Source of the DNA: a virus
Lineage: Duplodnaviria > Caudoviricetes
Virus record (IMG/VR): IMGVR_UViG_3300031555_003522
Coordinates: 128,001 to 192,000 of that record
DNA: 64,000 bases
Strand: one strand, 5' to 3'
Under the pieces are notes generated by a model. The model worked only from the letters and a program-made list of their open reading frames with translations. It ran no database searches and had not been told where the DNA came from. Both the position numbers and the translations under genes were made by a program. Shown one piece after another: positions 1 through 64,000 of the stretch. The number at the start of each line of letters is the position of its first letter. Position 1 is the first letter of the stretch.

Positions 1-1
1 T

Positions 2-1333
2 CAGCTTAAGAAATATTATGATGAGAATCTCAGATTCAGCCAGGAAGTTATTAATGTACTCCATCCATATCTCGATCAGGGATATGCTCCCGAATACGAG
101 TTACAAAGATTGATATCTATTTGTAATGGAGCACTTAATGGTAAACAATATTTTTCTGAAAGAGTATTCTCGAATATTGTATTAGAAGTTACTCTTATTG
201 AAGAAATTCCTGTTCTTCGTGGTGATAAACTGTCTAATAGATATGGTGGTAAAGGCATTACCTCCAGAATCAAACCAGATAAGTTTATGCCTAAAACAAA
301 AGATGGACAAACTGTAGATGTTATTCTCAATATGTGTGGTGTTTATGGACGTGAAAATGCTGGTCAGTTGTTTGAGATTACAGTAAGTTATGTATGTATC
401 AAACTGCTTGAGTTTATTCAGACAAATACTCTAGACGTCGGAGAATGTATAAATCTATATTTAACGCTTTTGAAAATAGTGGCGCCATCTATGGTTTCTT
501 ATATGGAAAATATGTTCTCATCTATGGATGAAGATGAGTGTATTAGATATATTGGAAATATTTTGTCTAGCGAGAAATCTATTTATCTTGTCATTGAACC
601 TATGACAGAAAATATGACTATCGATAAAGTAGCAGAACTTTATGAAGCATTTAGCTGGATAAATCAGGAAAAGATGTTGATGCCTATCGTAGACTCTATG
701 GGAGAAGTAAATTATATTCCGTCTAGACGTCCTATGGTTTATGGATATCAATATATCTATAGATTGAAACAGTATGCAGAGGAAAAGTTCTCCGTTACCT
801 CACTATCTGCAACCAATATTAGAAATGAGAATAGTAAATCAAAGAGTTCTAATAACTATAAAGCTCTATATTCCCGCACTCCTATTAGATTCGGCGACAT
901 GGAAACGGGAAATTTAATCCATCTTGGAGCTGAGCTAGTTGTTCAGATGCTTATGCTTTATTCTACATCTCCTAATGCAAGACGTCTTACAGCAGAAATG
1001 CTTACAGGAGATCCTTTCAATATTGATGTAAAACTCGATGATAATTCTACAAATAGAAATGTAGAAATCCTTAATGTGTATCTGAAGACAATGGGTCTAA
1101 AGATTACATTTAAGAAGATTCCCAAAGAAATTAATCATCCTATTCTTATTCAACCAATCACCTTTACCGATCCTAAAGAACACTATGGATCACCTATCAT
1201 ATTCCAGCATCCTGATGAGAAATTCTCTATAGAAGCTGAAGTAGAACGTTTGGTTAATGAGGAAAATGCACCCAAGCATCCTATAGAAATCATTCCCATT
1301 GATTTCCTTAGTGATCTTGAGCCATTTGAATAA
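2..1333 (+). CDS. Phage multisubunit RNA polymerase beta subunit, C-terminal part (5' truncated by window edge)
   Basis: Frame is open from position 2; motifs GDKLSNRYGGKG, VDVILN..GVYGREN.GQL.E, YIYRLKQ and RFGDMET match the RpoB C-terminal regions. Confidence 0.93.
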   Translation, partial: QLKKYYDENLRFSQEVINVLHPYLDQGYAPEYELQRLISICNGALNGKQYFSERVFSNIVLEVTLIEEIPVLRGDKLSNRYGGKGITSRIKPDKFMPKTKDGQTVDVILNMCGVYGRENAGQLFEITVSYVCIKLLEFIQTNTLDVGECINLYLTLLKIVAPSMVSYMENMFSSMDEDECIRYIGNILSSEKSIYLVIEPMTENMTIDKVAELYEAFSWINQEKMLMPIVDSMGEVNYIPSRRPMVYGYQYIYRLKQYAEEKFSVTSLSATNIRNENSKSKSSNNYKALYSRTPIRFGDMETGNLIHLGAELVVQMLMLYSTSPNARRLTAEMLTGDPFNIDVKLDDNSTNRNVEILNVYLKTMGLKITFKKIPKEINHPILIQPITFTDPKEHYGSPIIFQHPDEKFSIEAEVERLVNEENAPKHPIEIIPIDFLSDLEPFE

Positions 1334-1337
1334 AAAT

Positions 1338-1377
1338 ATTATGGGTATAGAGAAAATCTCTATACCCATAATTTCTT
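1338..1377 (+). terminator. Intrinsic terminator hairpin
   Basis: attatgggtatagaga / tctctatacccataat inverted repeat followed by a T-rich tail. Confidence 0.8.
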
Positions 1378-1404
1378 AAAAAATCTTAATTTCTTTTTAG
1401 AATA

Positions 1405-1420
1405 TATATTATTTTTATAG
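1405..1420 (+). promoter_or_regulatory. Early-type promoter motif TATATTAT upstream of the ligase
   Basis: Core matches the motif found at 13 intergenic sites; the 3' part is TAG rather than TGA. Confidence 0.55.
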
Positions 1421-1437
1421 AAAGGAGTTAGATCAAA

Positions 1438-3735
1438 ATGCTTAATAAATTAAAAACAATTCTTAATTCCCTTTTAGAAGGAAGCCTAGAATATCTGACT
1501 GTTGATAATATTACACAAGTATCTCAAGAAGCAGTTAGAATTATTCAAAAGCCCGAGCCATTAGATCAGTATGATGTAATGTGTATGGGTATTATAATTT
1601 CTATTAGTCAGATCGTCTATAATAATACAGATAGATCTATATTATTCTTAGATGATGGCGTTTATGACCTACTGCTTGAAAGATATCGTGTATATAATGA
1701 AAACTTTCAAGTTGGAGCACCGGTTATAAACTTCAATCAAAACGGAGAAGAAACAAAAGAAATCGAATATTCTGAACCTATTAGTTTCATCTCGGATGAT
1801 CCTCAAAAGTTTATAGATAATAGTCTATATTATAATGACTTATCTAAACATCCGCCACTGGACTTGAGGCTATTTCCTCAAATCGATAGAAATTCTGGAG
1901 TATTAATATCAAAGAAGAATGTGAGTGTTCCTCACATGTATCCTAAGCTTGTTGGATCTTTAGATAAATGCAAGTTCACTTTGGATAATGAAGCTATTGA
2001 ACGCGGAGTGTATAATGATCCTTCTGTAAAGATCTTTGAACGAGATTTTCTTGCAAAGCATCTTAGAATGGGTCTTATTGATATGGCTACCCCATTTGAA
2101 TTAATAGCTGAATTAAAGTACGATGGCGTATCTGTAGAGGCTGATGTTACTCATGAAATATTGAGTGCAAGATCCAGAGGAGACGCCAATAATGATCTTG
2201 CAGCAGATATGTCTGAAATCTTTAGAGGATATCGTTTCCCTTATGCAGAGGTATTGCCTAAAGAAGAAGCTTTTGGCATGAAGTTTGAGGCCATCATGTC
2301 TTATGCGGATTTAAATGTAATGGCCGAGCTTAGAGGTAAAGACTACAAGAATAGTCGTAATGGTATCATTGGATTACTCGGTGCATCTGATGCATATAAT
2401 TTCAGAGATCTTATAACTCTTGTACCTCTTGCTACTTCATTTGAAGGTATTGATAGAGTTACAGAAATAGAATTTCTTAATAAGTATTACCATTCTGGAG
2501 AATATCTCAGATATTCTATTCTGCGTGGAACTTATGTAGATATCCTGTATCAAGTATATCAGTTTGTTAAAGAAGCTGAGACTATGAGATCATCTTTACC
2601 TTTTATGTATGATGGAGTAGTTATCTCTTATAGAGATCCGAAGATTATAGAGGCTTTGGGTAGAGAGAATTCTATCAATAAATATAGTATGGCTATCAAG
2701 TTTAATCCATTGGTTAAAGAAACTACCTTTATTGGATACAGCTATACTGTTGGTCAGGATGGAGTAATTACTCCTATGATTCATTATAATGCTGTAGAAT
2801 TCTATGGAACTATTCACACAAAATCTAGCGGTCATTCTTATAAGAGATTTATGGATCTTGGATTGGCTAAGGGCGATGTCATCCAGGTAGAGTATACTAA
2901 TGATGTAATGCCTTATGTAACAAAACCTAGGGTATCTAAAAACTTCATTAATAGAAATCCTCCTATTCCATTCCCGGAGTTCTGTCCTTATTGCAACACC
3001 AAGATTATCATTCATGAATCTGGAAGATCTGCCACATGTCCCAATATGAATTGTCCAGATAGAGTGGTATCTAGAGTTGCTAATATGGCTGCTAAATTAG
3101 GTCTTAAGGATTTTGGAGAAGAGACTTTTAGACGCCTTGGAACCAGATCTCTGACAGAGATGTTCAATTACACCTATGACGATCTTGCAATACTTGGGCC
3201 TTTAAACGCCGAAAAGCTACTGAGTAGAATAAATGAGCTCAAAACAACACCAATATATGATTTTAAAGCCATCGGTGCTATTGGATTTACAAGTGTTGCT
3301 ATTGAAACATGGAAGAAGATCCTCAATGTATTACCGTTTGCAAGAATTATTACAGATTCTGATGCAGATCTTTATGATGATCTTGTATCTATTAAGGGTA
3401 TTGGCCCAAAGATTGCTGAGACAATAGTAAATGAAAGAGTCTATTTAAAGGACGACATTAATTCTATTTTCTCTATGCCGAATATTGTATCCTCCCTTGG
3501 AATGAAAGCAAGTAAAGTTATAAGATTCACTGGCTGTAGACCAGATGACGACTTGTATAACTATCTTTGTTCAAGAGGCTGTGATGCAAATAAGGACGGA
3601 AGTGTGACTAAGAATACAGACGTTCTTGTTGTTCCCTATATTGGGTTTACTTCATCTAAAACAAGTAAAGTTGGTTTAGGTACAAGAGTTGTAGACATGG
3701 TCGCATTCAGAGCAAATCCTGACATGTATTTATAG
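1438..3735 (+). CDS. ligA: NAD-dependent DNA ligase
   Basis: ELKYDGVS adenylation motif, SRG, YDGVVI, AIKF, VGQDGVITP, Zn finger CPYC...CPNMNC, HhH KGIGPKIA, C-terminal BRCT-like IRFTG. Confidence 0.95.
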   Translation: MLNKLKTILNSLLEGSLEYLTVDNITQVSQEAVRIIQKPEPLDQYDVMCMGIIISISQIVYNNTDRSILFLDDGVYDLLLERYRVYNENFQVGAPVINFNQNGEETKEIEYSEPISFISDDPQKFIDNSLYYNDLSKHPPLDLRLFPQIDRNSGVLISKKNVSVPHMYPKLVGSLDKCKFTLDNEAIERGVYNDPSVKIFERDFLAKHLRMGLIDMATPFELIAELKYDGVSVEADVTHEILSARSRGDANNDLAADMSEIFRGYRFPYAEVLPKEEAFGMKFEAIMSYADLNVMAELRGKDYKNSRNGIIGLLGASDAYNFRDLITLVPLATSFEGIDRVTEIEFLNKYYHSGEYLRYSILRGTYVDILYQVYQFVKEAETMRSSLPFMYDGVVISYRDPKIIEALGRENSINKYSMAIKFNPLVKETTFIGYSYTVGQDGVITPMIHYNAVEFYGTIHTKSSGHSYKRFMDLGLAKGDVIQVEYTNDVMPYVTKPRVSKNFINRNPPIPFPEFCPYCNTKIIIHESGRSATCPNMNCPDRVVSRVANMAAKLGLKDFGEETFRRLGTRSLTEMFNYTYDDLAILGPLNAEKLLSRINELKTTPIYDFKAIGAIGFTSVAIETWKKILNVLPFARIITDSDADLYDDLVSIKGIGPKIAETIVNERVYLKDDINSIFSMPNIVSSLGMKASKVIRFTGCRPDDDLYNYLCSRGCDANKDGSVTKNTDVLVVPYIGFTSSKTSKVGLGTRVVDMVAFRANPDMYL

Positions 3736-3775
3736 TCTGTAAAATCTTACAAAATTATAAACTGATTATTAAACG

Positions 3776-3791
3776 TATATTATAAGTTTGA
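3776..3791 (+). promoter_or_regulatory. Early-type promoter TATATTAT-N5-TGA
   Basis: Exact motif; followed by a leader hairpin at 3796-3821. Confidence 0.65.
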
Positions 3792-3851
3792 TCTGAGCCT
3801 CTCGGGTAGACTCGAGAGGCTTTAATCATAATACAAGGAGGACAAAAAGTC

Positions 3852-4466
3852 ATGAGCAAACAATTCGAACTCGGTAATACCTCTATCCCCAGTCAGTTTA
3901 GCGTAAATTTGAAAAATAATTACGGTCTGATCTGGCTGGAAGCTAGAACCGCGGACTTCTATCGTGTAGTCCTTGGAACTTTTGCAGATTGCTGCAGACT
4001 GTATCAGTCTAAGGCAAATTCTCGTATCGGCCTGTCCCTTAAGGATGATAAGGGCAATTTTATCTTTGGCACTATTCTGTCTTTCCAGAAGCCTGAGGAA
4101 GAGTCTGAAGATGATTCCGGTAACTGGTATCTGGAATTCACTATGGATGAGGCCGACATGATTGATCTCGATATTGATATTGACAATCATAGCCGTGAAT
4201 TCATCCAGACTGCTATTCTGAAATGCAATTCTGTTATGAATGGTCGTTTCAAGAATACAGAAGTTCTGTATCATATGTTTATCGAAGCAATTAATACACT
4301 CACCACCTTCCTTGATGTAAACGCTACCGAAGGTGAGGAAGTTGAAGTTGTTTTGCGTGCAGTATTTACTGCTACTGTTGCATACGATGATGAAGGAAAG
4401 AAAATCTTCTCCATCATTCCTGGTGAATATATTAAGCAGCTCATTAAGAACGATGCTGCTCTGTGA
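3852..4466 (+). CDS. Hypothetical acidic protein (early)
   Basis: 204-aa ORF with AAGGAGG RBS and biased codon usage. Confidence 0.8.
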   Translation: MSKQFELGNTSIPSQFSVNLKNNYGLIWLEARTADFYRVVLGTFADCCRLYQSKANSRIGLSLKDDKGNFIFGTILSFQKPEEESEDDSGNWYLEFTMDEADMIDLDIDIDNHSREFIQTAILKCNSVMNGRFKNTEVLYHMFIEAINTLTTFLDVNATEGEEVEVVLRAVFTATVAYDDEGKKIFSIIPGEYIKQLIKNDAAL

Positions 4467-4480
4467 TTTAAATCACGATG

Positions 4481-4513
4481 ACCGGATGGGGTCTTCCCAT
4501 CCGGTTTATTTTT
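4481..4513 (+). terminator. Intrinsic terminator
   Basis: accggatggg / cccatccggt plus T tract. Confidence 0.75.
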
Positions 4514-4540
4514 AATCTTCTAGAAAGGGGTTATAAACCT

Positions 4541-5203
4541 ATGTCTTTAGTAAAGGCTAAAATAGGTGAAACCATCTATGATGTAGTCAGCTACGAAGAA
4601 TATTATAGAAATATGTCACTATATCCAGCAGCATATACTGCTATTAGATATGGTGATGGGTATATATATCCCATTAGACCTCTGTCTGACTATAGACCTG
4701 GCGCATATATGACAGGATGTTTGGATGTTTTTAAACCTCCTACGACTGCTACAGAATGCGCTATGTATAGTGAACAGAATATCATAGATTTCACTAAGGC
4801 TGAAGGTATGAGAGATCTCATAACCTGTAGCCAGATGCTCAATGCCGCAGAGAGATCTATTCTTACAAATATAGACAACCTATTTATTCCCGATATTGGT
4901 GAGAATGATACTCCTGAAATGCAGGCTCTTAAACAGGCGATTATTGCAAAGCATATAGATCTCGATAAGTATGAACCTCGGTTTGGCCCTAATTATAATA
5001 ATGATAAGAGACTTCTGAGGAAGGATAGAATCACATTTGATAAATTCCGTACAATTGGTGAATGTTTGGATATTAAGGCAACTTTAACCATTGAAGATGC
5101 TAACCCTGATGTTCCTAATCCTATTGGACGAGCTATTAGTGTAGAAATTACTGGCCGTCCTATGTCTATCGATGGCGATGGTGAAGTGGAGGTACAGGAA
5201 TGA
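4541..5203 (+). CDS. Hypothetical protein
   Basis: ATG at 4541 follows a GAAAGGGG RBS (the track start at 4478 overlaps the terminator); stop overlaps the next ATG (ATGA). Confidence 0.75.
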   Translation: MSLVKAKIGETIYDVVSYEEYYRNMSLYPAAYTAIRYGDGYIYPIRPLSDYRPGAYMTGCLDVFKPPTTATECAMYSEQNIIDFTKAEGMRDLITCSQMLNAAERSILTNIDNLFIPDIGENDTPEMQALKQAIIAKHIDLDKYEPRFGPNYNNDKRLLRKDRITFDKFRTIGECLDIKATLTIEDANPDVPNPIGRAISVEITGRPMSIDGDGEVEVQE

Positions 5204-6975
5204 ATCAACGTGAAGCCATTGCTGGTTTTATAAATGAAAACCGAGCAAAATTTAATCCGTTATTCTTTCAAAGAGATGAAGATGAAATCATCAAAGAATT
5301 GATGAATGTAATTAAATCTTGTGAAAGAGATAATAAGTATTTTACTATTAAAGTACAATCATATAGAATCATTGATGATTATGATGAAATCAATCAGATT
5401 CTCTTTGATTATTATGAGAGTACTACAAAAAATAAATCCAAGGCTAAGAAACGAGACAATCAATATGGATTTATTAATCTTAATGAGTCTTATATTAGAC
5501 TCTTGATTGTGACTTATTATGTCAAGGATAGTAAAGAGGATGGTACAATTGATGTTGTGATCGCTGTACCTAGAATTATTGATAGATACTATTTCAAGAT
5601 TAATGGAATTATGAGATCCACTCTGTTCCAGATAGTCGATGGTAGTACCTATAATAATGGTACTTCTAATGCTAAAACTCCTAGTATTACTCTTAAGATT
5701 ATCTTTATGGCAACAAGAGTTACAAGATATTTCTTAAGTGTAAAAACAACTGAAGGAGACGAATTAAAGCTTACACATTATTACTCTCGTATCTTTAGTA
5801 AGGGTGTGAGCGCTGCAAAATATATATTTGCAAAGTTTGGCTTCTTAGGAGGATTAGATTTCTTCGGTCTTGCAAATGGATCTATCTTTATTACCAAAAA
5901 TGATCCTTGTGATACTAGCCTATATACCATTCAGTTACAGAATGAATGTTATATAAATAGTCCTAAAATGATTCTTGATAATAATGTGCTTGTACAATCT
6001 GTTATAGCAACACTATATCAAAATATCATTCCTTCTATGGATTATGAGACTATCTTTGATCCTGTTTTCTGGGTAAGAAGCCTTGGAGTAGAATTTAGTG
6101 GTGGCGGAGCCGAAAGACTTGCTGCTATTATGGATCCTGAAGATGATACCGTTACAGATACCTACGATAAAGGTTGTAGCATTCTTGATTCTTTCGAATC
6201 TATATATGATATCAGTACAAGAGAGTCTATTAAGCTCCCTGAAGAAGATAAAGCTACCACTTATCATATTCTTAGATGGATTATGAGAGAATTTAATGCC
6301 CTCAGAGTAAAGGATAATCTTGACATTAGTTGTAAGAAAATTCGATTCGCTGAGTATATTGCATCTCTCTATGCGTTTAAGATCGCTAAGGGTATATATC
6401 GTGTATCTGATATGAATAAGAAGGCTAGTATATTAAGCATTCGTAAAGCTATTAGAACCGATCCGAATTTCCTTTTAGCCGCTATAACCAAATCTAAAAT
6501 GGTATCTTATCGTAATATGGTTAGCGATATGGATTCTATGCAAGCCCTTAAATTCACATATAAAGGTGTATCTGGACTTGGAGAGAATTCTAATCAGTCT
6601 ATTCCTGATATTTATCGTTCTATTCATCCTAGTCATATAGGAAGAGTAGACCTTGATGCGTCTTCTGATGGTAATCCTGGTATTACTGGAACAATCTGTC
6701 CTTTCGCATCTATCTATGACGGCTTCTTTGAAGATTATCAGGAGCCTAATAGCTGGGAACAGGATTTTATGTCTGTAATGGATGACTATAAGAAAGCTAC
6801 CAATTTGAAAGATGCTATGATCTTTGAAGAAAAAATTCTTGGTACGGATAGACATGAAGATATAGAAGCTACCTCTGAAGTCATCGCTACGATGCAACAA
6901 ATCATTAAACCTGTTCTTTTTGCAGATCAGGGAGAGATTGTTTCATTGGAGGATGTTTATAATGGCAGCTATTAA
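5200..6975 (+). CDS. Phage RNA polymerase beta subunit, N-terminal part
   Basis: YFKING...QI and RSIHPSHIGRVDLDASSDGNPGITG correspond to RpoB FIING and H.SHYGR.CP..TPEG.N.GL. Confidence 0.88.
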   Translation: MNQREAIAGFINENRAKFNPLFFQRDEDEIIKELMNVIKSCERDNKYFTIKVQSYRIIDDYDEINQILFDYYESTTKNKSKAKKRDNQYGFINLNESYIRLLIVTYYVKDSKEDGTIDVVIAVPRIIDRYYFKINGIMRSTLFQIVDGSTYNNGTSNAKTPSITLKIIFMATRVTRYFLSVKTTEGDELKLTHYYSRIFSKGVSAAKYIFAKFGFLGGLDFFGLANGSIFITKNDPCDTSLYTIQLQNECYINSPKMILDNNVLVQSVIATLYQNIIPSMDYETIFDPVFWVRSLGVEFSGGGAERLAAIMDPEDDTVTDTYDKGCSILDSFESIYDISTRESIKLPEEDKATTYHILRWIMREFNALRVKDNLDISCKKIRFAEYIASLYAFKIAKGIYRVSDMNKKASILSIRKAIRTDPNFLLAAITKSKMVSYRNMVSDMDSMQALKFTYKGVSGLGENSNQSIPDIYRSIHPSHIGRVDLDASSDGNPGITGTICPFASIYDGFFEDYQEPNSWEQDFMSVMDDYKKATNLKDAMIFEEKILGTDRHEDIEATSEVIATMQQIIKPVLFADQGEIVSLEDVYNGSY

Positions 6976-7189
6976 ATACTTCCTGTATTCCTCTGAGCAA
7001 CTTAAACTTAGAAAGTCTGTAGAATCTAAGATGGGAAGAGTTTTTAGAACTGGTACAGTTATTGTGAATGGAAAGAGAAAGCCATTTACAGAACTGTCAT
7101 CTAAGCCTACATCTAGATTCTCAGATGCTATAGTTGTTGCTTCTGGGGATCCTACCTTGATGAACTATACACTGCCTGAAGGAGGCTAA
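6962..7189 (+). CDS. Small basic hypothetical protein
   Basis: ATG at 6962 after GGAGG; overlaps the upstream stop. Confidence 0.65.
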   Translation: MAAIKYFLYSSEQLKLRKSVESKMGRVFRTGTVIVNGKRKPFTELSSKPTSRFSDAIVVASGDPTLMNYTLPEGG

Positions 7190-7190
7190 T

Positions 7191-7466
7191 ATGTCATCAA
7201 AGAAGTTTAAGAATAAGCTTAAAGGTAAAAACAATAAAACAGCTTATTCTGTACCCGAGTATAATCACTATACTCAGTTTAAAGAAATCCATTTGGCATC
7301 AGATGGAATACTTACCATATGTAAAGCTATAACCATAGATGGTGTAGAAGAATTTTACGTATGGGATAACCCTAAACATCGTGAATTAGTTCGAAAGAAT
7401 TGTATCAAAGATGTAAAAATTATAGAAGGCCCTAATTTGGGTAAGGGGTGGAATTATGGAATCTAA
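7191..7466 (+). CDS. Hypothetical protein
   Basis: AGGAGG RBS; tight operon packing. Confidence 0.7.
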   Translation: MSSKKFKNKLKGKNNKTAYSVPEYNHYTQFKEIHLASDGILTICKAITIDGVEEFYVWDNPKHRELVRKNCIKDVKIIEGPNLGKGWNYGI

Positions 7467-7794
7467 TAAAGAAATCCAAATAGAGCCTATAGAGATTTAT
7501 GGAGCAGGCGGATGTCCAAATTGTTCCTCAACTCTATATGTTGCTGATTCCGAATTAACTCTAATGGAAGTTAATAGAGATGGGATTCCTATCTCAGAAA
7601 CAACCACAATAACCTGTAAAGCCATATGCCCTAATTGTGGAACAAGAATACCTATGATGAGATACAATGGAGCATATGTTCCTTATAGTATTGATGCAGA
7701 GATTTGGAACGAAATTCAAAGAAAAGATAGAGCTGAGGCTCGTCTTAAGCAATTGAATGGTAATTCAAACCCTCTGGTAAATGAAGATACATGA
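7456..7794 (+). CDS. Zinc-ribbon protein
   Basis: CPNC ... CPNC pairs. Confidence 0.7.
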   Translation: MESNKEIQIEPIEIYGAGGCPNCSSTLYVADSELTLMEVNRDGIPISETTTITCKAICPNCGTRIPMMRYNGAYVPYSIDAEIWNEIQRKDRAEARLKQLNGNSNPLVNEDT

Positions 7795-7828
7795 GGATAT
7801 TTAATAAAATTATTAAGGAGGAAGAAAG

Positions 7829-8515
7829 ATGAAAACCGCATATGCCAGCTTAAAGACTCATTTTGATACTATGATAATGGGTGGTAGACGTAGATATAGA
7901 CCTGATGGTTATGAATCTCTGCGCGATACCTATGAAATTGCATATGATATCAAGATTCCTTTGTTCGATATTTATAGGGAAAAACTCGATTGTAATACGA
8001 ACCCTATTGGTTATATCGCAACTCTTATGGGCCCCGAAGCAAAGGTTGATGATATTCCCTTTGGAATTATGGTAGATGGGGATAATATTGTTTATAGCCA
8101 TGCTATAAATGAAGATTACAGAAGCATAATTACAGATAAGCAGATATCTATATATATCTGTGAAGTATATTCTGCCATTAGAGGCATTATTAAGCAGGAT
8201 AAGTTCTATCTTGGCGATAAAGAAGCTAGAACTAATATGCTTGTAGCTGTAACTCGTGCTCTCCCCTTCTATTTAACCTTCTTCCACTTTAAGGCTATCC
8301 TTTCGAATGGATCTATTAGCGGAGACCCCAAGATTATTGGAGAAAAAGCATCAGAAGCATTTGTGATGATTCTTGAGAAGTATATCACAAATACAGAAGA
8401 AGATGCTAAAGCTCTTTTGGAATTCCTTCTGAATAAGAATAATACATTCAGCGATGATATATCCATTATTTACCGTCAGATGACGTTTAATAATAAGATT
8501 GAACTGTTTGTATAA
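7829..8515 (+). CDS. Hypothetical protein
   Basis: AAGGAGG RBS, 228 aa. Confidence 0.75.
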   Translation: MKTAYASLKTHFDTMIMGGRRRYRPDGYESLRDTYEIAYDIKIPLFDIYREKLDCNTNPIGYIATLMGPEAKVDDIPFGIMVDGDNIVYSHAINEDYRSIITDKQISIYICEVYSAIRGIIKQDKFYLGDKEARTNMLVAVTRALPFYLTFFHFKAILSNGSISGDPKIIGEKASEAFVMILEKYITNTEEDAKALLEFLLNKNNTFSDDISIIYRQMTFNNKIELFV

Positions 8516-8581
8516 CTTATAAAATAAATGCGGGCGAGATTACATCAAACCCGCATTCTTTTTTGAAAGGAGAATCGATTT

Positions 8582-8926
8582 ATGGCTGCAAATAAACCAT
8601 ATGACATAACTCCGATTCCTCAAGAACCTATAGAAGAAGGACTTATAAATCCTATTATCTTTAATAGACCCGATATGTGCCCAAATTGTAAATCGCAAAA
8701 GGTAGAGCTTATGAGCTTTAATAACTATCCTCAAGGATATAATGGAGCCGTAGATGCTTTTCTATCTGGTTACTTGGTAACATTCGATAAATATGAGATA
8801 AGAAGTATGAGATGTAAGTCCTGTACTAAAGAATTTGTTATCGATTGGGCTGAGGGATTCCCAAAACCCTTAAGAGACACAGATAAAAGTAATATTTTCT
8901 TTATGGAATTTCTTGCAGGTATATGA
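8582..8926 (+). CDS. Zinc-ribbon protein
   Basis: CPNC ... CKSC pairs; AAGGAG RBS. Confidence 0.7.
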   Translation: MAANKPYDITPIPQEPIEEGLINPIIFNRPDMCPNCKSQKVELMSFNNYPQGYNGAVDAFLSGYLVTFDKYEIRSMRCKSCTKEFVIDWAEGFPKPLRDTDKSNIFFMEFLAGI

Positions 8927-8983
8927 CCACTATCGTTTATAAACGATAGTGGTTAGTTATTTTTATCACAATACCTGTCCTAT

Positions 8984-8995
8984 AACTACCTAATA
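8984..8995 (+). promoter_or_regulatory. AACT-N6-TA promoter motif upstream of sbcC
   Basis: AACT ACCTAA TA, 25 nt before the ATG. Confidence 0.6.
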
Positions 8996-9019
8996 AGGTG
9001 CATTTAGGAGGCAACAAAA

Positions 9020-11731
9020 ATGAAATTCACATCATTACACCTTACCAATTACATTGGTATATATAATGGTATGGGATTATATGATATCCATATAGATATG
9101 ACAAAATCCCAAAATAGAATAATGATTATACGAGGAGATAATGGTAGTGGAAAATCAACTCTTGCAAAAGCAATGAGTGTATTTCCAGATCCCAATGATT
9201 CCTTTATTCCAGGTATGCCCGCCAGAAAAGAAATAGTTCTTGCAGATGGCCCAACTTTTTATCGACTTCTTTTTATTCATGGAGTAAAAGCAAATGGAGA
9301 TAGAGAGGTAACAAAGGCATATATAACTAAGACATTTGGAAACACAGCCATTGAATTGAATGAGAATGGTAATGTTTCTTCATATAAAGATATCTTATAT
9401 TCCGAGCTTGGATTGGATGCTAATTTTGTTGCATTATCTCAATTGAGCAATGACGATAGAGGATTGGCGGATAAGAAGCCAGCAGAAAGAAAGAGATTTG
9501 TTAATTCTATAATATCTTCACTTGAGACCTATAATAGTATTTATAAGACATTAACAAAAAGATCTACTAATCTAAAATCTATGATTAGTTCCATTGCAGC
9601 AAAACTTGGAGTTCTTGGAGATCAGCAAACCGTAGATGCAAATTTACAATCCGTTGAAGACAGAATAAACACTCTTCAGGATCTAAAAGATAAAGCTGTT
9701 ACAGAGATGGCAAAAGACCAGTCTCTTATATCTATACTAGATCCAGATGGATCTATTCAATTGAATAATACAAAAATATCTACAGATCTTGCAATTGCTA
9801 AAAAAGATGTAGAGAAAATTCAAGCTAAAATTCTTGCTATTAGACAAGAGAATTCTATACCAGATGGAGATTCTCATAATTTAAGAAGAATAGTATCTGA
9901 TAAAAAGGGATCTCTTATGGTAGCTAATCAGCTTGCTAGAAACAAACTAGAGAATTTATTAAATAGACAAGAAAATGAAGCTAAACTCTTAGGAGATAAG
10001 ACGAGAAGATTGGAGTCTCTTAAGAGTGAATATGATTATGGTATACTTGTAGACAAAATAGCTATTTATACACAAGATATTGCAGATATAGAGAATACTC
10101 TAGGAGCAATAGGAATACGAGATATAATGTCTATAAGTAAAGCTGAATATATATTGGCTCTCGAAACCCTTAGAGACTTATCGGAATATATTCTGAGATT
10201 TAAAGCTTCTACTGATTTGAAAATAATAGAAAGCATTATTGATGAGTATATGCCTACTGGAAAAATACCGGCAAGACAAAGTTCAGATGAAGATGCCAAG
10301 ATAGTTGAAGAAAGCAAATTCAAGATGGTTTCTATAGAAAAAGATGTTGATCTTTTGGAATCTAGACTTGGATTATTAGATAAACTTCAACTAAGACCAG
10401 ATGACTGTACCGATGATTCTTGTCCATTTATTAAAGAAGCTCTAGAATTTTCTAGAACTAATCCTCATAATGAAATAGATAGACTTGATGCATTGGTTTA
10501 TTCGTGCCAAGCTTTAATAGACCACCATTCTAAAGAAATAATTAGAAAAGATGATTATAATAATGCAGTAAACACATTTGCTATTATAGTAAGAGAGATA
10601 GATAAGAACGGAGCTATACTATCTAAAATGCCTAATGGTGAAATGTTTGCAGATAAAAAGCTATTCTTTTCTAGATTATTATCTGGATATAGTTTCGAGT
10701 ATATGGCAGAAATATATAAATATATTGAGTATGCCAATCTATTTGATACCTATAGACAGACTAAGCCAGTTCTTGCCGAGTATCAAGCAGAGCTTAAGGT
10801 TTATGAAAGCAAATCTGAGATTATAGAATCACTAATGAGCGATATACAATCTATAAGTATTGTATTAGACGAAATAATGAGATCTATAGACCCGATAAAT
10901 AAAGAAATTAGTGATAGAGAATTAGAAATATTATCATTACAAGAACTTGAAGGTATATACGATACCATCATTTCTTATGAAGATAAAATGAAACCACTAA
11001 TTCAAAGTATTTCTGAGCTTGAAACTATGCTGAGCAACAATCAGAAAAAAATGATAGATATTACAGAAGCATTAACTAGAATTTCTTCTCATAGAGAATC
11101 TATAGGTAGGTATACATTTGATTTGTCTCCTCTTATGCGAGAAAGAGATAAACTTGTGCATACCTTACAGATGATGAAAGATTATGAGAAAGAACGCGAT
11201 GAGCTTCAGTCGACCTATGATTTTATAGAGACTATTAAATATTACTCATCACCGACTACTGGAATTCAGTTGGTTTTCATGGAACTTTATATGGGTAAAA
11301 TAATAGCTTTAGCTAATAAATTATTGAGCCTATTATTTGGAGGTCAGTTTGTTATACAGCCGTTTGTAATAAATGAGAGTGAATTTAGAATTCCTTGTTT
11401 AGGAAATGGATATATAAATGATGATATATCTTCTATGAGTAGTTCTCAGATTGGAATGATATCGATGATTTTAAGTTTTGCATTATTGTATCATTCTAGT
11501 ACTAAGTATAATATTATTAAACTTGATGAGATCGATGGACCGTTAGATCAAAATAATAGACTATTTTTCTCAGATGTATTAAATAATATTATGGATATTA
11601 TGGGCACAGAACAGTGTATTATGATATCTCATAACTCTGAGCTTCAAGTAGATAATGCTGATGTAATTCTATTAAAGCATGATATAAACAATACTGAATA
11701 TAGAAGAGGAAATATAATTTGGAGTTATTAA
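9020..11731 (+). CDS. sbcC: SbcC/Rad50-like SMC ATPase (recombination nuclease subunit)
   Basis: Walker A GDNGSGKS, long coiled coil with central CTDDSCPF, signature-like SSMSSSQ, Walker B IIKLDEIDGPLD, H-loop ISHN. Confidence 0.92.
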   Translation: MKFTSLHLTNYIGIYNGMGLYDIHIDMTKSQNRIMIIRGDNGSGKSTLAKAMSVFPDPNDSFIPGMPARKEIVLADGPTFYRLLFIHGVKANGDREVTKAYITKTFGNTAIELNENGNVSSYKDILYSELGLDANFVALSQLSNDDRGLADKKPAERKRFVNSIISSLETYNSIYKTLTKRSTNLKSMISSIAAKLGVLGDQQTVDANLQSVEDRINTLQDLKDKAVTEMAKDQSLISILDPDGSIQLNNTKISTDLAIAKKDVEKIQAKILAIRQENSIPDGDSHNLRRIVSDKKGSLMVANQLARNKLENLLNRQENEAKLLGDKTRRLESLKSEYDYGILVDKIAIYTQDIADIENTLGAIGIRDIMSISKAEYILALETLRDLSEYILRFKASTDLKIIESIIDEYMPTGKIPARQSSDEDAKIVEESKFKMVSIEKDVDLLESRLGLLDKLQLRPDDCTDDSCPFIKEALEFSRTNPHNEIDRLDALVYSCQALIDHHSKEIIRKDDYNNAVNTFAIIVREIDKNGAILSKMPNGEMFADKKLFFSRLLSGYSFEYMAEIYKYIEYANLFDTYRQTKPVLAEYQAELKVYESKSEIIESLMSDIQSISIVLDEIMRSIDPINKEISDRELEILSLQELEGIYDTIISYEDKMKPLIQSISELETMLSNNQKKMIDITEALTRISSHRESIGRYTFDLSPLMRERDKLVHTLQMMKDYEKERDELQSTYDFIETIKYYSSPTTGIQLVFMELYMGKIIALANKLLSLLFGGQFVIQPFVINESEFRIPCLGNGYINDDISSMSSSQIGMISMILSFALLYHSSTKYNIIKLDEIDGPLDQNNRLFFSDVLNNIMDIMGTEQCIMISHNSELQVDNADVILLKHDINNTEYRRGNIIWSY

Positions 11732-11773
11732 ATAATAGAGGAAGGAGATAATCCTTCCTCTATTATTTTTTTT
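11732..11773 (+). terminator. Intrinsic terminator
   Basis: aataatagaggaagga / tccttcctctattatt plus T run. Confidence 0.85.
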
Positions 11774-11792
11774 AATATTTTACATAATCTGT

Positions 11793-11804
11793 AACATTAT
11801 TATG
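11793..11804 (+). promoter_or_regulatory. Late-type promoter AACA-N6-TG
   Basis: AACA TTATTA TG with no downstream ORF. Confidence 0.6.
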
Positions 11805-12120
11805 AGGAGAAGCTGCGTCCGCCCATATAAAATAACGCCTTTGGAATTACCCCACCTCAGCATGTTTTGGCAGAGGTTGATTTCCATTTGAGTTTTACAC
11901 TCTAACGCCGTATTTTATACGCACCTTCTTCTGACATAGCGGCTCGGGTCCTATACGATATATTTGCCACTTTATATTATCGGTAGGATCGAGCATGTGC
12001 TGGTTTCTCAATTGTCCATATGGCGATCTCCTATGTATGTTACCTTCGTGATGCTTGCGGTAAAATAAAAGTGGCAAAAGTATCCCCCGGCGTAAATGGC
12101 GCCGGGGGATATTCTTTTTT
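11804..12120 (+). ncRNA. Putative ~315-nt structured non-coding RNA
   Basis: Promoter motif and terminator (12081-12120) bracket a GC-richer ORF-less region; stems 11805-11818/11919-11932 and 11942-11960/11978-11994; pseudoknot 11963-11973/12068-12078. Confidence 0.55.
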
Positions 12121-13078
12121 AATATTCATTCATTATATTATTTCCGTCTAATACAAGAGGCCATACCTGATTGATATTTCTATTTCTTGCTATCTGAGTA
12201 TGAATATCAATTGTAGTATCCTCTAATAAGAAATTATCTGGTCTAGGATAATTAGGAATACTAGCACCAGTAGTCGTATCGATTACGTCAAAACAACGCT
12301 GACCAGTAGCCTGATTATATCTAACTACAGTCTGTACATTAGGATTAGATTCCATACGCATTCTAGCCTGTTCCGGACTCAGTCCATTAGGAGTAATTCC
12401 ATTATTGGCAACCATCTCTACACCAGAAACGCCAGCGGCAGGATTATTTACACCAAGAGTGATATCCTGAATACTAGGAGCAGGAGGTGTATAAACGCCA
12501 ACAGGAGTATTTACAAATGCAGAATAGATATCCATCATCTTCATATCATCATTAGCTTCACTCTTATCCATTTTGAGAGTCTTAAATCTATTAAGATTAA
12601 GATTATGGGCCTGAGTAATAGTGCTGTTAAGTTCTTTAATAGCAGAGATCTTGGTGGATAATAAAGCACTAGCAGATGCTGTTAAATTAGTAAGGTAAGT
12701 GTATTTACCTTTAATAGTTTTGCTAGCGCGAATCTCATCAATATCTCCTTTAATAGCTGCACTCATTTCGTCAGCCTGGACTATAGCACCGCGTAAAAGA
12801 TTATTGGTTTCAGAGTACGAAGTGTGATAGTTTGTCTCTGCTATATCTGCACCGGGTACAGGATTTATCATTCCATTTATACCCAATTGATCTTCAGGAA
12901 TAACTGTGACACTAGCTTTCTTCTTTTTCTTGGATTTGGGATCAGGATCTACTGGTAAAGATGATGCTTCTTCAGAAGTAAAGAAACTAAAATCAACACC
13001 AATACTATCATTATCATTATTGGCTTCCGGTATGCTTTGTGCAATCATACCACCAAATAAAGAAGAGATCTGTTCCAT
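12119..13078 (-). CDS. Hypothetical protein (late promoter, possibly virion)
   Basis: ATG at 13078 after GGAGG; AACA-N6-TA motif at 13108-13119 on the minus strand. Confidence 0.8.
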   Translation of the reverse strand: MEQISSLFGGMIAQSIPEANNDNDSIGVDFSFFTSEEASSLPVDPDPKSKKKKKASVTVIPEDQLGINGMINPVPGADIAETNYHTSYSETNNLLRGAIVQADEMSAAIKGDIDEIRASKTIKGKYTYLTNLTASASALLSTKISAIKELNSTITQAHNLNLNRFKTLKMDKSEANDDMKMMDIYSAFVNTPVGVYTPPAPSIQDITLGVNNPAAGVSGVEMVANNGITPNGLSPEQARMRMESNPNVQTVVRYNQATGQRCFDVIDTTTGASIPNYPRPDNFLLEDTTIDIHTQIARNRNINQVWPLVLDGNNIMNEY

Positions 13079-13155
13079 TATATAAACCTCCATTATTTTT
13101 TTTTAATTATTAAGATGTTTAAGGTAATACTTTACGACATCACAAACATTATTTT

Positions 13156-13257
13156 AATCCTTAAAGGATTAGAAATCGCTCATAACGACTTTTTGATCTG
13201 CCCTGTGTATTTGAAAATATAGCCACGCTTCTGCCGGAGCGTGGCTATATTCTTTTA
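13156..13257 (+). ncRNA. Putative ~100-nt small RNA
   Basis: AACA TTATTT TA at 13145-13156; 5' hairpin aatcct/aggatt; unpaired middle; terminator 13216-13257; no ORF. Confidence 0.55.
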
Positions 13258-13270
13258 TCATGGACAATTG

Positions 13271-13302
13271 TATATTATAATAGTGCAAAAAACTATTTAT
13301 TA
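13271..13302 (+). promoter_or_regulatory. Tandem early (TATATTAT, 13271) and AACT-N6-TA (13291) promoter motifs upstream of polB-N
   Basis: Both motifs lie within 70 nt of the start codon. Confidence 0.55.
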
Positions 13303-13339
13303 ATATCCTAAACGTACGCAATTCTATCGAATTAGGAAG

Positions 13340-16300
13340 GTGACTCTAATGATTAAAGGTAGAAATCCTGGAGACAATATAACATTGATGAATACAATGT
13401 TTGTTCAAGGGACTGATCCATCTGATGGTAAATTCCATCAAACGATGACATTGGTTTATAAAGATCTTGATAGTGGTCTTAAGCATGTAGAGGAGATCGA
13501 CGATCCTGATTATGAATATTTTATGATTCACCCAGATAAGAGGGTGGATTATAATAGATTATTTGTATCTAAAGACGATGTAGAACGTATTGTAGTTCCA
13601 TATGGATCTTTGGAAAAAGATATAGCTTTGAGGCTTGGATTTAAAGAATTCTATTACGATAATATTCGTACTGGTAATAAAGGTGAGAATAGAAAACTTC
13701 ATATCCATCCTGATCTATTTAATAGTGATATGAATATAGAGGATCACTATAAATTCAGATTTGACAAGATGTATAGAAATGAAACTTGCCCTATAACAAA
13801 AGCATTTTTTGATATTGAGGTTGATAGTATTAATATGATGGGAGACTTCCCAGAACCTGGTGAATGTCCTGTTAATGCTATAACTCTTATTTGCCAAGAT
13901 GTTCATCAAGTATATACATTCTTGTTGAGAACTAAATCCAATCCTCAGATTATTGAATTTGAAAAGCAAGTTAATGACGGCTCTATATTTCCAGAATTAA
14001 CTAATTTCGTTATAGAGGCCGTTGGTGGTCCTCAAGTAGCAGCATCATATGAGATTAATTTTAATTACAATTTCTTATTCTATGATGAAGAAGATGAGAT
14101 TAATCTTATTAAGGATTTATTTGTAGCCATTAATATTCATAAACCAGATTTTGCACTGGCATGGAATATGGGCTTCGACGTTCCGTATATTATTCAGAGA
14201 ATAATAAATCTTGGATATGATCCTTGTGACATAATGTGCCATCAGGATTTTAAACGCAAGATTGTAAAATATATGGTAGATGAGAGAATGAAAAATGAAT
14301 TGGCTGAACGAGGAGATTATGCGGCAATATCTTCTTATACTGTATATCTCGATCAGATGATCCAATTTGCGTCTCGACGTAAAGGACAAAGTAAGTTTTT
14401 ATCATTCTCATTGGATTACATCGGTGAGCATATTGCTGGTGTAAGAAAGCTTGACTATAAAGCTATAACCACGAATATTGCAGAGCTTCCTTATAAATCT
14501 TATAAGACCTTTGTATTCTATAATATAATCGACACCATAGTTCAGTATTGTATTGAGATGAAGACAAAGGATATAGATTATGTATTTGGTAAGGCTCTTT
14601 TAAATAATACAAGATATTCTAAAACCCATAGACAGACTGTTTATTTGACTAATAGAGCTGCTAAAGTTTTTGATGCACAGGGATTTATTATTGGTAATAA
14701 TGCTAATAAGTTTAATAGCAAACCGGATGAAAAATTCCCTGGAGCGTTTGTAGCAGATCCTGAAAAAGTTAATAATACTTCTCGAATGCAAATTTATGGG
14801 TTATTTATAAACTTATTTGACAATTGTGTGGATTTCGATTAAGCAATAGTCGCTTAATTCAGTAATGGATTAAGAAAACTCCCTTAATTGCTGGAAACTC
14901 TAGCAGAAGTGATATAATTGCTTCATCCATATATTATAAATATGGTGCTAGACAATCAGCAGCCAAGAAAAATTGTAAAGGAGACTTTTATCGTGAGAAG
15001 ATATGAGTTCGAAATCCCTATAGATATAATAGATCCATCTATTCTATTGAATGGGGAAAGATTTGAATATATAACAGAAGATATTGTTCCTGGGGTATAT
15101 CCATATTATATGGTATCGAATTGTGGCAGAGTATATCACAGGTATCTTCAATGTATAATGAAACAGGGTTTAGAAACGAGTGGTTATCTATTTATAACTT
15201 TAGCTACTTGTAATGGGCCAAAGATAATTCAAATGAATAGACTAGTCTTAATGACATTTGACCCTAATCCAAATTGCCATGAACTACAAGCAAACCATAA
15301 AGATGGTAATAAGCTTAACAATTATCTCTATAATTTAGAATGGGTAACAAGATCTGAAAATATTATTCATGCATATGAAACTAAACTTCATATACCAAAG
15401 AGCAGTATTTCAGAAGATCAAGCTATTCAAATAGTAGAATTACTAAAAACCAATCAATATCAGTGTAAAGAAATAGCTATTATGATGGGTATTAATGAAA
15501 ATATAGTAAATTCTATTAAGAAAAAAGAATCTTGGAAAAGATTAACTAGAGATTGCAATTTTGATGCTAGACAAGGAAAGTTATATACGGATAATGATGT
15601 TCGTATTTTATGCGAATATTTTCAAAATAATCCAAAATTAGAAGGTCTAGAATCTAAAGCTTATGTACTAGAAGCTTTGATATCTTGTGGATTTGATAAC
15701 CCACAAGATAAAGTAGATACGGCAAGAAAGATCTATTCTAAAAAACATTATACTAGAATTTCTAAAGATTACAATTTTTAAGGTTCAACGACTATCGAAA
15801 GGATAATATGAGAGAAATACTCATATGAATAACCGAGTAGAGTAGAGTTCTAGTGAACTCGAAATGGGGAGCGTCCTATAAACGGTAACAGAATATAGGA
15901 TGATGATATAGTCTAATCTATATGGTGACATATAGCAGCTTACAAGCGGTATAAGATTAACGACCTTATATGAATAAAAATGTTTGCTTCGCTATACCCA
16001 TCTTTGATCCGTCAGTTTAATATAGCAGCTAATACTATTATTGGTAAGCTGATGATTAATGACAAAGTTCATGACAAAGAAAATATTTCTGATATGGATA
16101 ACTGGACTAGAGCTGGTGCATTTATGGAAGATATTCAGTCTCAGCAGTGGCTAGAGTTTACTTCCAGATGGTTTGGACTGCCAGATTATACTGTTCTGTA
16201 TCATGAAGTAGAGAGATTCTTTACGCAGATTGCTAATGCGTATCTCGGTCTTAGGGTCTACGAAAGAGATGGAACTATAGAGCCTATCACATTTGATAAA

Positions 16301-16441
16301 GATGGTCTTATGTGTGAGCCTATTGTATTTGAAGATAACGAAAGAAGAGAGGTTATAGATACCTATATCCCTCAGAATCTAAATAAATGGATGGAGTGGA
16401 GAAATCATGCAATTATGTATCCGAACCAGCAATTTAAATAG
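13340..16441 (+). CDS. polB: Family B DNA polymerase, N-terminal part (3'-5' exonuclease plus motif A); exons 13340-14839 and 15983-16441, 652 aa spliced
   Basis: ExoI FFDIEVD, ExoII WNMGFDVPY, ExoIII YNIIDT, FPGAFV; splicing gives DFD|FASLYPS (motif A). Confidence 0.93.
14840..15982 (+). mobile_element. Group I intron in polB-N motif A, carrying an HNH ORF
   Basis: P1 cgaU/gucg with U-G at the splice site; aagcaa pairs with 3' exon ttgctt (P10); core aattgctggaa, aatcagcagccaag, gttcaacgacta, gatatagtct; terminal G at 15982. Confidence 0.92.
14993..15781 (+). CDS. Intron-encoded HNH homing endonuclease (NUMOD4/I-HmuI-like)
   Basis: YMVSNCGRV, GYLFITL, NRLVLMTF, NHKDGNKLNN..NLEWVTRSENIIHA; probable GTG start at 14993 after AAGGAG. 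Confidence 0.9.
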   Translation: MRRYEFEIPIDIIDPSILLNGERFEYITEDIVPGVYPYYMVSNCGRVYHRYLQCIMKQGLETSGYLFITLATCNGPKIIQMNRLVLMTFDPNPNCHELQANHKDGNKLNNYLYNLEWVTRSENIIHAYETKLHIPKSSISEDQAIQIVELLKTNQYQCKEIAIMMGINENIVNSIKKKESWKRLTRDCNFDARQGKLYTDNDVRILCEYFQNNPKLEGLESKAYVLEALISCGFDNPQDKVDTARKIYSKKHYTRISKDYNF

Positions 16442-17207
16442 TGGAATGATTCCTATAGCAGATTTCAAATATCTCTATGAATTAGCAAAATGCAGTAAAT
16501 GTCAAATGTTTATATTAAAGGATAATGTATTATATGGAGCAAGTGATGAATGTGCTTCTATTCATGAAATACCTGTTCCATATCAGACTAATACTGATTT
16601 AATGTTTAGAGTGGATATGGTACCCAAAGATATGCTAGATCAATATGATACATTCTTTATTCCATCTGATTTTGATTGGGTTATTTTGCCATCATATTAT
16701 TGGAATATGTATATCGCTGGTGATCTTGAAGCTCTATACTCTCCAGAAATTGATCAGTATGTGGTTCTAGATAAAACTACGAAAATGCCTATACAGCAGA
16801 TATTTATAAATAAATATAGATCTGTAGACGACTTTGCGAGAAAAAGAATGATAACCCAATTAGATGCATACTTTAATAGAACTAAAACATTATTACCGAG
16901 ATATGAATTTAGAGACATTCATACAAATCCAGCAATTCAATATATCTTTGAATCTAAAACTATAGCTGGAGAATCTTTAGTTCATCTATCCGATGGAAAT
17001 AAAAATGTAGCTTTCTATTTGTTCAAAGGAATGTTTACGTTAGGTAAATCTGATGTACTCCATGTAGATATAAGATTTGATGCATTCGATTCTAATCTAT
17101 TTGTAGCTAGTTTTAAACCGGTAAAAAAGAAGAATCCTATGACACTCAAAACATATGGAGTTCCATTCAGTGAACAAATACATTGTATGTATATAAATTT
17201 GGTATAA
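16407..17207 (+). CDS. Hypothetical protein co-transcribed with polB-N
   Basis: 266-aa ORF overlapping the polB-N stop; GGAG RBS. Confidence 0.75.
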   Translation: MQLCIRTSNLNSGMIPIADFKYLYELAKCSKCQMFILKDNVLYGASDECASIHEIPVPYQTNTDLMFRVDMVPKDMLDQYDTFFIPSDFDWVILPSYYWNMYIAGDLEALYSPEIDQYVVLDKTTKMPIQQIFINKYRSVDDFARKRMITQLDAYFNRTKTLLPRYEFRDIHTNPAIQYIFESKTIAGESLVHLSDGNKNVAFYLFKGMFTLGKSDVLHVDIRFDAFDSNLFVASFKPVKKKNPMTLKTYGVPFSEQIHCMYINLV

Positions 17208-17212
17208 TAATT

Positions 17213-17252
17213 AAACCCTGGAGGCTTATACTCCAGGGTTTATTTTTTTTTT
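17213..17252 (+). terminator. Intrinsic terminator
   Basis: aaaccctggag / ctccagggttt plus long T run. Confidence 0.85.
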
Positions 17253-17268
17253 ATACCATTATACCTTC

Positions 17269-17280
17269 AACATTTATATA
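17269..17280 (+). promoter_or_regulatory. Late-type promoter AACA-N6-TA upstream of portal
   Basis: AACA TTTATA TA. Confidence 0.7.
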
Positions 17281-17305
17281 AATTCAAGTTTTGAGGTGAC
17301 TGAAT

Positions 17306-19717
17306 ATGGCTAGAAATGAAAGAGCTGCATCAGAAGCCAGTAAGAGACTACAGTCTATAGGTCAGGGTATTGCGTCTAATATGGATGCTCTATATAGAAG
17401 CACTTATATGACAACAACCACCCAGAGTAAAGACCTTCAGGATCTTACTGATAGAATTAATGATAATATTGATCAAATAGTTGCTAGAAATAATGATGCT
17501 CATGGTATTCCTAGTGTTAGTACGCTGTATACCAGAATTGCCAGAAATAACTCAAAAGATCAGAAGAGTTCTGATTTTATAAATGGCTTAGAAAATATGT
17601 TTGATAATGGTATGGTTACAGATGATCTATATGACCTATTCATGAGTAATAGATATTTGAGAGAATTGGATAACGAAATAGATACCATTTGTAAATATAT
17701 GCCTGATCTTGAAGAAGCATTGGCAGTTATGAAAGACTGTGTGCTTTCTGCAGATCACTTCTCCAAAGATTTTCTTAGCCTTACAACTACTTCATCTGGA
17801 GTTCAAGCAACTGTATTTTCCGAAAGGGTTAAAGACCTCAAGAAGAGATATAAACTTCTCCCTCTTGTAGAAGAGATATATGAAAATATGTCTAAATATG
17901 GTGAACAGTTTATCTATCGTGTACCTTATAAAGATGCTATAGGTAGACTATTATCTACAAAACCAGATACTTCTCTTGTTATGCCTCATAGAGGATTGCA
18001 TGAAAGTACTCAGGAAGAAGATAAAAACTCTCTGTTTATGCTTAGTATGAATAATGAATCCTGTACCATTATTGGCATGGATAATCATGAATATTTAAAT
18101 GAGTCTGCGACTATTATTACAGAAGGTACAACTCATGTGTCTAATGGAGAGGATGTTACTACTCCTATGCAGACAAGTATTCTTGATAAGAAAGAATCTT
18201 TCAATATAGGTATAGAAATATGTAGGTCTGGTGTCATAGAGAGTGTTATTTCTGGCTATAGAGATGCTATTGCTAAGAAAACAAAATACACAAATGAATC
18301 TATGATGAAAGCATATGCAGAATCTTCTAAGAAAAATATAGAAGCTAGTGGAAATATAACACTTCCCAAAGATAAGACAGATGGTAGGATACTTACCAAT
18401 GATGGTCTTATCGGAGGAAGTAGACCTGAACCTGTAAAAGTTGATCTTCCTGGTTGTGTTGTTAAAAAGCTTCGCAGAGATCATGTATATCCTATTTATA
18501 TTGAAGATATATGTATGGGATATTATTACTTTGAACTCAGACAGACTGATGAAGCCGATGCTTTTATGGGCTTTAAGAATATATTGGGAGACGTAACCAC
18601 TAATATGAGGAATAGTGGTAACGATGGTCGTACTCCCTTCAATGCTGTAGATAGCCAAAGACAGGATAATACTATTAAGTATGTAGCTGCTCAGCTATCT
18701 AAATTTATTGATAAGCAGTTTGTAAATGCAAATCAGGATATTGGTAAAGAAATTTATATGATACTGAAGTATAATGATCTTTTCAATACTCCTTCTATTG
18801 ATTCTATCAAAGTTACGTTTATTCCTCCTGAAGATATCGTACATTTCTTCTTTAGACAGGATCCGATAACCCATAGAGGTATTTCTGATCTTGAGAAATC
18901 TATGGTTCCTGCAAAGGTATATACTAGTTTGTATATCACATCTGCTATCGGTAATCTGACTAGAGGTTATGATAAGCGAGTATATTATGTAAAGCAAACT
19001 GTAGATACTAATATTGCTAAGAATCTACTCACAACTATATCTCAGATTAAACAGTCTAATTTTGGTATTAGACAATTCCAGAATATTAATCATATTCTAA
19101 ATATTACTGGTAGATTCAATGATTTGGTTATTCCCACCAATGCTTCTGGAGATCCTCCTATTCAGTTTGAGATTATGCCTGGACAAAATATAGAGGTTCC
19201 TACTGAGCTTATGGAAGAACTGAAGTCTAGTGCTGTTAGTAGTACTGGTATTCCTATTGAAATTATTCAGGCTAGACAGTCTATAGACTATGCAATGCAG
19301 TTGACAATGTCTAGCTCCAAAGTTCTTAGACTTTGCTATAAGAGACAGGAGCTGTATGAAGAACAACTTGCTACATTAATAGCACCTATCTATAATTATC
19401 AATATGATGAAAATATTTCTATCAATATTGAACTTCCCCCTCCGACATTTATCAATGTGACGAATACCAATCAGCTTGTAGATAATACTAAGAATTTGGT
19501 ACAATCTTTTGTTGATGTAGATCTTGCTGGAGTGAATGATGATGCATTGAGACAGAAATATAGTAAAGAGTTGTTCAAGCACTATATTGGTACTCATATG
19601 GACATCTCCAGACATCAGGATATTCTTGAAAGATGTAAAATAGAATTAGCAAAAGATAATGATGAATCTCATAGTGATAATGCTGGAAATGAAAATACTG
19701 GAGACGACTATTATTAA
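17306..19717 (+). CDS. Portal protein (T4 gp20-like)
   Basis: MPDLEEAL...D, KYGEQF, RGYDKRVYYV, NDLVIP and IQFEIMPG parallel the gp20-family motifs RAPERRVFY, EDYWLP and EI.TLPG. Confidence 0.75.
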   Translation: MARNERAASEASKRLQSIGQGIASNMDALYRSTYMTTTTQSKDLQDLTDRINDNIDQIVARNNDAHGIPSVSTLYTRIARNNSKDQKSSDFINGLENMFDNGMVTDDLYDLFMSNRYLRELDNEIDTICKYMPDLEEALAVMKDCVLSADHFSKDFLSLTTTSSGVQATVFSERVKDLKKRYKLLPLVEEIYENMSKYGEQFIYRVPYKDAIGRLLSTKPDTSLVMPHRGLHESTQEEDKNSLFMLSMNNESCTIIGMDNHEYLNESATIITEGTTHVSNGEDVTTPMQTSILDKKESFNIGIEICRSGVIESVISGYRDAIAKKTKYTNESMMKAYAESSKKNIEASGNITLPKDKTDGRILTNDGLIGGSRPEPVKVDLPGCVVKKLRRDHVYPIYIEDICMGYYYFELRQTDEADAFMGFKNILGDVTTNMRNSGNDGRTPFNAVDSQRQDNTIKYVAAQLSKFIDKQFVNANQDIGKEIYMILKYNDLFNTPSIDSIKVTFIPPEDIVHFFFRQDPITHRGISDLEKSMVPAKVYTSLYITSAIGNLTRGYDKRVYYVKQTVDTNIAKNLLTTISQIKQSNFGIRQFQNINHILNITGRFNDLVIPTNASGDPPIQFEIMPGQNIEVPTELMEELKSSAVSSTGIPIEIIQARQSIDYAMQLTMSSSKVLRLCYKRQELYEEQLATLIAPIYNYQYDENISINIELPPPTFINVTNTNQLVDNTKNLVQSFVDVDLAGVNDDALRQKYSKELFKHYIGTHMDISRHQDILERCKIELAKDNDESHSDNAGNENTGDDYY

Positions 19718-19724
19718 AAAGAAT

Positions 19725-19762
19725 AATCCCCACTGGATAATTCCAGTGGGGATTTATATTTT
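19725..19762. terminator. Bidirectional terminator between portal and tube
   Basis: aatccccactgga / tccagtggggatt with A- and T-rich flanks. Confidence 0.8.
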
Positions 19763-19763
19763 A

Positions 19764-20621
19764 TTAGATACTGGTACGAGTAACAGAATCCTGAATCAGC
19801 TTAGTCTGAGCCAGACCACTATGAGCATCGCTAAGAGCAGCATAGTTGTAATCCCAGCTATTACGGTGTACCATCTTGCTATTGGCAGAGGAGTTCATCC
19901 AATCGAGGATCTTCTTTGCACGAGCATTGATAGCGGAACCAGTAATGGGGAATCCACTAAACTCAGCAGAGATTTCCTGGAACTGAACATCACCCTTATT
20001 GCCATTAAAGATAGACAACTGAGCGGTAGTGGGCATACAACCAACAAGGTAGACAGCTCTCTCAACCAGCAGACCAGTATTATCGGTATGCAGGTACAGG
20101 AAGCTAAAGCATTCCTTGTGGAAGCCAGCATCATTTGGCAGAATCTGTCCGTTTTCAAAACCGATCATACCATTATAGGTCTTAAAACCGGTTGCAGGAT
20201 CACGAACAGAACGCAGATACAGTTCATGCATCTTAGTAATAGTTGCACCAGACTTTTCCATGTAGTTCATAGAGAAGTTGGAGCCACCCTGGCCATTAAC
20301 CTTGGTAATGACATTCATAGCCTGGAGACCATTTTCGATAGGAGTAGAATCGGAACTCATATCCTCCAGACCAGAGCCAAATCCACGGAATTCATACTCA
20401 AGAATATGAGTATAGGAATTAACCAGCTGAGCAACCTCAGTATCAGCTTCGGCCATCTTACGCAAGAATTCGGGAATAGAAACCACGATCAGATAAGGAT
20501 AACCACTCTCGTACAGATCAAACTGCTGAAGCTGAGTAAAGTCCGTAGTACCACGGAACAGCGTATAAGCAGTAATATCACGAGGGGTCTTCAGATCGGT
20601 AAACATATTATACTGACCCAT
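19764..20621 (-). CDS. Putative tail tube protein
   Basis: Directly downstream of the sheath; strong codon bias; beta-rich, with a YLVGCMPT / EISAEF pattern. Confidence 0.65.
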   Translation of the reverse strand: MGQYNMFTDLKTPRDITAYTLFRGTTDFTQLQQFDLYESGYPYLIVVSIPEFLRKMAEADTEVAQLVNSYTHILEYEFRGFGSGLEDMSSDSTPIENGLQAMNVITKVNGQGGSNFSMNYMEKSGATITKMHELYLRSVRDPATGFKTYNGMIGFENGQILPNDAGFHKECFSFLYLHTDNTGLLVERAVYLVGCMPTTAQLSIFNGNKGDVQFQEISAEFSGFPITGSAINARAKKILDWMNSSANSKMVHRNSWDYNYAALSDAHSGLAQTKLIQDSVTRTSI

Positions 20622-20645
20622 AAGTATTATTCTCCTTTCTTAAGA

Positions 20646-22499
20646 TTAAGATTCGATCTCTTCGGTAGAGAGAGCAACAACCTTAATCATTTCGGTCTGG
20701 ATAAAGTCCTTATATGCGACCTTCAGAACAGCATAGAAGATCTTGTTGACAGAATAAGTTGCATCCTGGACGTACTCCAGAGTCAGAGTATTAAAGTTGC
20801 TACGATAAGCGGCAATGACTTCTTCAACATCAGCCTTATAAGCCTCGAGATCCTCACCCTCAAAGAAGGTATAACGGATAGCAGGGCAACGGGTACGGAT
20901 AGCCTTAACAACTTCCTGAATACCCATGACGTTGTTGACAAAAGACCACTGACTGTACTTCTCCTGAGAGGTGTACAGAGCTTCAATAACCAGACGGTTG
21001 TCGATATAGGAAGCATAGTTTACACGCATATCCTCAAGGATTTCCTTCTGGTTGACAGTGGGACAGATAACAGGAGAGAAGGACAGAGTGCCATAAATGG
21101 CATTGTCAATACTCATGTTATACTTCATACCAGCAGTAGGCAGAATCCGACCATTGTTAATATGCTGGACAAGCTTGATAGCAATGTCGTAGCCAATGGT
21201 GACAGAAATCTGACGCTTGGTATAGGGATCAATGATATCATAAGACTGAGGATAGGTTGCGCAGAACATGCTCTTAGCCTCATCCTTACAATTAGATTCG
21301 ATAGCATTGATAGTGGTAACCTTCAAGCCCTGATCACGGAAGTACATAAAGTCTTCACGGAACATCGCCAGAGCTTCGATGGCACGCTTAACCTTTGCAG
21401 GATAGTTAGCATCGACAATAGCATCAATCTTATACTGATCCATATTGTAGATGACATTATCGAAAGTGCCGTTAAATGCTTCAACAGCCTGATCGGCCCA
21501 AGCATCAACAGCTTCGATGGGGTAGTCACCAAATGCGCCATTGGAACCACCAGACAACATCTGACCATACTCATACTGAAGGTTAATGCCATCAGCATCG
21601 AAAGTAATATTGGGCAGATCGGTACCACGATTGGTGCAGCCAAACAGCACATCGTACTTATACATAGCAGCGGCATCAATAGTGTCGTCGCCAGTAGCAG
21701 CAGCCAGAGCTTCAACATAAGCATCCAGCTGATCGGGGTATTCAATACACTGCAGCTGAGAGGAATTGGTAGAAACCATTCCCTGCAGAGAGATATTGAC
21801 ACCATTAGCAATCAGAGCATGGTTAGCACTGAAGGTCATAGATTCAACCTCAATATTACCTTCAAAGACCTGAAGAGTGTACAGAACATACTCCAGAGAC
21901 TTAGAGACCTTATAGTTGGGGGTGATCTTAATACGCTTCTTGCTAGTACCACGACCATTGTCAGAAATGACATACAGAAGATACTCGCCCTCTGCCAGAT
22001 TTTCGAGAATTGCATCAGCAGCCTCTTTGATAGTTGCGGTATTTTCTGCAGACTTGATGGAATAAGTGACCTTATTCACAGTCTTGGAAACCATATAGGG
22101 AGTCTCAGTAACCTCAACAGTCTGGTTACCCTCGCTGTCAACATACAGCAGAGCGCCAGTTGCATCGGTACCCTGAACTTCGGTTTCCTCCTGAGTGATG
22201 GCGGCAACAATACCCATATTCGCCAGGGTTGCATCTTCAGCTACCAGACGCTTACACAACAGCTCTGCACCAGAGTTGATGGACATAGCGGCCTGCAGCA
22301 GAGGCTGACCATGACGCTTGAAGGAGATACTCTTGCCATACATCTTAAAGAAATCTTCGCCAGAGATACGGGTCCATGCTTCAGTACCCTTATCAGAACT
22401 AAATACAGCACAATACAGAGGCATATTACGGACTTCCGTAATAGGCAATGTAGAAATGCCGCTTTGGTCTTCATATTCAGCAATGAAACCAGGATACAT
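20646..22499 (-). CDS. Tail sheath protein
   Basis: MYPG N-terminus, F..MYG, LSGGSNG, C-terminal RVNY and NNV; strong codon bias; AACA-N6-TA at 22574-22585 (-). Confidence 0.8.
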   Translation of the reverse strand: MYPGFIAEYEDQSGISTLPITEVRNMPLYCAVFSSDKGTEAWTRISGEDFFKMYGKSISFKRHGQPLLQAAMSINSGAELLCKRLVAEDATLANMGIVAAITQEETEVQGTDATGALLYVDSEGNQTVEVTETPYMVSKTVNKVTYSIKSAENTATIKEAADAILENLAEGEYLLYVISDNGRGTSKKRIKITPNYKVSKSLEYVLYTLQVFEGNIEVESMTFSANHALIANGVNISLQGMVSTNSSQLQCIEYPDQLDAYVEALAAATGDDTIDAAAMYKYDVLFGCTNRGTDLPNITFDADGINLQYEYGQMLSGGSNGAFGDYPIEAVDAWADQAVEAFNGTFDNVIYNMDQYKIDAIVDANYPAKVKRAIEALAMFREDFMYFRDQGLKVTTINAIESNCKDEAKSMFCATYPQSYDIIDPYTKRQISVTIGYDIAIKLVQHINNGRILPTAGMKYNMSIDNAIYGTLSFSPVICPTVNQKEILEDMRVNYASYIDNRLVIEALYTSQEKYSQWSFVNNVMGIQEVVKAIRTRCPAIRYTFFEGEDLEAYKADVEEVIAAYRSNFNTLTLEYVQDATYSVNKIFYAVLKVAYKDFIQTEMIKVVALSTEEIES

Positions 22500-22597
22500 T
22501 AACGTTTCCTCCTTTATAATATTTATAATTTAAAAAGATCTTTAATGCATAAAATTAGAGCATTACAGCTTTTTATTTTTATGTTATGAATAGCAAA

Positions 22598-23332
22598 TCA
22601 TTCATGAGTACCCATAAGGAGTTTTTCAAGAGGGGAATTAGAATCCGCAGGATTCATAATTGCTCCAACAACGCCCAAATCCCAGTTCTCGCTACTAATA
22701 GAAGCATTGGGAGATATATACTTAGGTAGATCTTTTATACTAATAGCTCTATAAGCCATTTGATCTGTAAACTTAGTATGTCTGAAAGCTACAGAAGGAT
22801 CTGATGCAGATCTAGACATTTCACTAACAACAACACCGAACATCTGCAGACTCATCCCATAAGAAGATCCATTTAATTCAATAGATTCTACAAAGTAATC
22901 CTGCAATTTATTATATGGTATTGTAGTAGGAAGTTTACCGGTAAGAAAGATTCTATAGAAGTCTTCTACGTTTGCAATATTCTGAGGAACCTTGGTAGAT
23001 ACTACAACAGCATCTCCCTTTTCAAATATTAGTAAGCGGTAATCTTGTGCTTCTGTAGCATGCTTTAAACGTAAATTTTTAGATTTCTCGATTCTAGAAG
23101 GCTTACACAAGAAGACTGTGGGAAAGTAAAATCTCTTAAGTCCTATATTAGATCCATCTTCATTAAAGATACTATAGTCTAATATTCCTAAAAGATTTAC
23201 ATATTCGCCCTTAATCTGTGCATCTCCTCTATCGAAGAAAATTTCAGGTACATAAAAAACAAATTGGCCATTTTGATTAAATAAGAGAGAATCTCCATCT
23301 CTCTTTAAAAAGCCAGGTACTTTATATGCCAT
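22598..23332 (-). CDS. Small RNA polymerase beta'-like C-terminal subunit (probably the virion RNAP)
   Basis: MFGVVVSEMSR, SPNASISSEN and SPLEKLLMG resemble RpoC HIEVIVRQM, SFISAASFQE and GLKENVIVG; ATG at 23332 after GGTGG. Confidence 0.55.
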   Translation of the reverse strand: MAYKVPGFLKRDGDSLLFNQNGQFVFYVPEIFFDRGDAQIKGEYVNLLGILDYSIFNEDGSNIGLKRFYFPTVFLCKPSRIEKSKNLRLKHATEAQDYRLLIFEKGDAVVVSTKVPQNIANVEDFYRIFLTGKLPTTIPYNKLQDYFVESIELNGSSYGMSLQMFGVVVSEMSRSASDPSVAFRHTKFTDQMAYRAISIKDLPKYISPNASISSENWDLGVVGAIMNPADSNSPLEKLLMGTHE

Positions 23333-23421
23333 ATAAATACCACCTTTTATAAGTATTAATTTAATGTAAAAATAATAAAAAACTAGAAGGGTGAGAATCA
23401 CCCTTCTAATATATAATAGAC

Positions 23422-23907
23422 TTACCAGACTAGTACTCTACCTATAATATTATAAGTAGCTGGGGAGACATTAATTGTTAAAGACCCATTAGTACAGTTC
23501 ACAGAGCAAGATTCAACTAAATCCAAGACAGAAAGATCTGGAATAAATTCTGCGTTAGAACTACCTCTGATCCTAGAATCAGAAATAATTTTTGTTCCAT
23601 TAATTACAAGAATATTATTTAACTCAAATCTATTTCCACTTAAATTTATCCACCCATTTGTTCCGCTATAGATATACAAAGTGCCCGAGTCTAATACAAC
23701 ATAGAGTTTATCAGTAATGGGGGCTAGAATTCTATCTTTTTCATCTTCTGTAGCAATAATTATAGTATCGCTACTCATTTTAATACGCTCACCCTGAGTG
23801 GGACTATCAAAATAAATATTCTTACTATCGACGCAATAATACAAAGCTTCAGACTCATAAGGCTTTGCAGATACGTCATTTTCTGTAAGATCATAATACT
23901 TAATCAA
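23422..23907 (-). CDS. Putative structural protein
   Basis: LYYCVDSKNIY and DKLYV motifs shared with the neighbouring fibre-like proteins. Confidence 0.6.
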   Translation of the reverse strand: MIKYYDLTENDVSAKPYESEALYYCVDSKNIYFDSPTQGERIKMSSDTIIIATEDEKDRILAPITDKLYVVLDSGTLYIYSGTNGWINLSGNRFELNNILVINGTKIISDSRIRGSSNAEFIPDLSVLDLVESCSVNCTNGSLTINVSPATYNIIGRVLVW

Positions 23908-23993
23908 GTCTATTCAACTCCTTTTTATAGTTTTATTATAATGTGGATAAAATAAGAAGAGAGATCTTTCGATCTCTCTTCTATTTATTTTAA

Positions 23994-25280
23994 TTAGAAG
24001 CTAGTCTTCCAAGTCAGAGCATCAACGACAGCCTTCTCAGAAGTAACCTTCTCGTCAGAAGCAGCATCAGCCTGAGCAGCAAATTCAGCAGAACCGACGA
24101 TATCGGTCTTAGCTACGGCATAGCCCTGGACATAAGCCTGAGCACCAGCCTCGGTAGCCAGTACAGTAGCACCACCGGTCATGGTCTCGCCACCCAGAGT
24201 GTAACCAGAAGCTTCAGCATCGCCTTCAGCAGATGCGCGGATAACCTGGCCAGCAGCGGCAGCGTCGACCTTGTTCATCTTCTTATTGATGGACTCATTC
24301 AGAGCATCACGAACACCAGCAATGTGAGCGGCAACAGCGGCCTCAGTAGCCAGAGTAGTTGCATTGGGAGTCTCAGCCAGAGTAGCAGCACCAGCCTTAA
24401 CACCAGAATCAGCAATGCCACCCTCAGCAGTCAGAGTTGCAACATTACCAGCAGTAGCACCAGCAACCTTATCAACCTTGCCAGACAGATCCTGAGCAGC
24501 AACATACAGACCATTGTCGGTCAGGGTCAGCATATTACCGTCTGCCTCGGAAACAATAGCCTCAGCGGTGAACTCATTACCAGTAACGGTCAGCTGAACA
24601 CCCTTACCGCTCTTAGCAGTGTAGGTATCAACCAGATCGCCAACAGGAATCTCCAGATCTTCAGACTCATCATTGAAGGACAGGATGATCTTCTTAGTCT
24701 CATCATTATAAGTTGCAGATTCTACGAATCTTTCGAGATCCAGGTTAATAGCAGTACCCAGAGCAGTACCCTCAGCGTTCAGAATGGTCAGAGCGCCAGT
24801 AGAAGGATCATATGCCAGGGAAGCTGCAACATTGGTCATGGGCAGATCCTGAGTATTACCATCACCAGTGGTAACCTTCAGAGTATTGGTAGCGGCGGTA
24901 TAAGATACGCCAGTAACAACACTAGCAGAACCAGTAACATTAGCAATCTGCTCGGTGACATAGTCGACAACAGCCTTGCCAGTTACGCCCTGAGTTTCAT
25001 TGGATGCTTCGACAGTATTTGCAACAGGCTTAATGACGGTGGTCCAAGCGGTACCATTCCATATACGGCCTTCCAGAGTTGCAGAGTCGATGTACAGCTT
25101 GCCCATGGCAATGCCAGTGGTGGGAAGCGTAGTATACAGCTCAACAGACTCATTGAACAACTGAGTGCCGCGATACAGTTCGCCAGTATCTTCCAGGAAG
25201 CACAGCATGTCGTTGGTTACTTTGCCAGCCTGGACAGCAGCCTTATATGCGTCACTCTTAATAAAATACCAAGATAACAT
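23994..25280 (-). CDS. Putative fibre/virion structural protein
   Basis: A/T/G-rich, biased codons; AACA-N6-TA at 25309-25320 (-); paralogous to the next two genes. Confidence 0.65.
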   Translation of the reverse strand: MLSWYFIKSDAYKAAVQAGKVTNDMLCFLEDTGELYRGTQLFNESVELYTTLPTTGIAMGKLYIDSATLEGRIWNGTAWTTVIKPVANTVEASNETQGVTGKAVVDYVTEQIANVTGSASVVTGVSYTAATNTLKVTTGDGNTQDLPMTNVAASLAYDPSTGALTILNAEGTALGTAINLDLERFVESATYNDETKKIILSFNDESEDLEIPVGDLVDTYTAKSGKGVQLTVTGNEFTAEAIVSEADGNMLTLTDNGLYVAAQDLSGKVDKVAGATAGNVATLTAEGGIADSGVKAGAATLAETPNATTLATEAAVAAHIAGVRDALNESINKKMNKVDAAAAGQVIRASAEGDAEASGYTLGGETMTGGATVLATEAGAQAYVQGYAVAKTDIVGSAEFAAQADAASDEKVTSEKAVVDALTWKTSF

Positions 25281-25385
25281 AATTTAGTTTCCTCCTTAAA
25301 TTTAGGTTTAATAAAATGTTTAATTTTTTCCTCATATAGTGATATGTTTTTATATAATGGGGTGGAAAACCACCCCATCAATATA

Positions 25386-26957
25386 TTACATAGTAGTCTT
25401 CCACTGCAACATGCTCAGAAGCAGTTCTTCAGAAACTACCTTACCAGAAGATGCAGCTTCAGCAGACTCTGCAACATTAGCAGAAGTGACAATGTTGGAG
25501 ACCAAAACAGCATTCTCATCAGTGTAAGTCTTTGCGCCAGCAATAGCTTCAGTCTTAACGCCTGCCAGAGTCTCAGTCAGACCAGTGATCTTAGACTGAG
25601 GAACAGCGTTAATAGAAGCAGTACCATTAGCATCGACACCGATAGTAGCACCATCGGGCTTAACACCACCAATGGAATTTACAGTTGCAACAGGAAGCTC
25701 ATAGACCTTGACATCCTGACCGTCAACAGCAATATGACCATTGGTTTCACCAGCAACGACACTCTGTACGGCAGTATCAGCCTTAGCACCCTGCTCAGCA
25801 GTAGCAAAAGCATCAGGATCGTAGGCATCAGTAACAGCCTTTACCTCAGCAATAGCATCAGCAAGCTCCTTTTCCTTGGCCATAGCACGAGTCTCTTCCG
25901 CTTTAACAGCCTCAGCAATGTAGCCAAATACAGTAGTAGCAGTAGCACCCTCGGGCAGAGCACCAACCAGTTCTTCCAGAGCCTTAATAGCAGTAGCATT
26001 GCTATTGATATTTTCATTCATCTTGGTGACATCGGTTGCATGATTCTCAGCCCAATCAACCAGTTCCTTCAGAGTGTCGAGGCCCTCAGAGCCTTCACCA
26101 TCCAGATAAGTACTAATAACCTGAGCAATCTTGTAATCGACGGAACCCTCAGTCTGAGCATTGGCATTCAGAGTCTTAATATCATTTTCGGTCTTAGTAA
26201 CACGATCAGACAGAGCACCTTCAGCATTAGTAGCACGCTCAACCTCTTCGGCCAGCGCCTCATCCTGAGTAGTCTTGTTGTTATCAACCTTAGTGTTGAT
26301 TGCTTCGACTTCCTTCTGCAGGGAAGACATACTGGAAGACAGACCTTCAACGGTAATACGAGAGGGCTCGTACCAAGCCAGCTCATAGCCATTACCGGCA
26401 GCATTAGCAACAGCCTTGGGCTCCAAGCCACCAACCCAGCCCTGGGTCAGTTCATAGTAGCCATTAGTCTGAGGAGTAGTAGTAGCCTGTGCCCAAGCAC
26501 CCTCGAGATACTGATAATAGACATCGCCAATCTTGACATAGTCTCTTTCAGAAGGAGATTCGGGCATAGCATCGGGATAGGTATACTCGCCTTCCAGAAC
26601 GACATCTTCCATGTACTTATAGTACTCGACGCCGAAAGCCTTCAGACCAATAGTGCCACCATCGCCGACAGAAATTGTCTTATCATCACCAACAACACGA
26701 GCACCCAGCTCCTTCAGAGTCTTATCGGGCTCGATAGAGTAATGAGTAACAACACCGTTTTCATAAACGGTGATCTTCTGGCCGATATAATACTTAGTAT
26801 TAGTAGAGCCAGCATTCTCAGCAGTCTGAGCCGCAGCAAAGGCTTCATTATAGCTACCAAACATGCTTCTCACGTCAAGCGGGAATGCACTCTTGGGCTC
26901 AAAGCCAACGGCAAAGCTCAGAATATTAGTTACCTTTTCATAACTATTTGCGCTCAT
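25386..26957 (-). CDS. Putative fibre protein
   Basis: PLDVR N-terminal motif; coiled-coil AEVERA / AEETRA; ATAEQGAKADTAVQ; LPVAT...GGVK. Confidence 0.65.
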   Translation of the reverse strand: MSANSYEKVTNILSFAVGFEPKSAFPLDVRSMFGSYNEAFAAAQTAENAGSTNTKYYIGQKITVYENGVVTHYSIEPDKTLKELGARVVGDDKTISVGDGGTIGLKAFGVEYYKYMEDVVLEGEYTYPDAMPESPSERDYVKIGDVYYQYLEGAWAQATTTPQTNGYYELTQGWVGGLEPKAVANAAGNGYELAWYEPSRITVEGLSSSMSSLQKEVEAINTKVDNNKTTQDEALAEEVERATNAEGALSDRVTKTENDIKTLNANAQTEGSVDYKIAQVISTYLDGEGSEGLDTLKELVDWAENHATDVTKMNENINSNATAIKALEELVGALPEGATATTVFGYIAEAVKAEETRAMAKEKELADAIAEVKAVTDAYDPDAFATAEQGAKADTAVQSVVAGETNGHIAVDGQDVKVYELPVATVNSIGGVKPDGATIGVDANGTASINAVPQSKITGLTETLAGVKTEAIAGAKTYTDENAVLVSNIVTSANVAESAEAASSGKVVSEELLLSMLQWKTTM

Positions 26958-26974
26958 TATTCTTTACCTCCTTC

Positions 26975-28897
26975 TTACAGAGTTACAGAGTAGGTGTTTT
27001 CCTTAGTGCTGGGATCAGAAGCATCCTCGTAGAAGACTACATAAGGAACAGCCTGATATCCATTAGCACCCTCGACATTCACCTGTACATTAAGGAAAGC
27101 GGTGTTGATCTGAGCCATCATACCATTGTTATCAATGACAGAAGCCAGAGCAGCAACACCAATAGAAGCGGGAACAGCAATAACAGTTCTCAGAGTACCG
27201 ACAGGAATAGTCATATCAAATGCATGACCAGCAGCAACAGCTGCATCAGACTTACTCAGACCACGAATGACAGCAGAAGTCAGTTCAGTCTTAGCAGTCA
27301 GACAGCCATAGAACATGTTACGATAGCCAGTAATAGCGGAAGAAGTCTTAGACTTGCTGCCACCTTTAATCTGACCTGCAGCATAGGGATTACAAGTATT
27401 GGTAACAGGAATAGCGCCATCACCATAAGTTGCAGTAGCAGAAACAGTATAGTTGGTGTCATCGGTAACAGTAATTCCATCAAAGGAACCATTGTTGCTA
27501 GTAGAGGAACCACCATCGGAGTTAGTTACCTCCCAAGAGGTAGCAGTAACACCAGTAGCGGGGCCATAAGTATACTTACCAGCATTCAGAGATGCAGCAT
27601 AAGTAACATCGACAGAAGTACCAACTTCATACTCGCCAGCCTGATTCAAGGTTATAGAAACAGAGGGCTGAGTAGTACTGGGATTAGCTTCCTTAATATA
27701 GATAGAATTCCAGACATCAATCAGGTTCTTTCCCTTAGCAGGAATAGTAGCCTGACCATTGGTCAACTTAAAGTTGCCAATTGCAGTCGTAGTGCTCAGA
27801 TCTTCAGGGAAGAATACATTAGCAGCACTGTAATTGCCATCCATAGCTTCCCATGCGGTGCCATTGAAGACATATGCAGTATGCTGATACTTACCAGTAC
27901 CCTCACCGATCTCAGTACGAACAATGCAAATATCGTGCTCAACAGGTGTATTGCCAGCAACAGCTTCATCGATAGAAGCACCGATATATACCTTAGAGTT
28001 GGAGCCCAGATCCTCGAAGTTCTTGCCAGAATCAACAGCCTGGCCATCAGCACCCAGAACCAGAATATTGCCCTCAACACCATCGGTAACCTTATCCATC
28101 TTACCAGAGATGTCAATGGGTGCAACATACAGACCATTTTCATCAACAGTAATCAGGTTGTCAGAAGCGGTAGAAATCTTGACAGCACCAGTAATAGTAT
28201 TACCAGTAACAGACAGATCAAGAGTGGTACTACCCTCGGCTTTATAGATATCAACCAGATCTTCAACAGGAATAGTGACAAAGTCAGTCTTCTCAGCATC
28301 GAAATACAGGTAGATAGCCTTTTCATCTACATTATATTCACCAGAGCTAACGAAACGTTCCAGATCGAGCTTAACTGCATTACCCAGAACATTACCACTA
28401 GCATCCAGCATCTTTAACTCACCACTAGCGGCAGTATACTGCAGGCTTACACCGAGACCATCGAATACGATACTTTCGGTGCTATCATCGCCCTTAGTAA
28501 CAGTTAACAGATGCTCAGCACTGTCCCAAGACAGTGCACTAACGCTACCTTCTGCAGTAGCCATCTTAGCCAGTTCACTAGCAACATAGGCCACGACAGC
28601 CTTGCCAGAAACGGGCACCTTTGCCTCGTCGATAACAGAATCAGACACAGCATTAATAACAGTCTTCCAACCATTAACAGCGCCCTGCCAGATCTTACCT
28701 TCGAGAGTTTCAGAATTAATGTACAATCTATTCAGAGCGGGAGACGTCGGCAGAGTTCCAGTATACATGATAACAGACTCTGTAAACGGCTCAGAACCCC
28801 GATAGATTTCTCGAGTGTCACTCAAAAAGTACATATGCCCTTCCTGGGGCGTACCATTGTGAAACATCTCAGATGTGACAAAATGCCAATTAATCAT
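26975..28897 (-). CDS. Putative fibre/virion protein with an Ig/FN3-like C-terminus
   Basis: ATG at 28897 after AAGGAGG; T/G-rich beta strands (GEYEVGTSV); AACA-N6-TA at 28965-28976 (-). Confidence 0.65.
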   Translation of the reverse strand: MINWHFVTSEMFHNGTPQEGHMYFLSDTREIYRGSEPFTESVIMYTGTLPTSPALNRLYINSETLEGKIWQGAVNGWKTVINAVSDSVIDEAKVPVSGKAVVAYVASELAKMATAEGSVSALSWDSAEHLLTVTKGDDSTESIVFDGLGVSLQYTAASGELKMLDASGNVLGNAVKLDLERFVSSGEYNVDEKAIYLYFDAEKTDFVTIPVEDLVDIYKAEGSTTLDLSVTGNTITGAVKISTASDNLITVDENGLYVAPIDISGKMDKVTDGVEGNILVLGADGQAVDSGKNFEDLGSNSKVYIGASIDEAVAGNTPVEHDICIVRTEIGEGTGKYQHTAYVFNGTAWEAMDGNYSAANVFFPEDLSTTTAIGNFKLTNGQATIPAKGKNLIDVWNSIYIKEANPSTTQPSVSITLNQAGEYEVGTSVDVTYAASLNAGKYTYGPATGVTATSWEVTNSDGGSSTSNNGSFDGITVTDDTNYTVSATATYGDGAIPVTNTCNPYAAGQIKGGSKSKTSSAITGYRNMFYGCLTAKTELTSAVIRGLSKSDAAVAAGHAFDMTIPVGTLRTVIAVPASIGVAALASVIDNNGMMAQINTAFLNVQVNVEGANGYQAVPYVVFYEDASDPSTKENTYSVTL

Positions 28898-29081
28898 AAG
28901 GTGTTTTTCCTCCTTTATAAAATAATTATAAATCGAAAAATTCATAGTCCCATAAGGAATCTATTACTCAAATGTTCATCATTGTAGGCATCTCTCGACC
29001 TTAGTTTTACCATCTATAAACCAACCAAAAAAAAATAAAATAAAAGATATAGAGGTCTCCACTGGGAGACCTCTATATTAA

Positions 29082-30635
29082 TTACTTTTCACTTTCCCTT
29101 TTCTTACGAATCTTATAGGAGTTAATAAGAGATCTTGCACGACTTGCCTGAACTGCAAAGGCACGAGCAACCCTTTCAACATCTTTGCTCTCAAGAGCAT
29201 CTTTCTGTGTTCTGGTAAGATGGCGGCTCTTACCGAGAATCATTCTGGGATTATAGTGGTTATAGAGCATGCTTAAGAAGAATTCCTTATCTTCATCCAT
29301 GACATTCTCTGGAACAGGCTTGGTACCATGAAGAATATCATAATGATTATTATAGGAATACTTATAAGGCTCGCTCAAACGCATTACGACTGTATAGATA
29401 TAAGAATCTATCACATTCTTACTGCAGGCTCTACCATTTGCAAAAGTATCTTGAAGATCTTCTTCATATGCTCTGTCTCCAAATACAACATAGAGAGGAT
29501 TAAATGCAAGAATTCTATTGATCTTGCCGAGTATACCCTCTGCTGTGGCAAGACTACAGCGCTCATTGATATGGAACTCATTTACATCAGATCTTGCAGC
29601 ATCAATGATGAGTTTCATATTTGCTGTAGATTTTATGGAACTTGTCATAATAATATCCCATTTTACAATAGCAGCTTTATCATCTTTTTCTACTTCCATA
29701 TCCTGATAGTAGCGTCTGATTCTATCTGCAGGGATATTACGATATTTGAAGATGGCGTCATCAAGACTCATGCCAGATTCGTAGATTTCTTTAACCGTGA
29801 TCTCCGGCTTTGTCCTAGTGGTAGGCTCTTTAGGATCAAAAAGTCTCTTAGCATTCTTCAACATCTGACTTGCATCGCTCTTAGATACATTATACTTCTC
29901 AACAATCATAGCGATACTGGAGCAAGCAATGCTGATACATTCTGTCTCGCTAAATAAATGCCTTCTATTTTTTGCAGGAGCTCTATAGGAAGGATTATTA
30001 TTCTTAGTCCTATCGTTTCCTACATTGTTTACAACAGGAGTAGGAAGCAGATCAAAGAATTGCTCGGCAGACTCTGTATTAGAATTATTAGTATAGATAG
30101 GAATTCCTGCTTCTTCTGCTTTACGAAGGATTTCGGAATTTGGAACTTCAAAGTCTACTGAGTCAGCATTCTGTTCAATGATAACTACAGCAGTCTTATC
30201 TTCCTTGGGCATTTCCTTTTTGACAGGAGATTCTACTACCTCCTTAGGAACTTCCTTTTTAGCTTCGGGAATATTAAGGGCTTCCTTATAGGGAACCTTA
30301 TCAATATACTCGAAAGCGGTATCTTCGATAATAATATCTCCGAGATAAAGAGAGGAGATTGCATTGATGATGAGCACATATTGACGTCTGCTGAGCTTCT
30401 TATAAAGCTCATACTTGGTAGTACTCATCTTAGTCCAGGGTACATAGATGATACGATCGATACATACTGTACCCACAGTATCATCAATCTTCAGCTCGGG
30501 GATATTCGCATATACTTCCTGCACATAGTTATCTGTATTGCAGTAAGCAAATGTAGCTCCGAATTTTGTTGTGTTGAAAACAAGCATAAAGCTACCTCTG
30601 CCGTTTCCATAGACATTACCATTTTCAAGTCTCAT
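29082..30635 (-). CDS. Hypothetical early protein, paralogue of 42828..43436
   Basis: AAGGAG RBS; TATATTAT-N5-TGA at 30729-30744 (-); shared sequence blocks. Confidence 0.8.
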   Translation of the reverse strand: MRLENGNVYGNGRGSFMLVFNTTKFGATFAYCNTDNYVQEVYANIPELKIDDTVGTVCIDRIIYVPWTKMSTTKYELYKKLSRRQYVLIINAISSLYLGDIIIEDTAFEYIDKVPYKEALNIPEAKKEVPKEVVESPVKKEMPKEDKTAVVIIEQNADSVDFEVPNSEILRKAEEAGIPIYTNNSNTESAEQFFDLLPTPVVNNVGNDRTKNNNPSYRAPAKNRRHLFSETECISIACSSIAMIVEKYNVSKSDASQMLKNAKRLFDPKEPTTRTKPEITVKEIYESGMSLDDAIFKYRNIPADRIRRYYQDMEVEKDDKAAIVKWDIIMTSSIKSTANMKLIIDAARSDVNEFHINERCSLATAEGILGKINRILAFNPLYVVFGDRAYEEDLQDTFANGRACSKNVIDSYIYTVVMRLSEPYKYSYNNHYDILHGTKPVPENVMDEDKEFFLSMLYNHYNPRMILGKSRHLTRTQKDALESKDVERVARAFAVQASRARSLINSYKIRKKRESEK

Positions 30636-30801
30636 GATTCATTCTCCTTTAATTTGTTTATTTTTATTTGTGTGTGGAGTTGAGTATAGAATTTAATATG
30701 TGTATGTGTGGTTTTGAATTATCCATACTCATAATTATAATATACAAGAAAAATAAATCAAAAATACAAGGGAAGGCTCTATTAAGCCTTCCCTTTATAT
30801 A

Positions 30802-31830
30802 TTACATACCTTCAATAAATCCATTATCTGTAGAAGAATCGCCCATACCATTAGTCCAGCTGATAGCACTTTTAATGGTTGTCACTTCTTCCTTAAGTTC
30901 TGTAACATCCTTCTCAACAACAGTAACATCACCGATTTTGGTTAGCCATTCCTCTTCAGTACCTTCAAACCCATTTTCTTTGGCAACCTCGTATGCAGAT
31001 AAACCTCTAGGTCCACGGATACTTTCGAGCCATTCCTCTTCGGTACCTTCATAACCATGGTCAAGAGCAATCTCATAAGCAGATTTTCCATCTTTACCAT
31101 TTTCTCCACTAGCACCCTTAAGAGACTCGAGCCATTCCTCTTCAGTACCTTCAAATCCATGCTCTACGGCAATTTCATAAGCAGACTTACCATCTGCCCC
31201 AGTACCGCCGCCACCAGCCATGATCATATTGATCCATTCTTCTTCAGTACCTTCATAACCGTATTCTACAGCGATCTCGTAAGCAGACTTACCATCTTTA
31301 CCACGGATACTTTCGAGCCATTCTTCTTCGGTACCTTCATAGCCGTTATTTACTGCAATTTCATAAGCACTATAGCCTCGTTCACCCTTAAGACTTTCGA
31401 GCCACTCTTCTCTAGTACCTTCAAATCCGCAATCTACAGCAATCTCATAGTTATCCTTACCAGGATCACCCTTCAGAGATTCCAGCCAGTCTGTTACAGT
31501 ACCAACGAAACCATGCTCAACAGCAATTCTATAAGCATCATTAGGAGTTACATCCTTTAACAACTGCACCTGATGGAAGTAGATTCTTTCTTTTCTACTA
31601 TTATTATCACAAGACCAGTCGAAAAGAATATAGCTATTCTGAGGCATAGCGCGATTCTGAACCACGTTCAGAATCCTACCAGTACGGTTTACACTCTTAC
31701 CGTCTTTAATATAATATAATTCATAAAGACCATCATCGGTAACAACAACATTCTCGACCATTCCATGACCGAGAGTGACAGTAATTCTATATACCTTTTT
31801 ATCAATAGGATCTGCGGAAATAATTGGCAT
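30802..31830 (-). CDS. Repeat-containing (collagen-associated) virion protein
   Basis: About 7 copies of G.SAYEIA...G(F/Y)EGTEEEWL.S; start probably ATG 31830 (GTG 31842 is an alternative). Confidence 0.75.
   Translation of the reverse strand: MPIISADPIDKKVYRITVTLGHGMVENVVVTDDGLYELYYIKDGKSVNRTGRILNVVQNRAMPQNSYILFDWSCDNNSRKERIYFHQVQLLKDVTPNDAYRIAVEHGFVGTVTDWLESLKGDPGKDNYEIAVDCGFEGTREEWLESLKGERGYSAYEIAVNNGYEGTEEEWLESIRGKDGKSAYEIAVEYGYEGTEEEWINMIMAGGGGTGADGKSAYEIAVEHGFEGTEEEWLESLKGASGENGKDGKSAYEIALDHGYEGTEEEWLESIRGPRGLSAYEVAKENGFEGTEEEWLTKIGDVTVVEKDVTELKEEVTTIKSAISWTNGMGDSSTDNGFIEGM
30945..31530 (-). repeat. Coding tandem repeat (SAYEIA...GTEEEWL unit, about 27-34 codons)
   Basis: Repeated DNA ccattc(c/t)tcttc(a/g)gtaccttc on the + strand. 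Confidence 0.85.
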
Positions 31831-31913
31831 TTCCTTAAGCACCTCCTTTAAGATTTTATTAGATAGTTAAGAGTAAGAAGCCCTATACCTAGCCAGGTAT
31901 AGGGCTTTAAATT

Positions 31914-33017
31914 TTATACACCGAGATAGAACTTTAGAACTTCGCCCAAATCTACATCAAACTTGGATTCTTTACTATTAACCGAAACTTTATCTCCATT
32001 CACAGAAACTTTATAATCACCCAAAAGATAGCATTTACCTTCAGGCTTAGGCTTATGTGGTCTAAAATGACCACAAGTTTCGGGTTTACAAGTTCCGCTA
32101 TTATGAGAACAGCATGCACATACATTCTCTACGATATCACCCTCAGTTTCAGAAGATGCATCTCCAGATACATACTTGCAGTCTCTAATGCTATCCAGAA
32201 TAATTGTGGTGTAATGTCCACTAAAATCTTCAGAGGTATCAAAGATAAGCTTAACCTTCTTTACAGGATGAGCTTCCATGAAATCCTTTTTACTAGTACG
32301 AGATGTAATAATTTCATTATTACATCCAACAGTCTCTCTAACAAAGCCTTTACCATTTTTACCAGGCTCGTCTATAAACTCATGAATAGATTCGAGTTTA
32401 CCTCTAACCTCATAAATGGTATTATCTCTCTTAGAAAGATATGCGATATCATAAATATTTCCTACAGCTAAGTCTACATACTTAACAGCATCTTCAAGAC
32501 AATCATCGAAGAACTCTAAATGTATAACTATAGCCTTAACCATAGTTGCAGAAATTCCAAGAATCATAACTCTAGTTCCCCTTTCGTGTTTTGGTTTATC
32601 ATTAGGATCCATATTTTCTCTATTAAATCTAATATCAATAATATTATTTATTGGAATATAGACAGTAATAGGAGATTCATATTTATCAGATCTAGGAGGA
32701 TTCAAAACACAGTTGCAAATAGGAATAGATTTAGGATTACTCTTATTAGAGCAAGCCCTAACACAGGACTTGCATTCTACTGTGCAAGACTTATTATCTT
32801 CTCTATACTTGAATTGAATGCATGGCTCAATTCGATCTCCTTCACCATATATAGCCTCAACAAGTCCTACAAGATTCTTAACTGTACCAAGTTTGGTATC
32901 ATAGTATTTAATAATGTATTCCATACCAGGAAATACAAGTATTTCTCTTAAATCATATCCAGGATTAAATAAAGAAGATATTTTAATCCTAGCATAATTG
33001 GATAACTCTGATGTCAC
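31914..33017 (-). CDS. Hypothetical Cys-rich protein
   Basis: Probable GTG start at 33017, just after the upstream stop; the track start overlaps the upstream gene. Confidence 0.7.
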   Translation of the reverse strand: MTSELSNYARIKISSLFNPGYDLREILVFPGMEYIIKYYDTKLGTVKNLVGLVEAIYGEGDRIEPCIQFKYREDNKSCTVECKSCVRACSNKSNPKSIPICNCVLNPPRSDKYESPITVYIPINNIIDIRFNRENMDPNDKPKHERGTRVMILGISATMVKAIVIHLEFFDDCLEDAVKYVDLAVGNIYDIAYLSKRDNTIYEVRGKLESIHEFIDEPGKNGKGFVRETVGCNNEIITSRTSKKDFMEAHPVKKVKLIFDTSEDFSGHYTTIILDSIRDCKYVSGDASSETEGDIVENVCACCSHNSGTCKPETCGHFRPHKPKPEGKCYLLGDYKVSVNGDKVSVNSKESKFDVDLGEVLKFYLGV

Positions 33018-33018
33018 A

Positions 33019-34257
33019 TTACTTATTACGGTTGTGCATCTTTCCTGACTTGGATTTGTCCACAGACTCATTAAATTCATCCTCCTTATTGCGAATAAAG
33101 ACGATTGTATCGCAAATATTATTAATAAGTTCAGTGGCAAAATCTGTCTTGGCTTCCTGGGTGTGCTTAAGTACAATGATATTCTTAATCATGTAGTACA
33201 TATATGCAGCATCCACAACATTATTGGGATCAAGATTTCTACAAGATTCACAGATCAATATACAGAATTTGGTTACATCCTCAACAGTAAAGTCTAGATC
33301 AATTAACTTCTTATACTTCTCAGGAATCTCCTCTCCAGATTCTTCATGCATACTTGCAACTTGATGAGGTTCATTCATCAAGATATCTATAAGTATTTCT
33401 GGTATCTGCCTGACATCATTCATTTTAAAATTACTTCTGCTATTCAAAAGATTGAAACTGTCTAGGCATCTATTTCCTTCTCTCTCCCAACGACGAATAG
33501 CTTTACGTACTCGAGCATTAGTATCATAAGAATCCTTAGCAAAGCTAAAGGTATAAGATCTTATAAATGCATCTCTTACTTCTAATAAACGAGCAGCCTT
33601 ATCGGGAAATTCATCCTTAATCTTTTCTGCCATCTCAGGAATATATGTCTCCATTACATTCTTTGTATGCTCGCTATACAAATCAATTACAGAAGGCATC
33701 TCTAATGCTTCATCAATAGCTTTCTCGAGATCAACAAAAGCATCATCTATTTTACTATCAGATATAAACTCATCAAGTATCATACATGCTACACTATTCC
33801 AATTAGATGCAGGAATATTATTAGCTATTGCTAGCTGTCTAACAGTTTCCTTCATCGATTCAGGCATATTTTTATATACAGGATAATTTCTATCCTTTTT
33901 ATACTTAGATATTAGACTAACAAATTCCATCATTTCCTCTTCATTCATCGGATTATCAGATTCTGGCTGAGGAATAATAGAATTTTCAGGAATCTTTCCT
34001 CCATTTTCAAAAACTTCTTTAATAGCTTCTTCCATAGAGGTCTTTCCTGTTCCATTTTCGCCCATAATTAGTACTGGATGACTTGTCATACCAGTTACAA
34101 ATGCAGGCTCTAATTCAGCATCGGGATTAATCTCTGTATTTACTTTTGCTTCGATAACTTTTTCATCATTAGATTCAGATGCTGTAGTAATAACAGCTTC
34201 AAGCTGCTCATCGGTCAATATAGTGGGATTTTTATTTTCCATTTCATTTTCCTCCAT
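33019..34257 (-). CDS. Hypothetical acidic helical protein
   Basis: 412-aa ORF in an operon. Confidence 0.8.
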   Translation of the reverse strand: MEENEMENKNPTILTDEQLEAVITTASESNDEKVIEAKVNTEINPDAELEPAFVTGMTSHPVLIMGENGTGKTSMEEAIKEVFENGGKIPENSIIPQPESDNPMNEEEMMEFVSLISKYKKDRNYPVYKNMPESMKETVRQLAIANNIPASNWNSVACMILDEFISDSKIDDAFVDLEKAIDEALEMPSVIDLYSEHTKNVMETYIPEMAEKIKDEFPDKAARLLEVRDAFIRSYTFSFAKDSYDTNARVRKAIRRWEREGNRCLDSFNLLNSRSNFKMNDVRQIPEILIDILMNEPHQVASMHEESGEEIPEKYKKLIDLDFTVEDVTKFCILICESCRNLDPNNVVDAAYMYYMIKNIIVLKHTQEAKTDFATELINNICDTIVFIRNKEDEFNESVDKSKSGKMHNRNK

Positions 34258-34259
34258 AT

Positions 34260-35084
34260 TTATTCTACTTCACCTTCAGAATTAGATACATGCTGAGGAG
34301 CTCCATCGATATCTGTAGTAGCCTGATCATGTACCATAGCAATTTCCTGAAGCTTAAATCTAATTGCCGTAATTATATCAGCTCTAATATCGCTATTAAG
34401 AACTCTTACATATGCTACTTGGAAGAAGTCATTTTCTGCAGATAGAATGCTTGTAATAAACTTCTTCTTATCAGAGTTATTTCCAAAAATAGTAGAGATG
34501 ATTAAATGGTAAGGAATATCCATAGAACAGACACCACTTACAACAGCATCAATATTAGCATTAATTACAGCGAGTTTAATATCTTTGTATATCTTCTTGC
34601 CATAAATAGTGCTACTATCTTTATTTTTCTTCATCTCAGAAAGATTGAAATTGTCATAGATATAGGATCTTTCTTTATAAATAAAATTAGCAAAGAAAGA
34701 CACCATATTTTCTGTAAAGCTGGAGACCATTAATTCATATAAATGATAAGCTGCAGAATATAGATCTACAGTGTCATCAATAGTGAAATTCATTCCAAAT
34801 TCTTTACAAATAGTATCAATGATTTCAGAGTATGTTTCATTTCTGACTCTCATCACTTCTTCTTTACTACTATCGCCATACTGAGCTATAATAGCTTTGA
34901 AGTTCTGCTCCCACCCAGCAACCACATTAGGATATGCTACAACAGGAACATTCATAAATCTGTATTTTAGGCATTGATCAATAATACTGAAAACGAAATC
35001 GGAGTTATAGTGAGATAAAACCTCCGCTAATTCGTTTTCAGTAACCACATTGTATACCTGGGAATTTGCAGTAAAACTACTCAT
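34260..35084 (-). CDS. Hypothetical protein
   Basis: AAGGAG RBS; AACT-N6-TA at 35114-35125 (-). Confidence 0.8.
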   Translation of the reverse strand: MSSFTANSQVYNVVTENELAEVLSHYNSDFVFSIIDQCLKYRFMNVPVVAYPNVVAGWEQNFKAIIAQYGDSSKEEVMRVRNETYSEIIDTICKEFGMNFTIDDTVDLYSAAYHLYELMVSSFTENMVSFFANFIYKERSYIYDNFNLSEMKKNKDSSTIYGKKIYKDIKLAVINANIDAVVSGVCSMDIPYHLIISTIFGNNSDKKKFITSILSAENDFFQVAYVRVLNSDIRADIITAIRFKLQEIAMVHDQATTDIDGAPQHVSNSEGEVE

Positions 35085-35185
35085 TATTAAGCTCCTTTCA
35101 AATTATACAATTTTACCAATAAGTTCAGCAAAAAATAAATATGGAAAAGAATAGACCATCTAAGTTTCCTTAGATGGTCTATAAT

Positions 35186-35782
35186 TTAATTTGTTGGTAC
35201 AAAATGAATATCATCAGGATCTAATATGGATTCGGCTATAATGCCAAATTCAGTATAGATCTTTTTGTAATCATCTTTATAATTTGTTCCATAATCGCAT
35301 ATAATTTGGTTAAGATAATCGGTATTGGCATGAAGCGTGATTCCCAAGATAGGTTTTCCCATACTATCCTTTTCTATCACACTTCCAAGAATTGTATTTA
35401 AATAAAACGGATTAGCGTCAGAAGGACTAATAGTTATCGTATGCCCATTATTCATATCGATATTGCTAGAAGATTTAAGTCTAGTCATTGATGGAAGGAA
35501 ATGATCTTTGTTATCATTTATAAATCCGACTACAGAAATTGCTGGATGCCCACATACGCCTATTTTGGAAATATCAATTTTTAAATTAGATTGAATGTTT
35601 ATAAAGATATTGATGGGTTGATCAATATGAGCTTCTACAGAATCCTTTACCCTTATACACCTTAATACTTCATTAATGTTTCGATCTATAACGATCACGT
35701 AGCCAGAATCTGCTGCAGTATGAATAGAATAATTCCCATTCAGCATACTTTCCATTAAAGTGATGATATCAAGTTTATCCAT
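35186..35782 (-). CDS. Hypothetical protein (early)
   Basis: ATG at 35782 after AGGAGG; GATACTAT-N5-TGA at 35815-35830 (-). Confidence 0.75.
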   Translation of the reverse strand: MDKLDIITLMESMLNGNYSIHTAADSGYVIVIDRNINEVLRCIRVKDSVEAHIDQPINIFINIQSNLKIDISKIGVCGHPAISVVGFINDNKDHFLPSMTRLKSSSNIDMNNGHTITISPSDANPFYLNTILGSVIEKDSMGKPILGITLHANTDYLNQIICDYGTNYKDDYKKIYTEFGIIAESILDPDDIHFVPTN

Positions 35783-35882
35783 TATAAAAATACCTCCTAA
35801 GTATTTTATTATATTCATAATTATAGTATCTAATAAAAAATAAAAAGAATTCCCCATCCTATTTCTAGGATGGGGATAATCA

Positions 35883-38800
35883 TTAGAACTGAATCATATT
35901 TGTAGAATTATTATTAGAGCCACCTCTAAATATTCCGATAGATTCTATCGGGAAACCCTTCAGATTGTTATTAATGATTTCATCATAATTAACAAATGGA
36001 AGTATCCAAGCAGGAACTGGTTCATTTAGAGGAATAGCTATAGCATCTATTCCAGTAGCATACTCTTTCTGCTTCATAAGCTCCACAGCCTTTTCATATA
36101 CATAAGGATGAGACTCTCTAATTCTATCAATATTCTTAGGGGTTATATTAACTTTAGCAACATCGATAGAATTCCGAATACTCATATCCAATGCTTCTGT
36201 CCCAGGCTCATGAAGAGCATTATAAGCTTGAGATGCTACTATACCTTGAATTCTCATGGGATTTTCATATGCTGATAGAGATTTTACCTTAAGAGGCTTA
36301 AAGAATTTCTTCTCACCACTCTGAATAGATTGATATATTTTCTTTTCCTCTTTAGCCAAATCTCTAAGAACAACAATAGGATCTATAGATTCCACATTCA
36401 ATATATCTTCTGCAAGTATTCGCTTTAAGTCAGCCTGAATAGTTGGATTGACTGTAGACTTAACAAATACTTCCATGCCTTTTGCATCAATAGATTTTGC
36501 ATCAGGAACCTGGTTTCCTTCCTGAAGCTCAACCTTATATGCATAGTGTTTCTTTGCATGACTAGATAGAAGAACACGCTTGAATCGTTTATTACTTTAT
36601 ATCACTATAAAGACTAGACTATATCTTCATCTTAAATACTATTACCATATTTGAGATGCTCCCCATTTCGAACTCTATCAAGAGCCCTACTCTACTCGGT
36701 TATTCTCATAGATCTTTCTTCTATGATATCCTTTCGATAGTCGTTGAACCTTCCTCTATTGAGGCTTGGCTGCTGATTGTCTCAATGAGAGTTCCCAGCA
36801 ATTAAAGGAGATTCTACATAATGTCACCACTATGCAGCCCTATTCTTAAGGAATTCGTTCTTCATTGTAATTAGGCATGCACGCTCATTATCAGAGTGAG
36901 CATTTGTGCAGTATCTATCCATAAAATCATTCAAAAGAATACCTACACAATATGCAAGAATATTTATAATGGAATATCTTAATCCATCCTGAGGTATAAT
37001 TACCATTGGGTCAACTAATCTATCCATCTCAATCATATCATCATCAACAAAACTATATTCTGTAACCTTTCCAATTACAGGTTCTGTCTTTATTTCTCCA
37101 TCATCGATAAACGTAGCAGCATCTACATTTTGTGTCTTAATCTTCATAGGAATCTCACAACACATTTGTCTTACATACTGATACCATCCATCAAATGATA
37201 CAATTGCACTCGCTTTGTTCATATAGGATCGCAACTCCATACAGTTCTCTTATGAACTTCTATATGTTTCCATATAGGCCAGACTATATCATCACCCTAC
37301 TATGGGTGCCTCCCATTTCGATTTAAAAGGTCTTATTTGGACATCGCCTTACCCCATTATAAGCTTGGGCTCTACTCTACTAAGTTCATCTATAGATGCT
37401 TTTCGATAGTCGTTGAACGTTCCTCTGTGCGAGGATTCGCTGCTGATTGTCTTTTATAAATTAATAAGAAGATTTTCCAGCAATTAGAGAGGTTATCGAC
37501 GCATGTTTCCATGCAAAGGGACGTAAATATCTTCATCCGTGTCCTGAATAATACTGACAGATCTGACTAGAGAATCCATCTTAGCCAATCTATCAATAAT
37601 CTGCTTATTATAATATACATACTCATACAAGATATCTGTTAGAGCTTTAAGCGGCTCTATAATATTCTCTGGAGGCTCATTAGGATCCATAAATGGAGCA
37701 TCGAGACTCTGAAGTATGAATAGTATAGCTTGTGTGACAGGAGCGTTATCAATGAAATGATATAGATTATTCTTATAGAAGAGTCTATCGAGTTCATCTT
37801 GATTGAGCTTAGATAGAATTTCCCAAATTATATGCATTTCATCTTCACTAGGCACCCATCCATATCCAGTACTAGAAAGTAACTGGAAGAAGGTTTCTTC
37901 AATAGAAGCATGAATAGTAATAATACCATTACTATTGAAATGATGCTCTTCTGTAAGCACCGTATGAATAAATTCAACGAGTTCATTCATGGAACTCATT
38001 GGTACATTATTATTTAAGAAAGATTCTAGGAATAGCGCGGCAGCACTATTGCAAGATCTACCTTGAGTTGTAACACTGGAAGCAGTATAAAGATTATAGA
38101 AAATACAAGAATACTGCCCAGTAGCTCCATAAACAATATATTCAAGTGGTTCATTACTCCACCCAGTTCTCTTATGAACTTCTTTAGCTTTCACCAAAGT
38201 TTAGACTATATCTTCATCCATAAAGGATGTCCAGTACAGGATCTCATGATTTGAGACCTCTTAGTCGTTGAACCTTCCTATTTCTAGGCTCGGCTGCTGA
38301 TTGCCTATTGTACCATCCTTCTACTATTTCCATTTAGGCAAGAAGGCTTTAAGGTGTCCCAGCAATTCTCTGGATTTAATCGATACCATTACTGGTAAAG
38401 TGGACCTTAGTTAATCCATTCATCTGGAGCTTTAAAAATACCATCATTTTCATGATGGGTTAGACTATATCTTCATTCATTTAAGAATGGTCTCTGTTTC
38501 GAGCATTAAGCCCTACGTCTTTCGACTAGTCGTTGAACGTTCCTCTAAACAAGGCTTCGCTGCTGATTGTCCAATCTCTATATTTTCAAACATTCACGAT
38601 TACTCTTTCAAGTTGCGTTGTAGTTATAGAGCTCTAAGGAGTTTCCAGCAATTAAGAGACTTTAACGACACCAATGGATTTAATTTAGCGTCGATCTTAC
38701 GCAAGTACCTCATATCGCTATGAGGGCTAGACTATATCTTCATCTATATCTCTATTACCAAGATATAGATGCTCCCCATTTCGAGTTCACTAGAACTCTA

Positions 38801-39769
38801 CTCTACTCGGTTATTCTCATAGATCTTTCTTCTATGATATCCTTTCGATAGTCGTTGAACCTTTATAAATCAGAATCAGTAATACAGAATTTCATATTAG
38901 TTTTTTCTTTCACAACTATGGCTACAATCTGATATTCATCTCTGTATACTATTTCAAGATTAGAACCATCAGACTCTAATCTTATCACATTGATGCTTTT
39001 ATTCAATGCCGCTTTCTTTATTTCTCGAATAGCTTTATTGAATTTTCGATTACCTTTCTCTGTAAAGTAAGATATAGTACCATGAAGTATATCAAAAGGT
39101 CTTTCTAAATATCTATCAAAATACCATGATAATCTAAATGCTTCATCTTCATCGAAGATATCATCGAGACCAACAAGAATTCCAGTATGTGGTCTACTAC
39201 ACCCAGATTCATATTCATATCTATAATACACATATCTCACTTCCTTTCTGATTTATACTTGGCTGCTGATTGTCTCAGTGAGAGTTCCCAGCAATTAAAG
39301 GAGATTCTACATAATGTCACCACTATGCAGCCCTAAAATTAAGGAGTAGCTGAAGTAGATTATATTTCTCAAAATCTTCAGATCCTTTAGGATACTTGAA
39401 CATTTCTTTCTTCATAGCTTTTCTATCATTTATAAAGCCATCGATCATTCCATACAGTGGATTAGGAACAGTTCCGTGTCTCTTAAACAATACACCATAG
39501 GAAGTTATAATAGGTTCTTTATCCATGATATAGTTTGCCATATAACTCAAGGTAGAGTTGATTTGTTTGTGGGTATAGTTATTATCCACCACCACAGGAG
39601 TATCTTTAAAATGTTGCGAAATAGACCAATCTATTGCAGCAGATAATTCTCCCTCAGATAGTAGCGGGAAGTTAAAGTGCAGCATATCCATACATATTCG
39701 CTTGTATTCTGCTAGTGCTTTTACATCCGGATATGTCGCATATACTGTTCTATTCGTTATAAAACCCAT
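35883..39769 (-). CDS. polB: Family B DNA polymerase, C-terminal part (motifs B and C, thumb); exons 39769-39342, 38699-38687, 38420-38414, 38133-37535, 37210-36849, 36585-35883; 703 aa spliced
   Basis: Exon lengths 428+13+7+599+362+703 = 2112 nt, in frame; splicing rebuilds RKAMKK, LLQLLLKIDANGFYGATG (motif B), SVTTQGR, IQDTDS (motif C), MKNEFLF and KKHYA. Confidence 0.92.
36586..36848 (-). mobile_element. Group I intron 5 of polB-C (ORF-less, 263 nt)
   Basis: P1 ccU/ggg; gaat pairs with 3' exon attc; full set of core motifs; ends ...aaacG. Confidence 0.9.
37211..37534 (-). mobile_element. Group I intron 4 of polB-C in motif C (ORF-less, 324 nt)
   Basis: P1 ggaU|g / cgucc; core aatcagcagcgaa, gttcaacgacta, gatatagtct; splicing gives DTD|S. 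Confidence 0.9.
38134..38413 (-). mobile_element. Group I intron 3 of polB-C (ORF-less, 280 nt)
   Basis: P1 uggaU / gucca; core motifs; ends ...tattG; splicing gives T|TT (Phe). Confidence 0.87.
38414..38420 (-). other. 7-nt micro-exon AATGGAT (Asn-Gly-F|) of polB motif B
   Basis: Lies between the terminal G of intron 2 and P1 of intron 3; exactly complementary to the intron-2 guide atccatt. Confidence 0.85.
38421..38686 (-). mobile_element. Group I intron 2 of polB-C (ORF-less, 266 nt)
   Basis: P1 gacgcU|aa / uuggugu c; P10 atccatt; core motifs; ends ...agatG. Confidence 0.9.
38687..38699 (-). other. 13-nt micro-exon TAAGATCGACGCT (|L-K-I-D-A) of polB motif B
   Basis: Supplies the invariant motif-B Lys; flanked by the intron-1 terminal G and intron-2 P1. 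Confidence 0.87.
38700..39341 (-). mobile_element. Group I intron 1 of polB-C (642 nt) with an ORF in the P6 loop
   Basis: P1 ccU|uaa / uuaggg; P10 uuuua/uaaga; core nearly identical to intron 5. Confidence 0.9.
38863..39240 (-). CDS. Intron-encoded protein of unknown function (no homing-endonuclease motif)
   Basis: GTG start after GAAAGGAA; 125 aa; bracketed by the 12-bp stem tataaatcagaa/ttctgatttata. Confidence 0.7.
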   Translation of the reverse strand: MRYVYYRYEYESGCSRPHTGILVGLDDIFDEDEAFRLSWYFDRYLERPFDILHGTISYFTEKGNRKFNKAIREIKKAALNKSINVIRLESDGSNLEIVYRDEYQIVAIVVKEKTNMKFCITDSDL

Positions 39770-39796
39770 AAAACACTCTCCTTTATTATTTTAAAT

Positions 39797-39875
39797 TACT
39801 ATAAAGTTTTAGATCGAGTCAATGTCAACCATTTACACTCATAATGACAATATGTAATTAATCAACATTTAATTA
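39797..39875. promoter_or_regulatory. Divergent promoters: AACT-N6-TA (39797-39808, -, polB-C) and AACA-N6-TA (39864-39875, +)
   Basis: Exact motif matches in the intergenic gap. Confidence 0.6.
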
Positions 39876-39908
39876 AAAATCGTACCCTATCTGAGGAGGT
39901 TATATTAT

Positions 39909-40364
39909 ATGATTTTTAAGAATGATGCTCCTAATGACGCTTTCAAAGAGAGCGTTCTTGGTGGAACTAATGTAGTTATGGAAAATACTCTTCGCGATCC
40001 TAATCAGTATCGTGAAGCTGTTCTTTTTGAAGCCCTTGCAGGTATGCCTGCTAAGCGTATTCGCGAATTTGTCATCTCTCCCGAAGCTAAGATGATGGTT
40101 AATGAAGGTATTATGAAGCAGGAGGCAATCGATCGTCTTGCTTCTCATCATGATAATAAGATCCTTAATACTACCATTTGCCAGCTTGCTAAGGAAGCAG
40201 ATGACCCGCTGTGGCAGGAATTTGTTGCTGCTCGCATCCAGGAACGTAGGGTAATGAACGAATTGCTCGAAAAGTATGGTGCTCAGGCTCATACTGTTGC
40301 AGATAATGCATATGAGAATTTTGTTGCCCCCAACCTGCCTAAATATTTTGATGATAATGCCTAA
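39909..40364 (+). CDS. Hypothetical protein (probably virion head)
   Basis: GAGGAGG RBS, late motif, biased codons. Confidence 0.75.
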   Translation: MIFKNDAPNDAFKESVLGGTNVVMENTLRDPNQYREAVLFEALAGMPAKRIREFVISPEAKMMVNEGIMKQEAIDRLASHHDNKILNTTICQLAKEADDPLWQEFVAARIQERRVMNELLEKYGAQAHTVADNAYENFVAPNLPKYFDDNA

Positions 40365-40409
40365 AAATAATGGGATAGCTTAAAGCTATCCCATTTTTTC
40401 TTTTAGATA

Positions 40410-40425
40410 TATATTATTAGTATGA
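40410..40425 (+). promoter_or_regulatory. Early-type promoter TATATTAT-N5-TGA
   Basis: Exact motif upstream of the RNAP beta' gene. Confidence 0.7.
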
Positions 40426-40481
40426 AAGTACTTTATTATTCTTCCTGAAACAATAAAGTAACGCAGAAAGGAGACTGACAT

Positions 40482-42701
40482 ATGGAAAGTGCAAAAGAAT
40501 TAGGGTGTTTAAGATACCCAGAAAACTATGGTATGTATGCCGACATCATAGAAGGTAAGCAAGTCTGTATTCATACAGATGATCTTACTACTGGCACTTG
40601 GGACAGACATTATACATCTGTGTTAAATCTATTTAAAGATGGAATTGCTACAGAAGAAGTCCAGGGTGCCTTTATTCATGTACACTTTATAGATGGAGTA
40701 GATCTTGAGATTGCTCTTACAGATTATTTGCTTAATCTTATTATGTGGAATATGCTTATAAGAACGGGAACCCTTATCTGTTCTTATCATGTATTTTTCG
40801 CCGATGAGATCAAGAAAGATACAATTAAGGATTATATTGATAAGTTTCTTATTGATGAAAATCGTAAGAGATATACTAATATGGAACTTAATAACATCAT
40901 TGACGATACTCTTTATAGAATTCATGATATAGATGAATTCGCATTCTTCTTTGCAAATACTGTTAATCTTGAAGATAATGTATTCTTGATGCAGAGATGT
41001 GAAGAATTCAATGAATGTATGCATGCAGATTTGTCTGGTGTAGCTATTGAAGATGTAAAGTCTGTTGGCATGGGATATGCTAATAAAGCTATCCATATTA
41101 TGAAGAATGCTAGTCAATATCTTGGATTCGATCACTGCTTAGCGGATGCATGTAGAGCATCAGAAGGCATTAACCCTAAACAGTTTAAAGAATTTACTAT
41201 TAATATTGGTAGTAAACCTGATGGTCATGGAGGTATCTTCCCAGCCATTATCAACAAGTCTTTTATTAATGGTGGTGTTTCTACACCATTAGACTATTTT
41301 ATTGAGTCTTCTACAGGTCGTACAGCTCAGATAATCAAGTATAATAACGTTGGTTCTTCTGGTCATTTTGCACGGCTTCTTGGACTTAATAACATGGATT
41401 CTTATTTGAATGAGAATCCAAATTATGACTGTTATAGTCGTAATTTCTTGGTCATCACTATCAAGGATAAGAAGACCCTTAAGATGCTTAATAACAGATA
41501 TTATAGACTCAATCCTAGGGGTAAAGAGTTGTTAATATCTGCATCGAAAGATAAGCATCTTATAGGAAAAACAATTTATCTTAGATCTCCAGTTACTTGT
41601 GCATCTGCTGCAAGAGGTCAGGGAATCTGTTATAAATGCTATGGTGATTTAGCTTATACTGTCTATGATGCAGAGGTGCAAGCTGGTGTCAATATAGGCC
41701 GTATTGCTAGTGAGACACTATCATCTAGCCTAACCCAGAAATTGTTGTCTGCTAAACATCTTCTCGAAACATTTGCAGAAAAGGTTTCTTGGGTTAGAAA
41801 ATTTAATGAACTCTTTGAAGTTGAAGGTAATGTGATTAAGCTTAATTCTGAAATTGAATATAAGGGATTAAGATTAATAATTGATCCTGAAATGATTGAA
41901 TTAGAGAATGAAGAAGATGACGATCTTGGATTTTCTGATGATGATGAGGAAGGCGGCGCACCTATCTATAATGAGTATATTGTAGATTTTGATGTTATCG
42001 ACGAGAATATTCCTGAATATCATCATATCTCAAATGATAAAAACGTTAAACTTTATATCTCTAATGAATTGAGATCTATTATTCGTAGAAAAGGTGAGCC
42101 AATAGAGGGAAAGCATTTTATAGATTTCACAGATATTAAGGATGCTCCTATATTTATTATGCCCATTCAGAATAATGAACTCTCTAAAACTCTTGAGCAC
42201 CTTGAAGGATTGCTTAATAAAAATAATACGATGAAAGGTATGAATCTAAACCAGCTTCTGCAGTCTCTTATTGACACGGTTATTGAAGGTAGACTTAGTG
42301 TAGCATCTACTCATCTTGAAGTAATTCTGTCAAATCAGGCTCGAGATCCTGATAATATTCTCGAAAAACCTAAGTGGTTCTTGTTTAATCCTGGTTATGA
42401 GATTCTATCTCTTAATAGGGCTCTTACATTGAACCCTGCAGTTACTATATCTTTGAGTTATCAAAAGGTAGGTAAGTCTCTATATAGTCCTATTACATTT
42501 AAGAAGAAAGGTTCTTCTTTTATGGATCTATTCTTTATGGAGAAACCGCAATATGCAATTAGTGGAAAAGAGCCTCCTGTTAAAGATGAATATATTCCTA
42601 CTCCTGGAGAGCTCTATGAACCTATTACCTTTATTGATGATCCAGATAAAGTTACAGTATCTGCTCAATCTCTTTCTGATGATGAGGAGGAAGAGGAATA
42701 A
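40482..42701 (+). CDS. Phage RNA polymerase beta' subunit, C-terminal part (probably the non-virion RNAP)
   Basis: Bridge helix GRTAQ...SGHFARLL; LRSPVTC...GICYKCYG; trigger loop TQKLLSAKH; HLEVILSNQ. Confidence 0.92.
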   Translation: MESAKELGCLRYPENYGMYADIIEGKQVCIHTDDLTTGTWDRHYTSVLNLFKDGIATEEVQGAFIHVHFIDGVDLEIALTDYLLNLIMWNMLIRTGTLICSYHVFFADEIKKDTIKDYIDKFLIDENRKRYTNMELNNIIDDTLYRIHDIDEFAFFFANTVNLEDNVFLMQRCEEFNECMHADLSGVAIEDVKSVGMGYANKAIHIMKNASQYLGFDHCLADACRASEGINPKQFKEFTINIGSKPDGHGGIFPAIINKSFINGGVSTPLDYFIESSTGRTAQIIKYNNVGSSGHFARLLGLNNMDSYLNENPNYDCYSRNFLVITIKDKKTLKMLNNRYYRLNPRGKELLISASKDKHLIGKTIYLRSPVTCASAARGQGICYKCYGDLAYTVYDAEVQAGVNIGRIASETLSSSLTQKLLSAKHLLETFAEKVSWVRKFNELFEVEGNVIKLNSEIEYKGLRLIIDPEMIELENEEDDDLGFSDDDEEGGAPIYNEYIVDFDVIDENIPEYHHISNDKNVKLYISNELRSIIRRKGEPIEGKHFIDFTDIKDAPIFIMPIQNNELSKTLEHLEGLLNKNNTMKGMNLNQLLQSLIDTVIEGRLSVASTHLEVILSNQARDPDNILEKPKWFLFNPGYEILSLNRALTLNPAVTISLSYQKVGKSLYSPITFKKKGSSFMDLFFMEKPQYAISGKEPPVKDEYIPTPGELYEPITFIDDPDKVTVSAQSLSDDEEEEE

Positions 42702-42705
42702 ATAT

Positions 42706-42742
42706 ATAAGGTGGACAATTTTGTCCACCTTATTTTTTTTTT
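42706..42742 (+). terminator. Intrinsic terminator
   Basis: ataaggtggacaa / ttgtccaccttat plus T run. Confidence 0.85.
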
Positions 42743-42827
42743 GAAAAAATTAACCTTTTCAGGGATATAATATAACTATGAAAGCATATAAATCTAAGAA
42801 ATCTTATATGTGTAAAAGGAGAATCAT

Positions 42828-43436
42828 ATGAAAATTAAAATGACAATGGATGAGAGAGTAGTATATGAGACTGATAAAGGATATCAGTTTCTCGTTATGT
42901 ATGTAAATCAATTTGGGGCTATCATAGCTCCGTTAAGAGAGAAAAAATATTATCACATTAGTGATTTAAGTATTGGAGACATGGCTGTAGCTATAGACCA
43001 AATGGCTATGCATGAATTCAAATGGTTCTATAAAGCTGGAGTGAAAGAAGTCCTTCAGGTCGATAATGTGCAATATACAAAAATCATCAATGCAGTTCAA
43101 AGAATGCTTATGGGCGATACTAAAAATATGCCTGGCATTGGACTTTGTTTTTCTGATGAGGCTGAAGACATTGCAGAAAAGCTTGTAGAATCAAGATCTC
43201 CTGAAGCCATAAAGATGTCTATGAAATATTTTGATCTCTTAAAGGGTTGCGATCTAACTGACAGATCTGGACGCAAATATCCTAGAAGGAAAATGTATTC
43301 TGGATCTGAAACTATTACCATTTCTCTGCAAAAAGTTGATAAACTCATTGAGATGTATGATGTAGATAGAACTACAGCAGAGATTATGATTAAAAATGCA
43401 AAAGAGAAAGTTGATTACTTTAAAAGTAATCAATAA
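42828..43436 (+). CDS. Hypothetical early protein, paralogue of 29082..30635
   Basis: AAGGAG RBS; TATAATAT-N5-TGA at 42766-42781. Confidence 0.8.
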   Translation: MKIKMTMDERVVYETDKGYQFLVMYVNQFGAIIAPLREKKYYHISDLSIGDMAVAIDQMAMHEFKWFYKAGVKEVLQVDNVQYTKIINAVQRMLMGDTKNMPGIGLCFSDEAEDIAEKLVESRSPEAIKMSMKYFDLLKGCDLTDRSGRKYPRRKMYSGSETITISLQKVDKLIEMYDVDRTTAEIMIKNAKEKVDYFKSNQ

Positions 43437-43489
43437 TTGTATATTATCAAATTGAATAAGGATGATTAATCATCTTTGTTTAATATAAT

Positions 43490-43605
43490 ATGCGGGTAGG
43501 AGCATGGTATACTCATTCTCCTACCAGTTCCTAACCCGTGGTAGAATGTGGCTACCCGGGATCGCCTGGTTATCCGGGCGACCGTTAATTACCAGCATAG
43601 CTGGA
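43490..43605 (+). promoter_or_regulatory. Structured GC-rich 5' leader
   Basis: Hairpins ggtaggag/ctcctacc, tcgcctgg/ccgggcga and ccagc/gctgg downstream of the early motif at 43440-43455. Confidence 0.45.
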
Positions 43606-43629
43606 TTATAAATAAAGGAGAATGAAATT

Positions 43630-43851
43630 ATGAGCGAATTTGAAAAAACTAATGAAAGTAATCTTACCGAAGCTATGATCATCGAAGATGAAAAGGTTAC
43701 CGCCAAAAAGAAGGAAACATGGGATATGATTTTTCTCATTTGTCCTAATCAGGCAGAAGTCCTAATTAAGGCATACGAAGAAAAAGGCCCTGAGTTTCTG
43801 AGCAAGGCAAAAATTATTATTGAATCAGAACCCGCTGAAGCTCCGGCATAA
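43630..43851 (+). CDS. Small acidic early protein
   Basis: AAGGAG RBS; terminator at 43897-43933. Confidence 0.7.
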   Translation: MSEFEKTNESNLTEAMIIEDEKVTAKKKETWDMIFLICPNQAEVLIKAYEEKGPEFLSKAKIIIESEPAEAPA

Positions 43852-43992
43852 GTTTCAGTGGCCCAATCATCTCCTTCTTTGGTACTAGGTACCAGAAAAG
43901 AAAAGCATCTTCGGGTGCTTTTCTTTTTTTTTTTGTCTAATTGGCCCATTTTAGGTTTATATAGGATCTTTAACTATTAATTGAGGTGATAA

Positions 43993-45513
43993 ATGATGAC
44001 AAAAATCATTATATATCGTACCCATATAGAAATTACAGATTATATGATGGGAGATTGTCCTATTGTAGAGAAGACCTTCTCTATTTATGATATGACTTAT
44101 CATAAAAGATTTCCAAAAGGAATGCTTTATGATAAAGAAAGAAAAGTATTAATGCTTCCAAGAGGTATTAATATTGGTTTTTTAGAACGAGTATTTCAAG
44201 TAGAGCCTATAATAGATAGCACAGTAGATCCTATTGGTGATATTGGAGAGGTTATGCTTAGATATAAACCAAGGGATGAAGATCAAAAAGAGGCTATAAA
44301 GTTTATGCTTAGTATGGATAAGTATTTCCGTAATGAGCACGCTACCATGATGTCTGTTAATCTAAATACTGGTAAAGGTAAAACATATTGTGCTATAGCT
44401 GTAGCAGCATTCTTAAGAATTAGATCTATAGTTATAACTGATAGTATAGGATGGCTAGACCAGTGGAAGAAGTTCTTTATGGAGTATACAGATATTAAAG
44501 AAGAAGAAATATATATGATATCTGGAGCTCCATCTCTTATGAAATTATATAATAGAGATATGACTAAGTATAAAGTTATTCTTTCTACTCACTCTACTAT
44601 TAGAAGCATAGGAGACAGCCAAGGATGGAATAAAATAACAGATTTCTTTAGATATTGCCAAATTGGTATCAAATTCTATGATGAAGCTCATTTAAATTTT
44701 GATAATATGTTTCAGATAGATTGCTATACCAATACTAATGTCACATATTATCTTACGGCTACACCTGGTAGAAGTGATATGAAAGAAAATGCAATATTCA
44801 ATTTATACTTCAAAAATGTACCATCTATAGATCTATTTAATAGAGATGTAGATCCTCACACGAAATATGTAGGTATAAGATTTAACTCAAATCCAACTCC
44901 GATTGAAGTATCTAGATGTAAGAATAATTATGGACTTAATAGAATAGCATATACGGATTACATTGTGAGGAATGAGAACTTCCAAAAATTGCTCACAATA
45001 CTGGTTACTATGGCTATTAAGAAACCAGGAAAACATTTATTCTATATAGGAACTAATGATGCAATCTTATATGTAAGAAATTGGATATATGAGCATTTTC
45101 CAGAACTGATTAATCAGGTTGGTATATATACCAGTATTATTCCAGCAGAAAAGAAAGCTGAACAACTAGAAAGAAAGATAATTCTAAGCACTACAAAATC
45201 TGCTGGAGCTGCTATGGATATAAAAGGTCTTGTAGAAACTGTAAATCTTGCAGAACCTTTTAAATCCAGAGTGCTAGCTCAACAAACGTTTGGACGAACT
45301 AGAGATGCTGATACAATATATAAGGATATTGTAGATAATGGATTTCTTTATACAAAATCATATTATGATTTTAAGAAACCTGTATTTAAGAAGTATGCTA
45401 CAGAATGTCTTGAAGTTCGTATGCTTGATAGTGAATTAGATAGTAGACATCAAAGTATACTATTTGAAAGATCTAAATTAGAGCAACCAATAGAATTTGA
45501 TATAAAGGACTGA
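43993..45513 (+). CDS. SF2 DEAH-box helicase (UvsW-like)
   Basis: PRDEDQ Q-motif, NTGKGKT, FYDEAH, LTATP, QTFGRTR; AACT-N6-TG at 43972-43983. Confidence 0.9.
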   Translation: MMTKIIIYRTHIEITDYMMGDCPIVEKTFSIYDMTYHKRFPKGMLYDKERKVLMLPRGINIGFLERVFQVEPIIDSTVDPIGDIGEVMLRYKPRDEDQKEAIKFMLSMDKYFRNEHATMMSVNLNTGKGKTYCAIAVAAFLRIRSIVITDSIGWLDQWKKFFMEYTDIKEEEIYMISGAPSLMKLYNRDMTKYKVILSTHSTIRSIGDSQGWNKITDFFRYCQIGIKFYDEAHLNFDNMFQIDCYTNTNVTYYLTATPGRSDMKENAIFNLYFKNVPSIDLFNRDVDPHTKYVGIRFNSNPTPIEVSRCKNNYGLNRIAYTDYIVRNENFQKLLTILVTMAIKKPGKHLFYIGTNDAILYVRNWIYEHFPELINQVGIYTSIIPAEKKAEQLERKIILSTTKSAGAAMDIKGLVETVNLAEPFKSRVLAQQTFGRTRDADTIYKDIVDNGFLYTKSYYDFKKPVFKKYATECLEVRMLDSELDSRHQSILFERSKLEQPIEFDIKD

Positions 45514-45645
45514 TATTTACCCGTAGAGAGATAATGCTCTCTACGGGTATTTTCGTTAAATAAAATAAGTTTAAAGATATAATATAATTATGAATAGATG
45601 AGAAATATTTCTCATCTATATCATTTATTTAAGGAGGCCAGAAAA

Positions 45646-47472
45646 ATGGCAAAGAGTAAGTACTACGGAGTCCGTTTCACCGATGCCGTGAGATATTGGT
45701 GGATGGACAGAACTTTCGACATTGAAAAACATGTCGATAAGATGCGTAGAGATCGCGTGAACCGTGCAGCCGGTACAAATTGCGAAGCCAAGGAGACTAA
45801 TAGTGTCTCTAATAATAACAATGCTGCAACAACAACCGCTACCGAGACTAGTGTCAAGGAAGCTCCCGCTACCGATACTAAGAAGGAAAAGAAGAATATT
45901 TTCTCCAAAGTATTTGGTAAGAAAAATACTGAAGCTACAAGTACTTCTGAGGATCCTGTAGCCGAAGAATCCGAAGAAGTTATCGCCGCTTCTAAGGAAG
46001 CACCTGCAGAAGAACCCGGTGCAGAAAAAATGGAAAACAATAACGATCCCATTGTAGGCGATATCTGTTCTGCCAATCAGCAGAATGGCCAGAACCCTGT
46101 CGAGGGTATCAACATTGGTGGTATCCATTTTGACATGGATATGACTGTTGAAGAAAAAGTAGAACCTAGTCTTCTTAAGCAGACATCTGTGAGTGATCAG
46201 AACAATATGTTCAATCAGCCTCAGGTATTCCCTGGGCAGCAGCCTGTGATGCAGAATTCTGCATTTGTACAGCAACCCGTTATGGGAACACATCAGATGA
46301 ATGTTCCCTCGGGAACACCTCAGATAAATGTTCCCCCTATTCAGCAGCCCATTGTTAATCAGCCTATGACAACACCTCAGCAGCCCCCCATTCATCGAGT
46401 GGATGCACCTCCCAAGGTCATTACTCCCAAGCCTCCCAGAGCTGAAGCGGATCATGTAGAGGTAAGCAATACAAATATCGCTCAACCCTTCGTTGATCCG
46501 AATAAGCACAATAAGGTTATTCGTGATCAGCATCCTGATATCATTCAGAAGGAGACACCTCATATTCCGGATAAGCCTTCTGAACAGTTGTACGACAACA
46601 GCTTGCTGATTGCAGCATTTCCCTATCTTGGAGAAATCCAGAGAATCGCATTGAAGCATCATATCCAGCTTAAGATGGAAATGCTGGGTTATGCTGCAAA
46701 TCCCATGATTCAGACTGGCATGGTATTGTGCTATGCATTCAATGATGGGACGAATATCTTCAATGAACTCAAGAGCTTTACGATCGATACCGGAAATATC
46801 ATCGATCGTAGACCCAAGTTGTTCACAGGCATCGTTCTGAATGGGTTTGAAGATATGCCTGCATACGCTATCCAGATCAATGACAAGATCAATAAGAATA
46901 AGTATAACTTCAATGAAGAAATGTTCGAAAAGATCTTCGTTGGAGGTATCACTATGCTTGATGGTCGCGGTATGTACACCCAGCAGTATCGCAAGCTCAA
47001 TAAGATCGTTGATCTGAGCACTATGCCCACCAAGTTGATGAACGGTGAGCGCCGCAAGGCAGTTCAGGACCGTCTGGTAAAGGCTTTGACTGCCGGTGTA
47101 TTCGACAAAGCTATTGCAATGGCACCTGGTTCCAGATTCGAGTTCAAGGATGATTCTTACGATAAGGATCGTGGAACCTTCGTCCTGACCAATGTCAATG
47201 TACCTGTGACATTCAACGGACCTATCGTAAATACGATTCCTACCGAGATCACCTTTAAGACCGGCGCCCAGGTGTTTGTCCACTCTCCCAATAATCCGCC
47301 TGCAGATACAGCTTCTTCTGATACCGCTCAGGAAGCCGAAACTCCTAAGCAGGAAAAGAAGACAAAGAGCGGAAGCAAGAAATCCAATAAGAAACAGAAT
47401 GAGGATAAAGTAGAGACAGAAGCCACTACAGAAACATCCTCTTCTAATGCCGCTAATACTAGCGAGAATTAA
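45646..47472 (+). CDS. Hypothetical early protein with long low-complexity (T/E/K and Q/P) regions
   Basis: ATG at 45646 after AAGGAGG; TATAATAT-N5-TGA at 45578-45593. Confidence 0.8.
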   Translation: MAKSKYYGVRFTDAVRYWWMDRTFDIEKHVDKMRRDRVNRAAGTNCEAKETNSVSNNNNAATTTATETSVKEAPATDTKKEKKNIFSKVFGKKNTEATSTSEDPVAEESEEVIAASKEAPAEEPGAEKMENNNDPIVGDICSANQQNGQNPVEGINIGGIHFDMDMTVEEKVEPSLLKQTSVSDQNNMFNQPQVFPGQQPVMQNSAFVQQPVMGTHQMNVPSGTPQINVPPIQQPIVNQPMTTPQQPPIHRVDAPPKVITPKPPRAEADHVEVSNTNIAQPFVDPNKHNKVIRDQHPDIIQKETPHIPDKPSEQLYDNSLLIAAFPYLGEIQRIALKHHIQLKMEMLGYAANPMIQTGMVLCYAFNDGTNIFNELKSFTIDTGNIIDRRPKLFTGIVLNGFEDMPAYAIQINDKINKNKYNFNEEMFEKIFVGGITMLDGRGMYTQQYRKLNKIVDLSTMPTKLMNGERRKAVQDRLVKALTAGVFDKAIAMAPGSRFEFKDDSYDKDRGTFVLTNVNVPVTFNGPIVNTIPTEITFKTGAQVFVHSPNNPPADTASSDTAQEAETPKQEKKTKSGSKKSNKKQNEDKVETEATTETSSSNAANTSEN

Positions 47473-47562
47473 TAAAAGATGGGGAGACTCCTCCCCATCT
47501 TTTTTTTTTTGATTTGTATAAACTCTACAACTCTATAGTAACCTATTTTGAGGAGAATAGAC

Positions 47563-48345
47563 ATGGCAAAAAGAGTTCTAGAAGAACCTATTGAGTTCTT
47601 TAAGATAGATAAAATATCGGATGATGTTTATGCATTAGGTCCGAATGTGGTATTAAAATTTAATGTATCTCTTTCCAAGGTGGCGAATGGAAAGAGATAT
47701 CATTTTCATAAAGAATATGAATATCCTTCTAAGTGTAATGATATTCCTACAGTTGCTACAATCAAAAGAAGTTTTGATTATTATCTTTCTATAGAGAATA
47801 TTCAGAAAGATGATAATGGAAATAAAGCATTTATAAGAATTGGAGCTCAAGAGTATATGATATTTAAACGCGCTTTAGATGTCGTAACCTCTTGGTTCAC
47901 TTCTGAAGAATTTAAATACCTTTTTGCAAGAAATAAAGGTAAACTTATTATAACTAATCCTATTCCAGAGTTTACTATATCAAATTTACCTATGCAGAAG
48001 GTTATAACATTTGTACCTACAATAATAGATAAAGGTATAGCTAATGATGATAAAGAACCTGGCATAAGAATGTATATAGGCGATAATTCATCTTTTGTAG
48101 ATATGGATTTAGATCGATTTATGGGATTATATTATGTATTCTCATGCTTCAATATGTATCAAGCTGCAACCATTATGATAAATTATCTAGAAAGACCAGA
48201 ACTTGGTACAAATAGATTCGTAATGGATGTACCTCAACAATCTTATAATTATAATAAAGAATCTAAGAGTGGAGCTGAAGGTATAACCGGAAGAGTTGTC
48301 ACTCCAAAGAATTCAAAAAATAATATAAGTGCATTAGGAGGATAA
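47563..48345 (+). CDS. Hypothetical protein
   Basis: ATG at 47563 after GAGGAG; AACT-N6-TA at 47529-47540. Confidence 0.8.
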   Translation: MAKRVLEEPIEFFKIDKISDDVYALGPNVVLKFNVSLSKVANGKRYHFHKEYEYPSKCNDIPTVATIKRSFDYYLSIENIQKDDNGNKAFIRIGAQEYMIFKRALDVVTSWFTSEEFKYLFARNKGKLIITNPIPEFTISNLPMQKVITFVPTIIDKGIANDDKEPGIRMYIGDNSSFVDMDLDRFMGLYYVFSCFNMYQAATIMINYLERPELGTNRFVMDVPQQSYNYNKESKSGAEGITGRVVTPKNSKNNISALGG

Positions 48346-48349
48346 TAGA

Positions 48350-49012
48350 ATGGATTATACATATATTCATCCCATGTTTACTGAAGATGATGAGGATATA
48401 GCTATAGATTATTTGGCTAATCGAATGGTAAATACTGCAGATATAGCATTATATAATGGAGAAAATGAAGATGGCCAACCAAACCTTATATCTGCTCAAC
48501 ATTTAAATAAAGATTTTTTAAAAGAAATGACAAAGCAGATGGTTATAAGATTATATGGTGTAAATATAATTACTATGGCAAACTACGCGCAAGTTCAAGA
48601 TATTTTCTACGATAAGTATTCTGCTTATCTTATCAAATATTTAAACTTTTGTGGAATAAAAGCAAGTTTTGTCATGTTTACACCATCATCTATAACACCA
48701 TATGCTATGAGTAAATATATAGCAAAGAATCCTAATAAGCCATTGGCTCATTATAATCCCAATAGACCTTGGACTTTTAACGTTACGAAGGATATCGGAA
48801 TTAATTTAATGAATCCATTAAATGGTATGGATATTGTTATATTACGCCTCGAAGGTATAAAGGAGTATATGCCAATTCTCATAAAACACATGTTTCAAAG
48901 AGAACCTACTCCTGATGAACTGGAATATGATAACTTAGATCTAAAGATATTGCCTAGTTCTACTATATCAGATCTATTAGATCTAGTTAGAATATTAAAT
49001 ATAGTTTTCTAA
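48350..49012 (+). CDS. Hypothetical protein
   Basis: GGAGG RBS, operon position. Confidence 0.75.
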   Translation: MDYTYIHPMFTEDDEDIAIDYLANRMVNTADIALYNGENEDGQPNLISAQHLNKDFLKEMTKQMVIRLYGVNIITMANYAQVQDIFYDKYSAYLIKYLNFCGIKASFVMFTPSSITPYAMSKYIAKNPNKPLAHYNPNRPWTFNVTKDIGINLMNPLNGMDIVILRLEGIKEYMPILIKHMFQREPTPDELEYDNLDLKILPSSTISDLLDLVRILNIVF

Positions 49013-49031
49013 AGAAAGGCGCAGAGGAGAT

Positions 49032-49382
49032 ATGGAGTTTATATTGAGTAGATTTAGAACTTTTCTTGAAATGCATAAAATTTTTCATATGGAAGAAGTG
49101 ACTTTTAAAGGAGAGGTATTTGTAGACATGATAATAGAAGATGATGAATTACGTCATCTTTTGTTAGACTGCAATTACAATTCTTTAAACTATGAAGATG
49201 GTTTACAAGAGTTAACAGTCGATAATAGATACGATACTTCTAAATACATAAAGCCTATTGCTTCTATTCCTGAAAATAGATCTTCAAAATGTGTTCGTAT
49301 TATTTGTGATGACCATTATGCAATCAAGGTAAACAAGGCTAGTCATATTATTATGAACTACCATTCAAAGCATTCAATCTAA
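49032..49382 (+). CDS. Hypothetical protein
   Basis: GAGGAG RBS. Confidence 0.65.
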   Translation: MEFILSRFRTFLEMHKIFHMEEVTFKGEVFVDMIIEDDELRHLLLDCNYNSLNYEDGLQELTVDNRYDTSKYIKPIASIPENRSSKCVRIICDDHYAIKVNKASHIIMNYHSKHSI

Positions 49383-49426
49383 TGAAAACTTAGAGGATAG
49401 GACAAACGTCCTATCCTCATTTTCTT

Positions 49427-50191
49427 TTATACTGTAAACATCAATGGTTGATTACTATTGGCCGCAGATACATAAGAATCTTTTAGCTCTGCAAGAATAT
49501 CGCCTCTAGTAGATGCTTTAGACTCAAGATCTCCTAATTTAAGATCTATATTTGCATAAACAGTCTCCAGGCCATCATAATACTTCAATTCCTCGTAAAG
49601 GAATCTAGCAACATCGGCCTCTGCCAATGCCTCTAAGGTTTCCATCATAGTGGCAGGAATTGTCATTAGATTGGGAGCATGTTTAATAAGAAGATCTACA
49701 GGAAAAGTATTCATACCTCTAGTTATATCAGCTCCAGTAACTGTAGAAAGCTTTATCATATTGGGTGGCTTAAACTCCACATAGATCTGGTTATTAAATA
49801 GCGACATATGGTCAGCTCTCATCTGCAGGAGCATGACATCATCGAGTCCATATTGATTGGTCATGAAATCATAAGTTCCATAACCCTGAGCCTCTTGAAG
49901 TCGGAGACTATCTTTAGAGAATAAAGACCAATCTATATCCCTAACTCCAATAACTTCAATATTATCAGCAAGATGTTCATCAATAAGATAATATCCTTGA
50001 GCATTTCTTTGGGAAAGATCTAAAAGTACTTTCATAGAATTAGGGAAATATCTACTGAAAGTGTCTAGTGTATCTTCTATAATAACTTTAGCCCAATTAT
50101 CTTTTGTAAGATAATCAGGGAGATTTAATTGTCTAGTGCCTAATCTACGCTCTAATTTATCAAGGAGCGCATTCATCTTATTAGGTGGCAT
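49427..50191 (-). CDS. Putative virion protein (neck/head-tail adaptor-like)
   Basis: AACA-N6-TA at 50207-50218 (-); N-terminal RRLG...I..TL..FSRYFP pattern resembles neck proteins. Confidence 0.5.
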   Translation of the reverse strand: MPPNKMNALLDKLERRLGTRQLNLPDYLTKDNWAKVIIEDTLDTFSRYFPNSMKVLLDLSQRNAQGYYLIDEHLADNIEVIGVRDIDWSLFSKDSLRLQEAQGYGTYDFMTNQYGLDDVMLLQMRADHMSLFNNQIYVEFKPPNMIKLSTVTGADITRGMNTFPVDLLIKHAPNLMTIPATMMETLEALAEADVARFLYEELKYYDGLETVYANIDLKLGDLESKASTRGDILAELKDSYVSAANSNQPLMFTV

Positions 50192-50302
50192 TATATCATC
50201 TCCTTTTAAATAAATGTTGAAATAGCTATATCTAACATTTTTAAATATATACTATAGATGTGATAATGAGGAGATTTAAAAACTTTATAATAAATAAAAA
50301 GA

Positions 50303-50527
50303 ATGGAGGGACAGGTTTTGTTAATTAAGACTAGAGTTATTGATGAATTTATAGTACGTCTCATTAATGATGATCATCGCAATATGTGGATTGGTAAGTT
50401 TGATACGTCTACTATTGAAAATGTATATGCCGATACGGAAGGAGATCTGTATAAAGAGATCTATAATGCTATTGCAAAGTATAAAGGCCTTCCCATTCCA
50501 TATCCTGATGATAAAGAAGAAGAATAA
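50303..50527 (+). CDS. Small early protein with a HicB-like pattern
   Basis: TATACTAT-N5-TGA at 50248-50263; TTG 50318 after GGAGG is an alternative start. Confidence 0.6.
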   Translation: MEGQVLLIKTRVIDEFIVRLINDDHRNMWIGKFDTSTIENVYADTEGDLYKEIYNAIAKYKGLPIPYPDDKEEE

Positions 50528-50563
50528 GAAGGTAGAGATAAAACTCTACCTTCTTATTTTTTT

Positions 50564-53144
50564 TTATTTTATGAATTGAGCAAGATTACCGGCTAATACA
50601 GAGTATGGTTGTTCATCTTCATCATTATAGAAGTTATCAAATACTTCATTAGGAATAGTTTGCACTTGTGAAGACATCTGAGGTATCATCATTTTATACC
50701 TATCAGATATAGATTTTTGTACAGCCTTATCAGATAGCAATCTTGTCATGCATTCTTCGTCCTTTTGTTGCTCTTGACGCATCCAATCTTCATAAAGAAG
50801 TTTACCAGGAGCATTTTCCATTGCTTGAACAGCTTGCTGGATTTCTTCATTATCGCTTACATCAAGATCGGTAACAACTTCTTCATTATCTTCATGTATA
50901 TCTACAACAGCCTCTTCAAGATCAGCATCTGTACGGAGCACCCTCTTTGTGATACCCCAATTGTTCATCAAATCTCCACCGTTGTAATATACGAACAATC
51001 CCCACAGCCAAGAGAATACCTGGTCATCGTGAGTATTACTCGAATGCTCAATCTTACCATTCTTCTTAACCTCTAGGCCGCATAATTCTTCATAAATTGT
51101 AGGAGATATAATCTTATCTTTATGATATTCAACACGGTCTCTCAGAATTTCCATTAGGTTCTCGCGTTCTGCCTTTGTAGAATCGGAGCCATATACTTTA
51201 GTCTTTTGAGTGCGTTTATGTATCGCAGCACCAACTATTCTCTCTTCGATAACTTTATCTTTTATAGTATAGAATAGATTCTTTCTAATAGAAGTCTGTA
51301 AAAGACGCGCGATTACTGACGCGCCGAAACCCATTTGTTTATTACTGGACGCAACTCCAATAACCTTGGCTCATTCCAAGCAGTTCCATTACAGAACCTG
51401 TGCAGATCATTTGTCATTCTAAACAGCCGTTAGAACGGGATTTTTCTTCCGCCATTAGCTTGCGGTTCTACTCTCTCGTCAAGAGATGATCGTTGAACGT
51501 TTATCTTATAAGATGTGGTATTCTTATAAGATATTTCGCTGCTATACATGGACTTGTCAGTGAATATTTAGGATTTAACCTTGTATTCATCCTTACTACT
51601 TTTTTATGCTTTCGCAACCATCACGCTCATCTTTACAGATCACGTTGTGGTGAGTAAGGCTCTTAACCCACTTCATAGCAATTAACACCTTGAAACATAA
51701 AGATCACTCTTTATGCTGCGATTGCTGTATAAGCTACGCCGTTTCGTTCGATATTTACTACTGCATTAGGCATCCATTTTGAAACAATGTCATGGATTAC
51801 CATTGCTAGTTCTGGGGTTGATATAAAATTACTATTAAGCTCTGCTGTTACTCTTGTGCTGAAAGAATCAATTATAGTAATTGCAGAGGAGTCTCTTTGA
51901 TAACCGCCAGAGACGTCAACTCCAATAATGGGCGGATACTTCATATTAATCTTCTCATAAATTTTGAGTTCATACTTATTGAGAAGAAGCACTGTATTGA
52001 TAGGATGCTTAAGTAGACCCTTAATAGTATCCAAATCTTCTGCTCTGAAAGGAGAGTTCTCAGAAGAATTAGACCATTCAAGCAAAACTTCTCGACGGAT
52101 TGCATCCCAGTCTTTACGCATTGTAATACAGAGATCTCTAAACCACTGTTCGCTCTTACCGAGTTGCTGGTATGTATACTTAATGTAAATAAAGTTAGAG
52201 TTGGTATTACTATTGACGATATCATAAATCTGTTCCTTGGTAAGGTCATACCATCTTTCACTGAAGGGAGTAGCATTCTCCTTCATATTGAAAGCTTCTA
52301 CGCCTTCATCTGTAGTAAGCATACCAGGAGTAGTAGTAACCAGCATTCCATAAGGACTACCATTTCTCTTAGCATTCTGAGAAGCAGTATTAAATGCAGG
52401 AACCATGTTAGTATAAATAATGGAGTTATATTGAATAAAGCCATACTCGTCGATATAGATAATCGGAGTTGTACGACCACGCATCAGGCTAGCTGCAGCA
52501 ACTTTATTTCTTGCAGAAGCAACGGTTCTGATACGGTTATTATTTACAGGATGCTGTAATGTCTCAACGTTATTCTTACCCTTGATTCTAGATCCATCAG
52601 GAGCAAATGCTTGATCCATCTTGAGCCAAGAAGGTAATAATGCTCTAAGTTCTCGAATACGCTGTAAGTTTAATTTAGAGTCATCAAGCTTCTTATTAAG
52701 GAAGCTCATTTCAGCATTGGCTGTGCCAAAATTAAACAGATACAAATACCAGCAAAGACTAGACATAGTCTTACCAGTCTGACGAGGCATCTCTAAGAAT
52801 GTATTCAAGTTAAGCATTAGGGCAAAAATTAATGCAAGGTTACCTCTAGAGAGCTCAAATTTAACACCTGTAGCTTGGCCAGAATCTGGAATTCGTACTA
52901 TTTCTCTAAAGAAGTACCAAGGGTTAAAGATACACTCTCTAAGAACCTTAGTCTTCATCATAGCACTTAAATTAGGATCATATGGATCTATTCTTGCTAG
53001 ATCAGGATCCAATAAAACTAGCATAAATCTATTGTTTTCTATACCAGCATCTTTAAGATATCTGTGTACTTCTAGAAAACTTTTATTGGTTGTACTCATA
53101 TGATAATACACTGTGGTCTGAGTTTGACCATACATAATAGCCAT
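50564..53144 (-). CDS. terL: Terminase large subunit; exons 53144-51738 and 51331-50564, 724 aa spliced
   Basis: Walker A MPRQTGKT, RG...IYIDEYGF, TTTP, IIGVDVSGG...DSS, IERNG|GFG, HDDQV; AACT-N6-TA at 53180-53191 (-). Confidence 0.92.
51332..51737 (-). mobile_element. Group I intron in terL (ORF-less, 406 nt; boundaries could shift by 2 nt)
   Basis: aattgcta / tagcagcgaa (P4), gttcaacGATCA / aaaTGATCt (P7 variant), ends ...aaatG; removal restores the reading frame. Confidence 0.85.
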
Positions 53145-53243
53145 AGAAGTTCCTCCTTTCATATGAGTAGCAAAGATATTAATTATAAGTTGACTTCTAT
53201 ACCCCTTATTCGAGCTAATGGTAATTAGAGAAATGAATGATAA

Positions 53244-53259
53244 TATATTATAAATATGA
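53244..53259 (+). promoter_or_regulatory. Early-type promoter TATATTAT-N5-TGA
   Basis: Exact motif upstream of a 4-gene operon. Confidence 0.7.
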
Positions 53260-53303
53260 AATAATATGATACTCAAGTATCAAAATAAAAGGAGAATGAA
53301 ACT

Positions 53304-53975
53304 ATGCCAAAAATAAACTTTTTAAGGCCAGTAGTAATACAAGAACACGTATTTCTAAACCAAAAAACTGACCCAATTTTTAATTGGAATGTGGTTATGG
53401 CTGTCAATGCTATTGTAGATGACTATGTATATGCTCTCACGTTATCTAAGAATATGCTTAAAGTTCTATACCGTCTCATTACAACGGGAGATTATACTCC
53501 TAAGATTTCTATCATCGAAAACTTTGATAAGAGCCGGGTGTCTTATGATGAAAGCGATGATGGACTTTATGGATTTATTAGATATCATTTTTCCGATGAC
53601 TGGCAGAAGTATACAGATGAAGATGATGAATTCTATAATAATACCATCCTGATCTTTATGAGCACATATATAGATCTTCAGGAATATGTTTTTGATGACA
53701 GCGATCGTGATAAATACGAATATTATGAGGCTAGTGAAGTAGATTGTGATATCAGTAATGAAGGATCTTATTTCATAAGCTATTTCGAGGGTCTTTATTA
53801 TGCCATTTCTCTGAGTGATTTTAGAGACGGAGTAGTTGGGGTATCTAATACATTACATGGAGCAGTAGCAAAACTAGAGAAGTATCTGTCTGATACTTTT
53901 AACCTCCCTGAATGTATTTATTTTGATTGCGATGTTAAGGAGGGTAACGTATGGATATCAAAGAAGGAGCAATGA
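53304..53975 (+). CDS. Hypothetical acidic early protein
   Basis: AAGGAG RBS. Confidence 0.75.
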   Translation: MPKINFLRPVVIQEHVFLNQKTDPIFNWNVVMAVNAIVDDYVYALTLSKNMLKVLYRLITTGDYTPKISIIENFDKSRVSYDESDDGLYGFIRYHFSDDWQKYTDEDDEFYNNTILIFMSTYIDLQEYVFDDSDRDKYEYYEASEVDCDISNEGSYFISYFEGLYYAISLSDFRDGVVGVSNTLHGAVAKLEKYLSDTFNLPECIYFDCDVKEGNVWISKKEQ

Positions 53976-54307
53976 CCTATATCGATCTATTCAGACGACA
54001 CGGATGGGTTGTAGATATCTTAGGCCATAACGACTTCATTGCTTATAATGATGTCTACTTCGTTGCATTTTCTGTATATAACAGATATGCATCTGCAGTA
54101 TCTTATCTTCTTTGCGATAAAGAAGAATTTATTAGAGAATGGAAAAGTAAATCAAGCTACCAAGCTATTGGTAGCTTTGCTTTCCATGATTATATGCTTG
54201 GAAGAGCACAATCTAAATTCAATCAGTTTGGAGGAATCGCTAATCACGATCATGACACATTTGAGATCGAGAGATGGCTTATCAAATTGGAGGAGAATAG
54301 AAAATGA
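53951..54307 (+). CDS. Hypothetical early protein
   Basis: Overlapping operon gene; ATG 53972 is an alternative start. Confidence 0.7.
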   Translation: MDIKEGAMTYIDLFRRHGWVVDILGHNDFIAYNDVYFVAFSVYNRYASAVSYLLCDKEEFIREWKSKSSYQAIGSFAFHDYMLGRAQSKFNQFGGIANHDHDTFEIERWLIKLEENRK

Positions 54308-54861
54308 ATACAGAATTGAAAAAACCTATAGCATATACCTTTATTCGTCGCTCCTATATGATGAATAGTTCAAGGCCCTTTATCAGCTCTAAGGCTAAGC
54401 TTTATAAGGATAAAAACAACTGTAGCAAGGCTTTGGATAAAATCCTTAATCATGATTATGCAGTAATATCTAAACAAGCCGAGTCTGAATGTTGGGCCCA
54501 TAGGTTTATCGACATCGACGAGTGTTCTGGTAGAGCTGAGTATGAGATCCGTGGATATGAATCTGAAGATCACGATAGCGAATTCGTACTTCTATATCAA
54601 TATATGATTTATCCTATCTATCATTATGCAGATTCTGATCGGTATTGTTATAGAGGCTATTATATAACTGGAAGGATAGTTGAAGATCCTGAGTATGGCA
54701 TCGATAATGAATATGTAGCGATCAGTTATACTGGAGATGATCTTCCCATTCCGGCAGCTAATACAATCAGTGTTCTGCTCAATAATATCAATAACTTTAT
54801 TGAGTACATGAAAGCAATTGGAATGCAGACAGAAAAGGAGGAAGAGTATGATCCAGATTGA
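54304..54861 (+). CDS. Hypothetical early protein
   Basis: ATGA overlap; GGAGGAG RBS. Confidence 0.75.
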   Translation: MNTELKKPIAYTFIRRSYMMNSSRPFISSKAKLYKDKNNCSKALDKILNHDYAVISKQAESECWAHRFIDIDECSGRAEYEIRGYESEDHDSEFVLLYQYMIYPIYHYADSDRYCYRGYYITGRIVEDPEYGIDNEYVAISYTGDDLPIPAANTISVLLNNINNFIEYMKAIGMQTEKEEEYDPD

Positions 54862-55336
54862 TGAGGATGAAGTAATCGTTGGTAAGCGATTGTTCTCTGC
54901 CGGATTCAATGATGATGGTTCTGTTAAACAAATTGATAGTACTGATGTTATTTATGAATCTTTTGAGGAAGCATTCGAGGACGTTAGTAATCCCCTTAAT
55001 ATTCTCTATGGTGGTATGACTGATGAGAGTGTATCTGATGAATTTAAGGGAATTATCACGTTTAAAAGGAGCGACAAAGATATTGACAATGTCGGGCATA
55101 GCATGATTCTTGATATCTATAAACATGGCAGAAAGAAAGCTCAATATTGCATCCTTCCTGTAGTTATTAATAAACTGCAGATAATTGCTTATAGAGGAAT
55201 GTTTATTCAGCCATTTGATATCGGTAAGTATCTTATTTGTAGGCGAGATCATAAAGAGCTCTCTGTGAAGAAGTCTCTTGATCTGGCATTTTCATTTATC
55301 GATACCTATCTGCTCATTAATCCGGAATGGCAATAA
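54848..55336 (+). CDS. Hypothetical early protein
   Basis: ATG at 54848 after AAGGAGG. Confidence 0.7.
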   Translation: MIQIDEDEVIVGKRLFSAGFNDDGSVKQIDSTDVIYESFEEAFEDVSNPLNILYGGMTDESVSDEFKGIITFKRSDKDIDNVGHSMILDIYKHGRKKAQYCILPVVINKLQIIAYRGMFIQPFDIGKYLICRRDHKELSVKKSLDLAFSFIDTYLLINPEWQ

Positions 55337-55376
55337 ATAAAGAGGGAGTCTTTCGACTCCCTCTTATTTTTTTTTT
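55335..55376. terminator. Bidirectional terminator
   Basis: agagggagtc / gactccctct with A and T flanks. Confidence 0.85.
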
Positions 55377-56214
55377 ACTTATTAGACATCGCTTTAGCCA
55401 TTTCTAAGCAGAAACCTTCAATTTCATTATGGATATGATTCTCCAGATTAACAACAAAAATGTCACCAGTCTTAGCAACAAGCTGCACTTTGCTACCACC
55501 GTCAATCAGGGTAGAAGATTCATACATAAAGTCAATCTGATTCAGTAAAGACTTAATATTTGCAGACTCGCTCTTAATGTAGGAAAGAACACTTTCATTT
55601 GTAATAGGAATCAATCTGCCATTATTATTTATACGCTCTATTTCAATCTCAGTACTAATAGTGCCAGACTCAGTGACTAATCTAGTGGTATAAGCATGAG
55701 GATGAGACGGGTAAATAACCCTATCCCATGTAATAACGCGCAGATTCTTAACGACATTACGACCATGAAGATTCTCTAAAGAACCAAGAGCTCTCAAAGA
55801 CCAGCTAGGCAGAACACCTTCGCGAAGATCCTGATCAAACTCTTCACCCTTTTCATTATTAGTGCCCTTGAACTGAGCCATGACATTATTACCATCCATC
55901 CAAATCTTGGTAAAGCGAGCAACAGTGTTATTAGGATCAATAGTCTGCTGACGCATCATAGAAGTGTCCATAGGATGGCCATTCTCAGACAGCATATTAC
56001 CAGTACTTAAGAGCTCAATAGTACGAGGACAGTTAATTTCTCTAAGCAGATCGGGCTGTAAATAACAGCGGCCGTTACGATTTTCTTCTTCTGCAGTCTG
56101 GATAATACCCTCTCCAAGAACTCTCTTGCCAGTATCGGAAATAACCTTAGCCTGGGGGATTTCAATAGGAGCACTTTCCAGAATGACAAAACCAATAGTT
56201 GGTTTATTAGACAT
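55375..56214 (-). CDS. Prohead protease (T4 gp21-like)
   Basis: NRNGRCY, ENGHP, SWSLRALGSL, ITWDRVIYPSHPHAY; AACA-N6-TA at 56244-56255 (-). Confidence 0.9.
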   Translation of the reverse strand: MSNKPTIGFVILESAPIEIPQAKVISDTGKRVLGEGIIQTAEEENRNGRCYLQPDLLREINCPRTIELLSTGNMLSENGHPMDTSMMRQQTIDPNNTVARFTKIWMDGNNVMAQFKGTNNEKGEEFDQDLREGVLPSWSLRALGSLENLHGRNVVKNLRVITWDRVIYPSHPHAYTTRLVTESGTISTEIEIERINNNGRLIPITNESVLSYIKSESANIKSLLNQIDFMYESSTLIDGGSKVQLVAKTGDIFVVNLENHIHNEIEGFCLEMAKAMSNK

Positions 56215-56382
56215 AATATAAACCTCCCGAATTTTAATTCAATTATCGATATGTTGGCTAATTTGATTGCTTTAGGCTATTTGAATTTATTTATACAAAT
56301 GTGAAACTTATCTTATATGAAAATATATTATAAATATGAGTAGACAAAAACCACAACTACTAATGACAAGGAGAATGAAATC

Positions 56383-57135
56383 ATGGGCAACTATAAGTTT
56401 TTCACAAAAGAGGAAGATCAGCTTATCCTGGATAACTATCAGACTATGGGATCTAGAATCACAGATCTATTTCCTAATAGATCCAAGGCATCTGTTATGG
56501 GACGTGCAAATAAGTTAGGAGTTCATATCAGCAAAACTGTTTCTGATTGGACAAATGAGGAAGAAGATATCCTTAGAAAGCACTATCCTAAAATTGGAGT
56601 TAAGGTAATAGATATGCTACCGAATAGAAGCGAGTATGCTATTAAAAATCGCGCTTCAGTTTTAAAGATTAAAGGTCCTTCTGCATGGACCAAGGAAGAA
56701 GATTATCAGATAAGAAAGCATAATATGGAAATTAGTAAAGAACTGATGGAATTGCTTCCTGGTAGATCTGAAGGTGCTATAAGAATTAGAATTAAGCAAC
56801 TTCAGACCGCTAAATTGACATCTAATAAAGATAAATATACTTATATGAGTTATCCTCTCAATATTTATATATTGGTATTTGGAACTCATAAAGGATATGA
56901 TAAAATCTATCCTGAATTTGATAGCATAATTACTAAGCATCTTGATGCGATTATTAAGCATAATCCCGATAAAATTGATTATGCAACCAAGATGGTAGAA
57001 GCATTTGATTTGAGGTTTAAGAAGCATCTCCCGGCATATGATATTTCAAGGGAACTAAATATATCTGAAGATATGGTAAATAAACTTTGTGTACAATGCA
57101 TCAATATCTTTAAACGCACAATGGTTAAACACTAA
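56383..57135 (+). CDS. Putative DNA-binding regulator: three Myb/SANT-like repeats plus a sigma-region-4-like HTH
   Basis: (F/W)T.EE...(L/I)...P.RS...(I/V)..R repeated three times; C-terminal LRF...DISRELNISEDMV; early motif at 56324-56339. Confidence 0.7.
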   Translation: MGNYKFFTKEEDQLILDNYQTMGSRITDLFPNRSKASVMGRANKLGVHISKTVSDWTNEEEDILRKHYPKIGVKVIDMLPNRSEYAIKNRASVLKIKGPSAWTKEEDYQIRKHNMEISKELMELLPGRSEGAIRIRIKQLQTAKLTSNKDKYTYMSYPLNIYILVFGTHKGYDKIYPEFDSIITKHLDAIIKHNPDKIDYATKMVEAFDLRFKKHLPAYDISRELNISEDMVNKLCVQCINIFKRTMVKH

Positions 57136-57201
57136 TATGATAAAAGGCTCTGAAAGGGGCCTTTTATTTTTTATTAAATAAAAAATATTAAACTTATGTA
57201 T

Positions 57202-57441
57202 AAGAGAGTAATCACGATATATTGAGCAAGACATTCAGGGCTTGGGAGATATATACTTTTTAAAATATATAGGAAGTGGTGAGCCTGTATATTTTTCAGA
57301 TTACTCTTTCATTCTTTATTGTGCGTGGAGAACACAATAAAGAGATGAGGCGAAATGATTATGGAGTATAATGATGAAAGGATCTTTTATACAAGATCCG
57401 GATTATTACAGATGCCTGATCAGCATCTGTAATAATTTTTG
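57202..57441 (+). ncRNA. Putative structured RNA, or structured leader plus a 25-aa ORF (57355-57432)
   Basis: AACT-N6-TA at 57191; 5' end aagagagtaatc pairs with 57299-57310; further hairpins; terminator 57401-57441. Confidence 0.4.
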
Positions 57442-57465
57442 TTTTAATCATCTTAACATATCATT

Positions 57466-57562
57466 GAGCTGAATTATGGTGGATATTTGGTTTGGCATGG
57501 TTGAAATTTCCTTTCGTAAAATGAGTCTAGTGTCTTTTTAGGCACTAGACTCATATCTTTTT
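57466..57562 (+). ncRNA. Putative ~95-nt small RNA
   Basis: AACA TATCAT TG at 57455-57466; terminator 57521-57562; no ORF with an RBS. Confidence 0.5.
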
Positions 57563-57674
57563 ATAGACGTATATTATATTCACGAGTATATTACAAATTA
57601 ATCTAATTCTCCACAATAAAATAAATGAGAGCATTTGTAGTGTACTCATTAAAAATATTAAAGGAGAAATTGAC

Positions 57675-58442
57675 ATGAAAAAGAATCACAAATGCAAAAA
57701 TCCTAATGGATGTACTTGCGATAATAACCATGAAAATGAGGTTACTATTGTAGAAATGCATCCTGCAATTCCTACAGCCATTAATGGCGATAATAATGGC
57801 TATGATCCCAATCGTCCCTATGCTATTCCTGTAACGTGTGTTGAATGCTTTGGTGCACATTCTAATGCTCAGCCGATTTGTATACCTGATAAATATTGGG
57901 GTAATCTCGACAGCCATGTGGAATATATGGCTGGACATTTGGAAGATACAACTCGGCTAATTAGATATATGGGTAGAAGTTTTGGTGCACCAGATTCTTA
58001 TGTATGTACTAAGGATAACAAACTTGGTTATGGAGTAACTAATCCGGCTTCTGGACGTTTTATGTATGGTATGGAGTTTGGTGGTAGTGATGATACTCTT
58101 CCTGTTGATACCGTTATTACATTTACAGAAAATAATGGTTTGCGCCATGCTGCAATGAATAGTAATGATGAGATTATTGATCTCGGCCCTGTAACCAACC
58201 CTGTAGTTATTGGCCCCAGAAGCCACCCTCAGGCACTGGTAGTTCCTATGGCAAATATCTCTGCTGTTACTAAAGCTGAAGATATGCTGTATAATGCTAT
58301 TATAAACCATATTGAAGATCAGTCTGCTAATCCTTGTCCTAGAATTGAAGAAAATAAGAAATTGGAAAAGGTAGCAGATTCTAAATGCATTCATACTCTT
58401 CCTATGGTTAAGCATTTTGAAGAAGACAAATTACCTTTCTGA
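57675..58442 (+). CDS. Hypothetical Cys/His-containing early protein
   Basis: AAGGAG RBS; TATATTAT-N5-CGA at 57570; ends EEDKLPF. Confidence 0.75.
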   Translation: MKKNHKCKNPNGCTCDNNHENEVTIVEMHPAIPTAINGDNNGYDPNRPYAIPVTCVECFGAHSNAQPICIPDKYWGNLDSHVEYMAGHLEDTTRLIRYMGRSFGAPDSYVCTKDNKLGYGVTNPASGRFMYGMEFGGSDDTLPVDTVITFTENNGLRHAAMNSNDEIIDLGPVTNPVVIGPRSHPQALVVPMANISAVTKAEDMLYNAIINHIEDQSANPCPRIEENKKLEKVADSKCIHTLPMVKHFEEDKLPF

Positions 58443-58566
58443 TATAAACTATATAAGAGAGAGCTATATGGCTCTCTCTTATTTTTTTTTCTAATTGATC
58501 CTGGTTTCTATTAATTAGGCTCTAACTTATAAATAAATTAATCATAAAAGGCAGGTAAGTGTAAAT

Positions 58567-61020
58567 ATGAGAATGATTACAATCCATGATATGCAAAGAC
58601 GAATTAATGGTCTTCGCGAATTAGAATCTGAATCTACACTTTCAAATACTACCTTTATAGAAAGTGCTAATGCTCTTTCTAAATCCGGAAGATCTCAAGA
58701 TATAGTAAGACTTATAGAGAGTATGGCTAAATCTTCTTCCGACATACCATTTAGATATTATATGAAATTATACGATGCACTACTTGAGCAAGGAAGTATG
58801 AGTATTTCCAAGAAAATGGCTGGATTTGTAAATAATGAGGTTATGCCTAAGGTTAGAGATGCTATGCAGACACTACATCTTATTCATAGACGGCTTGGCA
58901 AAACCAAGTCTAAAGCTGGTAATACTTCTTATATCCATAAATCTCAAGAAAACCTACAAACCTCTATTACTTCTCCTCTCACTTCCACAGGCCAGCTATA
59001 TACTCCTCCCGGAAGTACTGTTCATGTTAGTCATCAGGCCGATGAGGTTGCAAATGAAGCATATCAAGCTATGTATGATAGCTTGTTTATTTATTCTCAT
59101 TGCGATAGAGTTCTCGAAAATTATGATAGAATTTCTAAAAGATTCAATTTAGAGATGCTCTTTAATGAGAATACTAGACAAAATGATGTTTATGATACTG
59201 TAGTAGAATTATGTGGATTTATTGATACATACAATATGCCTACAGATATTAAATTTAATACAGTAATAGAAACTGCATGGTATGGATTTGAATCCAATAC
59301 TATCGATTATGAAAGAAAAGATATTCTAGAAGCTGCTGTAGAATATTTTGCTTTTAAGGAAAATGGAATATCTGCATGTAGGGAGATTATCGAAACTACT
59401 TTATTCTTTGATAAAGATGAAGATACTAAGAATATCGATATTCTTATGGAAGAAGAACCTGAAGAGGATACTAAACCTAGTATAAGTGAATCTGTAATGA
59501 ATTATTGTATTCATATTACGGAGACTATGAATACTAAAACGGATGAAGTAGACTTTGATAAAATATTTGCAGATTTTAAGAAAAAAGAATTAAATGATGA
59601 TGCTACAAAAAACAATAAGCTTAAGAATTTGGTTACCAGATTGTATTCTAAGAATGTATCTAATATAGTTGGAGAAACACCAAAATTCTTCAGATGGATA
59701 AGATCTTTCTTTATTATAGGATCTGCAACCGTACCTGTAATAGGCCCTGTTCTTATGGCTGTAAGTTATATAGCAGATAGATGTATCACTCTAAGTCTTG
59801 AAAGAAAAGAAGTAGAACAAATGGTAATCTGTTTCAATAAAGAAATAGAAAGCTCTAAGGCTAAGCTTGCTTCCACTAAAGATGAACAAACCAGAGAAAG
59901 ACTTGAGAAATATATCGAAACTCTTACTGAAGCATCTTACAAGATTAAAAATTACTATAATGATCTATTTGATGGCAATGAAGACCATCCTGACCCTGAT
60001 GATCTTGGTACCGAGAAACAGGATGATGAGTGGTTTGTAAATGAAGCTCTTATTAATAAAATCGCTAATATGCTCGAAAAAGAATATGAGCATATTGGGG
60101 TTAAGAATAATGTACTTAATGAAGATACTATTTATAGATTGATAAGATTTGGTAAGATAGCTAATGATGATATAGTCAATATTGCTACGGCTGCTGCCAA
60201 GTTCCCCAGCGCATTCTATAAAGACACTGTAACTAAAGCAATTAGAGATTCTATTGAAGATATCGATAATGGAACAAAAGAATTTGATACTACTATAGAT
60301 AAATATATTGCTGTTGATAATCTGAATACTTCTTTTAATATATTAAAGAATACAGATCCTGTTCCTGAAACAGAAAATCTGAATGAGGCTATATTAAATG
60401 CTGAGTGTATTTTAGAAGCAAATTCTGCTATTTGTACTCTTATTAATAATATGGAAGACAATAGGGGATCTATGCTAGAGGCATCCTTCCTAAATACTCT
60501 TAGAATGGCTTCTATGAAACTTAAGAATGCCATGACAAAAGCTAATGATAGAGAAAGATCTATGTCTAAAAATCTTGATGCTGCTGTAAACAATCTTACA
60601 AAGGGAGTAGAAAGAGCTCTAACAAATGATAACAGAGAAGCTGTTGTCAAAGGAACCTTCTTACCTTCTGCATCTAAGGTTATTAAGATTTGCTTATCTA
60701 TTGCAGCTATTGGTGGATCTATAGGTTTAGCCACTGGCACTGCAGTATATGGTATTGCTGCTGCTGTTATTTCTCTTATTGGATATATTGGTTGTAGCGC
60801 TAAATTTAAAGCCAAGGAACGACAAATGGTTATCGATGAAATAGAAATAGAGTTGAAAATCTGTAAGAAATATATTGAAATTGCTGAAAGCAAGAACGAT
60901 ATGAAAGCTCTTAGAGAACTTTTATCTATTCAGAGAAATCTTGAACGTCAGCTACAACGTATTAAATATAAGATGAAGGTAAACTTTGGCCAGAAATACT
61001 ACGATTCTAAAGCAGATTGA
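58567..61020 (+). CDS. Large putative virion (inner head) protein
   Basis: 817 aa; AACT-N6-TA at 58524; many hydrophobic-x-E-[SA] sites; two hydrophobic hairpin segments. Confidence 0.7.
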   Translation: MRMITIHDMQRRINGLRELESESTLSNTTFIESANALSKSGRSQDIVRLIESMAKSSSDIPFRYYMKLYDALLEQGSMSISKKMAGFVNNEVMPKVRDAMQTLHLIHRRLGKTKSKAGNTSYIHKSQENLQTSITSPLTSTGQLYTPPGSTVHVSHQADEVANEAYQAMYDSLFIYSHCDRVLENYDRISKRFNLEMLFNENTRQNDVYDTVVELCGFIDTYNMPTDIKFNTVIETAWYGFESNTIDYERKDILEAAVEYFAFKENGISACREIIETTLFFDKDEDTKNIDILMEEEPEEDTKPSISESVMNYCIHITETMNTKTDEVDFDKIFADFKKKELNDDATKNNKLKNLVTRLYSKNVSNIVGETPKFFRWIRSFFIIGSATVPVIGPVLMAVSYIADRCITLSLERKEVEQMVICFNKEIESSKAKLASTKDEQTRERLEKYIETLTEASYKIKNYYNDLFDGNEDHPDPDDLGTEKQDDEWFVNEALINKIANMLEKEYEHIGVKNNVLNEDTIYRLIRFGKIANDDIVNIATAAAKFPSAFYKDTVTKAIRDSIEDIDNGTKEFDTTIDKYIAVDNLNTSFNILKNTDPVPETENLNEAILNAECILEANSAICTLINNMEDNRGSMLEASFLNTLRMASMKLKNAMTKANDRERSMSKNLDAAVNNLTKGVERALTNDNREAVVKGTFLPSASKVIKICLSIAAIGGSIGLATGTAVYGIAAAVISLIGYIGCSAKFKAKERQMVIDEIEIELKICKKYIEIAESKNDMKALRELLSIQRNLERQLQRIKYKMKVNFGQKYYDSKAD

Positions 61021-61109
61021 TAAATAAAATAATGGGAGAGTGACTAACTCTCCCATTTTCTTTTTGATCGTGCAACATTCAAATAATTAAAATGATAGGA
61101 GGTATTCCT

Positions 61110-61766
61110 ATGGCTGGATTCTTTGCAGCTAAATTTGGCATTTTCAGAGAAGTTGAAACCGAGCCAGATCCTAACGCACAGCAGCCTCAAGTACAGGAGC
61201 AGCAACCTGCTCAAGAGCCTGAGCAACAGCAGCAGGATCAACAGGGATTGGAACAACCTGCTGAAAATCCAGAACAGAATTCTAATCAGCAAGATCAGGG
61301 CGAACAATCTCAGAATGGTGGAGATACTCTACAGGATATAAATCCTGCTGAAGATCCCTCTACCGAGCCTGATCCTGGTCAAGATCCTCAAACTTCTGAT
61401 CAAAATCAACCTGAGGAAAAGGTTGATGAGATTAAAGAAAAAGAAGAGGAAATCTATTCAAATTTAACACCAGAGCAATTAGATATAAAGCATAAAGAGC
61501 TCAAATCTCAATTTTTAGCAATGTTTGATATGACAACTGAAATTGTACAGAGAATAAACAATATAGCTCTAGATGCAAAGGATGTTCCTGTTGTTGAATA
61601 TGTATCTAATAATTTGTCTAAATTAAGAAAAATGATTACAGATTATATGCAGTCTGTATATAAAACTAAATCTTATACTGAGAATTATATAAATTATAAT
61701 AGATTCCTTGCTACATTGAATGGAATAAGTAAAATTCTTGAAGAAATTAACAAAAACGAGGATTAA
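61110..61766 (+). CDS. Putative virion/scaffold-type protein with a Q/E/P-rich N-terminus
   Basis: ATG at 61110 after AGGAGG; AACA-N6-TA at 61074; directly upstream of the capsid gene. Confidence 0.7.
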   Translation: MAGFFAAKFGIFREVETEPDPNAQQPQVQEQQPAQEPEQQQQDQQGLEQPAENPEQNSNQQDQGEQSQNGGDTLQDINPAEDPSTEPDPGQDPQTSDQNQPEEKVDEIKEKEEEIYSNLTPEQLDIKHKELKSQFLAMFDMTTEIVQRINNIALDAKDVPVVEYVSNNLSKLRKMITDYMQSVYKTKSYTENYINYNRFLATLNGISKILEEINKNED

Positions 61767-61793
61767 TTTAGTCCTTACAATTCAAGGAATTAT

Positions 61794-61805
61794 AACATCA
61801 TGGTA
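61794..61805 (+). promoter_or_regulatory. Late-type promoter AACA-N6-TA upstream of the capsid gene
   Basis: AACA TCATGG TA. Confidence 0.7.
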
Positions 61806-61884
61806 AAATATTGTCCCTTGTGACGTATTTACAGATACAATCTCTATATTTTATTAAGCTTAGTAAGAAAGGAGCATAAATATT

Positions 61885-63672
61885 ATGCCTATTGTTGGTA
61901 ATCGCAAGTCTACTGTATCGATGGGTAATCATTATGGTTATGATGCCCTTCATGCATATGCAGAGAGCTTCCGTGAGTGCGCCAATGAGATTCGTCACGA
62001 AGGTGTTGACCTGTTCATTGAGCCTCATAAGGCCCTTATGCTGCCCGCAACCCGTAACGCTCTGAAGAACTTCTATGTCGAAAATTGCTTCGATCAGAAC
62101 GAGTTCACTAAGACCGATCCTGGCCATGCTGCCGCACTGGCCGAAGATGCTCGCCTGATGGCTGAAGCTCAGTTCGAGAACGATCTGGACGCTATCAACG
62201 AGCATACCAACCTGGCTGCCGCTAACCCTGTTATCGGTATGACCTTCCCCCTGCACAAGAATATCATGATGAACAACGTCTTCGACAAGGGTGCTATTCC
62301 CAAGTTCGTTGCACGTGAGCCCAAGTTCACCATCTCCATGGAGAAGCGCATTCTGGTTACTCCCGAGGGTGAAGAGATCGATATGTTCAAGGAACAGTAT
62401 CGGATCCGCGATGCTATCGCCGCTACCGCTCCCTATCATGTTCTTGAGCTGACCCTGCCCCAGACCGACGGCCAGACCGACGTTCTGCTGGCTTGTGGTG
62501 GTACTGATGGTGACAACCTGTCCATCGATACCTATATCTCCGCTGTTAAGGTTACTGGCGTGACCCTGGCTGCTGGCGATATCAACCCCGAAACTGGCCT
62601 GCCTGTTGATGCTGAAGGTCAGTACGACTTCTGGATGCCCGTCAACCTGAAGTTTGCCCCCTCTTATGGTGAGATCGATCGCGCTATCGTCGAAGAAGTC
62701 CAGCTGACTGCTCGCGATGCTGCTGATACCACCAAGACTGTCGTTATGAAGGACGTTATTACCGGTTACATGCGGAACAACAAGTTTATGCTGGCTGCTT
62801 CCACTGGTCTGGTTTCTGCCGTTCGTCTGAGCGCCCGTCTGGATACCTCCAGCGCTATGGTCAAGACCTGCTCTGTCCGCTGGAAGGTTAATACCGATAT
62901 CGTTGAAATCGGTTCTGCTATCCCTGTTAACACCACTGTCTCTCCCGAGGAAGTCAAGGATCTGGGTGCACTGTACAATGTTAACCAGCTGTCCAAGATT
63001 CTGTCCCTGATGAAGACTGTTCTGGGTGAGTACAAGGATGGCGAGATCAAGAAGCATCTGGATAACTCTTTCATGACTATGCCTGCTTCTAACAAGATCG
63101 CTACCACTTTCGACTTCGCTCCTCGTCAGGGCTACGCTCTGGACCACGTCGAGTGGCGTTATAAGACCTTCATGGACTTCCTGGATTCTGTCACCACTGG
63201 CATGTTCCAGGTCCTGAATGATCCCAACATGACTGTCACCATCTTTGGTGCTCCCGAGCTGGTTCGTAAGATTACTCCTACCGAGTACACCTACCAGACT
63301 CCTTCCAATATCGGTCCTGTTGAGCTGGACTTCGTTAAGACCGTCGTTACTTCCGACAAGCGCGTCTATCAGTTCATCTCTTCCGATAAGCTGCGTGGTA
63401 ACAACAATCTGATCATCGTTCTGTGCCCCCGCAATACCAACCGTATTGTTTACCGCATCTACGACTATCAGATGTACGTTTCCAACGAGATCCGTAACAT
63501 GAACAATCCTGCTCTGCCCGCTATCCATGCGTTCGAACGCTGGAAGTTCGTCGAGTATCAGCCTGTTCAGGGTCGTATCCAGATTAAGCATCCCACTGGT
63601 CTGACCGAGATCGCTCCCAATGAGGATCCCATCGGCGGTCAGTACATGAGTGACTTTAATCTGCTGAAGTAA
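61885..63672 (+). CDS. Major capsid protein precursor
   Basis: Strongest codon bias in the window; 595 aa; head-module context; possible INE cleavage site; E...DL..L and EYKD.EI resemble gp23-like capsid proteins. Confidence 0.72.
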   Translation: MPIVGNRKSTVSMGNHYGYDALHAYAESFRECANEIRHEGVDLFIEPHKALMLPATRNALKNFYVENCFDQNEFTKTDPGHAAALAEDARLMAEAQFENDLDAINEHTNLAAANPVIGMTFPLHKNIMMNNVFDKGAIPKFVAREPKFTISMEKRILVTPEGEEIDMFKEQYRIRDAIAATAPYHVLELTLPQTDGQTDVLLACGGTDGDNLSIDTYISAVKVTGVTLAAGDINPETGLPVDAEGQYDFWMPVNLKFAPSYGEIDRAIVEEVQLTARDAADTTKTVVMKDVITGYMRNNKFMLAASTGLVSAVRLSARLDTSSAMVKTCSVRWKVNTDIVEIGSAIPVNTTVSPEEVKDLGALYNVNQLSKILSLMKTVLGEYKDGEIKKHLDNSFMTMPASNKIATTFDFAPRQGYALDHVEWRYKTFMDFLDSVTTGMFQVLNDPNMTVTIFGAPELVRKITPTEYTYQTPSNIGPVELDFVKTVVTSDKRVYQFISSDKLRGNNNLIIVLCPRNTNRIVYRIYDYQMYVSNEIRNMNNPALPAIHAFERWKFVEYQPVQGRIQIKHPTGLTEIAPNEDPIGGQYMSDFNLLK

Positions 63673-63691
63673 TTCCTTCTGTGTAAATAAC

Positions 63692-63727
63692 GAGGAGAGC
63701 TCTACTTGGAGCTCTCCTCAATCTTTT
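63692..63727 (+). terminator. Intrinsic terminator
   Basis: gaggagagctc / gagctctcctc. Confidence 0.8.
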
Positions 63728-63781
63728 ATACTTCCAACTATTAAGTAAGATTTTAAAACTCTTAATGGAGGGATATTTATA

Positions 63782-64000
63782 ATGGAAAAGATCCTTTATG
63801 ATTTCAGTGGTTTTACTGAAGCTTTAACAAATATGATCACATCTGGTACAGCAACCAGCGAGAATCTTGCTATGTTAAAGAATGAATTAAACAAATTCTT
63901 TAAAGATTCTACTTGTAAAGAAGTTCTCTTTACCACAAATACAGACAAAATGTTCTTCGGCATCAAACTCATTCCTGTTATCGATGCTGATGATATTTAT
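63782..64000 (+). CDS. Hypothetical protein (3' truncated)
   Basis: GGAGG RBS; open to the window end (MEKILYDFSG...); AACT-N6-TA at 63736. Confidence 0.7.
   Translation, partial: MEKILYDFSGFTEALTNMITSGTATSENLAMLKNELNKFFKDSTCKEVLFTTNTDKMFFGIKLIPVIDADDIY

Follow-up and report, generated by a model that had tools for sequence, protein, structure and literature searches.

A recurrent Pro-Ile-x-Phe peptide on late RNA polymerase subunits and replication enzymes of a giant gut phage, a probable short linear docking motif

A peptide of the form Pro-Ile-x-Phe (P-I-x-F) recurs on the flexible ends of ~20 unrelated DNA and RNA enzymes of an uncultured giant gut phage (genome G000, 207,861 bp), with the window analysed here being a 64,000-nucleotide stretch of that genome. 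The peptide is a selected feature that lies outside folded domains, occupies matching positions in orthologues, and changes in concert across proteins. It is likely to be a short linear docking motif, borne by late RNA polymerase (RNAP) subunits and by replication, repair, and regulatory proteins, with all copies read, we infer, by a single common receptor. Docking would bring the late polymerase to a single place together with polymerase B, two helicases, ligase, nucleases, and regulators. New here are the tail copies beyond the parts alignable to the cultured comparison phage AR9, the confinement of an Ile-to-Met switch to the tails, and the presence of the motif on non-virion RNAP subunits together with its absence from two identified virion RNAP subunits.

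The motif bears on replisome cohesion and on the link between late transcription and replication in AR9/phiKZ-type jumbo phages, for which neither a sliding clamp nor a primase is recognised. One portable peptide shared by the proteins named above, and even by homing endonucleases, offers a direct experimental handle, usable as bait for the organising factor.

Occurrence and composition of the motif

Across the whole genome, P-I-x-F was observed 31 times, compared with 8.2 ± 2.8 expected from per-protein shuffles (z = 8), the comparison with shuffled controls being one that the initial annotation had proposed. The forms [EQ]PI.F and [EQ]PI.F[DEN] occur 14 and 7 times, against 0.71 and 0.15 in shuffles, with z values for the motif forms ranging from 8 to 16, and the control permutations IP.F, F.IP, PL.F, PV.F, PI.Y, and AI.F show no enrichment in the same genome. 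An unbiased scan of ~32,000 three-residue patterns (abc, ab.c, a.bc, and a.b.c) places PI.F second (Poisson p = 6e-10), with first rank taken by the zinc-finger pattern CP.C. A chance origin of the motif, or its origin as a translated DNA repeat such as an intron core or promoter, has negligible probability. Whilst group I introns and repeated promoters are plentiful in this genome, such an origin is refuted by the z values of the motif forms, by the retention of position in relatives, and by the P, I, F, and E codons, which differ synonymously between copies at every motif position, showing the motif to be a peptide feature and not a DNA repeat. Furthermore, tails of 30 to 120 codons remain open despite the 33% G+C content of the DNA.

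The copies favour protein ends, with 20 of the 31 lying within 50 residues of one, where 33.5% of residues are found (p = 4e-4). They are also split by functional class, as had been anticipated, with a density of 1.68 per 1000 residues in 32 nucleic-acid enzymes and binders, compared with a background level of 0.23 across the 22 virion proteins and of 0.21 across the remaining proteins (p = 1e-4).

A logo of the flanks, built from 50 copies from three genomes, shows an invariant Pro, Ile or Met at +1, a variable residue at +2 (I, E, V, T, S), and, in place of an aromatic pair, a lone Phe at +3, giving the consensus E-[LM]-[IVY]-[EQ]-P-[I/M/V/L]-x-F-x-[DE] in N- or C-terminal tails or linkers, frequently in tandem. 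Position -1 is Glu in 22 copies and Gln in 7, the other 21 having a different residue there, and acidic residues account for 50% of residues at -1 and 44% at +5, compared with a background of 13%, the latter agreeing with the earlier remark that Asp often follows the motif. Phe is the very last residue in none of the copies, and many copies are N-terminal or internal. The peptide would probably bind as an extended strand in which L(-3), I/M(+1), and F(+3) share a face.

The Leu or Met at -3 and the Glu at -1 recall the L/I-x-E site of T4 gp21, relatives encode an S77 prohead protease, and the phage itself has a chaperonin gene (genome 196689-198461), each of which might suggest a processing, degradation, or folding tag, be it a T4-type L/I-x-E prohead protease site, a degron, or a handle for a GroEL-like chaperonin. 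Such a role is nevertheless highly improbable, with Glu present at -1 in fewer than half of the copies, and with the invariant P, I/M, and F falling on the prime side, Pro immediately past the would-be cut. The L/I at P3, Glu at P1, and capsid-bound proteins that characterise T4-type sites do not describe these carriers, which are non-virion enzymes, and N-terminal, internal, and tandem copies are unsuited to a simple degron.

Carriers and placement of the motif

All twelve sites listed in the initial annotation were found, position for position; the sites described below lie on the plus strand unless otherwise noted. Equivalent residues are given for G001 and G002, relatives with ~75% identity to this phage.

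RNAP core subunits carry up to six motif copies, with the three motif-bearing subunits being orthologues of AR9 g089, g105, and g154, which belong to the non-virion, late enzyme (nvRNAP), and with no tail copy in the two identified virion RNAP subunits (orthologues of AR9 g145 and g078). The beta-C gene, which starts upstream of the window and ends at 1333, bears three tail copies: QPITF (1151..1165), lying past the AR9-alignable part that ends at residue 677 and replaced by EPMYF and YPMVF in G001 and G002 respectively; SPIIF (1190..1204), not conserved in G001 and SPFTF in G002; and IPIDF (1292..1306), which becomes YPMEF and YPMKF. In the tail of beta-N (5200-6975), where AR9 homology stops at residue 515 of 591, the Val form KPVLF (6907..6921; KPMIF in G001) is a genuine variant of the motif. 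The tail of beta'C (40482-42701), the AR9_g154 orthologue, carries EPITF (42618..42632) past the alignable part ending at residue 683, with EPMIF in both G001 and G002.

A second beta'C copy, SPITF (42486..42500), lies within the AR9-alignable part and reads NPLTF in all relatives, and so serves as an in-fold control outside the docking set. Further in-fold control copies are TPIRF in beta-C (878..892), identical in relatives, and PPIQF in the portal (19154..19168), which is PPISV or APIQF in relatives. The earlier claim that the motif mostly sits outside conserved folds holds for the tail copies, but not for SPITF.

Amongst the remaining carriers, the NAD-dependent DNA ligase (1438-3735) bears EPISF (1774..1788; EPMVF or DPMVF in relatives) in an N-terminal extension, with AR9 homology beginning at residue 149 and the Pfam ligase domains at residue 215. 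A 114-residue CxxC...CxxC protein (8582-8926) has NPIIF (8648..8662) near its N-terminus, with EPIKF in G002 and DPIIT in G001. The tail following the last polB-N exon (15980-16441), in which polymerase homology ends at ORF residue 75, contains EPITF (16280..16294), not conserved in relatives, and EPIVF (16316..16330), which is EPMIF in both G001 and G002. The SF2 helicase (43993-45513) terminates in a region containing QPIEF (45484..45498), the middle residue of which is I, M, V, or L across lineages, with P499 and F502 being the sole invariants of the last 32 residues in nine lineages. EPIEF (47584..47598) is found at the N-terminus of W1, a 265-residue Whirly/PUR-fold protein, and in part of its homologues. 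On the minus strand, a virion protein (49427-50191) ends in QPLMF followed by T-V-stop (49436..49450); this motif-like end is kept in every lineage, and we regard the protein as a candidate member only. Beyond the window lie ~10 further copies, at the C-termini of DnaB and a PD-(D/E)XK nuclease and the N-terminus of an HTH protein, with others at the N-terminus of an HNH endonuclease, in a 195-residue protein (two copies), and in proteins of 84, 229, and 59 residues.

Conservation in relatives and the Ile-to-Met shift

The tail copies fall beyond the parts alignable to orthologues of AR9 and of the distant relative G004, and their positions are kept in the close relatives with a concerted Ile-to-Met change. 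The aligned tail copies read P-M-x-F in 12 of 12 cases in G001, whereas none of seven in-fold P-I-x-F copies has Met, against a background of 3.7% for changes from Ile to Met. The sole enriched P-?-x-F pattern is P-M-x-F in G001 (z = 7.6) and G002 (z = 6.4), and P-I-x-F in G000 (z = 7.9). Against the docking reading, single loci in other lineages show a mixture at the middle position (V,V,I; M,V,M,M; I,L), indicating that a strict Ile or Met habit is not universal, and judging from these sequences the habit may in part reflect lineage drift within an aliphatic requirement. The natural Ile and Met lineages provide a ready-made specificity swap. Also to be weighed against docking, no such motif runs through the proteome of cultured AR9, and G004 displays a weaker tail signal only ([EQ]-P-I or Q-x-I-N).

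Comparison with known docking peptides

In T4, tails binding the clamp gp45 on the gp43 polymerase, gp33, and gp55 couple late transcription to replication. The peptide described here resembles these tails as one short hydrophobic peptide on the flexible ends of replication and late-transcription proteins that would share one DNA-bound hub, but differs in its sequence, in its use of RNAP core subunits as carriers, in its additional N-terminal copies, and in that a clamp and clamp loader were undetected here.

The bacterial SSB tip DDDIPF (PMC5872125) has a similar acidic context and Ile-x-Phe core, and connects replication and repair enzymes of the types that carry the motif here. However, the polarity differs, with bacteria bearing the tip on the ssDNA-binding hub and the pocket on enzymes, whereas here the tip is found on ~20 enzymes; nor is the extreme C-terminus needed here, suggesting that a free carboxylate is not required. 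In AR9, g161 contains DDDIPF, SPISF, and GGINF-stop, and DnaB ends in GIPF-stop. The acidic, Phe-ending tails of T7 gp2.5 and the gp4 helicase likewise equip several replisome proteins for a common docking partner (PMC10359462, PMC12339929), but are strictly C-terminal, are limited to two proteins, and have no defined Pro-aliphatic-x-Phe core.

The bacterial beta-clamp motif (QL[SD]LF or QxxLxF) and the eukaryotic/archaeal PIP box are also hydrophobic peptides in disordered termini of polymerases, ligases, nucleases, and helicases, with a Gln/Glu start that some of the present copies have. Docking onto the host beta sliding clamp, borrowed for the phage polymerase, ligase, helicases, and late RNAP, would suit the lack of a detected phage clamp, a classic clamp clientele of polymerase, ligase, helicases, and nuclease, and the location of copies in unstructured ends, and the -1 E/Q and +3 F are spaced like Q1...F5 of QL[SD]LF. 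We nonetheless consider it improbable. In the established clamp motifs, residues 4-5 form a hydrophobic pair or residues 4-6 read L-x-F, whereas the present motif has an invariant Pro at position 2, an aliphatic residue at 3, and a variable residue at 4, and its single Phe at +3 departs from the spacing and aromatic pair of the PIP box, Qxx[ILM]xx[FY][FY]. Moreover, with a pocket highly conserved among bacteria, one would not expect close phages to differ by a concerted switch from Ile to Met.

Candidate receptors

The initial annotation proposed that the motif recruits enzymes to one hub, such as a clamp, SSB, or import/localisation factor. Enrichment, placement in non-conserved tails, kept position, and the tail-confined Ile-to-Met change speak for docking, but of the hubs named, no sliding clamp was detected in the phage by PF02767 and PF09116 searches, in line with the reported lack of a clamp, and of any recognised primase, in this phage group (PMC7824862), and no OB-fold SSB was found in the genome, two predicted Whirly-fold ssDNA/RNA binders, W1 and W2, being found instead. 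As the genome record is 84% complete, the receptor gene is possibly missing from it. ORF 16407..17207, suggested earlier as a partner, is without a counterpart in two motif-retaining relatives.

W1 (47548..48345), predicted to bind nucleic acid, is both a motif carrier and a hub candidate, and sits within an nvRNAP gene block. Its AF2 model (pLDDT of 84.5 overall, and 52 for residues 1-10) comprises two repeats, each of strands followed by a helix, with the top four matches of 48,161 chains being Pur-alpha (Z = 8.7, RMSD of 4.7 Å, 131 aligned residues), MRP1/2 (Z = 7.7), StWhy2 (Z = 7.4), and PBF-2 (Z = 7.2). These Z values are middling, but Foldseek returns the same families (probability 0.8-0.99), and the modelled fold is of the Whirly/PUR type. 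The W1 profile matches AR9_g161 (E = 3e-7), its probable orthologue, and the fold, together with the SSB-like tail of AR9_g161, suggests that W1 binds single-stranded nucleic acid. The N-terminal motif of 120 W1 homologues is PM in 50, PI in 14, PV in 2, PL in 2, and lacking in 52, with the ~40% that have no copy counting against the docking reading.

W2 (genome 195132-195932), likewise assigned a Whirly fold from structure matches, ends in IDDLE-stop, a tip that differs from the motif. Both W2 and AR9_g161 have the build of ChmC, with a Whirly core, an N/G-rich disordered region, and an acidic end (PMC11077065), and ChmC/Imp6 is known to aid cargo localisation in chimalliviruses (PMC13282480). 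Despite the fold shared by W1 and W2, there is no detectable sequence similarity to ChmC/Imp6, for which no linear cargo signal is known, and the nucleus shell gene was not found here.

These resemblances also bear on whether the motif is instead a localisation signal into a replication/transcription compartment or condensate, read by a sorting factor and not by a DNA-bound platform. The helicase, ligase, and nvRNAP subunits belong to classes imported into the chimallivirus nucleus (PMC13282480), W1 and W2 resemble ChmC/Imp6, a condensate former and import helper (PMC11077065, PMC13282480), several phage proteins contain Q/P/Y- or N/G-rich disordered stretches, and tandem copies provide multivalency. 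This reading is rather improbable, as AR9-like phages are said to be without chimallin, and chimallivirus import is reported to follow folded surface patches and not terminal signals (PMC13282480), whereas the shared feature here is a terminal linear peptide; nor is this clade known to form a compartment. Homologues of chimallin and Imp1/PicA were undetected in four genomes, a weak negative, with phiKZ gp54 and gp69 giving no match in G000, G001, G002, and G004 in single-sequence searches run with no positive control. Import into a chimallin nucleus, one form of the localisation factor first envisaged, is therefore unlikely.

The receptor we prefer, and put forward tentatively, is a phage-encoded, nucleic-acid-bound hub formed by the two Whirly-fold, ChmC-like proteins W1 and W2. 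The AR9 nvRNAP is able to initiate on ssDNA (PMC9209446), and a W1/W2 hub would tie late transcription to DNA undergoing replication, much as the T4 sliding clamp does. It is conceivable, though doubtful, that throughout this chimallin-less jumbo-phage clade the terminal peptide is an address label gathering the late RNAP and replication/repair enzymes on a Whirly-fold, ChmC/Imp6-like hub or condensate. Such a label would parallel the protein sorting of the phage nucleus through a linear signal, and would amount to an SSB interactome of reversed polarity, with enzymes bearing the tip and the nucleic-acid binder bearing the pocket. Were the receptor a Whirly-fold, ChmC-like protein, the clade would be linked to the machinery by which nucleus-forming phages sort their proteins. 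Gut metagenomes are rich in this clade, with hundreds of homologues recovered in each homologue search.

Results

The phage record (IMG/VR; the window covers its bases 128001-192000) spans 207,861 bp, is estimated to be 84% complete, and carries a UvsX-like recombinase gene together with an RNA polymerase beta' piece ~30% identical to that of AR9 and PBS1, both Bacillus phages, and of further jumbo phages with uracil-DNA. ORFs called by a greedy longest-ORF rule (227 ORFs, 63,254 residues) contain 31 copies of P-I-x-F, compared with 8.2 ± 2.8 in 1000 within-protein shuffles, bearing out the recurrence noted in the initial annotation, all of whose listed sites were recovered at their coordinates. 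The fuller form [EQ]-P-I-x-F occurs 14 times (0.71 in shuffles), and 7 times with Asp, Glu or Asn following (0.15 in shuffles). No enrichment is seen for the permuted or neighbouring patterns IP.F, F.IP, PL.F, PV.F, PI.Y, PI.L, and AI.F, and PSSM iteration recovered no variants outside PI.F. When every three-residue pattern was scored at four spacings, only the zinc-finger pattern CP.C stood above PI.F in the proteome (PI.F, p = 6e-10). As codon choice varies between copies, both for the motif's Pro, Ile, and Phe and for the Glu ahead of them, the motif is a peptide-level repeat and not a translated DNA element.

The copies are biased towards protein ends, with 20 of 31 lying within 50 residues of an end, a region holding a third of residues (p = 4e-4), and with [EQ]P[IM].F found 11 times in this region against 0.3 expected. 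Their distribution also follows functional class, as had been anticipated, with 1.68 copies per 1000 residues in 32 nucleic-acid enzymes and binders, compared with 0.23 in 22 virion proteins and 0.21 in the remainder (p = 1e-4). Separately, a virion structural protein (phrog_18911; window 49427-50191, minus strand) ends in the docking-motif-like Q-P-[LIMA]-[MI]-F-T-V in every lineage examined.

Among the carriers, RNA polymerase beta-C has three copies in its tail, beta-N a Val variant of the motif, and beta'C is a further carrier. By AR9 annotation these three are orthologues of AR9 g089, g105, and g154, the nvRNAP (non-virion RNA polymerase) that transcribes late genes, and a tail copy is absent from this genome's orthologues of g145 and g078, which are subunits of the virion polymerase. 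The N-terminal half of the split family-B polymerase bears two copies after its last exon, the NAD-dependent ligase one in its N-terminal extension, and the SF2 helicase, DnaB-like helicase, and PD-(D/E)XK nuclease one each at the C-terminal end, with N-terminal copies on an HTH protein and an HNH/NUMOD4 homing endonuclease. A CxxC...CxxC protein and several small proteins of unassigned function, one of them with two copies, are also carriers. Exon 1 of the nvRNAP's sigma-like subunit (genome 53691-54197) begins MEAMEFFD, and LEPMEFHD in the relative G001; MEAMEFFD is a Met-type copy minus the Pro, all other copies in the genome being Ile-type.

The full genomes of two ~75% identical relatives, G001 (223,865 bp) and G002 (221,227 bp), were compared with this one. 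A single residue is enriched per genome at the second position of P-?-x-F, being Ile here (z 7.9) and Met in both G001 (16 vs 2.9, z 7.6) and G002 (12 vs 2.5, z 6.4). Orthologue alignment shows P-M-x-F in G001 for every one of the 12 tail and linker copies that can be matched there, whereas this holds for none of the seven copies inside conserved domains (TPIRF, DIPIDF, NPISF, PPIQF, two PIPF, and SPITF, replaced by NPLTF in relatives); as background, 3.7% of this genome's aligned Ile residues are Met in G001. The placement outside conserved folds suggested by the initial annotation holds, with the tail copies lying beyond the parts alignable with AR9 or with the distant relative G004 (helicase 33% identical), and the in-fold copies inside them. 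P499 and F502 are the sole invariant positions among the last 32 residues of the helicase in a nine-lineage alignment, and a logo of 50 tail copies from three genomes reads E(-4) [LM](-3) [IVY](-2) [EQ](-1) P [IM] x F x [DE](+5).

The motif is also present on the helicase and beta'C at loci from seven further lineages, with the middle residue mixed inside single loci (V,V,I; M,V,M,M; I,L), so that a strict genome-wide rule of Ile or Met fails there. Across 120 homologues of W1, a 265-aa Whirly/PUR-fold protein with EPIEF at its N-terminal end (window 47548..48345, plus strand), Ile and Met interchange about ten times and the Pro-aliphatic part is missing in ~40%. The second position is best described as aliphatic, and certain lineages, that of this genome among them, have settled on one residue in all carriers.

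In G004, P-I-x-F is not in excess. There, a weak signal comes from [EQ]-P-I in the 50 residues nearest an end (13 vs 4.6 expected), and Q-x-I-N is present in the beta-C, beta-N, and helicase tails, these end signals hinting at a diverged form of the motif. De novo motif scanning gave nothing equivalent across the proteome of AR9. AR9_g161, homologous to W1 and syntenic with it (profile E 3e-7 across the whole core), has a folded domain followed by a linker rich in G/N/S and an acidic tail with DDDIPF, SPISF, and a terminal GGINF, and AR9 DnaB terminates in GIPF. The element in common is aliphatic-x-Phe with acidic surroundings, likewise the core of the bacterial SSB tip DDDIPF (PMC5872125).

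Discussion

The docking-type motif is real and statistically strong. Its statistics, placement, conservation, and concerted change between genomes fit the expectation for a short linear motif recognised by a single shared partner, and for this reason a single partner is the reading favoured here. The literature searched yielded no description of the motif, and the case is a known principle, motif-mediated recruitment to a hub, in a new form. Through its client list and tandem copies the motif recalls the T4 clamp-binding tails; in T4 the polymerase has a clamp-binding end in common with gp33 and gp55, two late-transcription proteins. It likewise recalls the interactome of the SSB tip and, in T7, the acidic tails of gp2.5 and gp4 that end in Phe (PMC10359462, PMC12339929). 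In contrast to all three systems, the sequence pattern differs, the polymerase core subunits themselves bear the motif, and the motif appears to act from either an N- or a C-terminal end; relative to SSB, the polarity is reversed.

A search of the genome for a sliding clamp gave no match to PF02767 and only E 0.1 for PF09116, in agreement with the published view that neither a classical clamp nor a primase is present in this phage group (PMC7824862). PF00436 likewise gave no match for an OB-fold SSB. The ORF at 16407..17207 (266 aa, directly after the N-terminal polymerase half), which had been proposed as the partner and a possible clamp, was dropped as the hub, having no Pfam or PHROG match and lacking a counterpart in both G001 and G002, whose polymerase and portal genes are separated by ~860 ORF-free bases. 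A 411-aa protein (annotated as structural in phiR1-37) and a 407-aa protein (a virion protein in AR9) were also dropped. Ten conserved proteins of unassigned function have no Pfam match. Phrog_12252, a conserved 246-aa protein, looks helical and His-rich by eye and has a paralogue in AR9-like phages.

W1 was modelled with a pLDDT of 84.5 (52 over the motif-bearing first ten residues), and by two methods its best structural matches are Pur-alpha (Z 8.7, RMSD 4.7 Å, 131 aligned) and MRP1/MRP2 (Z 7.7), followed by StWhy2 (Z 7.4) and PBF-2 (Z 7.2). The Whirly fold is clearer in W2 (266 aa; outside the window at genome 195132-195932, L009:5132-5932), which matches StWhy2 (Z 11.5), PBF-2 (11.4), MRP1/2 (11.3), and Pur-alpha (9.2), the next match scoring 6.2. 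Past this fold lies a disordered linker rich in S/G/N/Y and then the tip [ST]-A-[TS]-[ILM]-D-D-[LI]-E-stop, kept in 120 homologues; G4, Y7, N8, and N9 of its disordered N-terminal end are near-invariant. No profile-profile similarity was found between W1 and W2, and neither has a tblastn match in cultured phages.

The build of W2, a Whirly fold with disordered linker and conserved tip, matches that of ChmC from nucleus-forming phages. ChmC is a tetramer with the Whirly fold; it binds ssDNA and RNA, makes condensates by way of an N/G-rich tail, and sits in an nvRNAP gene block (PMC11077065). ChmC is the import factor Imp6 according to a 2026 review (PMC13282480). Searches of four genomes of the clade detected no homologue of chimallin or of Imp1/PicA, a weak negative in each case, and chimallin is reportedly absent from AR9-like phages (PMC13282480). 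When W1 (residues 1-224, alignment of 70 rows) was co-folded with residues 465-506 of the helicase (9 rows), the scores were 0.00, 0.37, and 0.02, values that speak neither for binding nor against it. The receptor may also be the host clamp, a sorting factor, or another phage protein. With a Whirly-fold protein as candidate hub, the late polymerase and replisome would be tethered to it while it is bound to nucleic acid; since the AR9 nvRNAP is able to initiate on single-stranded templates (PMC9209446), such tethering would couple late transcription to replication.

Several further features were observed. A phage-encoded GroEL-like chaperonin (genome 196689-198461, L009:6689-8461; phrog_5725, E 3e-57) is kept in G001, G002, G004, and AR9. 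A 349-aa core protein without a Pfam match (genome 75942-76991, L005:4942-5991, outside the window), orthologous to AR9 193263-194303, shows by eye CxxC...CxxC and then EGAFD and PDAD, as a DnaG/T7-type primase is laid out (zinc ribbon and Toprim), although the phage group is said to have no primase. G+C is raised at window 19659-28945 (0.40-0.47 vs ~0.34), with overlapping long ORFs on both strands. Long Q/P/Y-rich low-complexity stretches occur in two proteins of unassigned function, one of 288 aa (genome 103710-104576) and one of 624 aa (window 45598-47472), the gene for the latter lying between those of the helicase and W1 and its length ranging from 459 to 735 aa across relatives.

Follow-up and report, generated by a model that had tools for sequence, protein, structure and literature searches.

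Predicted late-promoter small RNAs in an AR9-like jumbo phage, one of which probably pairs with the translation start of an HU-like gene

Jumbo phages with their own polymerases have been described as controlled almost wholly at transcription. Trans-encoded small RNAs (sRNAs) of the RoxS/RsaE type in Firmicutes occlude ribosome-binding sites (PMC10433868, PMC8216469). Among phages, the c4 antisense RNA of P1/P7 blocks translation of phage mRNA by pairing around the ribosome-binding site, and PreS of lambda and VpdS of VP882 are trans-acting sRNAs active in lytic growth (PMC12197685). Short ORF-less transcripts are also on record for the phiKZ/AR9-like phages, namely 11 uncharacterised sRNAs in 201phi2-1 (PMC11512511), misc_4 of phiR1-37, which has host-target predictions only (PMC4848604), and RNAs from late antisense starts in AR9 (PMC5312081). 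In the literature searched, the small RNAs of jumbo phages are catalogued but come without an assigned target, and these three cases have no target or mechanism assigned beyond the misc_4 predictions.

The window analyzed here is a stretch of 64,000 nucleotides from the 208-kb genome of an AR9/PBS1-like, lytic-type jumbo phage from the gut; features lie on its plus strand unless noted. An initial annotation had claimed that three ORF-less units in the window, each with an AACA-N6-TR promoter and its own terminator, make antisense RNAs aimed at the starts of early genes. The three units were confirmed, promoter motifs, terminator hairpins and T runs being located, and each has an AR9-type late promoter. 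Unit 1 (11804-12120) would give an ORF-less RNA of ~315 nt, GC-richer (44%), from an AACA-N6-TG promoter (11793-11804; predicted +1 at 11804) that has an AACA or AACT form at the equivalent place in relatives. Unit 2 (13156-13257) is a predicted small RNA of ~100 nt between two divergent genes, behind an AACA-N6-TA promoter (13145-13156) recognized by motif and in relatives. Unit 3 (57466-57562), a predicted small RNA of ~97 nt behind an AACA-N6-TG promoter (57455-57466), is a near-ideal mirror of a translation start. The motif equals the consensus of mapped AR9 late promoters (PMC5312081), and by motif the +1 falls at a purine. Consistent with a promoter, AACA-N6-TR occurred above chance and with exact spacing in this genome, upstream of 34 of 180 genes, whereas shuffles gave 12.8 and the opposite strand 6; N5 and N7 spacings showed no enrichment.

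The unit 2 terminator (13217-13257) has a 16-bp stem in which four pairs show compensatory changes and none is broken (five sequences). The unit 3 terminator is a hairpin and T run at 57521-57562, and it has been replaced in a close relative that keeps the unit 3 body. Unit 1 is likewise terminated, but the element is not only its own, because the two-way terminator at 12080-12120 is shared with a convergent gene (12119-13093) that ends at 12119. The fold z-scores of units 2 and 3 derive from the terminators; the bodies alone gave z -0.9 (unit 2) and +0.3 (unit 3). Indels and sequence turnover among relatives leave no conserved coding frame in the units. On the opposite strand there are only frames of 3, 4 and 16 codons, as first annotated, and an opposite-strand peptide reading was ruled out, the frames being tiny and not kept. 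Rfam 15 covariance models, tRNA and tmRNA searches and ARAGORN gave no match to the units at threshold. The units are not cis-antisense RNAs of the sar or PAK_P4as15 type, as they lie in gaps and the candidate target of unit 2 is 9 kb away; by motif and conservation, each instead has the promoter and terminator, apart from its target, of a trans-encoded sRNA.

Promoter, unit and terminator recur together at equivalent places in relatives, and units of the same design occupy the places of units 1 and 2 in nearly all of ~19 of them. Across eight genomes, anti-start tracts, which are mirror images of translation starts, were found in 26 of 70 units but in only 23 of 450 other intergenic stretches (Fisher p 1.5e-12). 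We conclude that their sequences support the units as late-promoter non-coding RNA genes apparently built to pair with translation starts, and that units 1 to 3 are best explained as members of a group of about eight such genes scattered over this genome.

The initial annotation had drawn four pairings, and all four could be redrawn. Duplex energies were calculated with our own nearest-neighbour script and ViennaRNA cofold rather than IntaRNA. Against shuffled controls, the best duplexes within the window's genome alone were barely above chance (best-of-genome p 0.043 for unit 2, 0.10 for unit 3 and 0.12 for unit 1), and exact 16-mer matches to unit 2 were within chance for the collection scanned. 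One pairing, that of unit 2 (first placed at 13176-13195) with the start of gene 3852, passed comparative tests. The unit 2 segment 13178-13214 forms ~30 bp with 3826-3857, which comprises an A-rich stretch, the Shine-Dalgarno sequence and the start codon of gene 3852. Both energy models placed that start first of 180 for unit 2, and it also headed the ranking when five genomes were scanned unguided (z 3.7, corrected p 0.007). Moreover, in nine phage clades the best or almost the best partner of each sRNA was the 3852 start from its own clade, even though sRNAs of different clades are unalignable except for one pair. The advantage of the own target had p values of 6e-5 and 1.4e-4 in two tests and 1.0e-4 for nine clades; leaving out the window's clade gave 3.3e-4, and taking every cluster unit of 11 phages gave 3e-5. 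With 11 other orthologous starts as controls, it was not significant after correction. Imperfect complementarity over the initiation region has thus been kept in evolution. The unit of one distant phage (L010) does not pair with the 3852-type target, and in two phages (G009 and L024) the equivalent of unit 2 misses the 3852 start and that of unit 1 pairs with it. Because unit 2 and the gene 3852 ribosome-binding site have changed together, unit 2 is probably a self-made translation brake on that gene, as far as sequence comparison can tell.

Within the window's own clade, unit 2 is nearly unchanged while the 3852 start has drifted, and the duplex weakened from -27 to -18 (L101) and -11 (L003), so other targets must constrain unit 2. 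Moreover, the mirror duplex is as good there as the real one or better, so in this clade G-U pairs give no preference for pairing as RNA. The latter result would fit likeness at the level of DNA only, the tracts being pieces of gene starts in inverted orientation, or sites where proteins bind, and the promoters and terminators only insulators; in any case the convergent gene requires the unit 1 terminator. We consider that explanation very improbable, as the real duplex beats its mirror in six more distant phages (L004, L006, L016, L019, L025 and L026), the matches are bulged, differ per clade and move between units, and the unit 2 terminator sits between divergent genes where unit 2's promoter alone feeds it.

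Gene 3852 (3852-4466) is first in an operon that has a late-type promoter, AACT-N6-TA, at 3760-3771, kept in most relatives, and an early-type promoter, TATTAT-N6-G as compared with the AR9 consensus, at 3775-3790. A conserved leader hairpin (3795-3821) lies just upstream of the target site. The third gene (5200-6975) encodes the N-terminal part of the non-virion RNA polymerase beta subunit, and SbcC is also in the operon. The 204-aa product of gene 3852 had no sequence match to PF00216 (HU/IHF), and a profile search of AR9 and phiR1-37 detected no member of its family. The HU/IHF helix-helix-three-strand-helix fold was looked for as two copies in the one chain, and the predicted model (pLDDT 92) gave moderate scores: Z 5.8 to single-chain IHF, Z 4.6 to Hbb and TM 0.59 to a cluster that is 95% PF00216. 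We treat the product as a predicted tandem HU/IHF-like DNA-binding protein. Strain variants of the 3600-13500 region are present among the sequencing-run contigs.

We infer a course of transcription, timing, repression and benefit as follows. Units 1 to 3 would be late sRNA genes read by the phage's non-virion RNA polymerase, their products acting in trans by base pairing. The unit 2 RNA would pair with the 3852 mRNA from about -26 to +5, over the A-rich leader, Shine-Dalgarno sequence and start codon, and lower translation of the HU/IHF-like protein late in infection. With an early promoter and a late one on the target operon, the late polymerase would make both the message and its brake. Either the first gene would be expressed independently of the remaining genes, which include those for the late-polymerase beta subunit and SbcC, or the operon would be damped by polarity; the benefit may be less nucleoid protein on DNA due for packaging. 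Units 1 and 3 would use the same chemistry on their targets. We favour this explanation as the best overall, with moderate confidence.

The fuller model of the initial annotation, an early-to-late RNA switch that shuts early genes and includes feedback of unit 1 on the RNA polymerase beta' gene, appears quite improbable. In its favour, early promoters precede each of the three best partners of unit 2, and for 27 of 34 units the mean pairing is stronger with early starts than with late ones. The strong-pairing tail, however, was not enriched for early starts (p 0.14), and a lean of the units toward early-promoter genes is only weakly supported. Pairing with translation starts stood, and gene 3852 and the beta' gene (start at 40482) do have early promoters, but "switch" overstates the case because both also have late ones. 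Nor were two of the proposed targets conserved. The 43630 start ranked 39 of 40 for unit 2 in a close relative whose sRNA is almost the same, and gene 53304, whose start (53288-53311) had been matched to unit 3 (57491-57514), was replaced in a relative by a non-homologue with a different start while unit 3 was kept. The role looks like late tuning of translation rather than a clean early-to-late switch.

Unit 1 keeps its position, size class and ends in relatives, while its sequence turns over fast, and it contains several anti-start modules. One of these (12015-12043) pairs, among others, with the beta' start, a candidate target whose region (40409-40486) comprises an early promoter (40409-40424), a late promoter (40449-40460) and the start; the proposed duplex, 12015-12032 with 40469-40486, is part of this match. 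In four close relatives the unit 1 sequences are unalignable, yet each holds a stretch pairing with the beta' start. That start, however, ranked 14 of 180 in the window's genome and only 4 to 8 of 180 combined over the four relatives, and the pairing was absent in three distant relatives. We conclude that beta' as a target of unit 1 is compatible with the sequences but unproven.

Neither the unguided scan nor the comparison of relatives found a conserved phage target for unit 1 or unit 3. A candidate is the gene at -3725, which encodes 298 aa and lies beyond the window; its scores with unit 3 were good in two versions. An exact-pattern scan with the unit 3 mirror image gave two matches, both ordinary gene starts of unrelated phages. 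An exact host scan with it gave no match, a result of little weight given that real pairing is imperfect. The RNAs could be real and yet aimed mainly at host mRNAs, or mask ribosome-binding sites broadly, with the phage matches partly incidental. Besides the matches in unrelated phages, many modules are idealised translation starts that lack a close match among their own phage's genes, and the conservation of unit 3 and of the unit 2 core exceeds what their phage partners explain. A broad or host-only masker, however, would not follow a single phage gene from clade to clade and ignore 11 neighbours; overall we regard this reading as rather unlikely, but it may hold for units 1 and 3.

If unit 2 does act as a trans-acting brake, it resembles RoxS/RsaE in having its own promoter and terminator, short imperfect pairing over the Shine-Dalgarno sequence and start codon, and probably several targets. 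Unlike those sRNAs, the units are phage encoded, predicted to be read by a phage polymerase and directed at a phage gene; their duplexes are long (25-35 bp) and bulged, they have no Rfam match, and between clades they retain position and target through sequence turnover. Like c4, unit 2 would be a phage RNA that blocks translation of a phage mRNA at its ribosome-binding site, and it differs in step with its target between phages, but c4 serves immunity in temperate phages, whereas here the phage is of lytic type, the target is 9 kb away, expression would be late and a whole set of units is present. PreS and VpdS are similarly phage encoded and trans acting but are Hfq dependent and belong to temperate phages of Proteobacteria, and PreS targets a host gene. 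The likeness to the 201phi2-1, phiR1-37 and AR9 transcripts is one of kind, as short ORF-less transcripts, and not an established sequence homology; the late promoter is the same as in AR9. The window would thus offer a clade-wide predicted small RNA aimed at a core gene of its own phage, with a sequence solved differently in each lineage, and a named RNA-target pair testable by a two-plasmid reporter. We propose, tentatively, that AR9-like gut jumbo phages may run a regulatory layer of their own, with at least eight late sRNAs per genome, some in tandem arrays and some of 200-370 nt chaining several anti-start modules. The modules would be rewritten fast and swapped between units while staying directed at particular phage genes, namely the HU-like gene and perhaps those of RNA polymerase subunits, and possibly at host genes.

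A fourth late unit (57191-57444), missed in the initial annotation, has no anti-start tract; it would give a structured RNA of ~243 nt (z -6.1) and is 96% conserved. In AR9, the mapped late start site at 115851 begins a unit that lacks an ORF, ends in a terminator and is laid out like units 1 to 3. Its best partner is the g213 start (p about 0.05), which is not kept in BpSp, though a C-rich unit is. The AR9 unit provides an entry to infected-cell work in a cultured phage.

The 207,861-base virus record that contains the window as bases 128001 to 192000 has a G+C content of 34%, and the sequencing runs containing window DNA were animal gut and faeces samples. The RNA polymerase beta′ gene (40482-42701) is 25 to 30% identical to its counterparts in PBS1/AR9, phiR1-37 and Staphylococcus jumbo phages. 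In AR9, the mapped late promoter is AACA-N6-TA/G and the early promoter ends in TATTAT-N6-G (PMC5312081). With exact spacing, the AR9-type late motif was found upstream of 34 of the phage's 180 genes, versus 12.8 in shuffles, and the early motif upstream of 29, versus 3.5; an AACT variant of the late motif was likewise enriched (28 genes versus 13.0). Rechecking in the sequence confirmed the coordinates that the initial annotation gave for the promoters, terminators, mini-ORFs and drawn pairings of three ORF-less plus-strand units: unit 1 (11804-12120), unit 2 (13156-13257) and unit 3 (57466-57562). The unit 1 terminator is bidirectional and shared with a convergent gene, and that of unit 2 lies between divergent genes and has only unit 2 to stop. 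None of the units matched an Rfam family, a tRNA or tmRNA. Unit 1 with its terminator folded above shuffles (z −3.4); the unit 2 and unit 3 bodies folded no better than shuffles. Moreover, a genome-wide pass indicated about eight late units with anti-start tracts, RNA stretches that mirror a translation start. We conclude that the three-unit feature is real and that, as far as sequence can test, the units qualify as putative trans-encoded small RNAs (sRNAs). Unit 1 also has a ten-base long-range pairing, 11964-11973 with 12068-12077, partly kept in a single relative (L001).

Units 1 and 2 flank a gene for a 324-aa protein, which has 289 relatives, and the gene order is fixed. In about 19 distinct relatives, the unit 2 position is occupied, with two exceptions, by a late promoter, a short body that lacks an ORF, and a terminator. 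At the unit 1 position, nearly all of them carry either one longer unit or between two and six units in an array. Among close relatives (87 to 88% identity in the 204-aa protein of gene 3852), the core of unit 2 is nearly invariant and its terminator has four compensatory pairs; unit 1 is unalignable except at its ends. In a relative with unit 3, the body is retained and the terminator is a different hairpin. Across eight genomes, mirror images of starts (shuffle p up to 0.05) occurred in 26 of 70 predicted units versus 23 of 450 other intergenic stretches (p = 1.5e-12); the 70 units were listed automatically, with false ones among them, and a few of the tracts may lie opposite small genes that escaped annotation. 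Three to six units in tandem, each with promoter, body and terminator, occupy the same locus in G010 (32839-33608) and, at unit 1's place, in L014/L016/L019 and L020/L021; in L013 and L028 the gap there, usually 0.3 to 0.4 kb, is 1.4 kb, with repeated blocks and several units.

Against the 180 gene starts of the window genome, the best partners of the three units were only marginally above the best of shuffled RNA (p = 0.043 for unit 2, 0.10 for unit 3 and 0.12 for unit 1), and therefore the pairings first proposed are not trustworthy from the window sequence alone. For unit 2, gene 3852 (3852-4466, plus strand) ranked first among the 180 by two models and was also top in a five-genome scan blind to target. 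When every phage's unit was set against every phage's 3852 start in a matrix, the own pair, sRNA and target from the same phage, was favoured (p = 6e-5 by cofolding; 1.4e-4 by a loop-limited model). The own-pair advantage held across nine clades (p = 1.0e-4; 7e-5 with other representatives; 3.3e-4 minus the window's clade) and when all cluster units of 11 phages were joined (p = 3e-5). In the same test, none of 11 neighbouring orthologous starts survived correction (lowest p 0.009 to 0.03). Between clades the sRNAs cannot be aligned, L004/L006 excepted, so the pairings are largely separate sequence solutions. The own target ranked first of 17 for both units of L007 and for one unit of the G010 array. 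The unit 2 equivalents of G009 and L024 miss the 3852 start; in these two phages its pairing partner is the long unit (p = 0.013 and 0.033). Real duplexes exceeded mirror duplexes in six more distant phages; counting against the pairing, in the window's clade the target start has drifted, the sRNA is almost unchanged and mirror duplexes are equally strong. We conclude that one of the four proposed pairings, that of unit 2 with gene 3852, is well supported by the comparative own-pair test. The other target suggested for unit 2, the 43630 start, came only 39th of 40 in a relative whose sRNA is almost identical, and it is rejected as a conserved target. The leader of that 73-aa gene (43440-43630, about 190 nt) is rich in GC and in hairpins and is possibly a structured cis element.

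The 204-aa protein had no sequence match in Pfam, PHROG or PDB. Its predicted model (pLDDT 92) contains two helix-helix-three-strand(-helix) repeats, aligns full-length with single-chain IHF (Z 5.8) and, through the second half, with Hbb and HU, and matches an Atlas cluster with 95% PF00216 members (TM 0.59); ranked above IHF in the structure search were microtubule inner proteins and a Mycoplasma gliding-motor chain without a name in the tool. The operon that the gene heads further includes the non-virion polymerase beta subunit and SbcC, and in AR9 an annotated HU gene precedes the same subunit by two genes. Ahead of the operon, a late promoter (3760-3771), kept in most relatives, lies just upstream of an early promoter (3775-3790), and the beta′ gene also has both types. 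A strong leader hairpin (3795-3821), kept in most relatives with changed sequence, is followed by a few T and may have a stabilising or attenuating effect on the message.

Once built, the late polymerase would transcribe unit 2 and would still transcribe the 3852 operon. Unit 2 would pair across the open stretch from the leader hairpin to the second codon and block ribosome loading, such that the HU-like protein would fall while its message continued to be made. Unit 2 is most likely a device for late tuning through an incoherent loop, not a switch. Of the idea that the units are aimed at early genes, an average lean to early starts is present, but it is weak. The proposed mode of action is that of Firmicutes sRNAs that mask ribosome sites (PMC10433868, PMC8216469), and c4 of P1/P7 works alike (PMC12197685). 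Jumbo-phage sRNAs were detected earlier, with targets not given (PMC11512511, PMC4848604).

For the feedback of unit 1 on beta′, also suggested initially, each of four close relatives has a unit 1 stretch, at differing positions, that can base-pair with the start of beta′ (−22 to −23.5 kcal/mol). The combined rank of that start was 4 to 8 of 180, with other genes before or around it, and the unit 1 equivalents of three distant phages gave no beta′ pairing. These results fit feedback but do not prove it. In some sets (p = 0.02 and 3e-4), long-unit equivalents paired preferentially with the 3852 start of their own phage; the window's unit 1 did not pair with the 3852 start (rank 139). For unit 3, the proposed 53304 start ranked second or first in the window genome, depending on the scoring run, but a relative that keeps unit 3 has a nonhomologue there with a different start. 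The five-genome scan gave no recurring phage target for unit 3, whose target may be in the host.

Directly upstream of unit 3, another plus-strand late unit (57191-57444) comprises 243 nt with five hairpins (z −6.1). It lacks an anti-start tract, and GGAG/GGA motifs lie within its loops or close to them. It had no Rfam match and is conserved at 96% identity in a relative, where the genes on either side are 45 to 62% identical. The unit may act as a CsrA-type or sRNA sponge. Outside the window, the same genome has five further late units that contain anti-start tracts, at window coordinates −86281 (minus), −35243 (plus), −12208 (plus), −7027 (minus) and −6155 (plus); in two genomes, the one at −35243 favours the early gene −74282, not significantly after correction. 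In AR9, the start-site table places an experimentally mapped late start at 115851 (plus), filed as "antisense to g142", which opens an ORF-less, C-rich unit of about 85 nt (15852-15940 of the AR9 stretch L117) that ends in a bidirectional terminator. The unit is also present in PBS1, Internexus and Goe21 and is kept by position in BpSp. Elsewhere in the window, the DNA polymerase gene (36595-38696, minus strand) contains four Rfam group I intron matches, and in a close relative (L103) the gene is uninterrupted and encodes 703 aa.

Follow-up and report, generated by a model that had tools for sequence, protein, structure and literature searches.

What fills the 387-nt gap that separates an sbcC-like open reading frame (ORF) from a convergent 324-aa gene in the genome of an uncultured phage? 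The stretch of DNA analysed here (64,000 nucleotides, hereafter the window) comprises bases 128001-192000 of a 207,861-bp IMG/VR virus record, and the genome is that of an AR9-like jumbo phage of the animal gut. A sequence-only reading of the window had proposed that the gap carries a stand-alone structured non-coding RNA gene of ~315 nt (11804-12120). This proposal is borne out: the unit has a promoter, a terminator and a significant predicted fold, and it has no coding frame. That 11804-12120 is a true gene for a structured, non-coding RNA made late in infection has, in our estimate, a probability of about 0.8. The product most probably acts as an accessory regulatory RNA of the late phase. 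The features of the unit and its surroundings are collected in Table 1.

Late promoters of Bacillus phage AR9 follow an experimentally defined consensus, A(-11)ACA-(6N)-U-A/G(+1) (PMC5449584, PMC5312081). The motif at the 5′ edge of the RNA unit conforms to this consensus in its DNA form, AACA-(6N)-T-A/G, whose final base is the transcription start. Across the genome, the sequence AACA-W6-T-R occurs in 28 copies, 21 of which are intergenic, while intergenic DNA makes up 10.7% of the genome; these intergenic copies typically lie 20-80 nt upstream of a Shine-Dalgarno sequence and start codon. A related core, AACT, is intergenic in 17 of its 27 copies, and control cores lack such enrichment. This genome-wide placement of the motif before genes goes together with a matching polymerase. 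The ORF at 40482-42701 aligns with chain D of the AR9 non-virion RNA polymerase (nvRNAP) structure (PDB 7S00) at an E-value of 4.9e-44, and it also matches phiKZ gp74 and phrog_3015. By these matches it is the C-terminal beta′ subunit of an AR9-type nvRNAP, and the gene that had been named as the target of the RNA was therefore correctly identified. Because a start at G11804 is well supported, it was also apt to describe the first domain of the RNA as closing from its +2 base.

Two intrinsic terminators were found, against 0.4 expected. The first sets the RNA unit apart from sbcC. The second adjoins the stop codon (12119-12121) of the convergent 324-aa gene and is therefore probably bidirectional. 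Within the RNA unit the GC content is 0.43-0.47, compared to 0.22-0.31 in the flanks and 0.34 genome-wide.

On the minus strand of the window, Rfam recognises four group I introns between 36595 and 38696 at 75.7-94.3 bits, seemingly within one gene. Beyond the 324-aa gene, an ORF with a PolB exonuclease domain (13340-14842) is followed by an ORF with HNH_3 and Terminase_5-like matches (14918-15781), an arrangement that points to a split polymerase carrying an insert of the homing-endonuclease type.

Table 1. Features of the RNA unit, its neighbours and its candidate partners; positions are those of the window.
Feature	Position	Strand	Basis or remarks
sbcC-like ORF	9020-11731	+	phrog_77, SMC_N
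Intrinsic terminator of the upstream sbcC-like gene	11730-11768	+	17-bp stem followed by a T run; repeat search
AR9-type late promoter motif, AACA-TTATTA-T-G	11793-11804	+	G11804 as +1
Domain 1, predicted branched fold	11804-11932	+	closed by the 5′ end, 11805-11818 with 11919-11932; -33.3 kcal/mol alone
Region with two competing predicted folds	11936-11994	+	hairpin 11936-11954 (nested) or long hairpin 11942-11994 (knot)
Predicted 11-bp long-range helix, 5′ arm	11963-11973	+	complementarity; shuffle test; repeat search
Tract mirroring start sites, with pyrimidines	12010-12062	+	12015-12032 against beta′; 12024-12062 against gene 53951
Predicted 11-bp long-range helix, 3′ arm	12068-12078	+	complementarity; shuffle test; repeat search
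Intrinsic terminator of the RNA unit	12079-12120	+	15-bp stem with 9 G-C pairs, T run
324-aa ORF, family not recognised	12119-13093		convergent to the RNA unit
Second ORF-less late unit, past the 324-aa gene	13145-13256		promoter AACATTATTTTA, +1 at 13156; terminator ~13221-13250
AR9-type early promoter motif before the beta′ gene	40405-40424	+	AGATATATATTAT-N6-G
Candidate target: nvRNAP beta′ C-terminal subunit gene	40469-40486	+	Shine-Dalgarno to second codon
Second candidate target: start site of a 118-aa gene	53926-53960	+	function not assigned; best duplex energy, -30.7 kcal/mol

As had been supposed, the RNA falls in no known family. At gathering thresholds, no Rfam model matched within 11650-12250, a search that covered RNase P, SRP, 6S and tmRNA, group I and group II introns, ribozymes, riboswitches and GOLLD/ROOL/HEARO. 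When E-values up to 10 were admitted, both terminators attracted weak, terminator-like noise, the best hit being sraA at 31.7 bits (56 required) on the sbcC terminator. ARAGORN found no tRNA or tmRNA gene between 11000 and 13500.

The minimum-free-energy fold of the whole RNA has a predicted energy of -99.1 kcal/mol (z -3.42), which none of 100 shuffled sequences equalled; the fold of the opposite strand is weaker (z -3.05). The RNA can be modelled as a 129-nt domain followed by a second domain, which an 11-bp long-range helix holds together, and by the terminator hairpin. In domain 1, 13 of the 14 positions of the closing stem are paired, with one G-U pair among them and one C-C mismatch, and the inner helices tataaaata/tattttata, tggaatt/gatttcca and acctc/gaggt are all present in the minimum-free-energy fold. 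The helices had thus been placed at the right coordinates, with the minor slip that base 11919 was assigned to two of them. No notable internal repeats are present in the RNA. A direct repeat, AGCATGTTTTGG / AGCATGTGCTGG, occurs at 11859-11870 and 11992-12003, one copy in each domain. Both UGUU motifs of the RNA have CC before them at the same six-base spacing, and one UGUU lies in the first repeat copy.

The second domain depends on the full complementarity of tttgccacttt to aaagtggcaaa, 11 bp that had been interpreted as a pseudoknot. A perfect helix of this length arises in 3 of 300 dinucleotide shuffles (about p 0.01), and the long-range helix is credible as a model; the knot, however, is only one of two folds of about equal energy. 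A knotted model would gain ~-95.1 and, for the loop helix, ~-13.8 kcal/mol, less a knot penalty, against the energy of the nested fold given above. In the nested fold, the same 11 bp just close the second domain, and the hairpin 11942-11960 / 11976-11994 that the knot requires meets a rival nested helix, 11977-11999 / 12020-12064. A fully paired loop of 11 nt would moreover give no connecting strand unless the hairpin frays. Finally, a natural substitution, 11944 T>C, weakens the hairpin of the knot by removing one of its pairs, at a cost of 4.8 kcal/mol.

This substitution belongs to a second natural haplotype, found in public gut sequencing runs and carried over the whole unit by run X7 and in its middle by runs X8 and X10. 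Compared to the window, the haplotype carries the substitutions 11796 A>T, 11804 G>A, 11889 T>C, 11933 G>T, 11934 A>T, 11944 T>C, 11996 T>C and 12005 T>C, a TC inserted after 11849, and one T fewer at 12115. Of the nine natural changes within the RNA, six affect bases that the predicted fold leaves unpaired. The haplotype RNA, which folds at -102.6 kcal/mol, retains domain 1 as well as the long-range helix and the terminator. The changes G11804>A and G11933>U together convert a non-pair into an A-U pair and make the closing stem of domain 1 one pair longer, a suggestive gain, although as a single event it carries no statistic. The changes at 11996 and 12005 break the local pairs of the 12010-12062 tract, which are the least certain of the fold. 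The divergence between the window and X7 is about equal in the RNA and in the flanking genes.

The same haplotype bears on coding potential. Three ORFs occur in the region: one of 60 aa on the minus strand (11895-12077), one of 43 aa on the plus strand (12020) and one of 18 codons (11995). No ORF of the region was found to have a ribosome-binding site; AGGA stands six bases 5′ of the ATG of the 18-codon ORF, and the 43-aa ORF has no Shine-Dalgarno sequence and extends through the terminator. In the haplotype, a stop appears in the 60-aa ORF, where each of the five substitutions alters or ends the protein, and the 18-codon ORF is left without its ATG, so that neither is kept open under purifying selection. 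The RNA unit is non-coding, since the haplotype breaks both small ORFs yet keeps the main helices.

Near-identical copies of the RNA were found in 12 animal feces or gut runs from 10 studies. X8 (a DNA run) and X10 (an RNA-library run) gave only short contigs lying inside the RNA (11810-12050 and 11850-12025), with the flanks uncovered. Since these are of low depth and the RNA library may contain DNA, such contigs, and runs with a small share of matches, are not taken as evidence of expression, mobility or habitat.

Relatives of the locus were collected by means of the SbcC and 324-aa proteins from IMG/VR and a JGI metagenome scan, giving ~35 related phage loci. The order sbcC, gap, convergent ~320-aa gene and split PolB is retained in many of these, and the nearest relatives in which the gap could be compared have flanking proteins that are 62-70% identical. 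A collection of homologues of the RNA between sbcC and the next gene, as had been suggested, yielded none: blastn and nhmmer over all loci returned only noise. A covariance model of domain 1 found no match in 40 loci nor in the whole records of five relatives; DNA searches of these five records gave chance 14-nt matches only, blastn against phage GenBank records gave no match, and neither a scan for a domain 1 18-mer nor a scan of genome contigs gave any. A 17-mer match inside an HTH protein gene was dismissed as chance, and the pattern of the knot arms matched two high-GC phages that are unrelated. Two unrelated phages of higher GC share an inverted repeat, TTTGCCACTTT ... AAAGTGGCAAA, with ~90 nt between its arms, upstream of a gene (L067 667-776, L068 9212-9313); it may be an operator pair and has no relation to the RNA.

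The contents of the gap are instead replaced from one relative to another. In the 70% relative (L060) the gap is 120 nt long and has the sbcC terminator alone, with no such RNA. A 63% relative (L005, 6783-7195) has an unrelated RNA-like unit of ~400 nt with an AACA-N6-TA start and a z of -4.57, whose first domain is likewise closed by its own 5′ end. The gap of a 45-47% relative (L009, 6697-7498) packs into 800 nt five AACA-N6-T-R motifs and, where 0.2 terminators would be expected, six on the plus strand; this resembles a row of mini transcription units in tandem, each ~70-110 nt long. The gap of a 34% relative (L012, 2790-2996) has an ORF of ~68 codons with a ribosome-binding site and no RNA-like unit. 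Given the absence of a homologue in these relatives and the replacement of gap contents among them, the RNA is, among the loci compared, an orphan, an accessory of one narrow lineage situated in a fast-turnover gap. Proteins 82-87% identical to the neighbouring protein (P0001-P0005) are present in ENA/Logan, and their genomes are the only likely carriers of a homologous RNA.

As to what such an RNA might do, we infer trans base-pairing with early start sites to be the most likely single mechanism, while rating its chances at distinctly less than even. The nvRNAP would start late at G11804 (AACA-N6-T-G) and stop at the terminator at 12079-12113. Held between the two arms of the long-range helix, the tract 12010-12062 would then mask the Shine-Dalgarno sequence and start codon of messages from early phage genes, and the translation of these messages would be lowered once late transcription is on, the presumed targets being nvRNAP beta′ (40482) and/or gene 53951. 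This mechanism accords with the late ORF-less units of the genome and has precedents among phage antisense RNAs, c4 for one; 315 nt and two domains are, on the other hand, larger than typical base-pairing RNAs. The timing that it assumes would be coherent, as the beta′ gene has an early motif and the RNA a late promoter. The genome has 10 copies of the early motif, TATATATTAT-N6-R. Seven of them occupy intergenic DNA, at 19-66 nt upstream of genes that include beta′.

The sequence-only reading had singled out beta′ as the target. The pairing that it described is accurate, as tccatatggcgatctcct (12015-12032) forms 15 Watson-Crick pairs and one G-U pair with 40469-40486, leaving two mismatches, and the complementarity covers both the Shine-Dalgarno sequence and the start codon. 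It does not, however, go beyond what shuffled RNAs achieve among all start sites. Scored without gaps, the beta′ pairing reaches over 12011-12043 and, at 36, is the best of 221 start sites (the next scores 29), but 34 of 200 dinucleotide-shuffled RNAs (17%) score at least 36 against some start site. By duplex energy in 40-nt windows, the beta′ site comes fourth (-26.4 kcal/mol), and 27 of 33 shuffled RNAs obtain a better partner. As a specific target, beta′ is thus within chance and not supported. The start site of gene 53951, which ranks first by energy, was equalled by 2 of 33 shuffles. The tract itself has a mean unpaired probability of ~0.3 in the predicted ensemble, i.e. it is mostly paired. 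Whole-RNA duplex folds against start sites were discarded because they yielded unrealistic long-loop duplexes, and a 15-nt perfect complement at 79641-79655 was rejected, being inside a coding region and near chance (E 0.05).

In nine lineages we compared how well the gap fits the start site of its own beta′ gene with how well it fits those of the other lineages (double-centred permutation), and p was 0.018. With the window left out, as the source of the pairing hypothesis, the unrelated gap RNAs of the eight relatives gave no significant preference (p 0.097). The controls of this comparison (the sbcC start site, internal beta′ segments and the opposite strand) were null. A start-site mirror in the RNA of L005 found no target within three mismatches in the L005 genome. 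The late RNA that starts at 13156 served as a positive control for the energy scan: the start site of gene 3852 ranked first as its target (-28.6 kcal/mol; equalled by 5 of 91 shuffles), so that the scan can find such pairs. A separate observation concerns L003, where a mini unit at 7128-7175 follows an AACT-N6-TA motif and the 3′ half of its terminator, with the U tail, is complementary to codons 1-5 of the phage's own beta′ gene (18 of 19 positions, four of them G-U); a mismatched lineage scores nearly as high.

Given its size and fold, a protein-binding or decoy role for the RNA is nearly as likely as trans pairing, if still improbable when taken singly. The folded domains themselves would then be the functional parts, and the RNA would act on a protein as decoy or sponge, its partner being perhaps a defence factor of the host, a nuclease, an RNA chaperone or the phage polymerase. 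A large, two-domain, GC-rich RNA with stable helices suits such a role, as does an accessory slot of fast turnover, where counter-defence genes are often found, and so does a base-pairing target that lies within chance; against it, the Rfam searches revealed no likeness to known protein-binding RNA families. AR9-type nvRNAP recognises late promoters through the single-stranded, uracil-containing template strand 3′-UUGU-5′. The segment 12028-12043 is complementary at 12 of 16 positions to the non-template strand in the unit's own promoter, so that it resembles a uracil-bearing template strand for this polymerase, and it reads as that template does: UGUU, six bases, CC. The match was noticed post hoc and was equalled in 22 of 1000 shuffles; a second UGUU with equal CC spacing lies in a hairpin loop of domain 1 (11855-11866). 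That the RNA is a 6S-like decoy which titrates the late polymerase or serves as its template would be a long shot, since it is one post hoc match that points to it.

Somewhat less probable again is that the unit is a functionless or newly gained insert, transcribed because a late promoter and a terminator frame it and free of selection as an RNA. Its confinement to one narrow lineage would be expected of such an insert, as would the lack of the RNA from the short gap of the 70% relative, the unrelated sequence carried by the 62-63% relatives and the like divergence of RNA and flanking genes between the window and X7. A neutral insert would not readily account for a GC content 10-15 points over that of the genome, a significant fold and an 11-bp helix that is improbable in random sequence, nor for main helices that outlast natural variation and a double change that gains a pair.

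A role in cis appears unlikely. Late transcription from 11804 would here meet that of the convergent 324-aa gene, and collision or read-through antisense would be what matters, with the terminator held in common. The convergent orientation and a terminator that adjoins the stop codon are consistent with this, as are the A-rich tract before the terminator stem and the T run after it, which resemble two-way terminators. Such a role, however, needs no structured body of 275 nt, a G-C-rich 15-bp terminator should block most read-through, and relatives retain the gene pair with a gap of just 120 nt. Least likely of all is that the unit serves to encode a small protein, a reading for which the mere presence of the three ORFs and the AGGA speak, and which the stop gained, the ATG lost and the unled 43-aa frame that overruns the terminator have largely refuted. 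In likelihood, the neutral insert thus precedes the cis collision and the cis collision the small protein, all three standing below pairing and protein binding.

To our knowledge, giant phages with their own RNA polymerases make small RNAs, almost none of which has a known function. The unit at 11804-12120 would add a clear case defined from sequence, with a late promoter, a structured body, a terminator and no ORF, and the gap next to sbcC emerges in this phage group as a fast-turnover slot for such units. If trans pairing with start sites were true, a late RNA would shut down synthesis of the late polymerase, which amounts to a simple timing circuit. The main value of the locus is that of a catalogued candidate, together with a caution about anti-Shine-Dalgarno matches.

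Among known systems, the late transcription units of AR9 are alike in promoter motif and spacing, with G as +1 here, and the present genome encodes an AR9-like nvRNAP beta′ and has an AR9-type early motif before that polymerase gene. In AR9, late promoters are found before protein genes, inside ORFs or in antisense orientation (PMC5312081, PMC5449584), in contrast to the ORF-less unit of ~315 nt described here. The c4 RNA of phages P1 and P7 acts as an antisense RNA on the ant mRNA, whose ribosome-binding site it blocks (PMC12197685). Like c4, the present RNA is a structured phage RNA with a complementary stretch inside its fold, proposed to cover the ribosome-binding site of a phage message. 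Unlike it, c4 is ~77 nt long, is processed from the operon of its own target, and pairs in a manner that has been proven genetically (PMC12197685), whereas the RNA considered here is four times longer, the distance to its target would be 28 kb, and its pairing does not stand out statistically.

In the jumbo phages phiKZ, 201phi2-1 and PA5oct, intergenic and 5′UTR-derived sRNAs have been mapped (PMC11512511, PMC7318152). These, too, are short units that lack an ORF and lie between a phage promoter and a terminator, and the giant phages that carry them have RNA polymerases of their own. They differ in that they were mapped as transcripts and filtered to under 250 nt, and in that one of them is conserved across genera (PMC11512511, PMC7318152), whereas the RNA at 11804-12120 is predicted from its sequence, is larger and has no homologue. 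A further parallel, within the window, is the unit at 13156-13256, which shares the promoter core (AACATTATT), likewise combines a terminator with a body free of ORFs, and also has a start site as its best energy partner; its length is ~100 nt, against 315 nt for the present RNA.

Follow-up and report, generated by a model that had tools for sequence, protein, structure and literature searches.

Three adjacent group I introns separated by micro-exons in motif B of a giant phage DNA polymerase gene

The window is the whole 64,000-nucleotide stretch analysed here, positions 128,001 to 192,000 of the Caudoviricetes record IMGVR_UViG_3300031555_003522, which is a metagenome assembly of 208 kb estimated to be 84% complete. 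On its minus strand, to which all coordinates below refer, lies a gene for the catalytic subunit of a divergent family B DNA polymerase (divDNApol) of the AR9 g152 type, divided into six exons by five group I introns (I1 to I5). Exon 1 (39342..39769, 428 nt), placed by the open reading frame listing, by tblastn to AR9 g152 and the PBS1 polymerase and by gapless alignment to the homolog P0002, ends in ...CTACTCCT (CTC CT) at 39342. It is followed by I1 (38700..39341, 642 nt), which has an ORF insert in its P6 loop and ends in G, and by the micro-exon E2 (38687..38699, 13 nt, TAAGATCGACGCT), which encodes (L)KIDA, matches the contiguous KIDA of the relatives L009 and L016, and occupies a position that is aligned in AR9. 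I2 (38421..38686, 266 nt) carries no ORF and has G as its last base. The second micro-exon, E3 (38414..38420, 7 nt), reads AATGGAT, codes for N and G and supplies the opening base of the F codon; beyond it I3 (38134..38413, 280 nt), also without an ORF, has a hairpin tail after P9 and ends in ...TATATTG. The triple-intron stretch thus spans 39341-38134, with all three introns falling within 20 coding bases of motif B. Exon 4 (E4, 37535..38133, 599 nt), placed by PF20286 and alignments, starts with TTTATGGAGC at 38133 and encodes (F)YGATGQ... to ...IIQDTD. I4 (37211..37534, 324 nt) then splits motif C between DTD and S, its junction giving IIQDTDSAIVSF as in homologs. Exon 5 (36849..37210, 362 nt) was placed by alignments, I5 (36586..36848, 263 nt), a paralog of I1, lies before the KKxY motif with its 3' end following ...TAATAAACG, and exon 6 (E6, 35883..36585, 703 nt including the stop codon) was placed by PF20286.

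Removal of all five introns yields a coding sequence of 2112 nt (703 aa). The product aligns without gaps, residues 1-703 to 1-703, with the intronless P0002 and P0003 at 91% identity, and is 77% identical to the protein of the intronless L009 (P0001). Motif B (KxxxNxxYG) reads KIDANGFYG and motif C reads QDTDS. The original prediction had given LLKIDANGFYG as the spliced peptide, with the Lys and the Asn of motif B each encoded on a micro-exon, and both points are borne out by intronless relatives: L009 encodes the whole junction peptide without a break, KIDANGFYG is uninterrupted in L009 and L016, and AR9 g152 has a contiguous KLLANSFYG. Against PF20286 (divDNApol; cut-off 25.7 bits) E6 scores 39.7 bits, and 55.4 bits in the genome search, while E4 alone stays under the cut-off (21.6 bits); P0002 carries both PF00136 and PF20286. 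In the 208-kb record the genome search found no divDNApol gene besides this one, and a family A polymerase, sought in the same record, was not found. The phage therefore presumably depends on the spliced product.

The group I assignment draws on full-length matches to the covariance model Rfam RF00028, which covers the P1-P9 core and has a gathering score of 50 bits. I2 (94.3 bits, E 5.6e-23) and I3 (75.7 bits, E 2e-17) match over model positions 1-253, and I4 and I5 score 88.1 and 92.2 bits. I1 gives only partial matches (36.6 and 22 bits) because an ORF-bearing insert of ~390 nt splits its P6 loop; its core is 91% identical to that of I5, with compensatory substitutions in stems P8 and P9. 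Each 5' splice site has a terminal U-G wobble in P1 (exon strand first: CCU with GGG for I1, CGACGCU with GGUGUCG for I2, UGGAU with GUCCA for I3), and the omega-G is present at 38700 (I1), 38421 (I2) and 38134 (I3). With the RF00028 matches and the I5-like core of I1, the three adjacent introns proposed for 39341-38134 are confirmed, to the exact coordinate. The remaining pairwise identities among I1 to I5 (73-86%) are due for the most part to the common core and to scoring that tolerates gaps, and no claim of paralogy was drawn from them. I4 and I5, along with the full guide coverage of the 13-nt exon and the series of relatives described below, lie outside the part of the gene that the original prediction covered.

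Several other boundaries were tried and rejected. Moving the 5' site of I1 3 nt upstream, the Rfam register for I5, would cost a Leu that L009 and AR9 both have, and the exon would then have nothing to pair with. A 3' site immediately after P9 would, in I1, put the product out of frame and lose motif B and, in I2, create a stop codon (GCT joined to TAT TTT TAA), and alternative G positions near the end of I3 yield TAA, TAG or TGA. For I5, a 3' site directly after P9 adds NKR, three residues that are lacking in all homologs, which read EFLFKR; the site 9 nt downstream gives the gapless alignment to P0002.

A group I intron selects its splice sites through a short guide that pairs with both flanking exons. 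The I1 guide (39331..39339) consists of ATTTTA (39339-39334), which forms P10 with the first 6 nt of E2, and GGG (39333-39331), which forms P1 with CCT. This P1 is very short, with 3 exon base pairs plus one, and the A at 39334 pairs also with the first base of the intron as a P1 extension. In the I2 guide (38666..38681), GGTGTCG (38672-38666) pairs with the 3'-terminal 7 nt of E2 to make P1, and ATCCATT (38679-38673) forms P10 with all of E3, to which it is fully complementary (7/7); two more As (38681-38680) pair with bases 1 and 2 of E4. The I3 guide (38401..38405), GTCCA, forms P1 with TGGAT, the last 5 nt of E3. The P10 helices measure 6 bp for I1 (one of them G-U), 7 bp for I2 (9 bp once I3 is removed) and 4 bp for I3. 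The 13-nt exon is thereby covered in full, its first 6 nt by P10 of I1 and its last 7 nt by P1 of I2, and the 7-nt exon is claimed twice, as a whole by P10 of I2 and over its last 5 nt by P1 of I3.

These pairings covary among relatives. The I2-type intron of L020 and L264 pairs as AACGGAT with ATCCGTT in P10 and as GATGCT with GGTATC in P1, P1 of I3 takes the forms GGAT with GTCC, GGGT with GCTC and TGGGT with GCCCA, and the site 1 intron of L015 has a perfect P10 (TAAAAT with ATTTTA). The double use of the 7-nt exon that had been read from the window alone, as P10 partner of I2 and in its last 5 nt as P1 of I3, thus holds by complementarity and by covariation. Part of the match between guides and exons could stem from co-conversion of flanking exon DNA at homing rather than from present function.

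A dead gene, i.e. a polymerase pseudogene or defective variant in which at least one of the crowded introns no longer splices, is very unlikely. The weak P1 of I1 would fit such a state, as would I2 and I3, which lack an endonuclease ORF and may for that reason be decaying. However, the reading frame runs intact through all six exons for 703 codons, free of indels and 91% identical to intronless homologs, every ribozyme core scores as a full-length group I intron, the guides match the exon variants of their own genome, and this is the sole catalytic polymerase gene that was found.

Among relatives, the intron sites of motif B are occupied in various combinations. An intron is present at site 1 only in L015 and L023, at site 2 only in L020, L263 and L264, and at site 3 only in L022. 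L017 has introns at sites 1 and 3, with the exon between them unsplit (20 nt), and L010-L013 combine homologs of the site 3 intron with introns at other neighbouring sites, leaving exons of 19 nt and 10 nt. With the intronless L016 and L009, these genes form a series of 0 to 3 introns, in which all three sites are filled in the present window only, among the relatives compared. Sharing these sites but differing in how many are filled (0, 1, 2 or 3), the genes are natural controls for one another. Scans of IMG/VR for the E3 junction pattern gave no match, and a search there for the exact spliced junction found neither a spliced nor an intronless copy; two 14-base patterns from the I2 tail hit ~240 loci in IMG/VR, none with an upstream group I core, and these are chance matches.

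The similarity of intron cores raises the question of whether a short-read mis-join created a false adjacency. The introns of this genome share conserved cores, I1 and I5 being 91% identical, and contigs of relatives often break within these introns (L018, L019, L021). Such an artefact is nevertheless an extremely faint prospect: exon order and frame are perfect, I2 and I3 diverge outside the short cores, the P1 and P10 guides at each junction fit the exon beside it, and the independently assembled L017 shows sites 1 and 3 with its unsplit exon.

We consider it very probable that the three are independent group I introns that were separately acquired at neighbouring homing sites in motif B and are spliced out, with I4 and I5, to give the 703-aa polymerase. 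Each ribozyme would pick its own splice sites through its 5' internal guide sequence: I1 by P1 between CCU and GGG and by P10 to nt 1-6 of the 13-nt exon, I2 by P1 to the last 7 nt of that exon and by P10 to the entire 7-nt exon, and I3 by P1 to the last 5 nt of the latter. Removal of I1 to I3 together with I4 and I5 would then join the six exons. The intron folds and boundaries, the guide pairings with their covariation and the unbroken coding frame are established by the sequences; splicing in vivo, and the order of its steps, are what we infer from these features. The arrangement is not that of a twintron or nested intron, since the spacers of 13 and 7 nt code for KIDA and NG exactly as intronless homologs do and each intron type stands alone at its site in relatives.

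Excision from the 5' site of I1 to the 3' site of I3 as one unit, or as a twintron, with micro-exons absent from the mRNA, is likewise highly improbable. Skipping of exons between adjacent introns is documented in Twort orf142 and a SIOphi gene (PMC10136302, PMC11878797), but skipping here would shift the frame, as had been predicted, with stops at aa 181 (E2 skipped), 183 (E3 skipped) and 156 (both skipped). It would also remove the invariant Lys and Asn of motif B, which are encoded at the same positions in intronless homologs. Skipped products may occur as by-products, but cannot be the functional mRNA.

Separate splicing of the three introns leaves the matter of order. The original prediction held that P10 of I2 and P1 of I3 are mutually exclusive, and that splicing must consequently be ordered. 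The first part stands, as the two pairings overlap on E3; since E3 is unable to serve I2 and I3 simultaneously, the two reactions have to be sequential in any one molecule. The second part is only partly supported, since both I3-first and I2-first are chemically open. The order of I2 and I3 is not set by chemistry, and I3 is mildly favoured as usually the first to leave: P1(I3), a local hairpin, prevails in the predicted ensemble, and spliced E3-E4 is the better match for the I2 guide. In the predicted ensemble of the unspliced precursor, P1(I3) has a probability of 0.68-0.85 and P10(I2) of about 0, and the I2 guide is complementary to spliced E3-E4 over 9 bp vs 8 bp to unspliced E3-I3; the secondary-structure model behind this preference ignores tertiary folding, co-transcriptional kinetics and proteins.

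The same observations could be read as an obligatory, hard-wired order, an interdependent cascade in which the overlap of P10(I2) and P1(I3) always forces one intron out first. The overlap is genuine and backed by covariation, the modelled precursor ensemble would place E3 in P1(I3), with P10(I2) never formed, and the I2 guide is better served at the post-I3 junction (9 bp vs 8 bp). We nevertheless regard this as possible but doubtful. If I2 leaves first, E3 is freed for P1(I3), and if I3 leaves first, E3-E4 can form P10(I2). P10 is given by reviews as facilitating the second step and not as its sole determinant (PMC3984707), and the 3' site is described as anchored also by the terminal G and by P7ext/P9.0 (PMC10020454). 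I2-type and I3-type introns, as judged by homology, also each appear solitary at these sites in relatives. P10 aids the choice of the 3' splice site and may not be required for it.

A stronger form of interdependence, which we think rather unlikely, would be a relay in which E3 is handed from P1(I3) to P10(I2) while E2 is simultaneously the substrate for the 3' site of I1 and the 5' site of I2. Correct polymerase mRNA would then arise only if I3 left first and I2 next, with I1 coupled to them, a built-in delay or GTP-sensitive gate on polymerase production. Were this so, the 13- and 7-nt exons would in addition be the shortest described between group I introns outside organelles.

The arrangement is a genuine extreme form of a known phenomenon. 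The closest phage parallel is Twort orf142, which according to summaries of Landthaler & Shub 1999 has three self-splicing group I introns and gives exon-skipping products (PMC10136302, PMC11878797). Both are single phage genes with three group I introns, and the short internal exon of Twort is, as summarised there, flanked by two similar introns. That exon is 23 nt long and its gene encodes a tail tube protein. In the polymerase gene here the exons measure 13 and 7 nt, a span of 20 coding bases in one catalytic motif takes in all three introns, and the 7-nt exon serves in full as common ground for P10 of one intron and P1 of its neighbour. The SIOphi gene with exon skipping is called a terminase in the Results and a polymerase in the Discussion of the paper describing it (PMC10136302, PMC11878797), and phiNIT1 rNDPL has a small exon between two introns (PMC11878797). 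In Bastillevirinae and SPO1-type phages, DNA polymerase genes are preferred intron targets, some with two or three introns (PMC11878797); those polymerases, of Herelleviridae, belong to a different family from the present one, and exon sizes or overlapping guide pairings are not described for their introns in the sections covered (PMC11878797).

Outside phages, the 23S rRNA gene of Coxiella burnetii has two group I introns with a short exon between them and exon skipping was seen (PMC10136302); the exon differs in being 34 nt long, in an rRNA gene and flanked by introns of different subgroups. Mitochondrial mini-exons of less than ~4 codons between self-splicing group I/II introns are said to 'occur regularly', with lengths of 3 bp and 1 nt reported (PMC10352661, PMC12308204), and are, as here, missed by gene-model software. 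Unlike the present exons, those described sit in organellar genes whose splicing is often protein-assisted. We found no equivalent description of mini-exons for bacteriophage in the literature searched, and none with sharing between P10 and P1 plus covariation. Among end-to-end homologs of the polymerase, AR9/PBS1 g152 (KU878088) has ~26% identity. Introns of AR9, PBS1 and Internexus share 83-84% identity with the core of I2 across ~105 nt; AR9 g152 itself, unlike the gene here, is annotated as a single uninterrupted CDS of 1926 nt.

Since every micro-exon base is claimed by a neighbouring ribozyme, the polymerase of this uncultured giant phage provides a natural test case of how adjacent ribozymes share or hand over one substrate without release or skipping. 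It also bears on annotation. That ORF callers miss the structure agrees with the public protein sets, which hold only fragments from E4 onward for such genes; many pieces of this polymerase family in the public set are of 547-582 aa and begin at E4. Gene callers thus fragment an essential polymerase, and intron-dense jumbo phage genomes are systematically mis-annotated at their most conserved motifs.

A mobile intron of the homing kind would encode an endonuclease of the HNH, GIY-YIG, LAGLIDADG or PD-(D/E)xK type. The I1 ORF (38863..39231, GTG start, 122 aa) is 51% identical (E 2e-33) to an ORF inside the I2-type intron of L263 and has 103 relatives found by HMMER. It gave no Pfam family and no match in PDB or among solved folds, and only marginal matches to PHROG (E 0.02-0.03). 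An AlphaFold model from three sequences was poor (pLDDT 52.5); for one from 65 sequences (pLDDT 91.9), Foldseek yielded no PDB match at E <= 0.001, and the top VIA-align Z was 4.4. Relatives of I3 do carry HNH ORFs: L022 has a Pfam HNH_3 match, and visual inspection shows an HNH-like motif in L012.

Motif B of the divergent family B DNA polymerase catalytic subunit gene (Pfam PF20286, divDNApol; 39769-35883, minus strand) is interrupted by three back-to-back group I introns, separated by micro-exons of 13 and 7 nt. Exon E1 (428 nt) ends at 39342 with ...CTCCT and is followed by intron I1 (39341-38700, 642 nt), micro-exon E2 (38699-38687, 13 nt; TAAGATCGACGCT), I2 (38686-38421, 266 nt), micro-exon E3 (38420-38414, 7 nt; AATGGAT), I3 (38413-38134, 280 nt) and E4 (599 nt, from 38133), all on the minus strand. 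On reading the sequence, each of I1-I3 directly follows a U and has G as its last base. I2 and I3 match the whole of the Rfam group I intron model RF00028 (94.3 and 75.7 bits). I1 falls under the threshold (36.6 + 22 bits) solely because of an ORF-bearing insert of about 390 nt in its P6 loop. The original prediction of three group I introns at 39341-38134 is thus borne out by layout and Rfam scores, and for I1 by its likeness to I5.

Rfam searches bring the introns of this gene to five, adding I4 (37534-37211, minus; 88.1 bits), which splits motif C as DTD/S, and I5 (36848-36586, minus; 92.2 bits), just ahead of the KKxY region. I5 lacks an ORF and is paralogous to I1, with which it shares the 5' exon context TCCT; without the P6 insert I1 is 91% identical to it, and the differences in the P8 and P9 stems are compensatory. 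The 3' boundary of I5 was set so that its post-P9 tail is TAATAAACG (compare TACTTGCG in I1). A boundary 9 nt upstream was rejected, as it would add three residues absent from every homolog.

Removal of all five introns gives 2112 nt encoding 703 amino acids, which align without gaps from 1-703 to 1-703 with the intronless database proteins P0002 and P0003 (each exactly 703 aa; 91% identity). At the DNA level the spliced model is 84% identical to L016, the gene for P0002. The micro-exons are real exons, as the intronless relative L009 (77% identity) carries the predicted junction peptide exactly and unbroken (...LLQLLLKIDANGFYGATGQ...), and K-x3-N-x-x-Y-G is kept at matching columns in L016, L014, L004 and AR9. 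Alternative splice sites were rejected by direct reading, since they introduce stop codons or lose motif B. Micro-exon skipping breaks the frame, as had been predicted, with stops at residue 181 (E2), 183 (E3) or 156 (both). A skip from I1 to I5, joining E1 to E6, would keep the frame and encode 376 aa. Many family members of 547-582 aa in the protein database are E4-onward pieces of split genes.

The gene identity is supported by PF20286 matches on exon 6 (39.7 bits) and exon 4 (21.6 bits), and by tblastn matches annotated as "DNA-polymerase catalytic subunit" in Bacillus phages AR9 and PBS1, Staphylococcus jumbo phages and Yersinia phiR1-37; AR9 g152 is a single unbroken CDS of 1926 nt. The source record (207,861 bp, an IMG/VR metagenome assembly of estimated completeness 84%, with the window at bases 128001-192000) has 13 RF00028 matches in total. 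As it carries only one divDNApol gene and a search of the record found no family A polymerase, accurate splicing is likely to be under selection. From sequence, we infer that the gene is spliced in vivo. A separate plus-strand gene (13340-16441) encodes the polymerase's N-terminal half; it matches DNA_pol_B_exo1 at 13340-14839 and, weakly, PF00136 motif A at 15980-16081. This gene appears to be split by a further intron, with an HNH_3/NUMOD4 endonuclease ORF at 14918-15781 and a sub-threshold RF00028 match at 15769-15935.

The micro-exons are fully engaged by the intron guides, which pair with the 5' exon (P1) and the 3' exon (P10). I2 begins AAATTAA-ATCCATT-GGTGTCG. Here GGTGTCG and the final 7 nt of E2 form P1, with a U-G wobble at its end, and ATCCATT complements E3 perfectly over its full 7 nt (P10). 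Both helices covary in relatives: P10 as exon AACGGAT with guide ATCCGTT in L020, L263 and L264, where the guide compensates for a synonymous Asn codon, and P1 as GATGCT/GGTATC and GACGCT/GGCGTC. P10 of I1 joins guide ATTTTA to the opening 6 nt of E2 (TAAGAT), and L015 has a perfect TAAAAT/ATTTTA. E2 is therefore wholly divided between P10 of I1 (6 nt) and P1 of I2 (7 nt). P1 of I3 is formed by guide GTCCA and the E3 nucleotides TGGAT; relatives have GGAT/GTCC, GGGT/GCTC, TGGGT/GCCCA and GGGT/GCCC. E3 is thus claimed twice, confirming the proposal that the whole exon is the P10 partner of I2 and its last 5 nt the P1 partner of I3.

A single molecule can form only one of these two pairings at a time, so the second step of I2, with E3 in P10, and the first step of I3, with E3 in P1, would be sequential. 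To this extent the claim that splicing must be ordered is partly supported; a fixed order is unproven. Completion of I2 would free E3 to enter P1 of I3, and completion of I3 would leave E3-E4 able to enter P10 of I2, so nothing fixes which comes first. In the thermodynamic ensemble of unspliced E2-I2-E3-I3 RNA, P1 of I3 pairs with probability 0.68-0.85 and P10 of I2 with about 0; the I2 guide can pair with spliced E3-E4 (AATGGATTT) over 9 nt, against only 8 nt for unspliced E3-I3. We lean towards I3 splicing first. These model-based arguments are weak, and either order is chemically possible. Reviews present P10 as one of several aids in placing the 3' splice site, the terminal G and P7ext/P9.0 being the others named (PMC3984707; PMC10020454).

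Relatives collected through metagenome and assembly look-ups cover every intermediate intron state at the motif B insertion points (sites 1-3, for I1-I3). No site is occupied in L009, L016, L014, L003-L008 and AR9; site 1 alone is occupied in L015 and L023, site 2 alone in L020, L263 and L264 (L018, L019 and L021 being truncated loci) and site 3 alone in L022, all without micro-exons. L017 has sites 1 and 3, leaving a 20-nt micro-exon that is the 13 + 7 nt of the window undivided. L010, L011 and L013 combine site 3 with a position 1 nt downstream of site 1 (19-nt micro-exon), and L012 combines it with one 3 nt upstream of site 2 (10 nt). Among the loci collected, only this window has all three. 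As each intron occurs alone elsewhere, each is most likely an autonomous ribozyme. The series gives at least five distinct insertion points within a stretch of some 22 coding bases. HNH endonuclease ORFs are present in several introns of the relatives, among them one in L022 that matches Pfam HNH_3, a pattern that fits repeated homing into a conserved target. Introns at the neighbouring GAT/AAR site (L011:2340-2520, L013:1550-1720, L010:1-140) contain a small conserved ORF (about 55-70 aa; MKFIKSFIKKEE...CRFPTDPIEEDFYISQVLGI), by eye unlike any endonuclease.

Phage genes with several introns, short exons and exon skipping are already known: there are three introns and a 23-nt exon in Twort orf142, and a 34-nt exon is reported in Coxiella 23S rRNA (PMC10136302), compared with 13 and 7 nt here. 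Up to three introns occur in Bastillevirinae polymerases, and a small exon in phiNIT1 rNDPL (PMC11878797). Published intron-dense gut jumbo phages average 18.5 introns per genome (PMC12880540), and mitochondrial mini-exons of under four codons are routine, reaching 3 bp and 1 nt (PMC10352661, PMC12308204). Our literature search turned up no account of a phage in which exons of 13 and 7 nt separate group I introns, or of an exon wholly common to P10 and P1 of neighbouring introns.

The ORF in the P6 loop of I1 (38863-39231, minus; 122 aa) belongs to a family of uncharacterised small proteins of about 110 aa (103 cluster representatives). In L263 (2993-3319) an intron of the I2 type holds a relative with 51% identity in its P6 loop, so the same ORF is carried in two different ribozyme backbones. 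The family AlphaFold model is confident (pLDDT 91.9); searches of Pfam, PDB sequences and, with this model, solved folds gave no match, and none of the known homing-endonuclease motifs was recognised. The product may represent a novel type of intron-borne protein. The I2 core (38559-38664, minus) shares 83-84% identity across about 105 nt with introns of AR9, PBS1 and Internexus, annotated inside the head protease/scaffold gene in the two Bacillus phages and inside an RNA polymerase beta gene in Internexus, which suggests one intron lineage spread over genes and phages. Beyond the window, a single gene (genome C1:54185-57443) holds a cluster of five RF00028 matches, including a back-to-back pair (55109-55371 and 55391-55619) with about 19-21 nt between them, so short exons recur in this phage.
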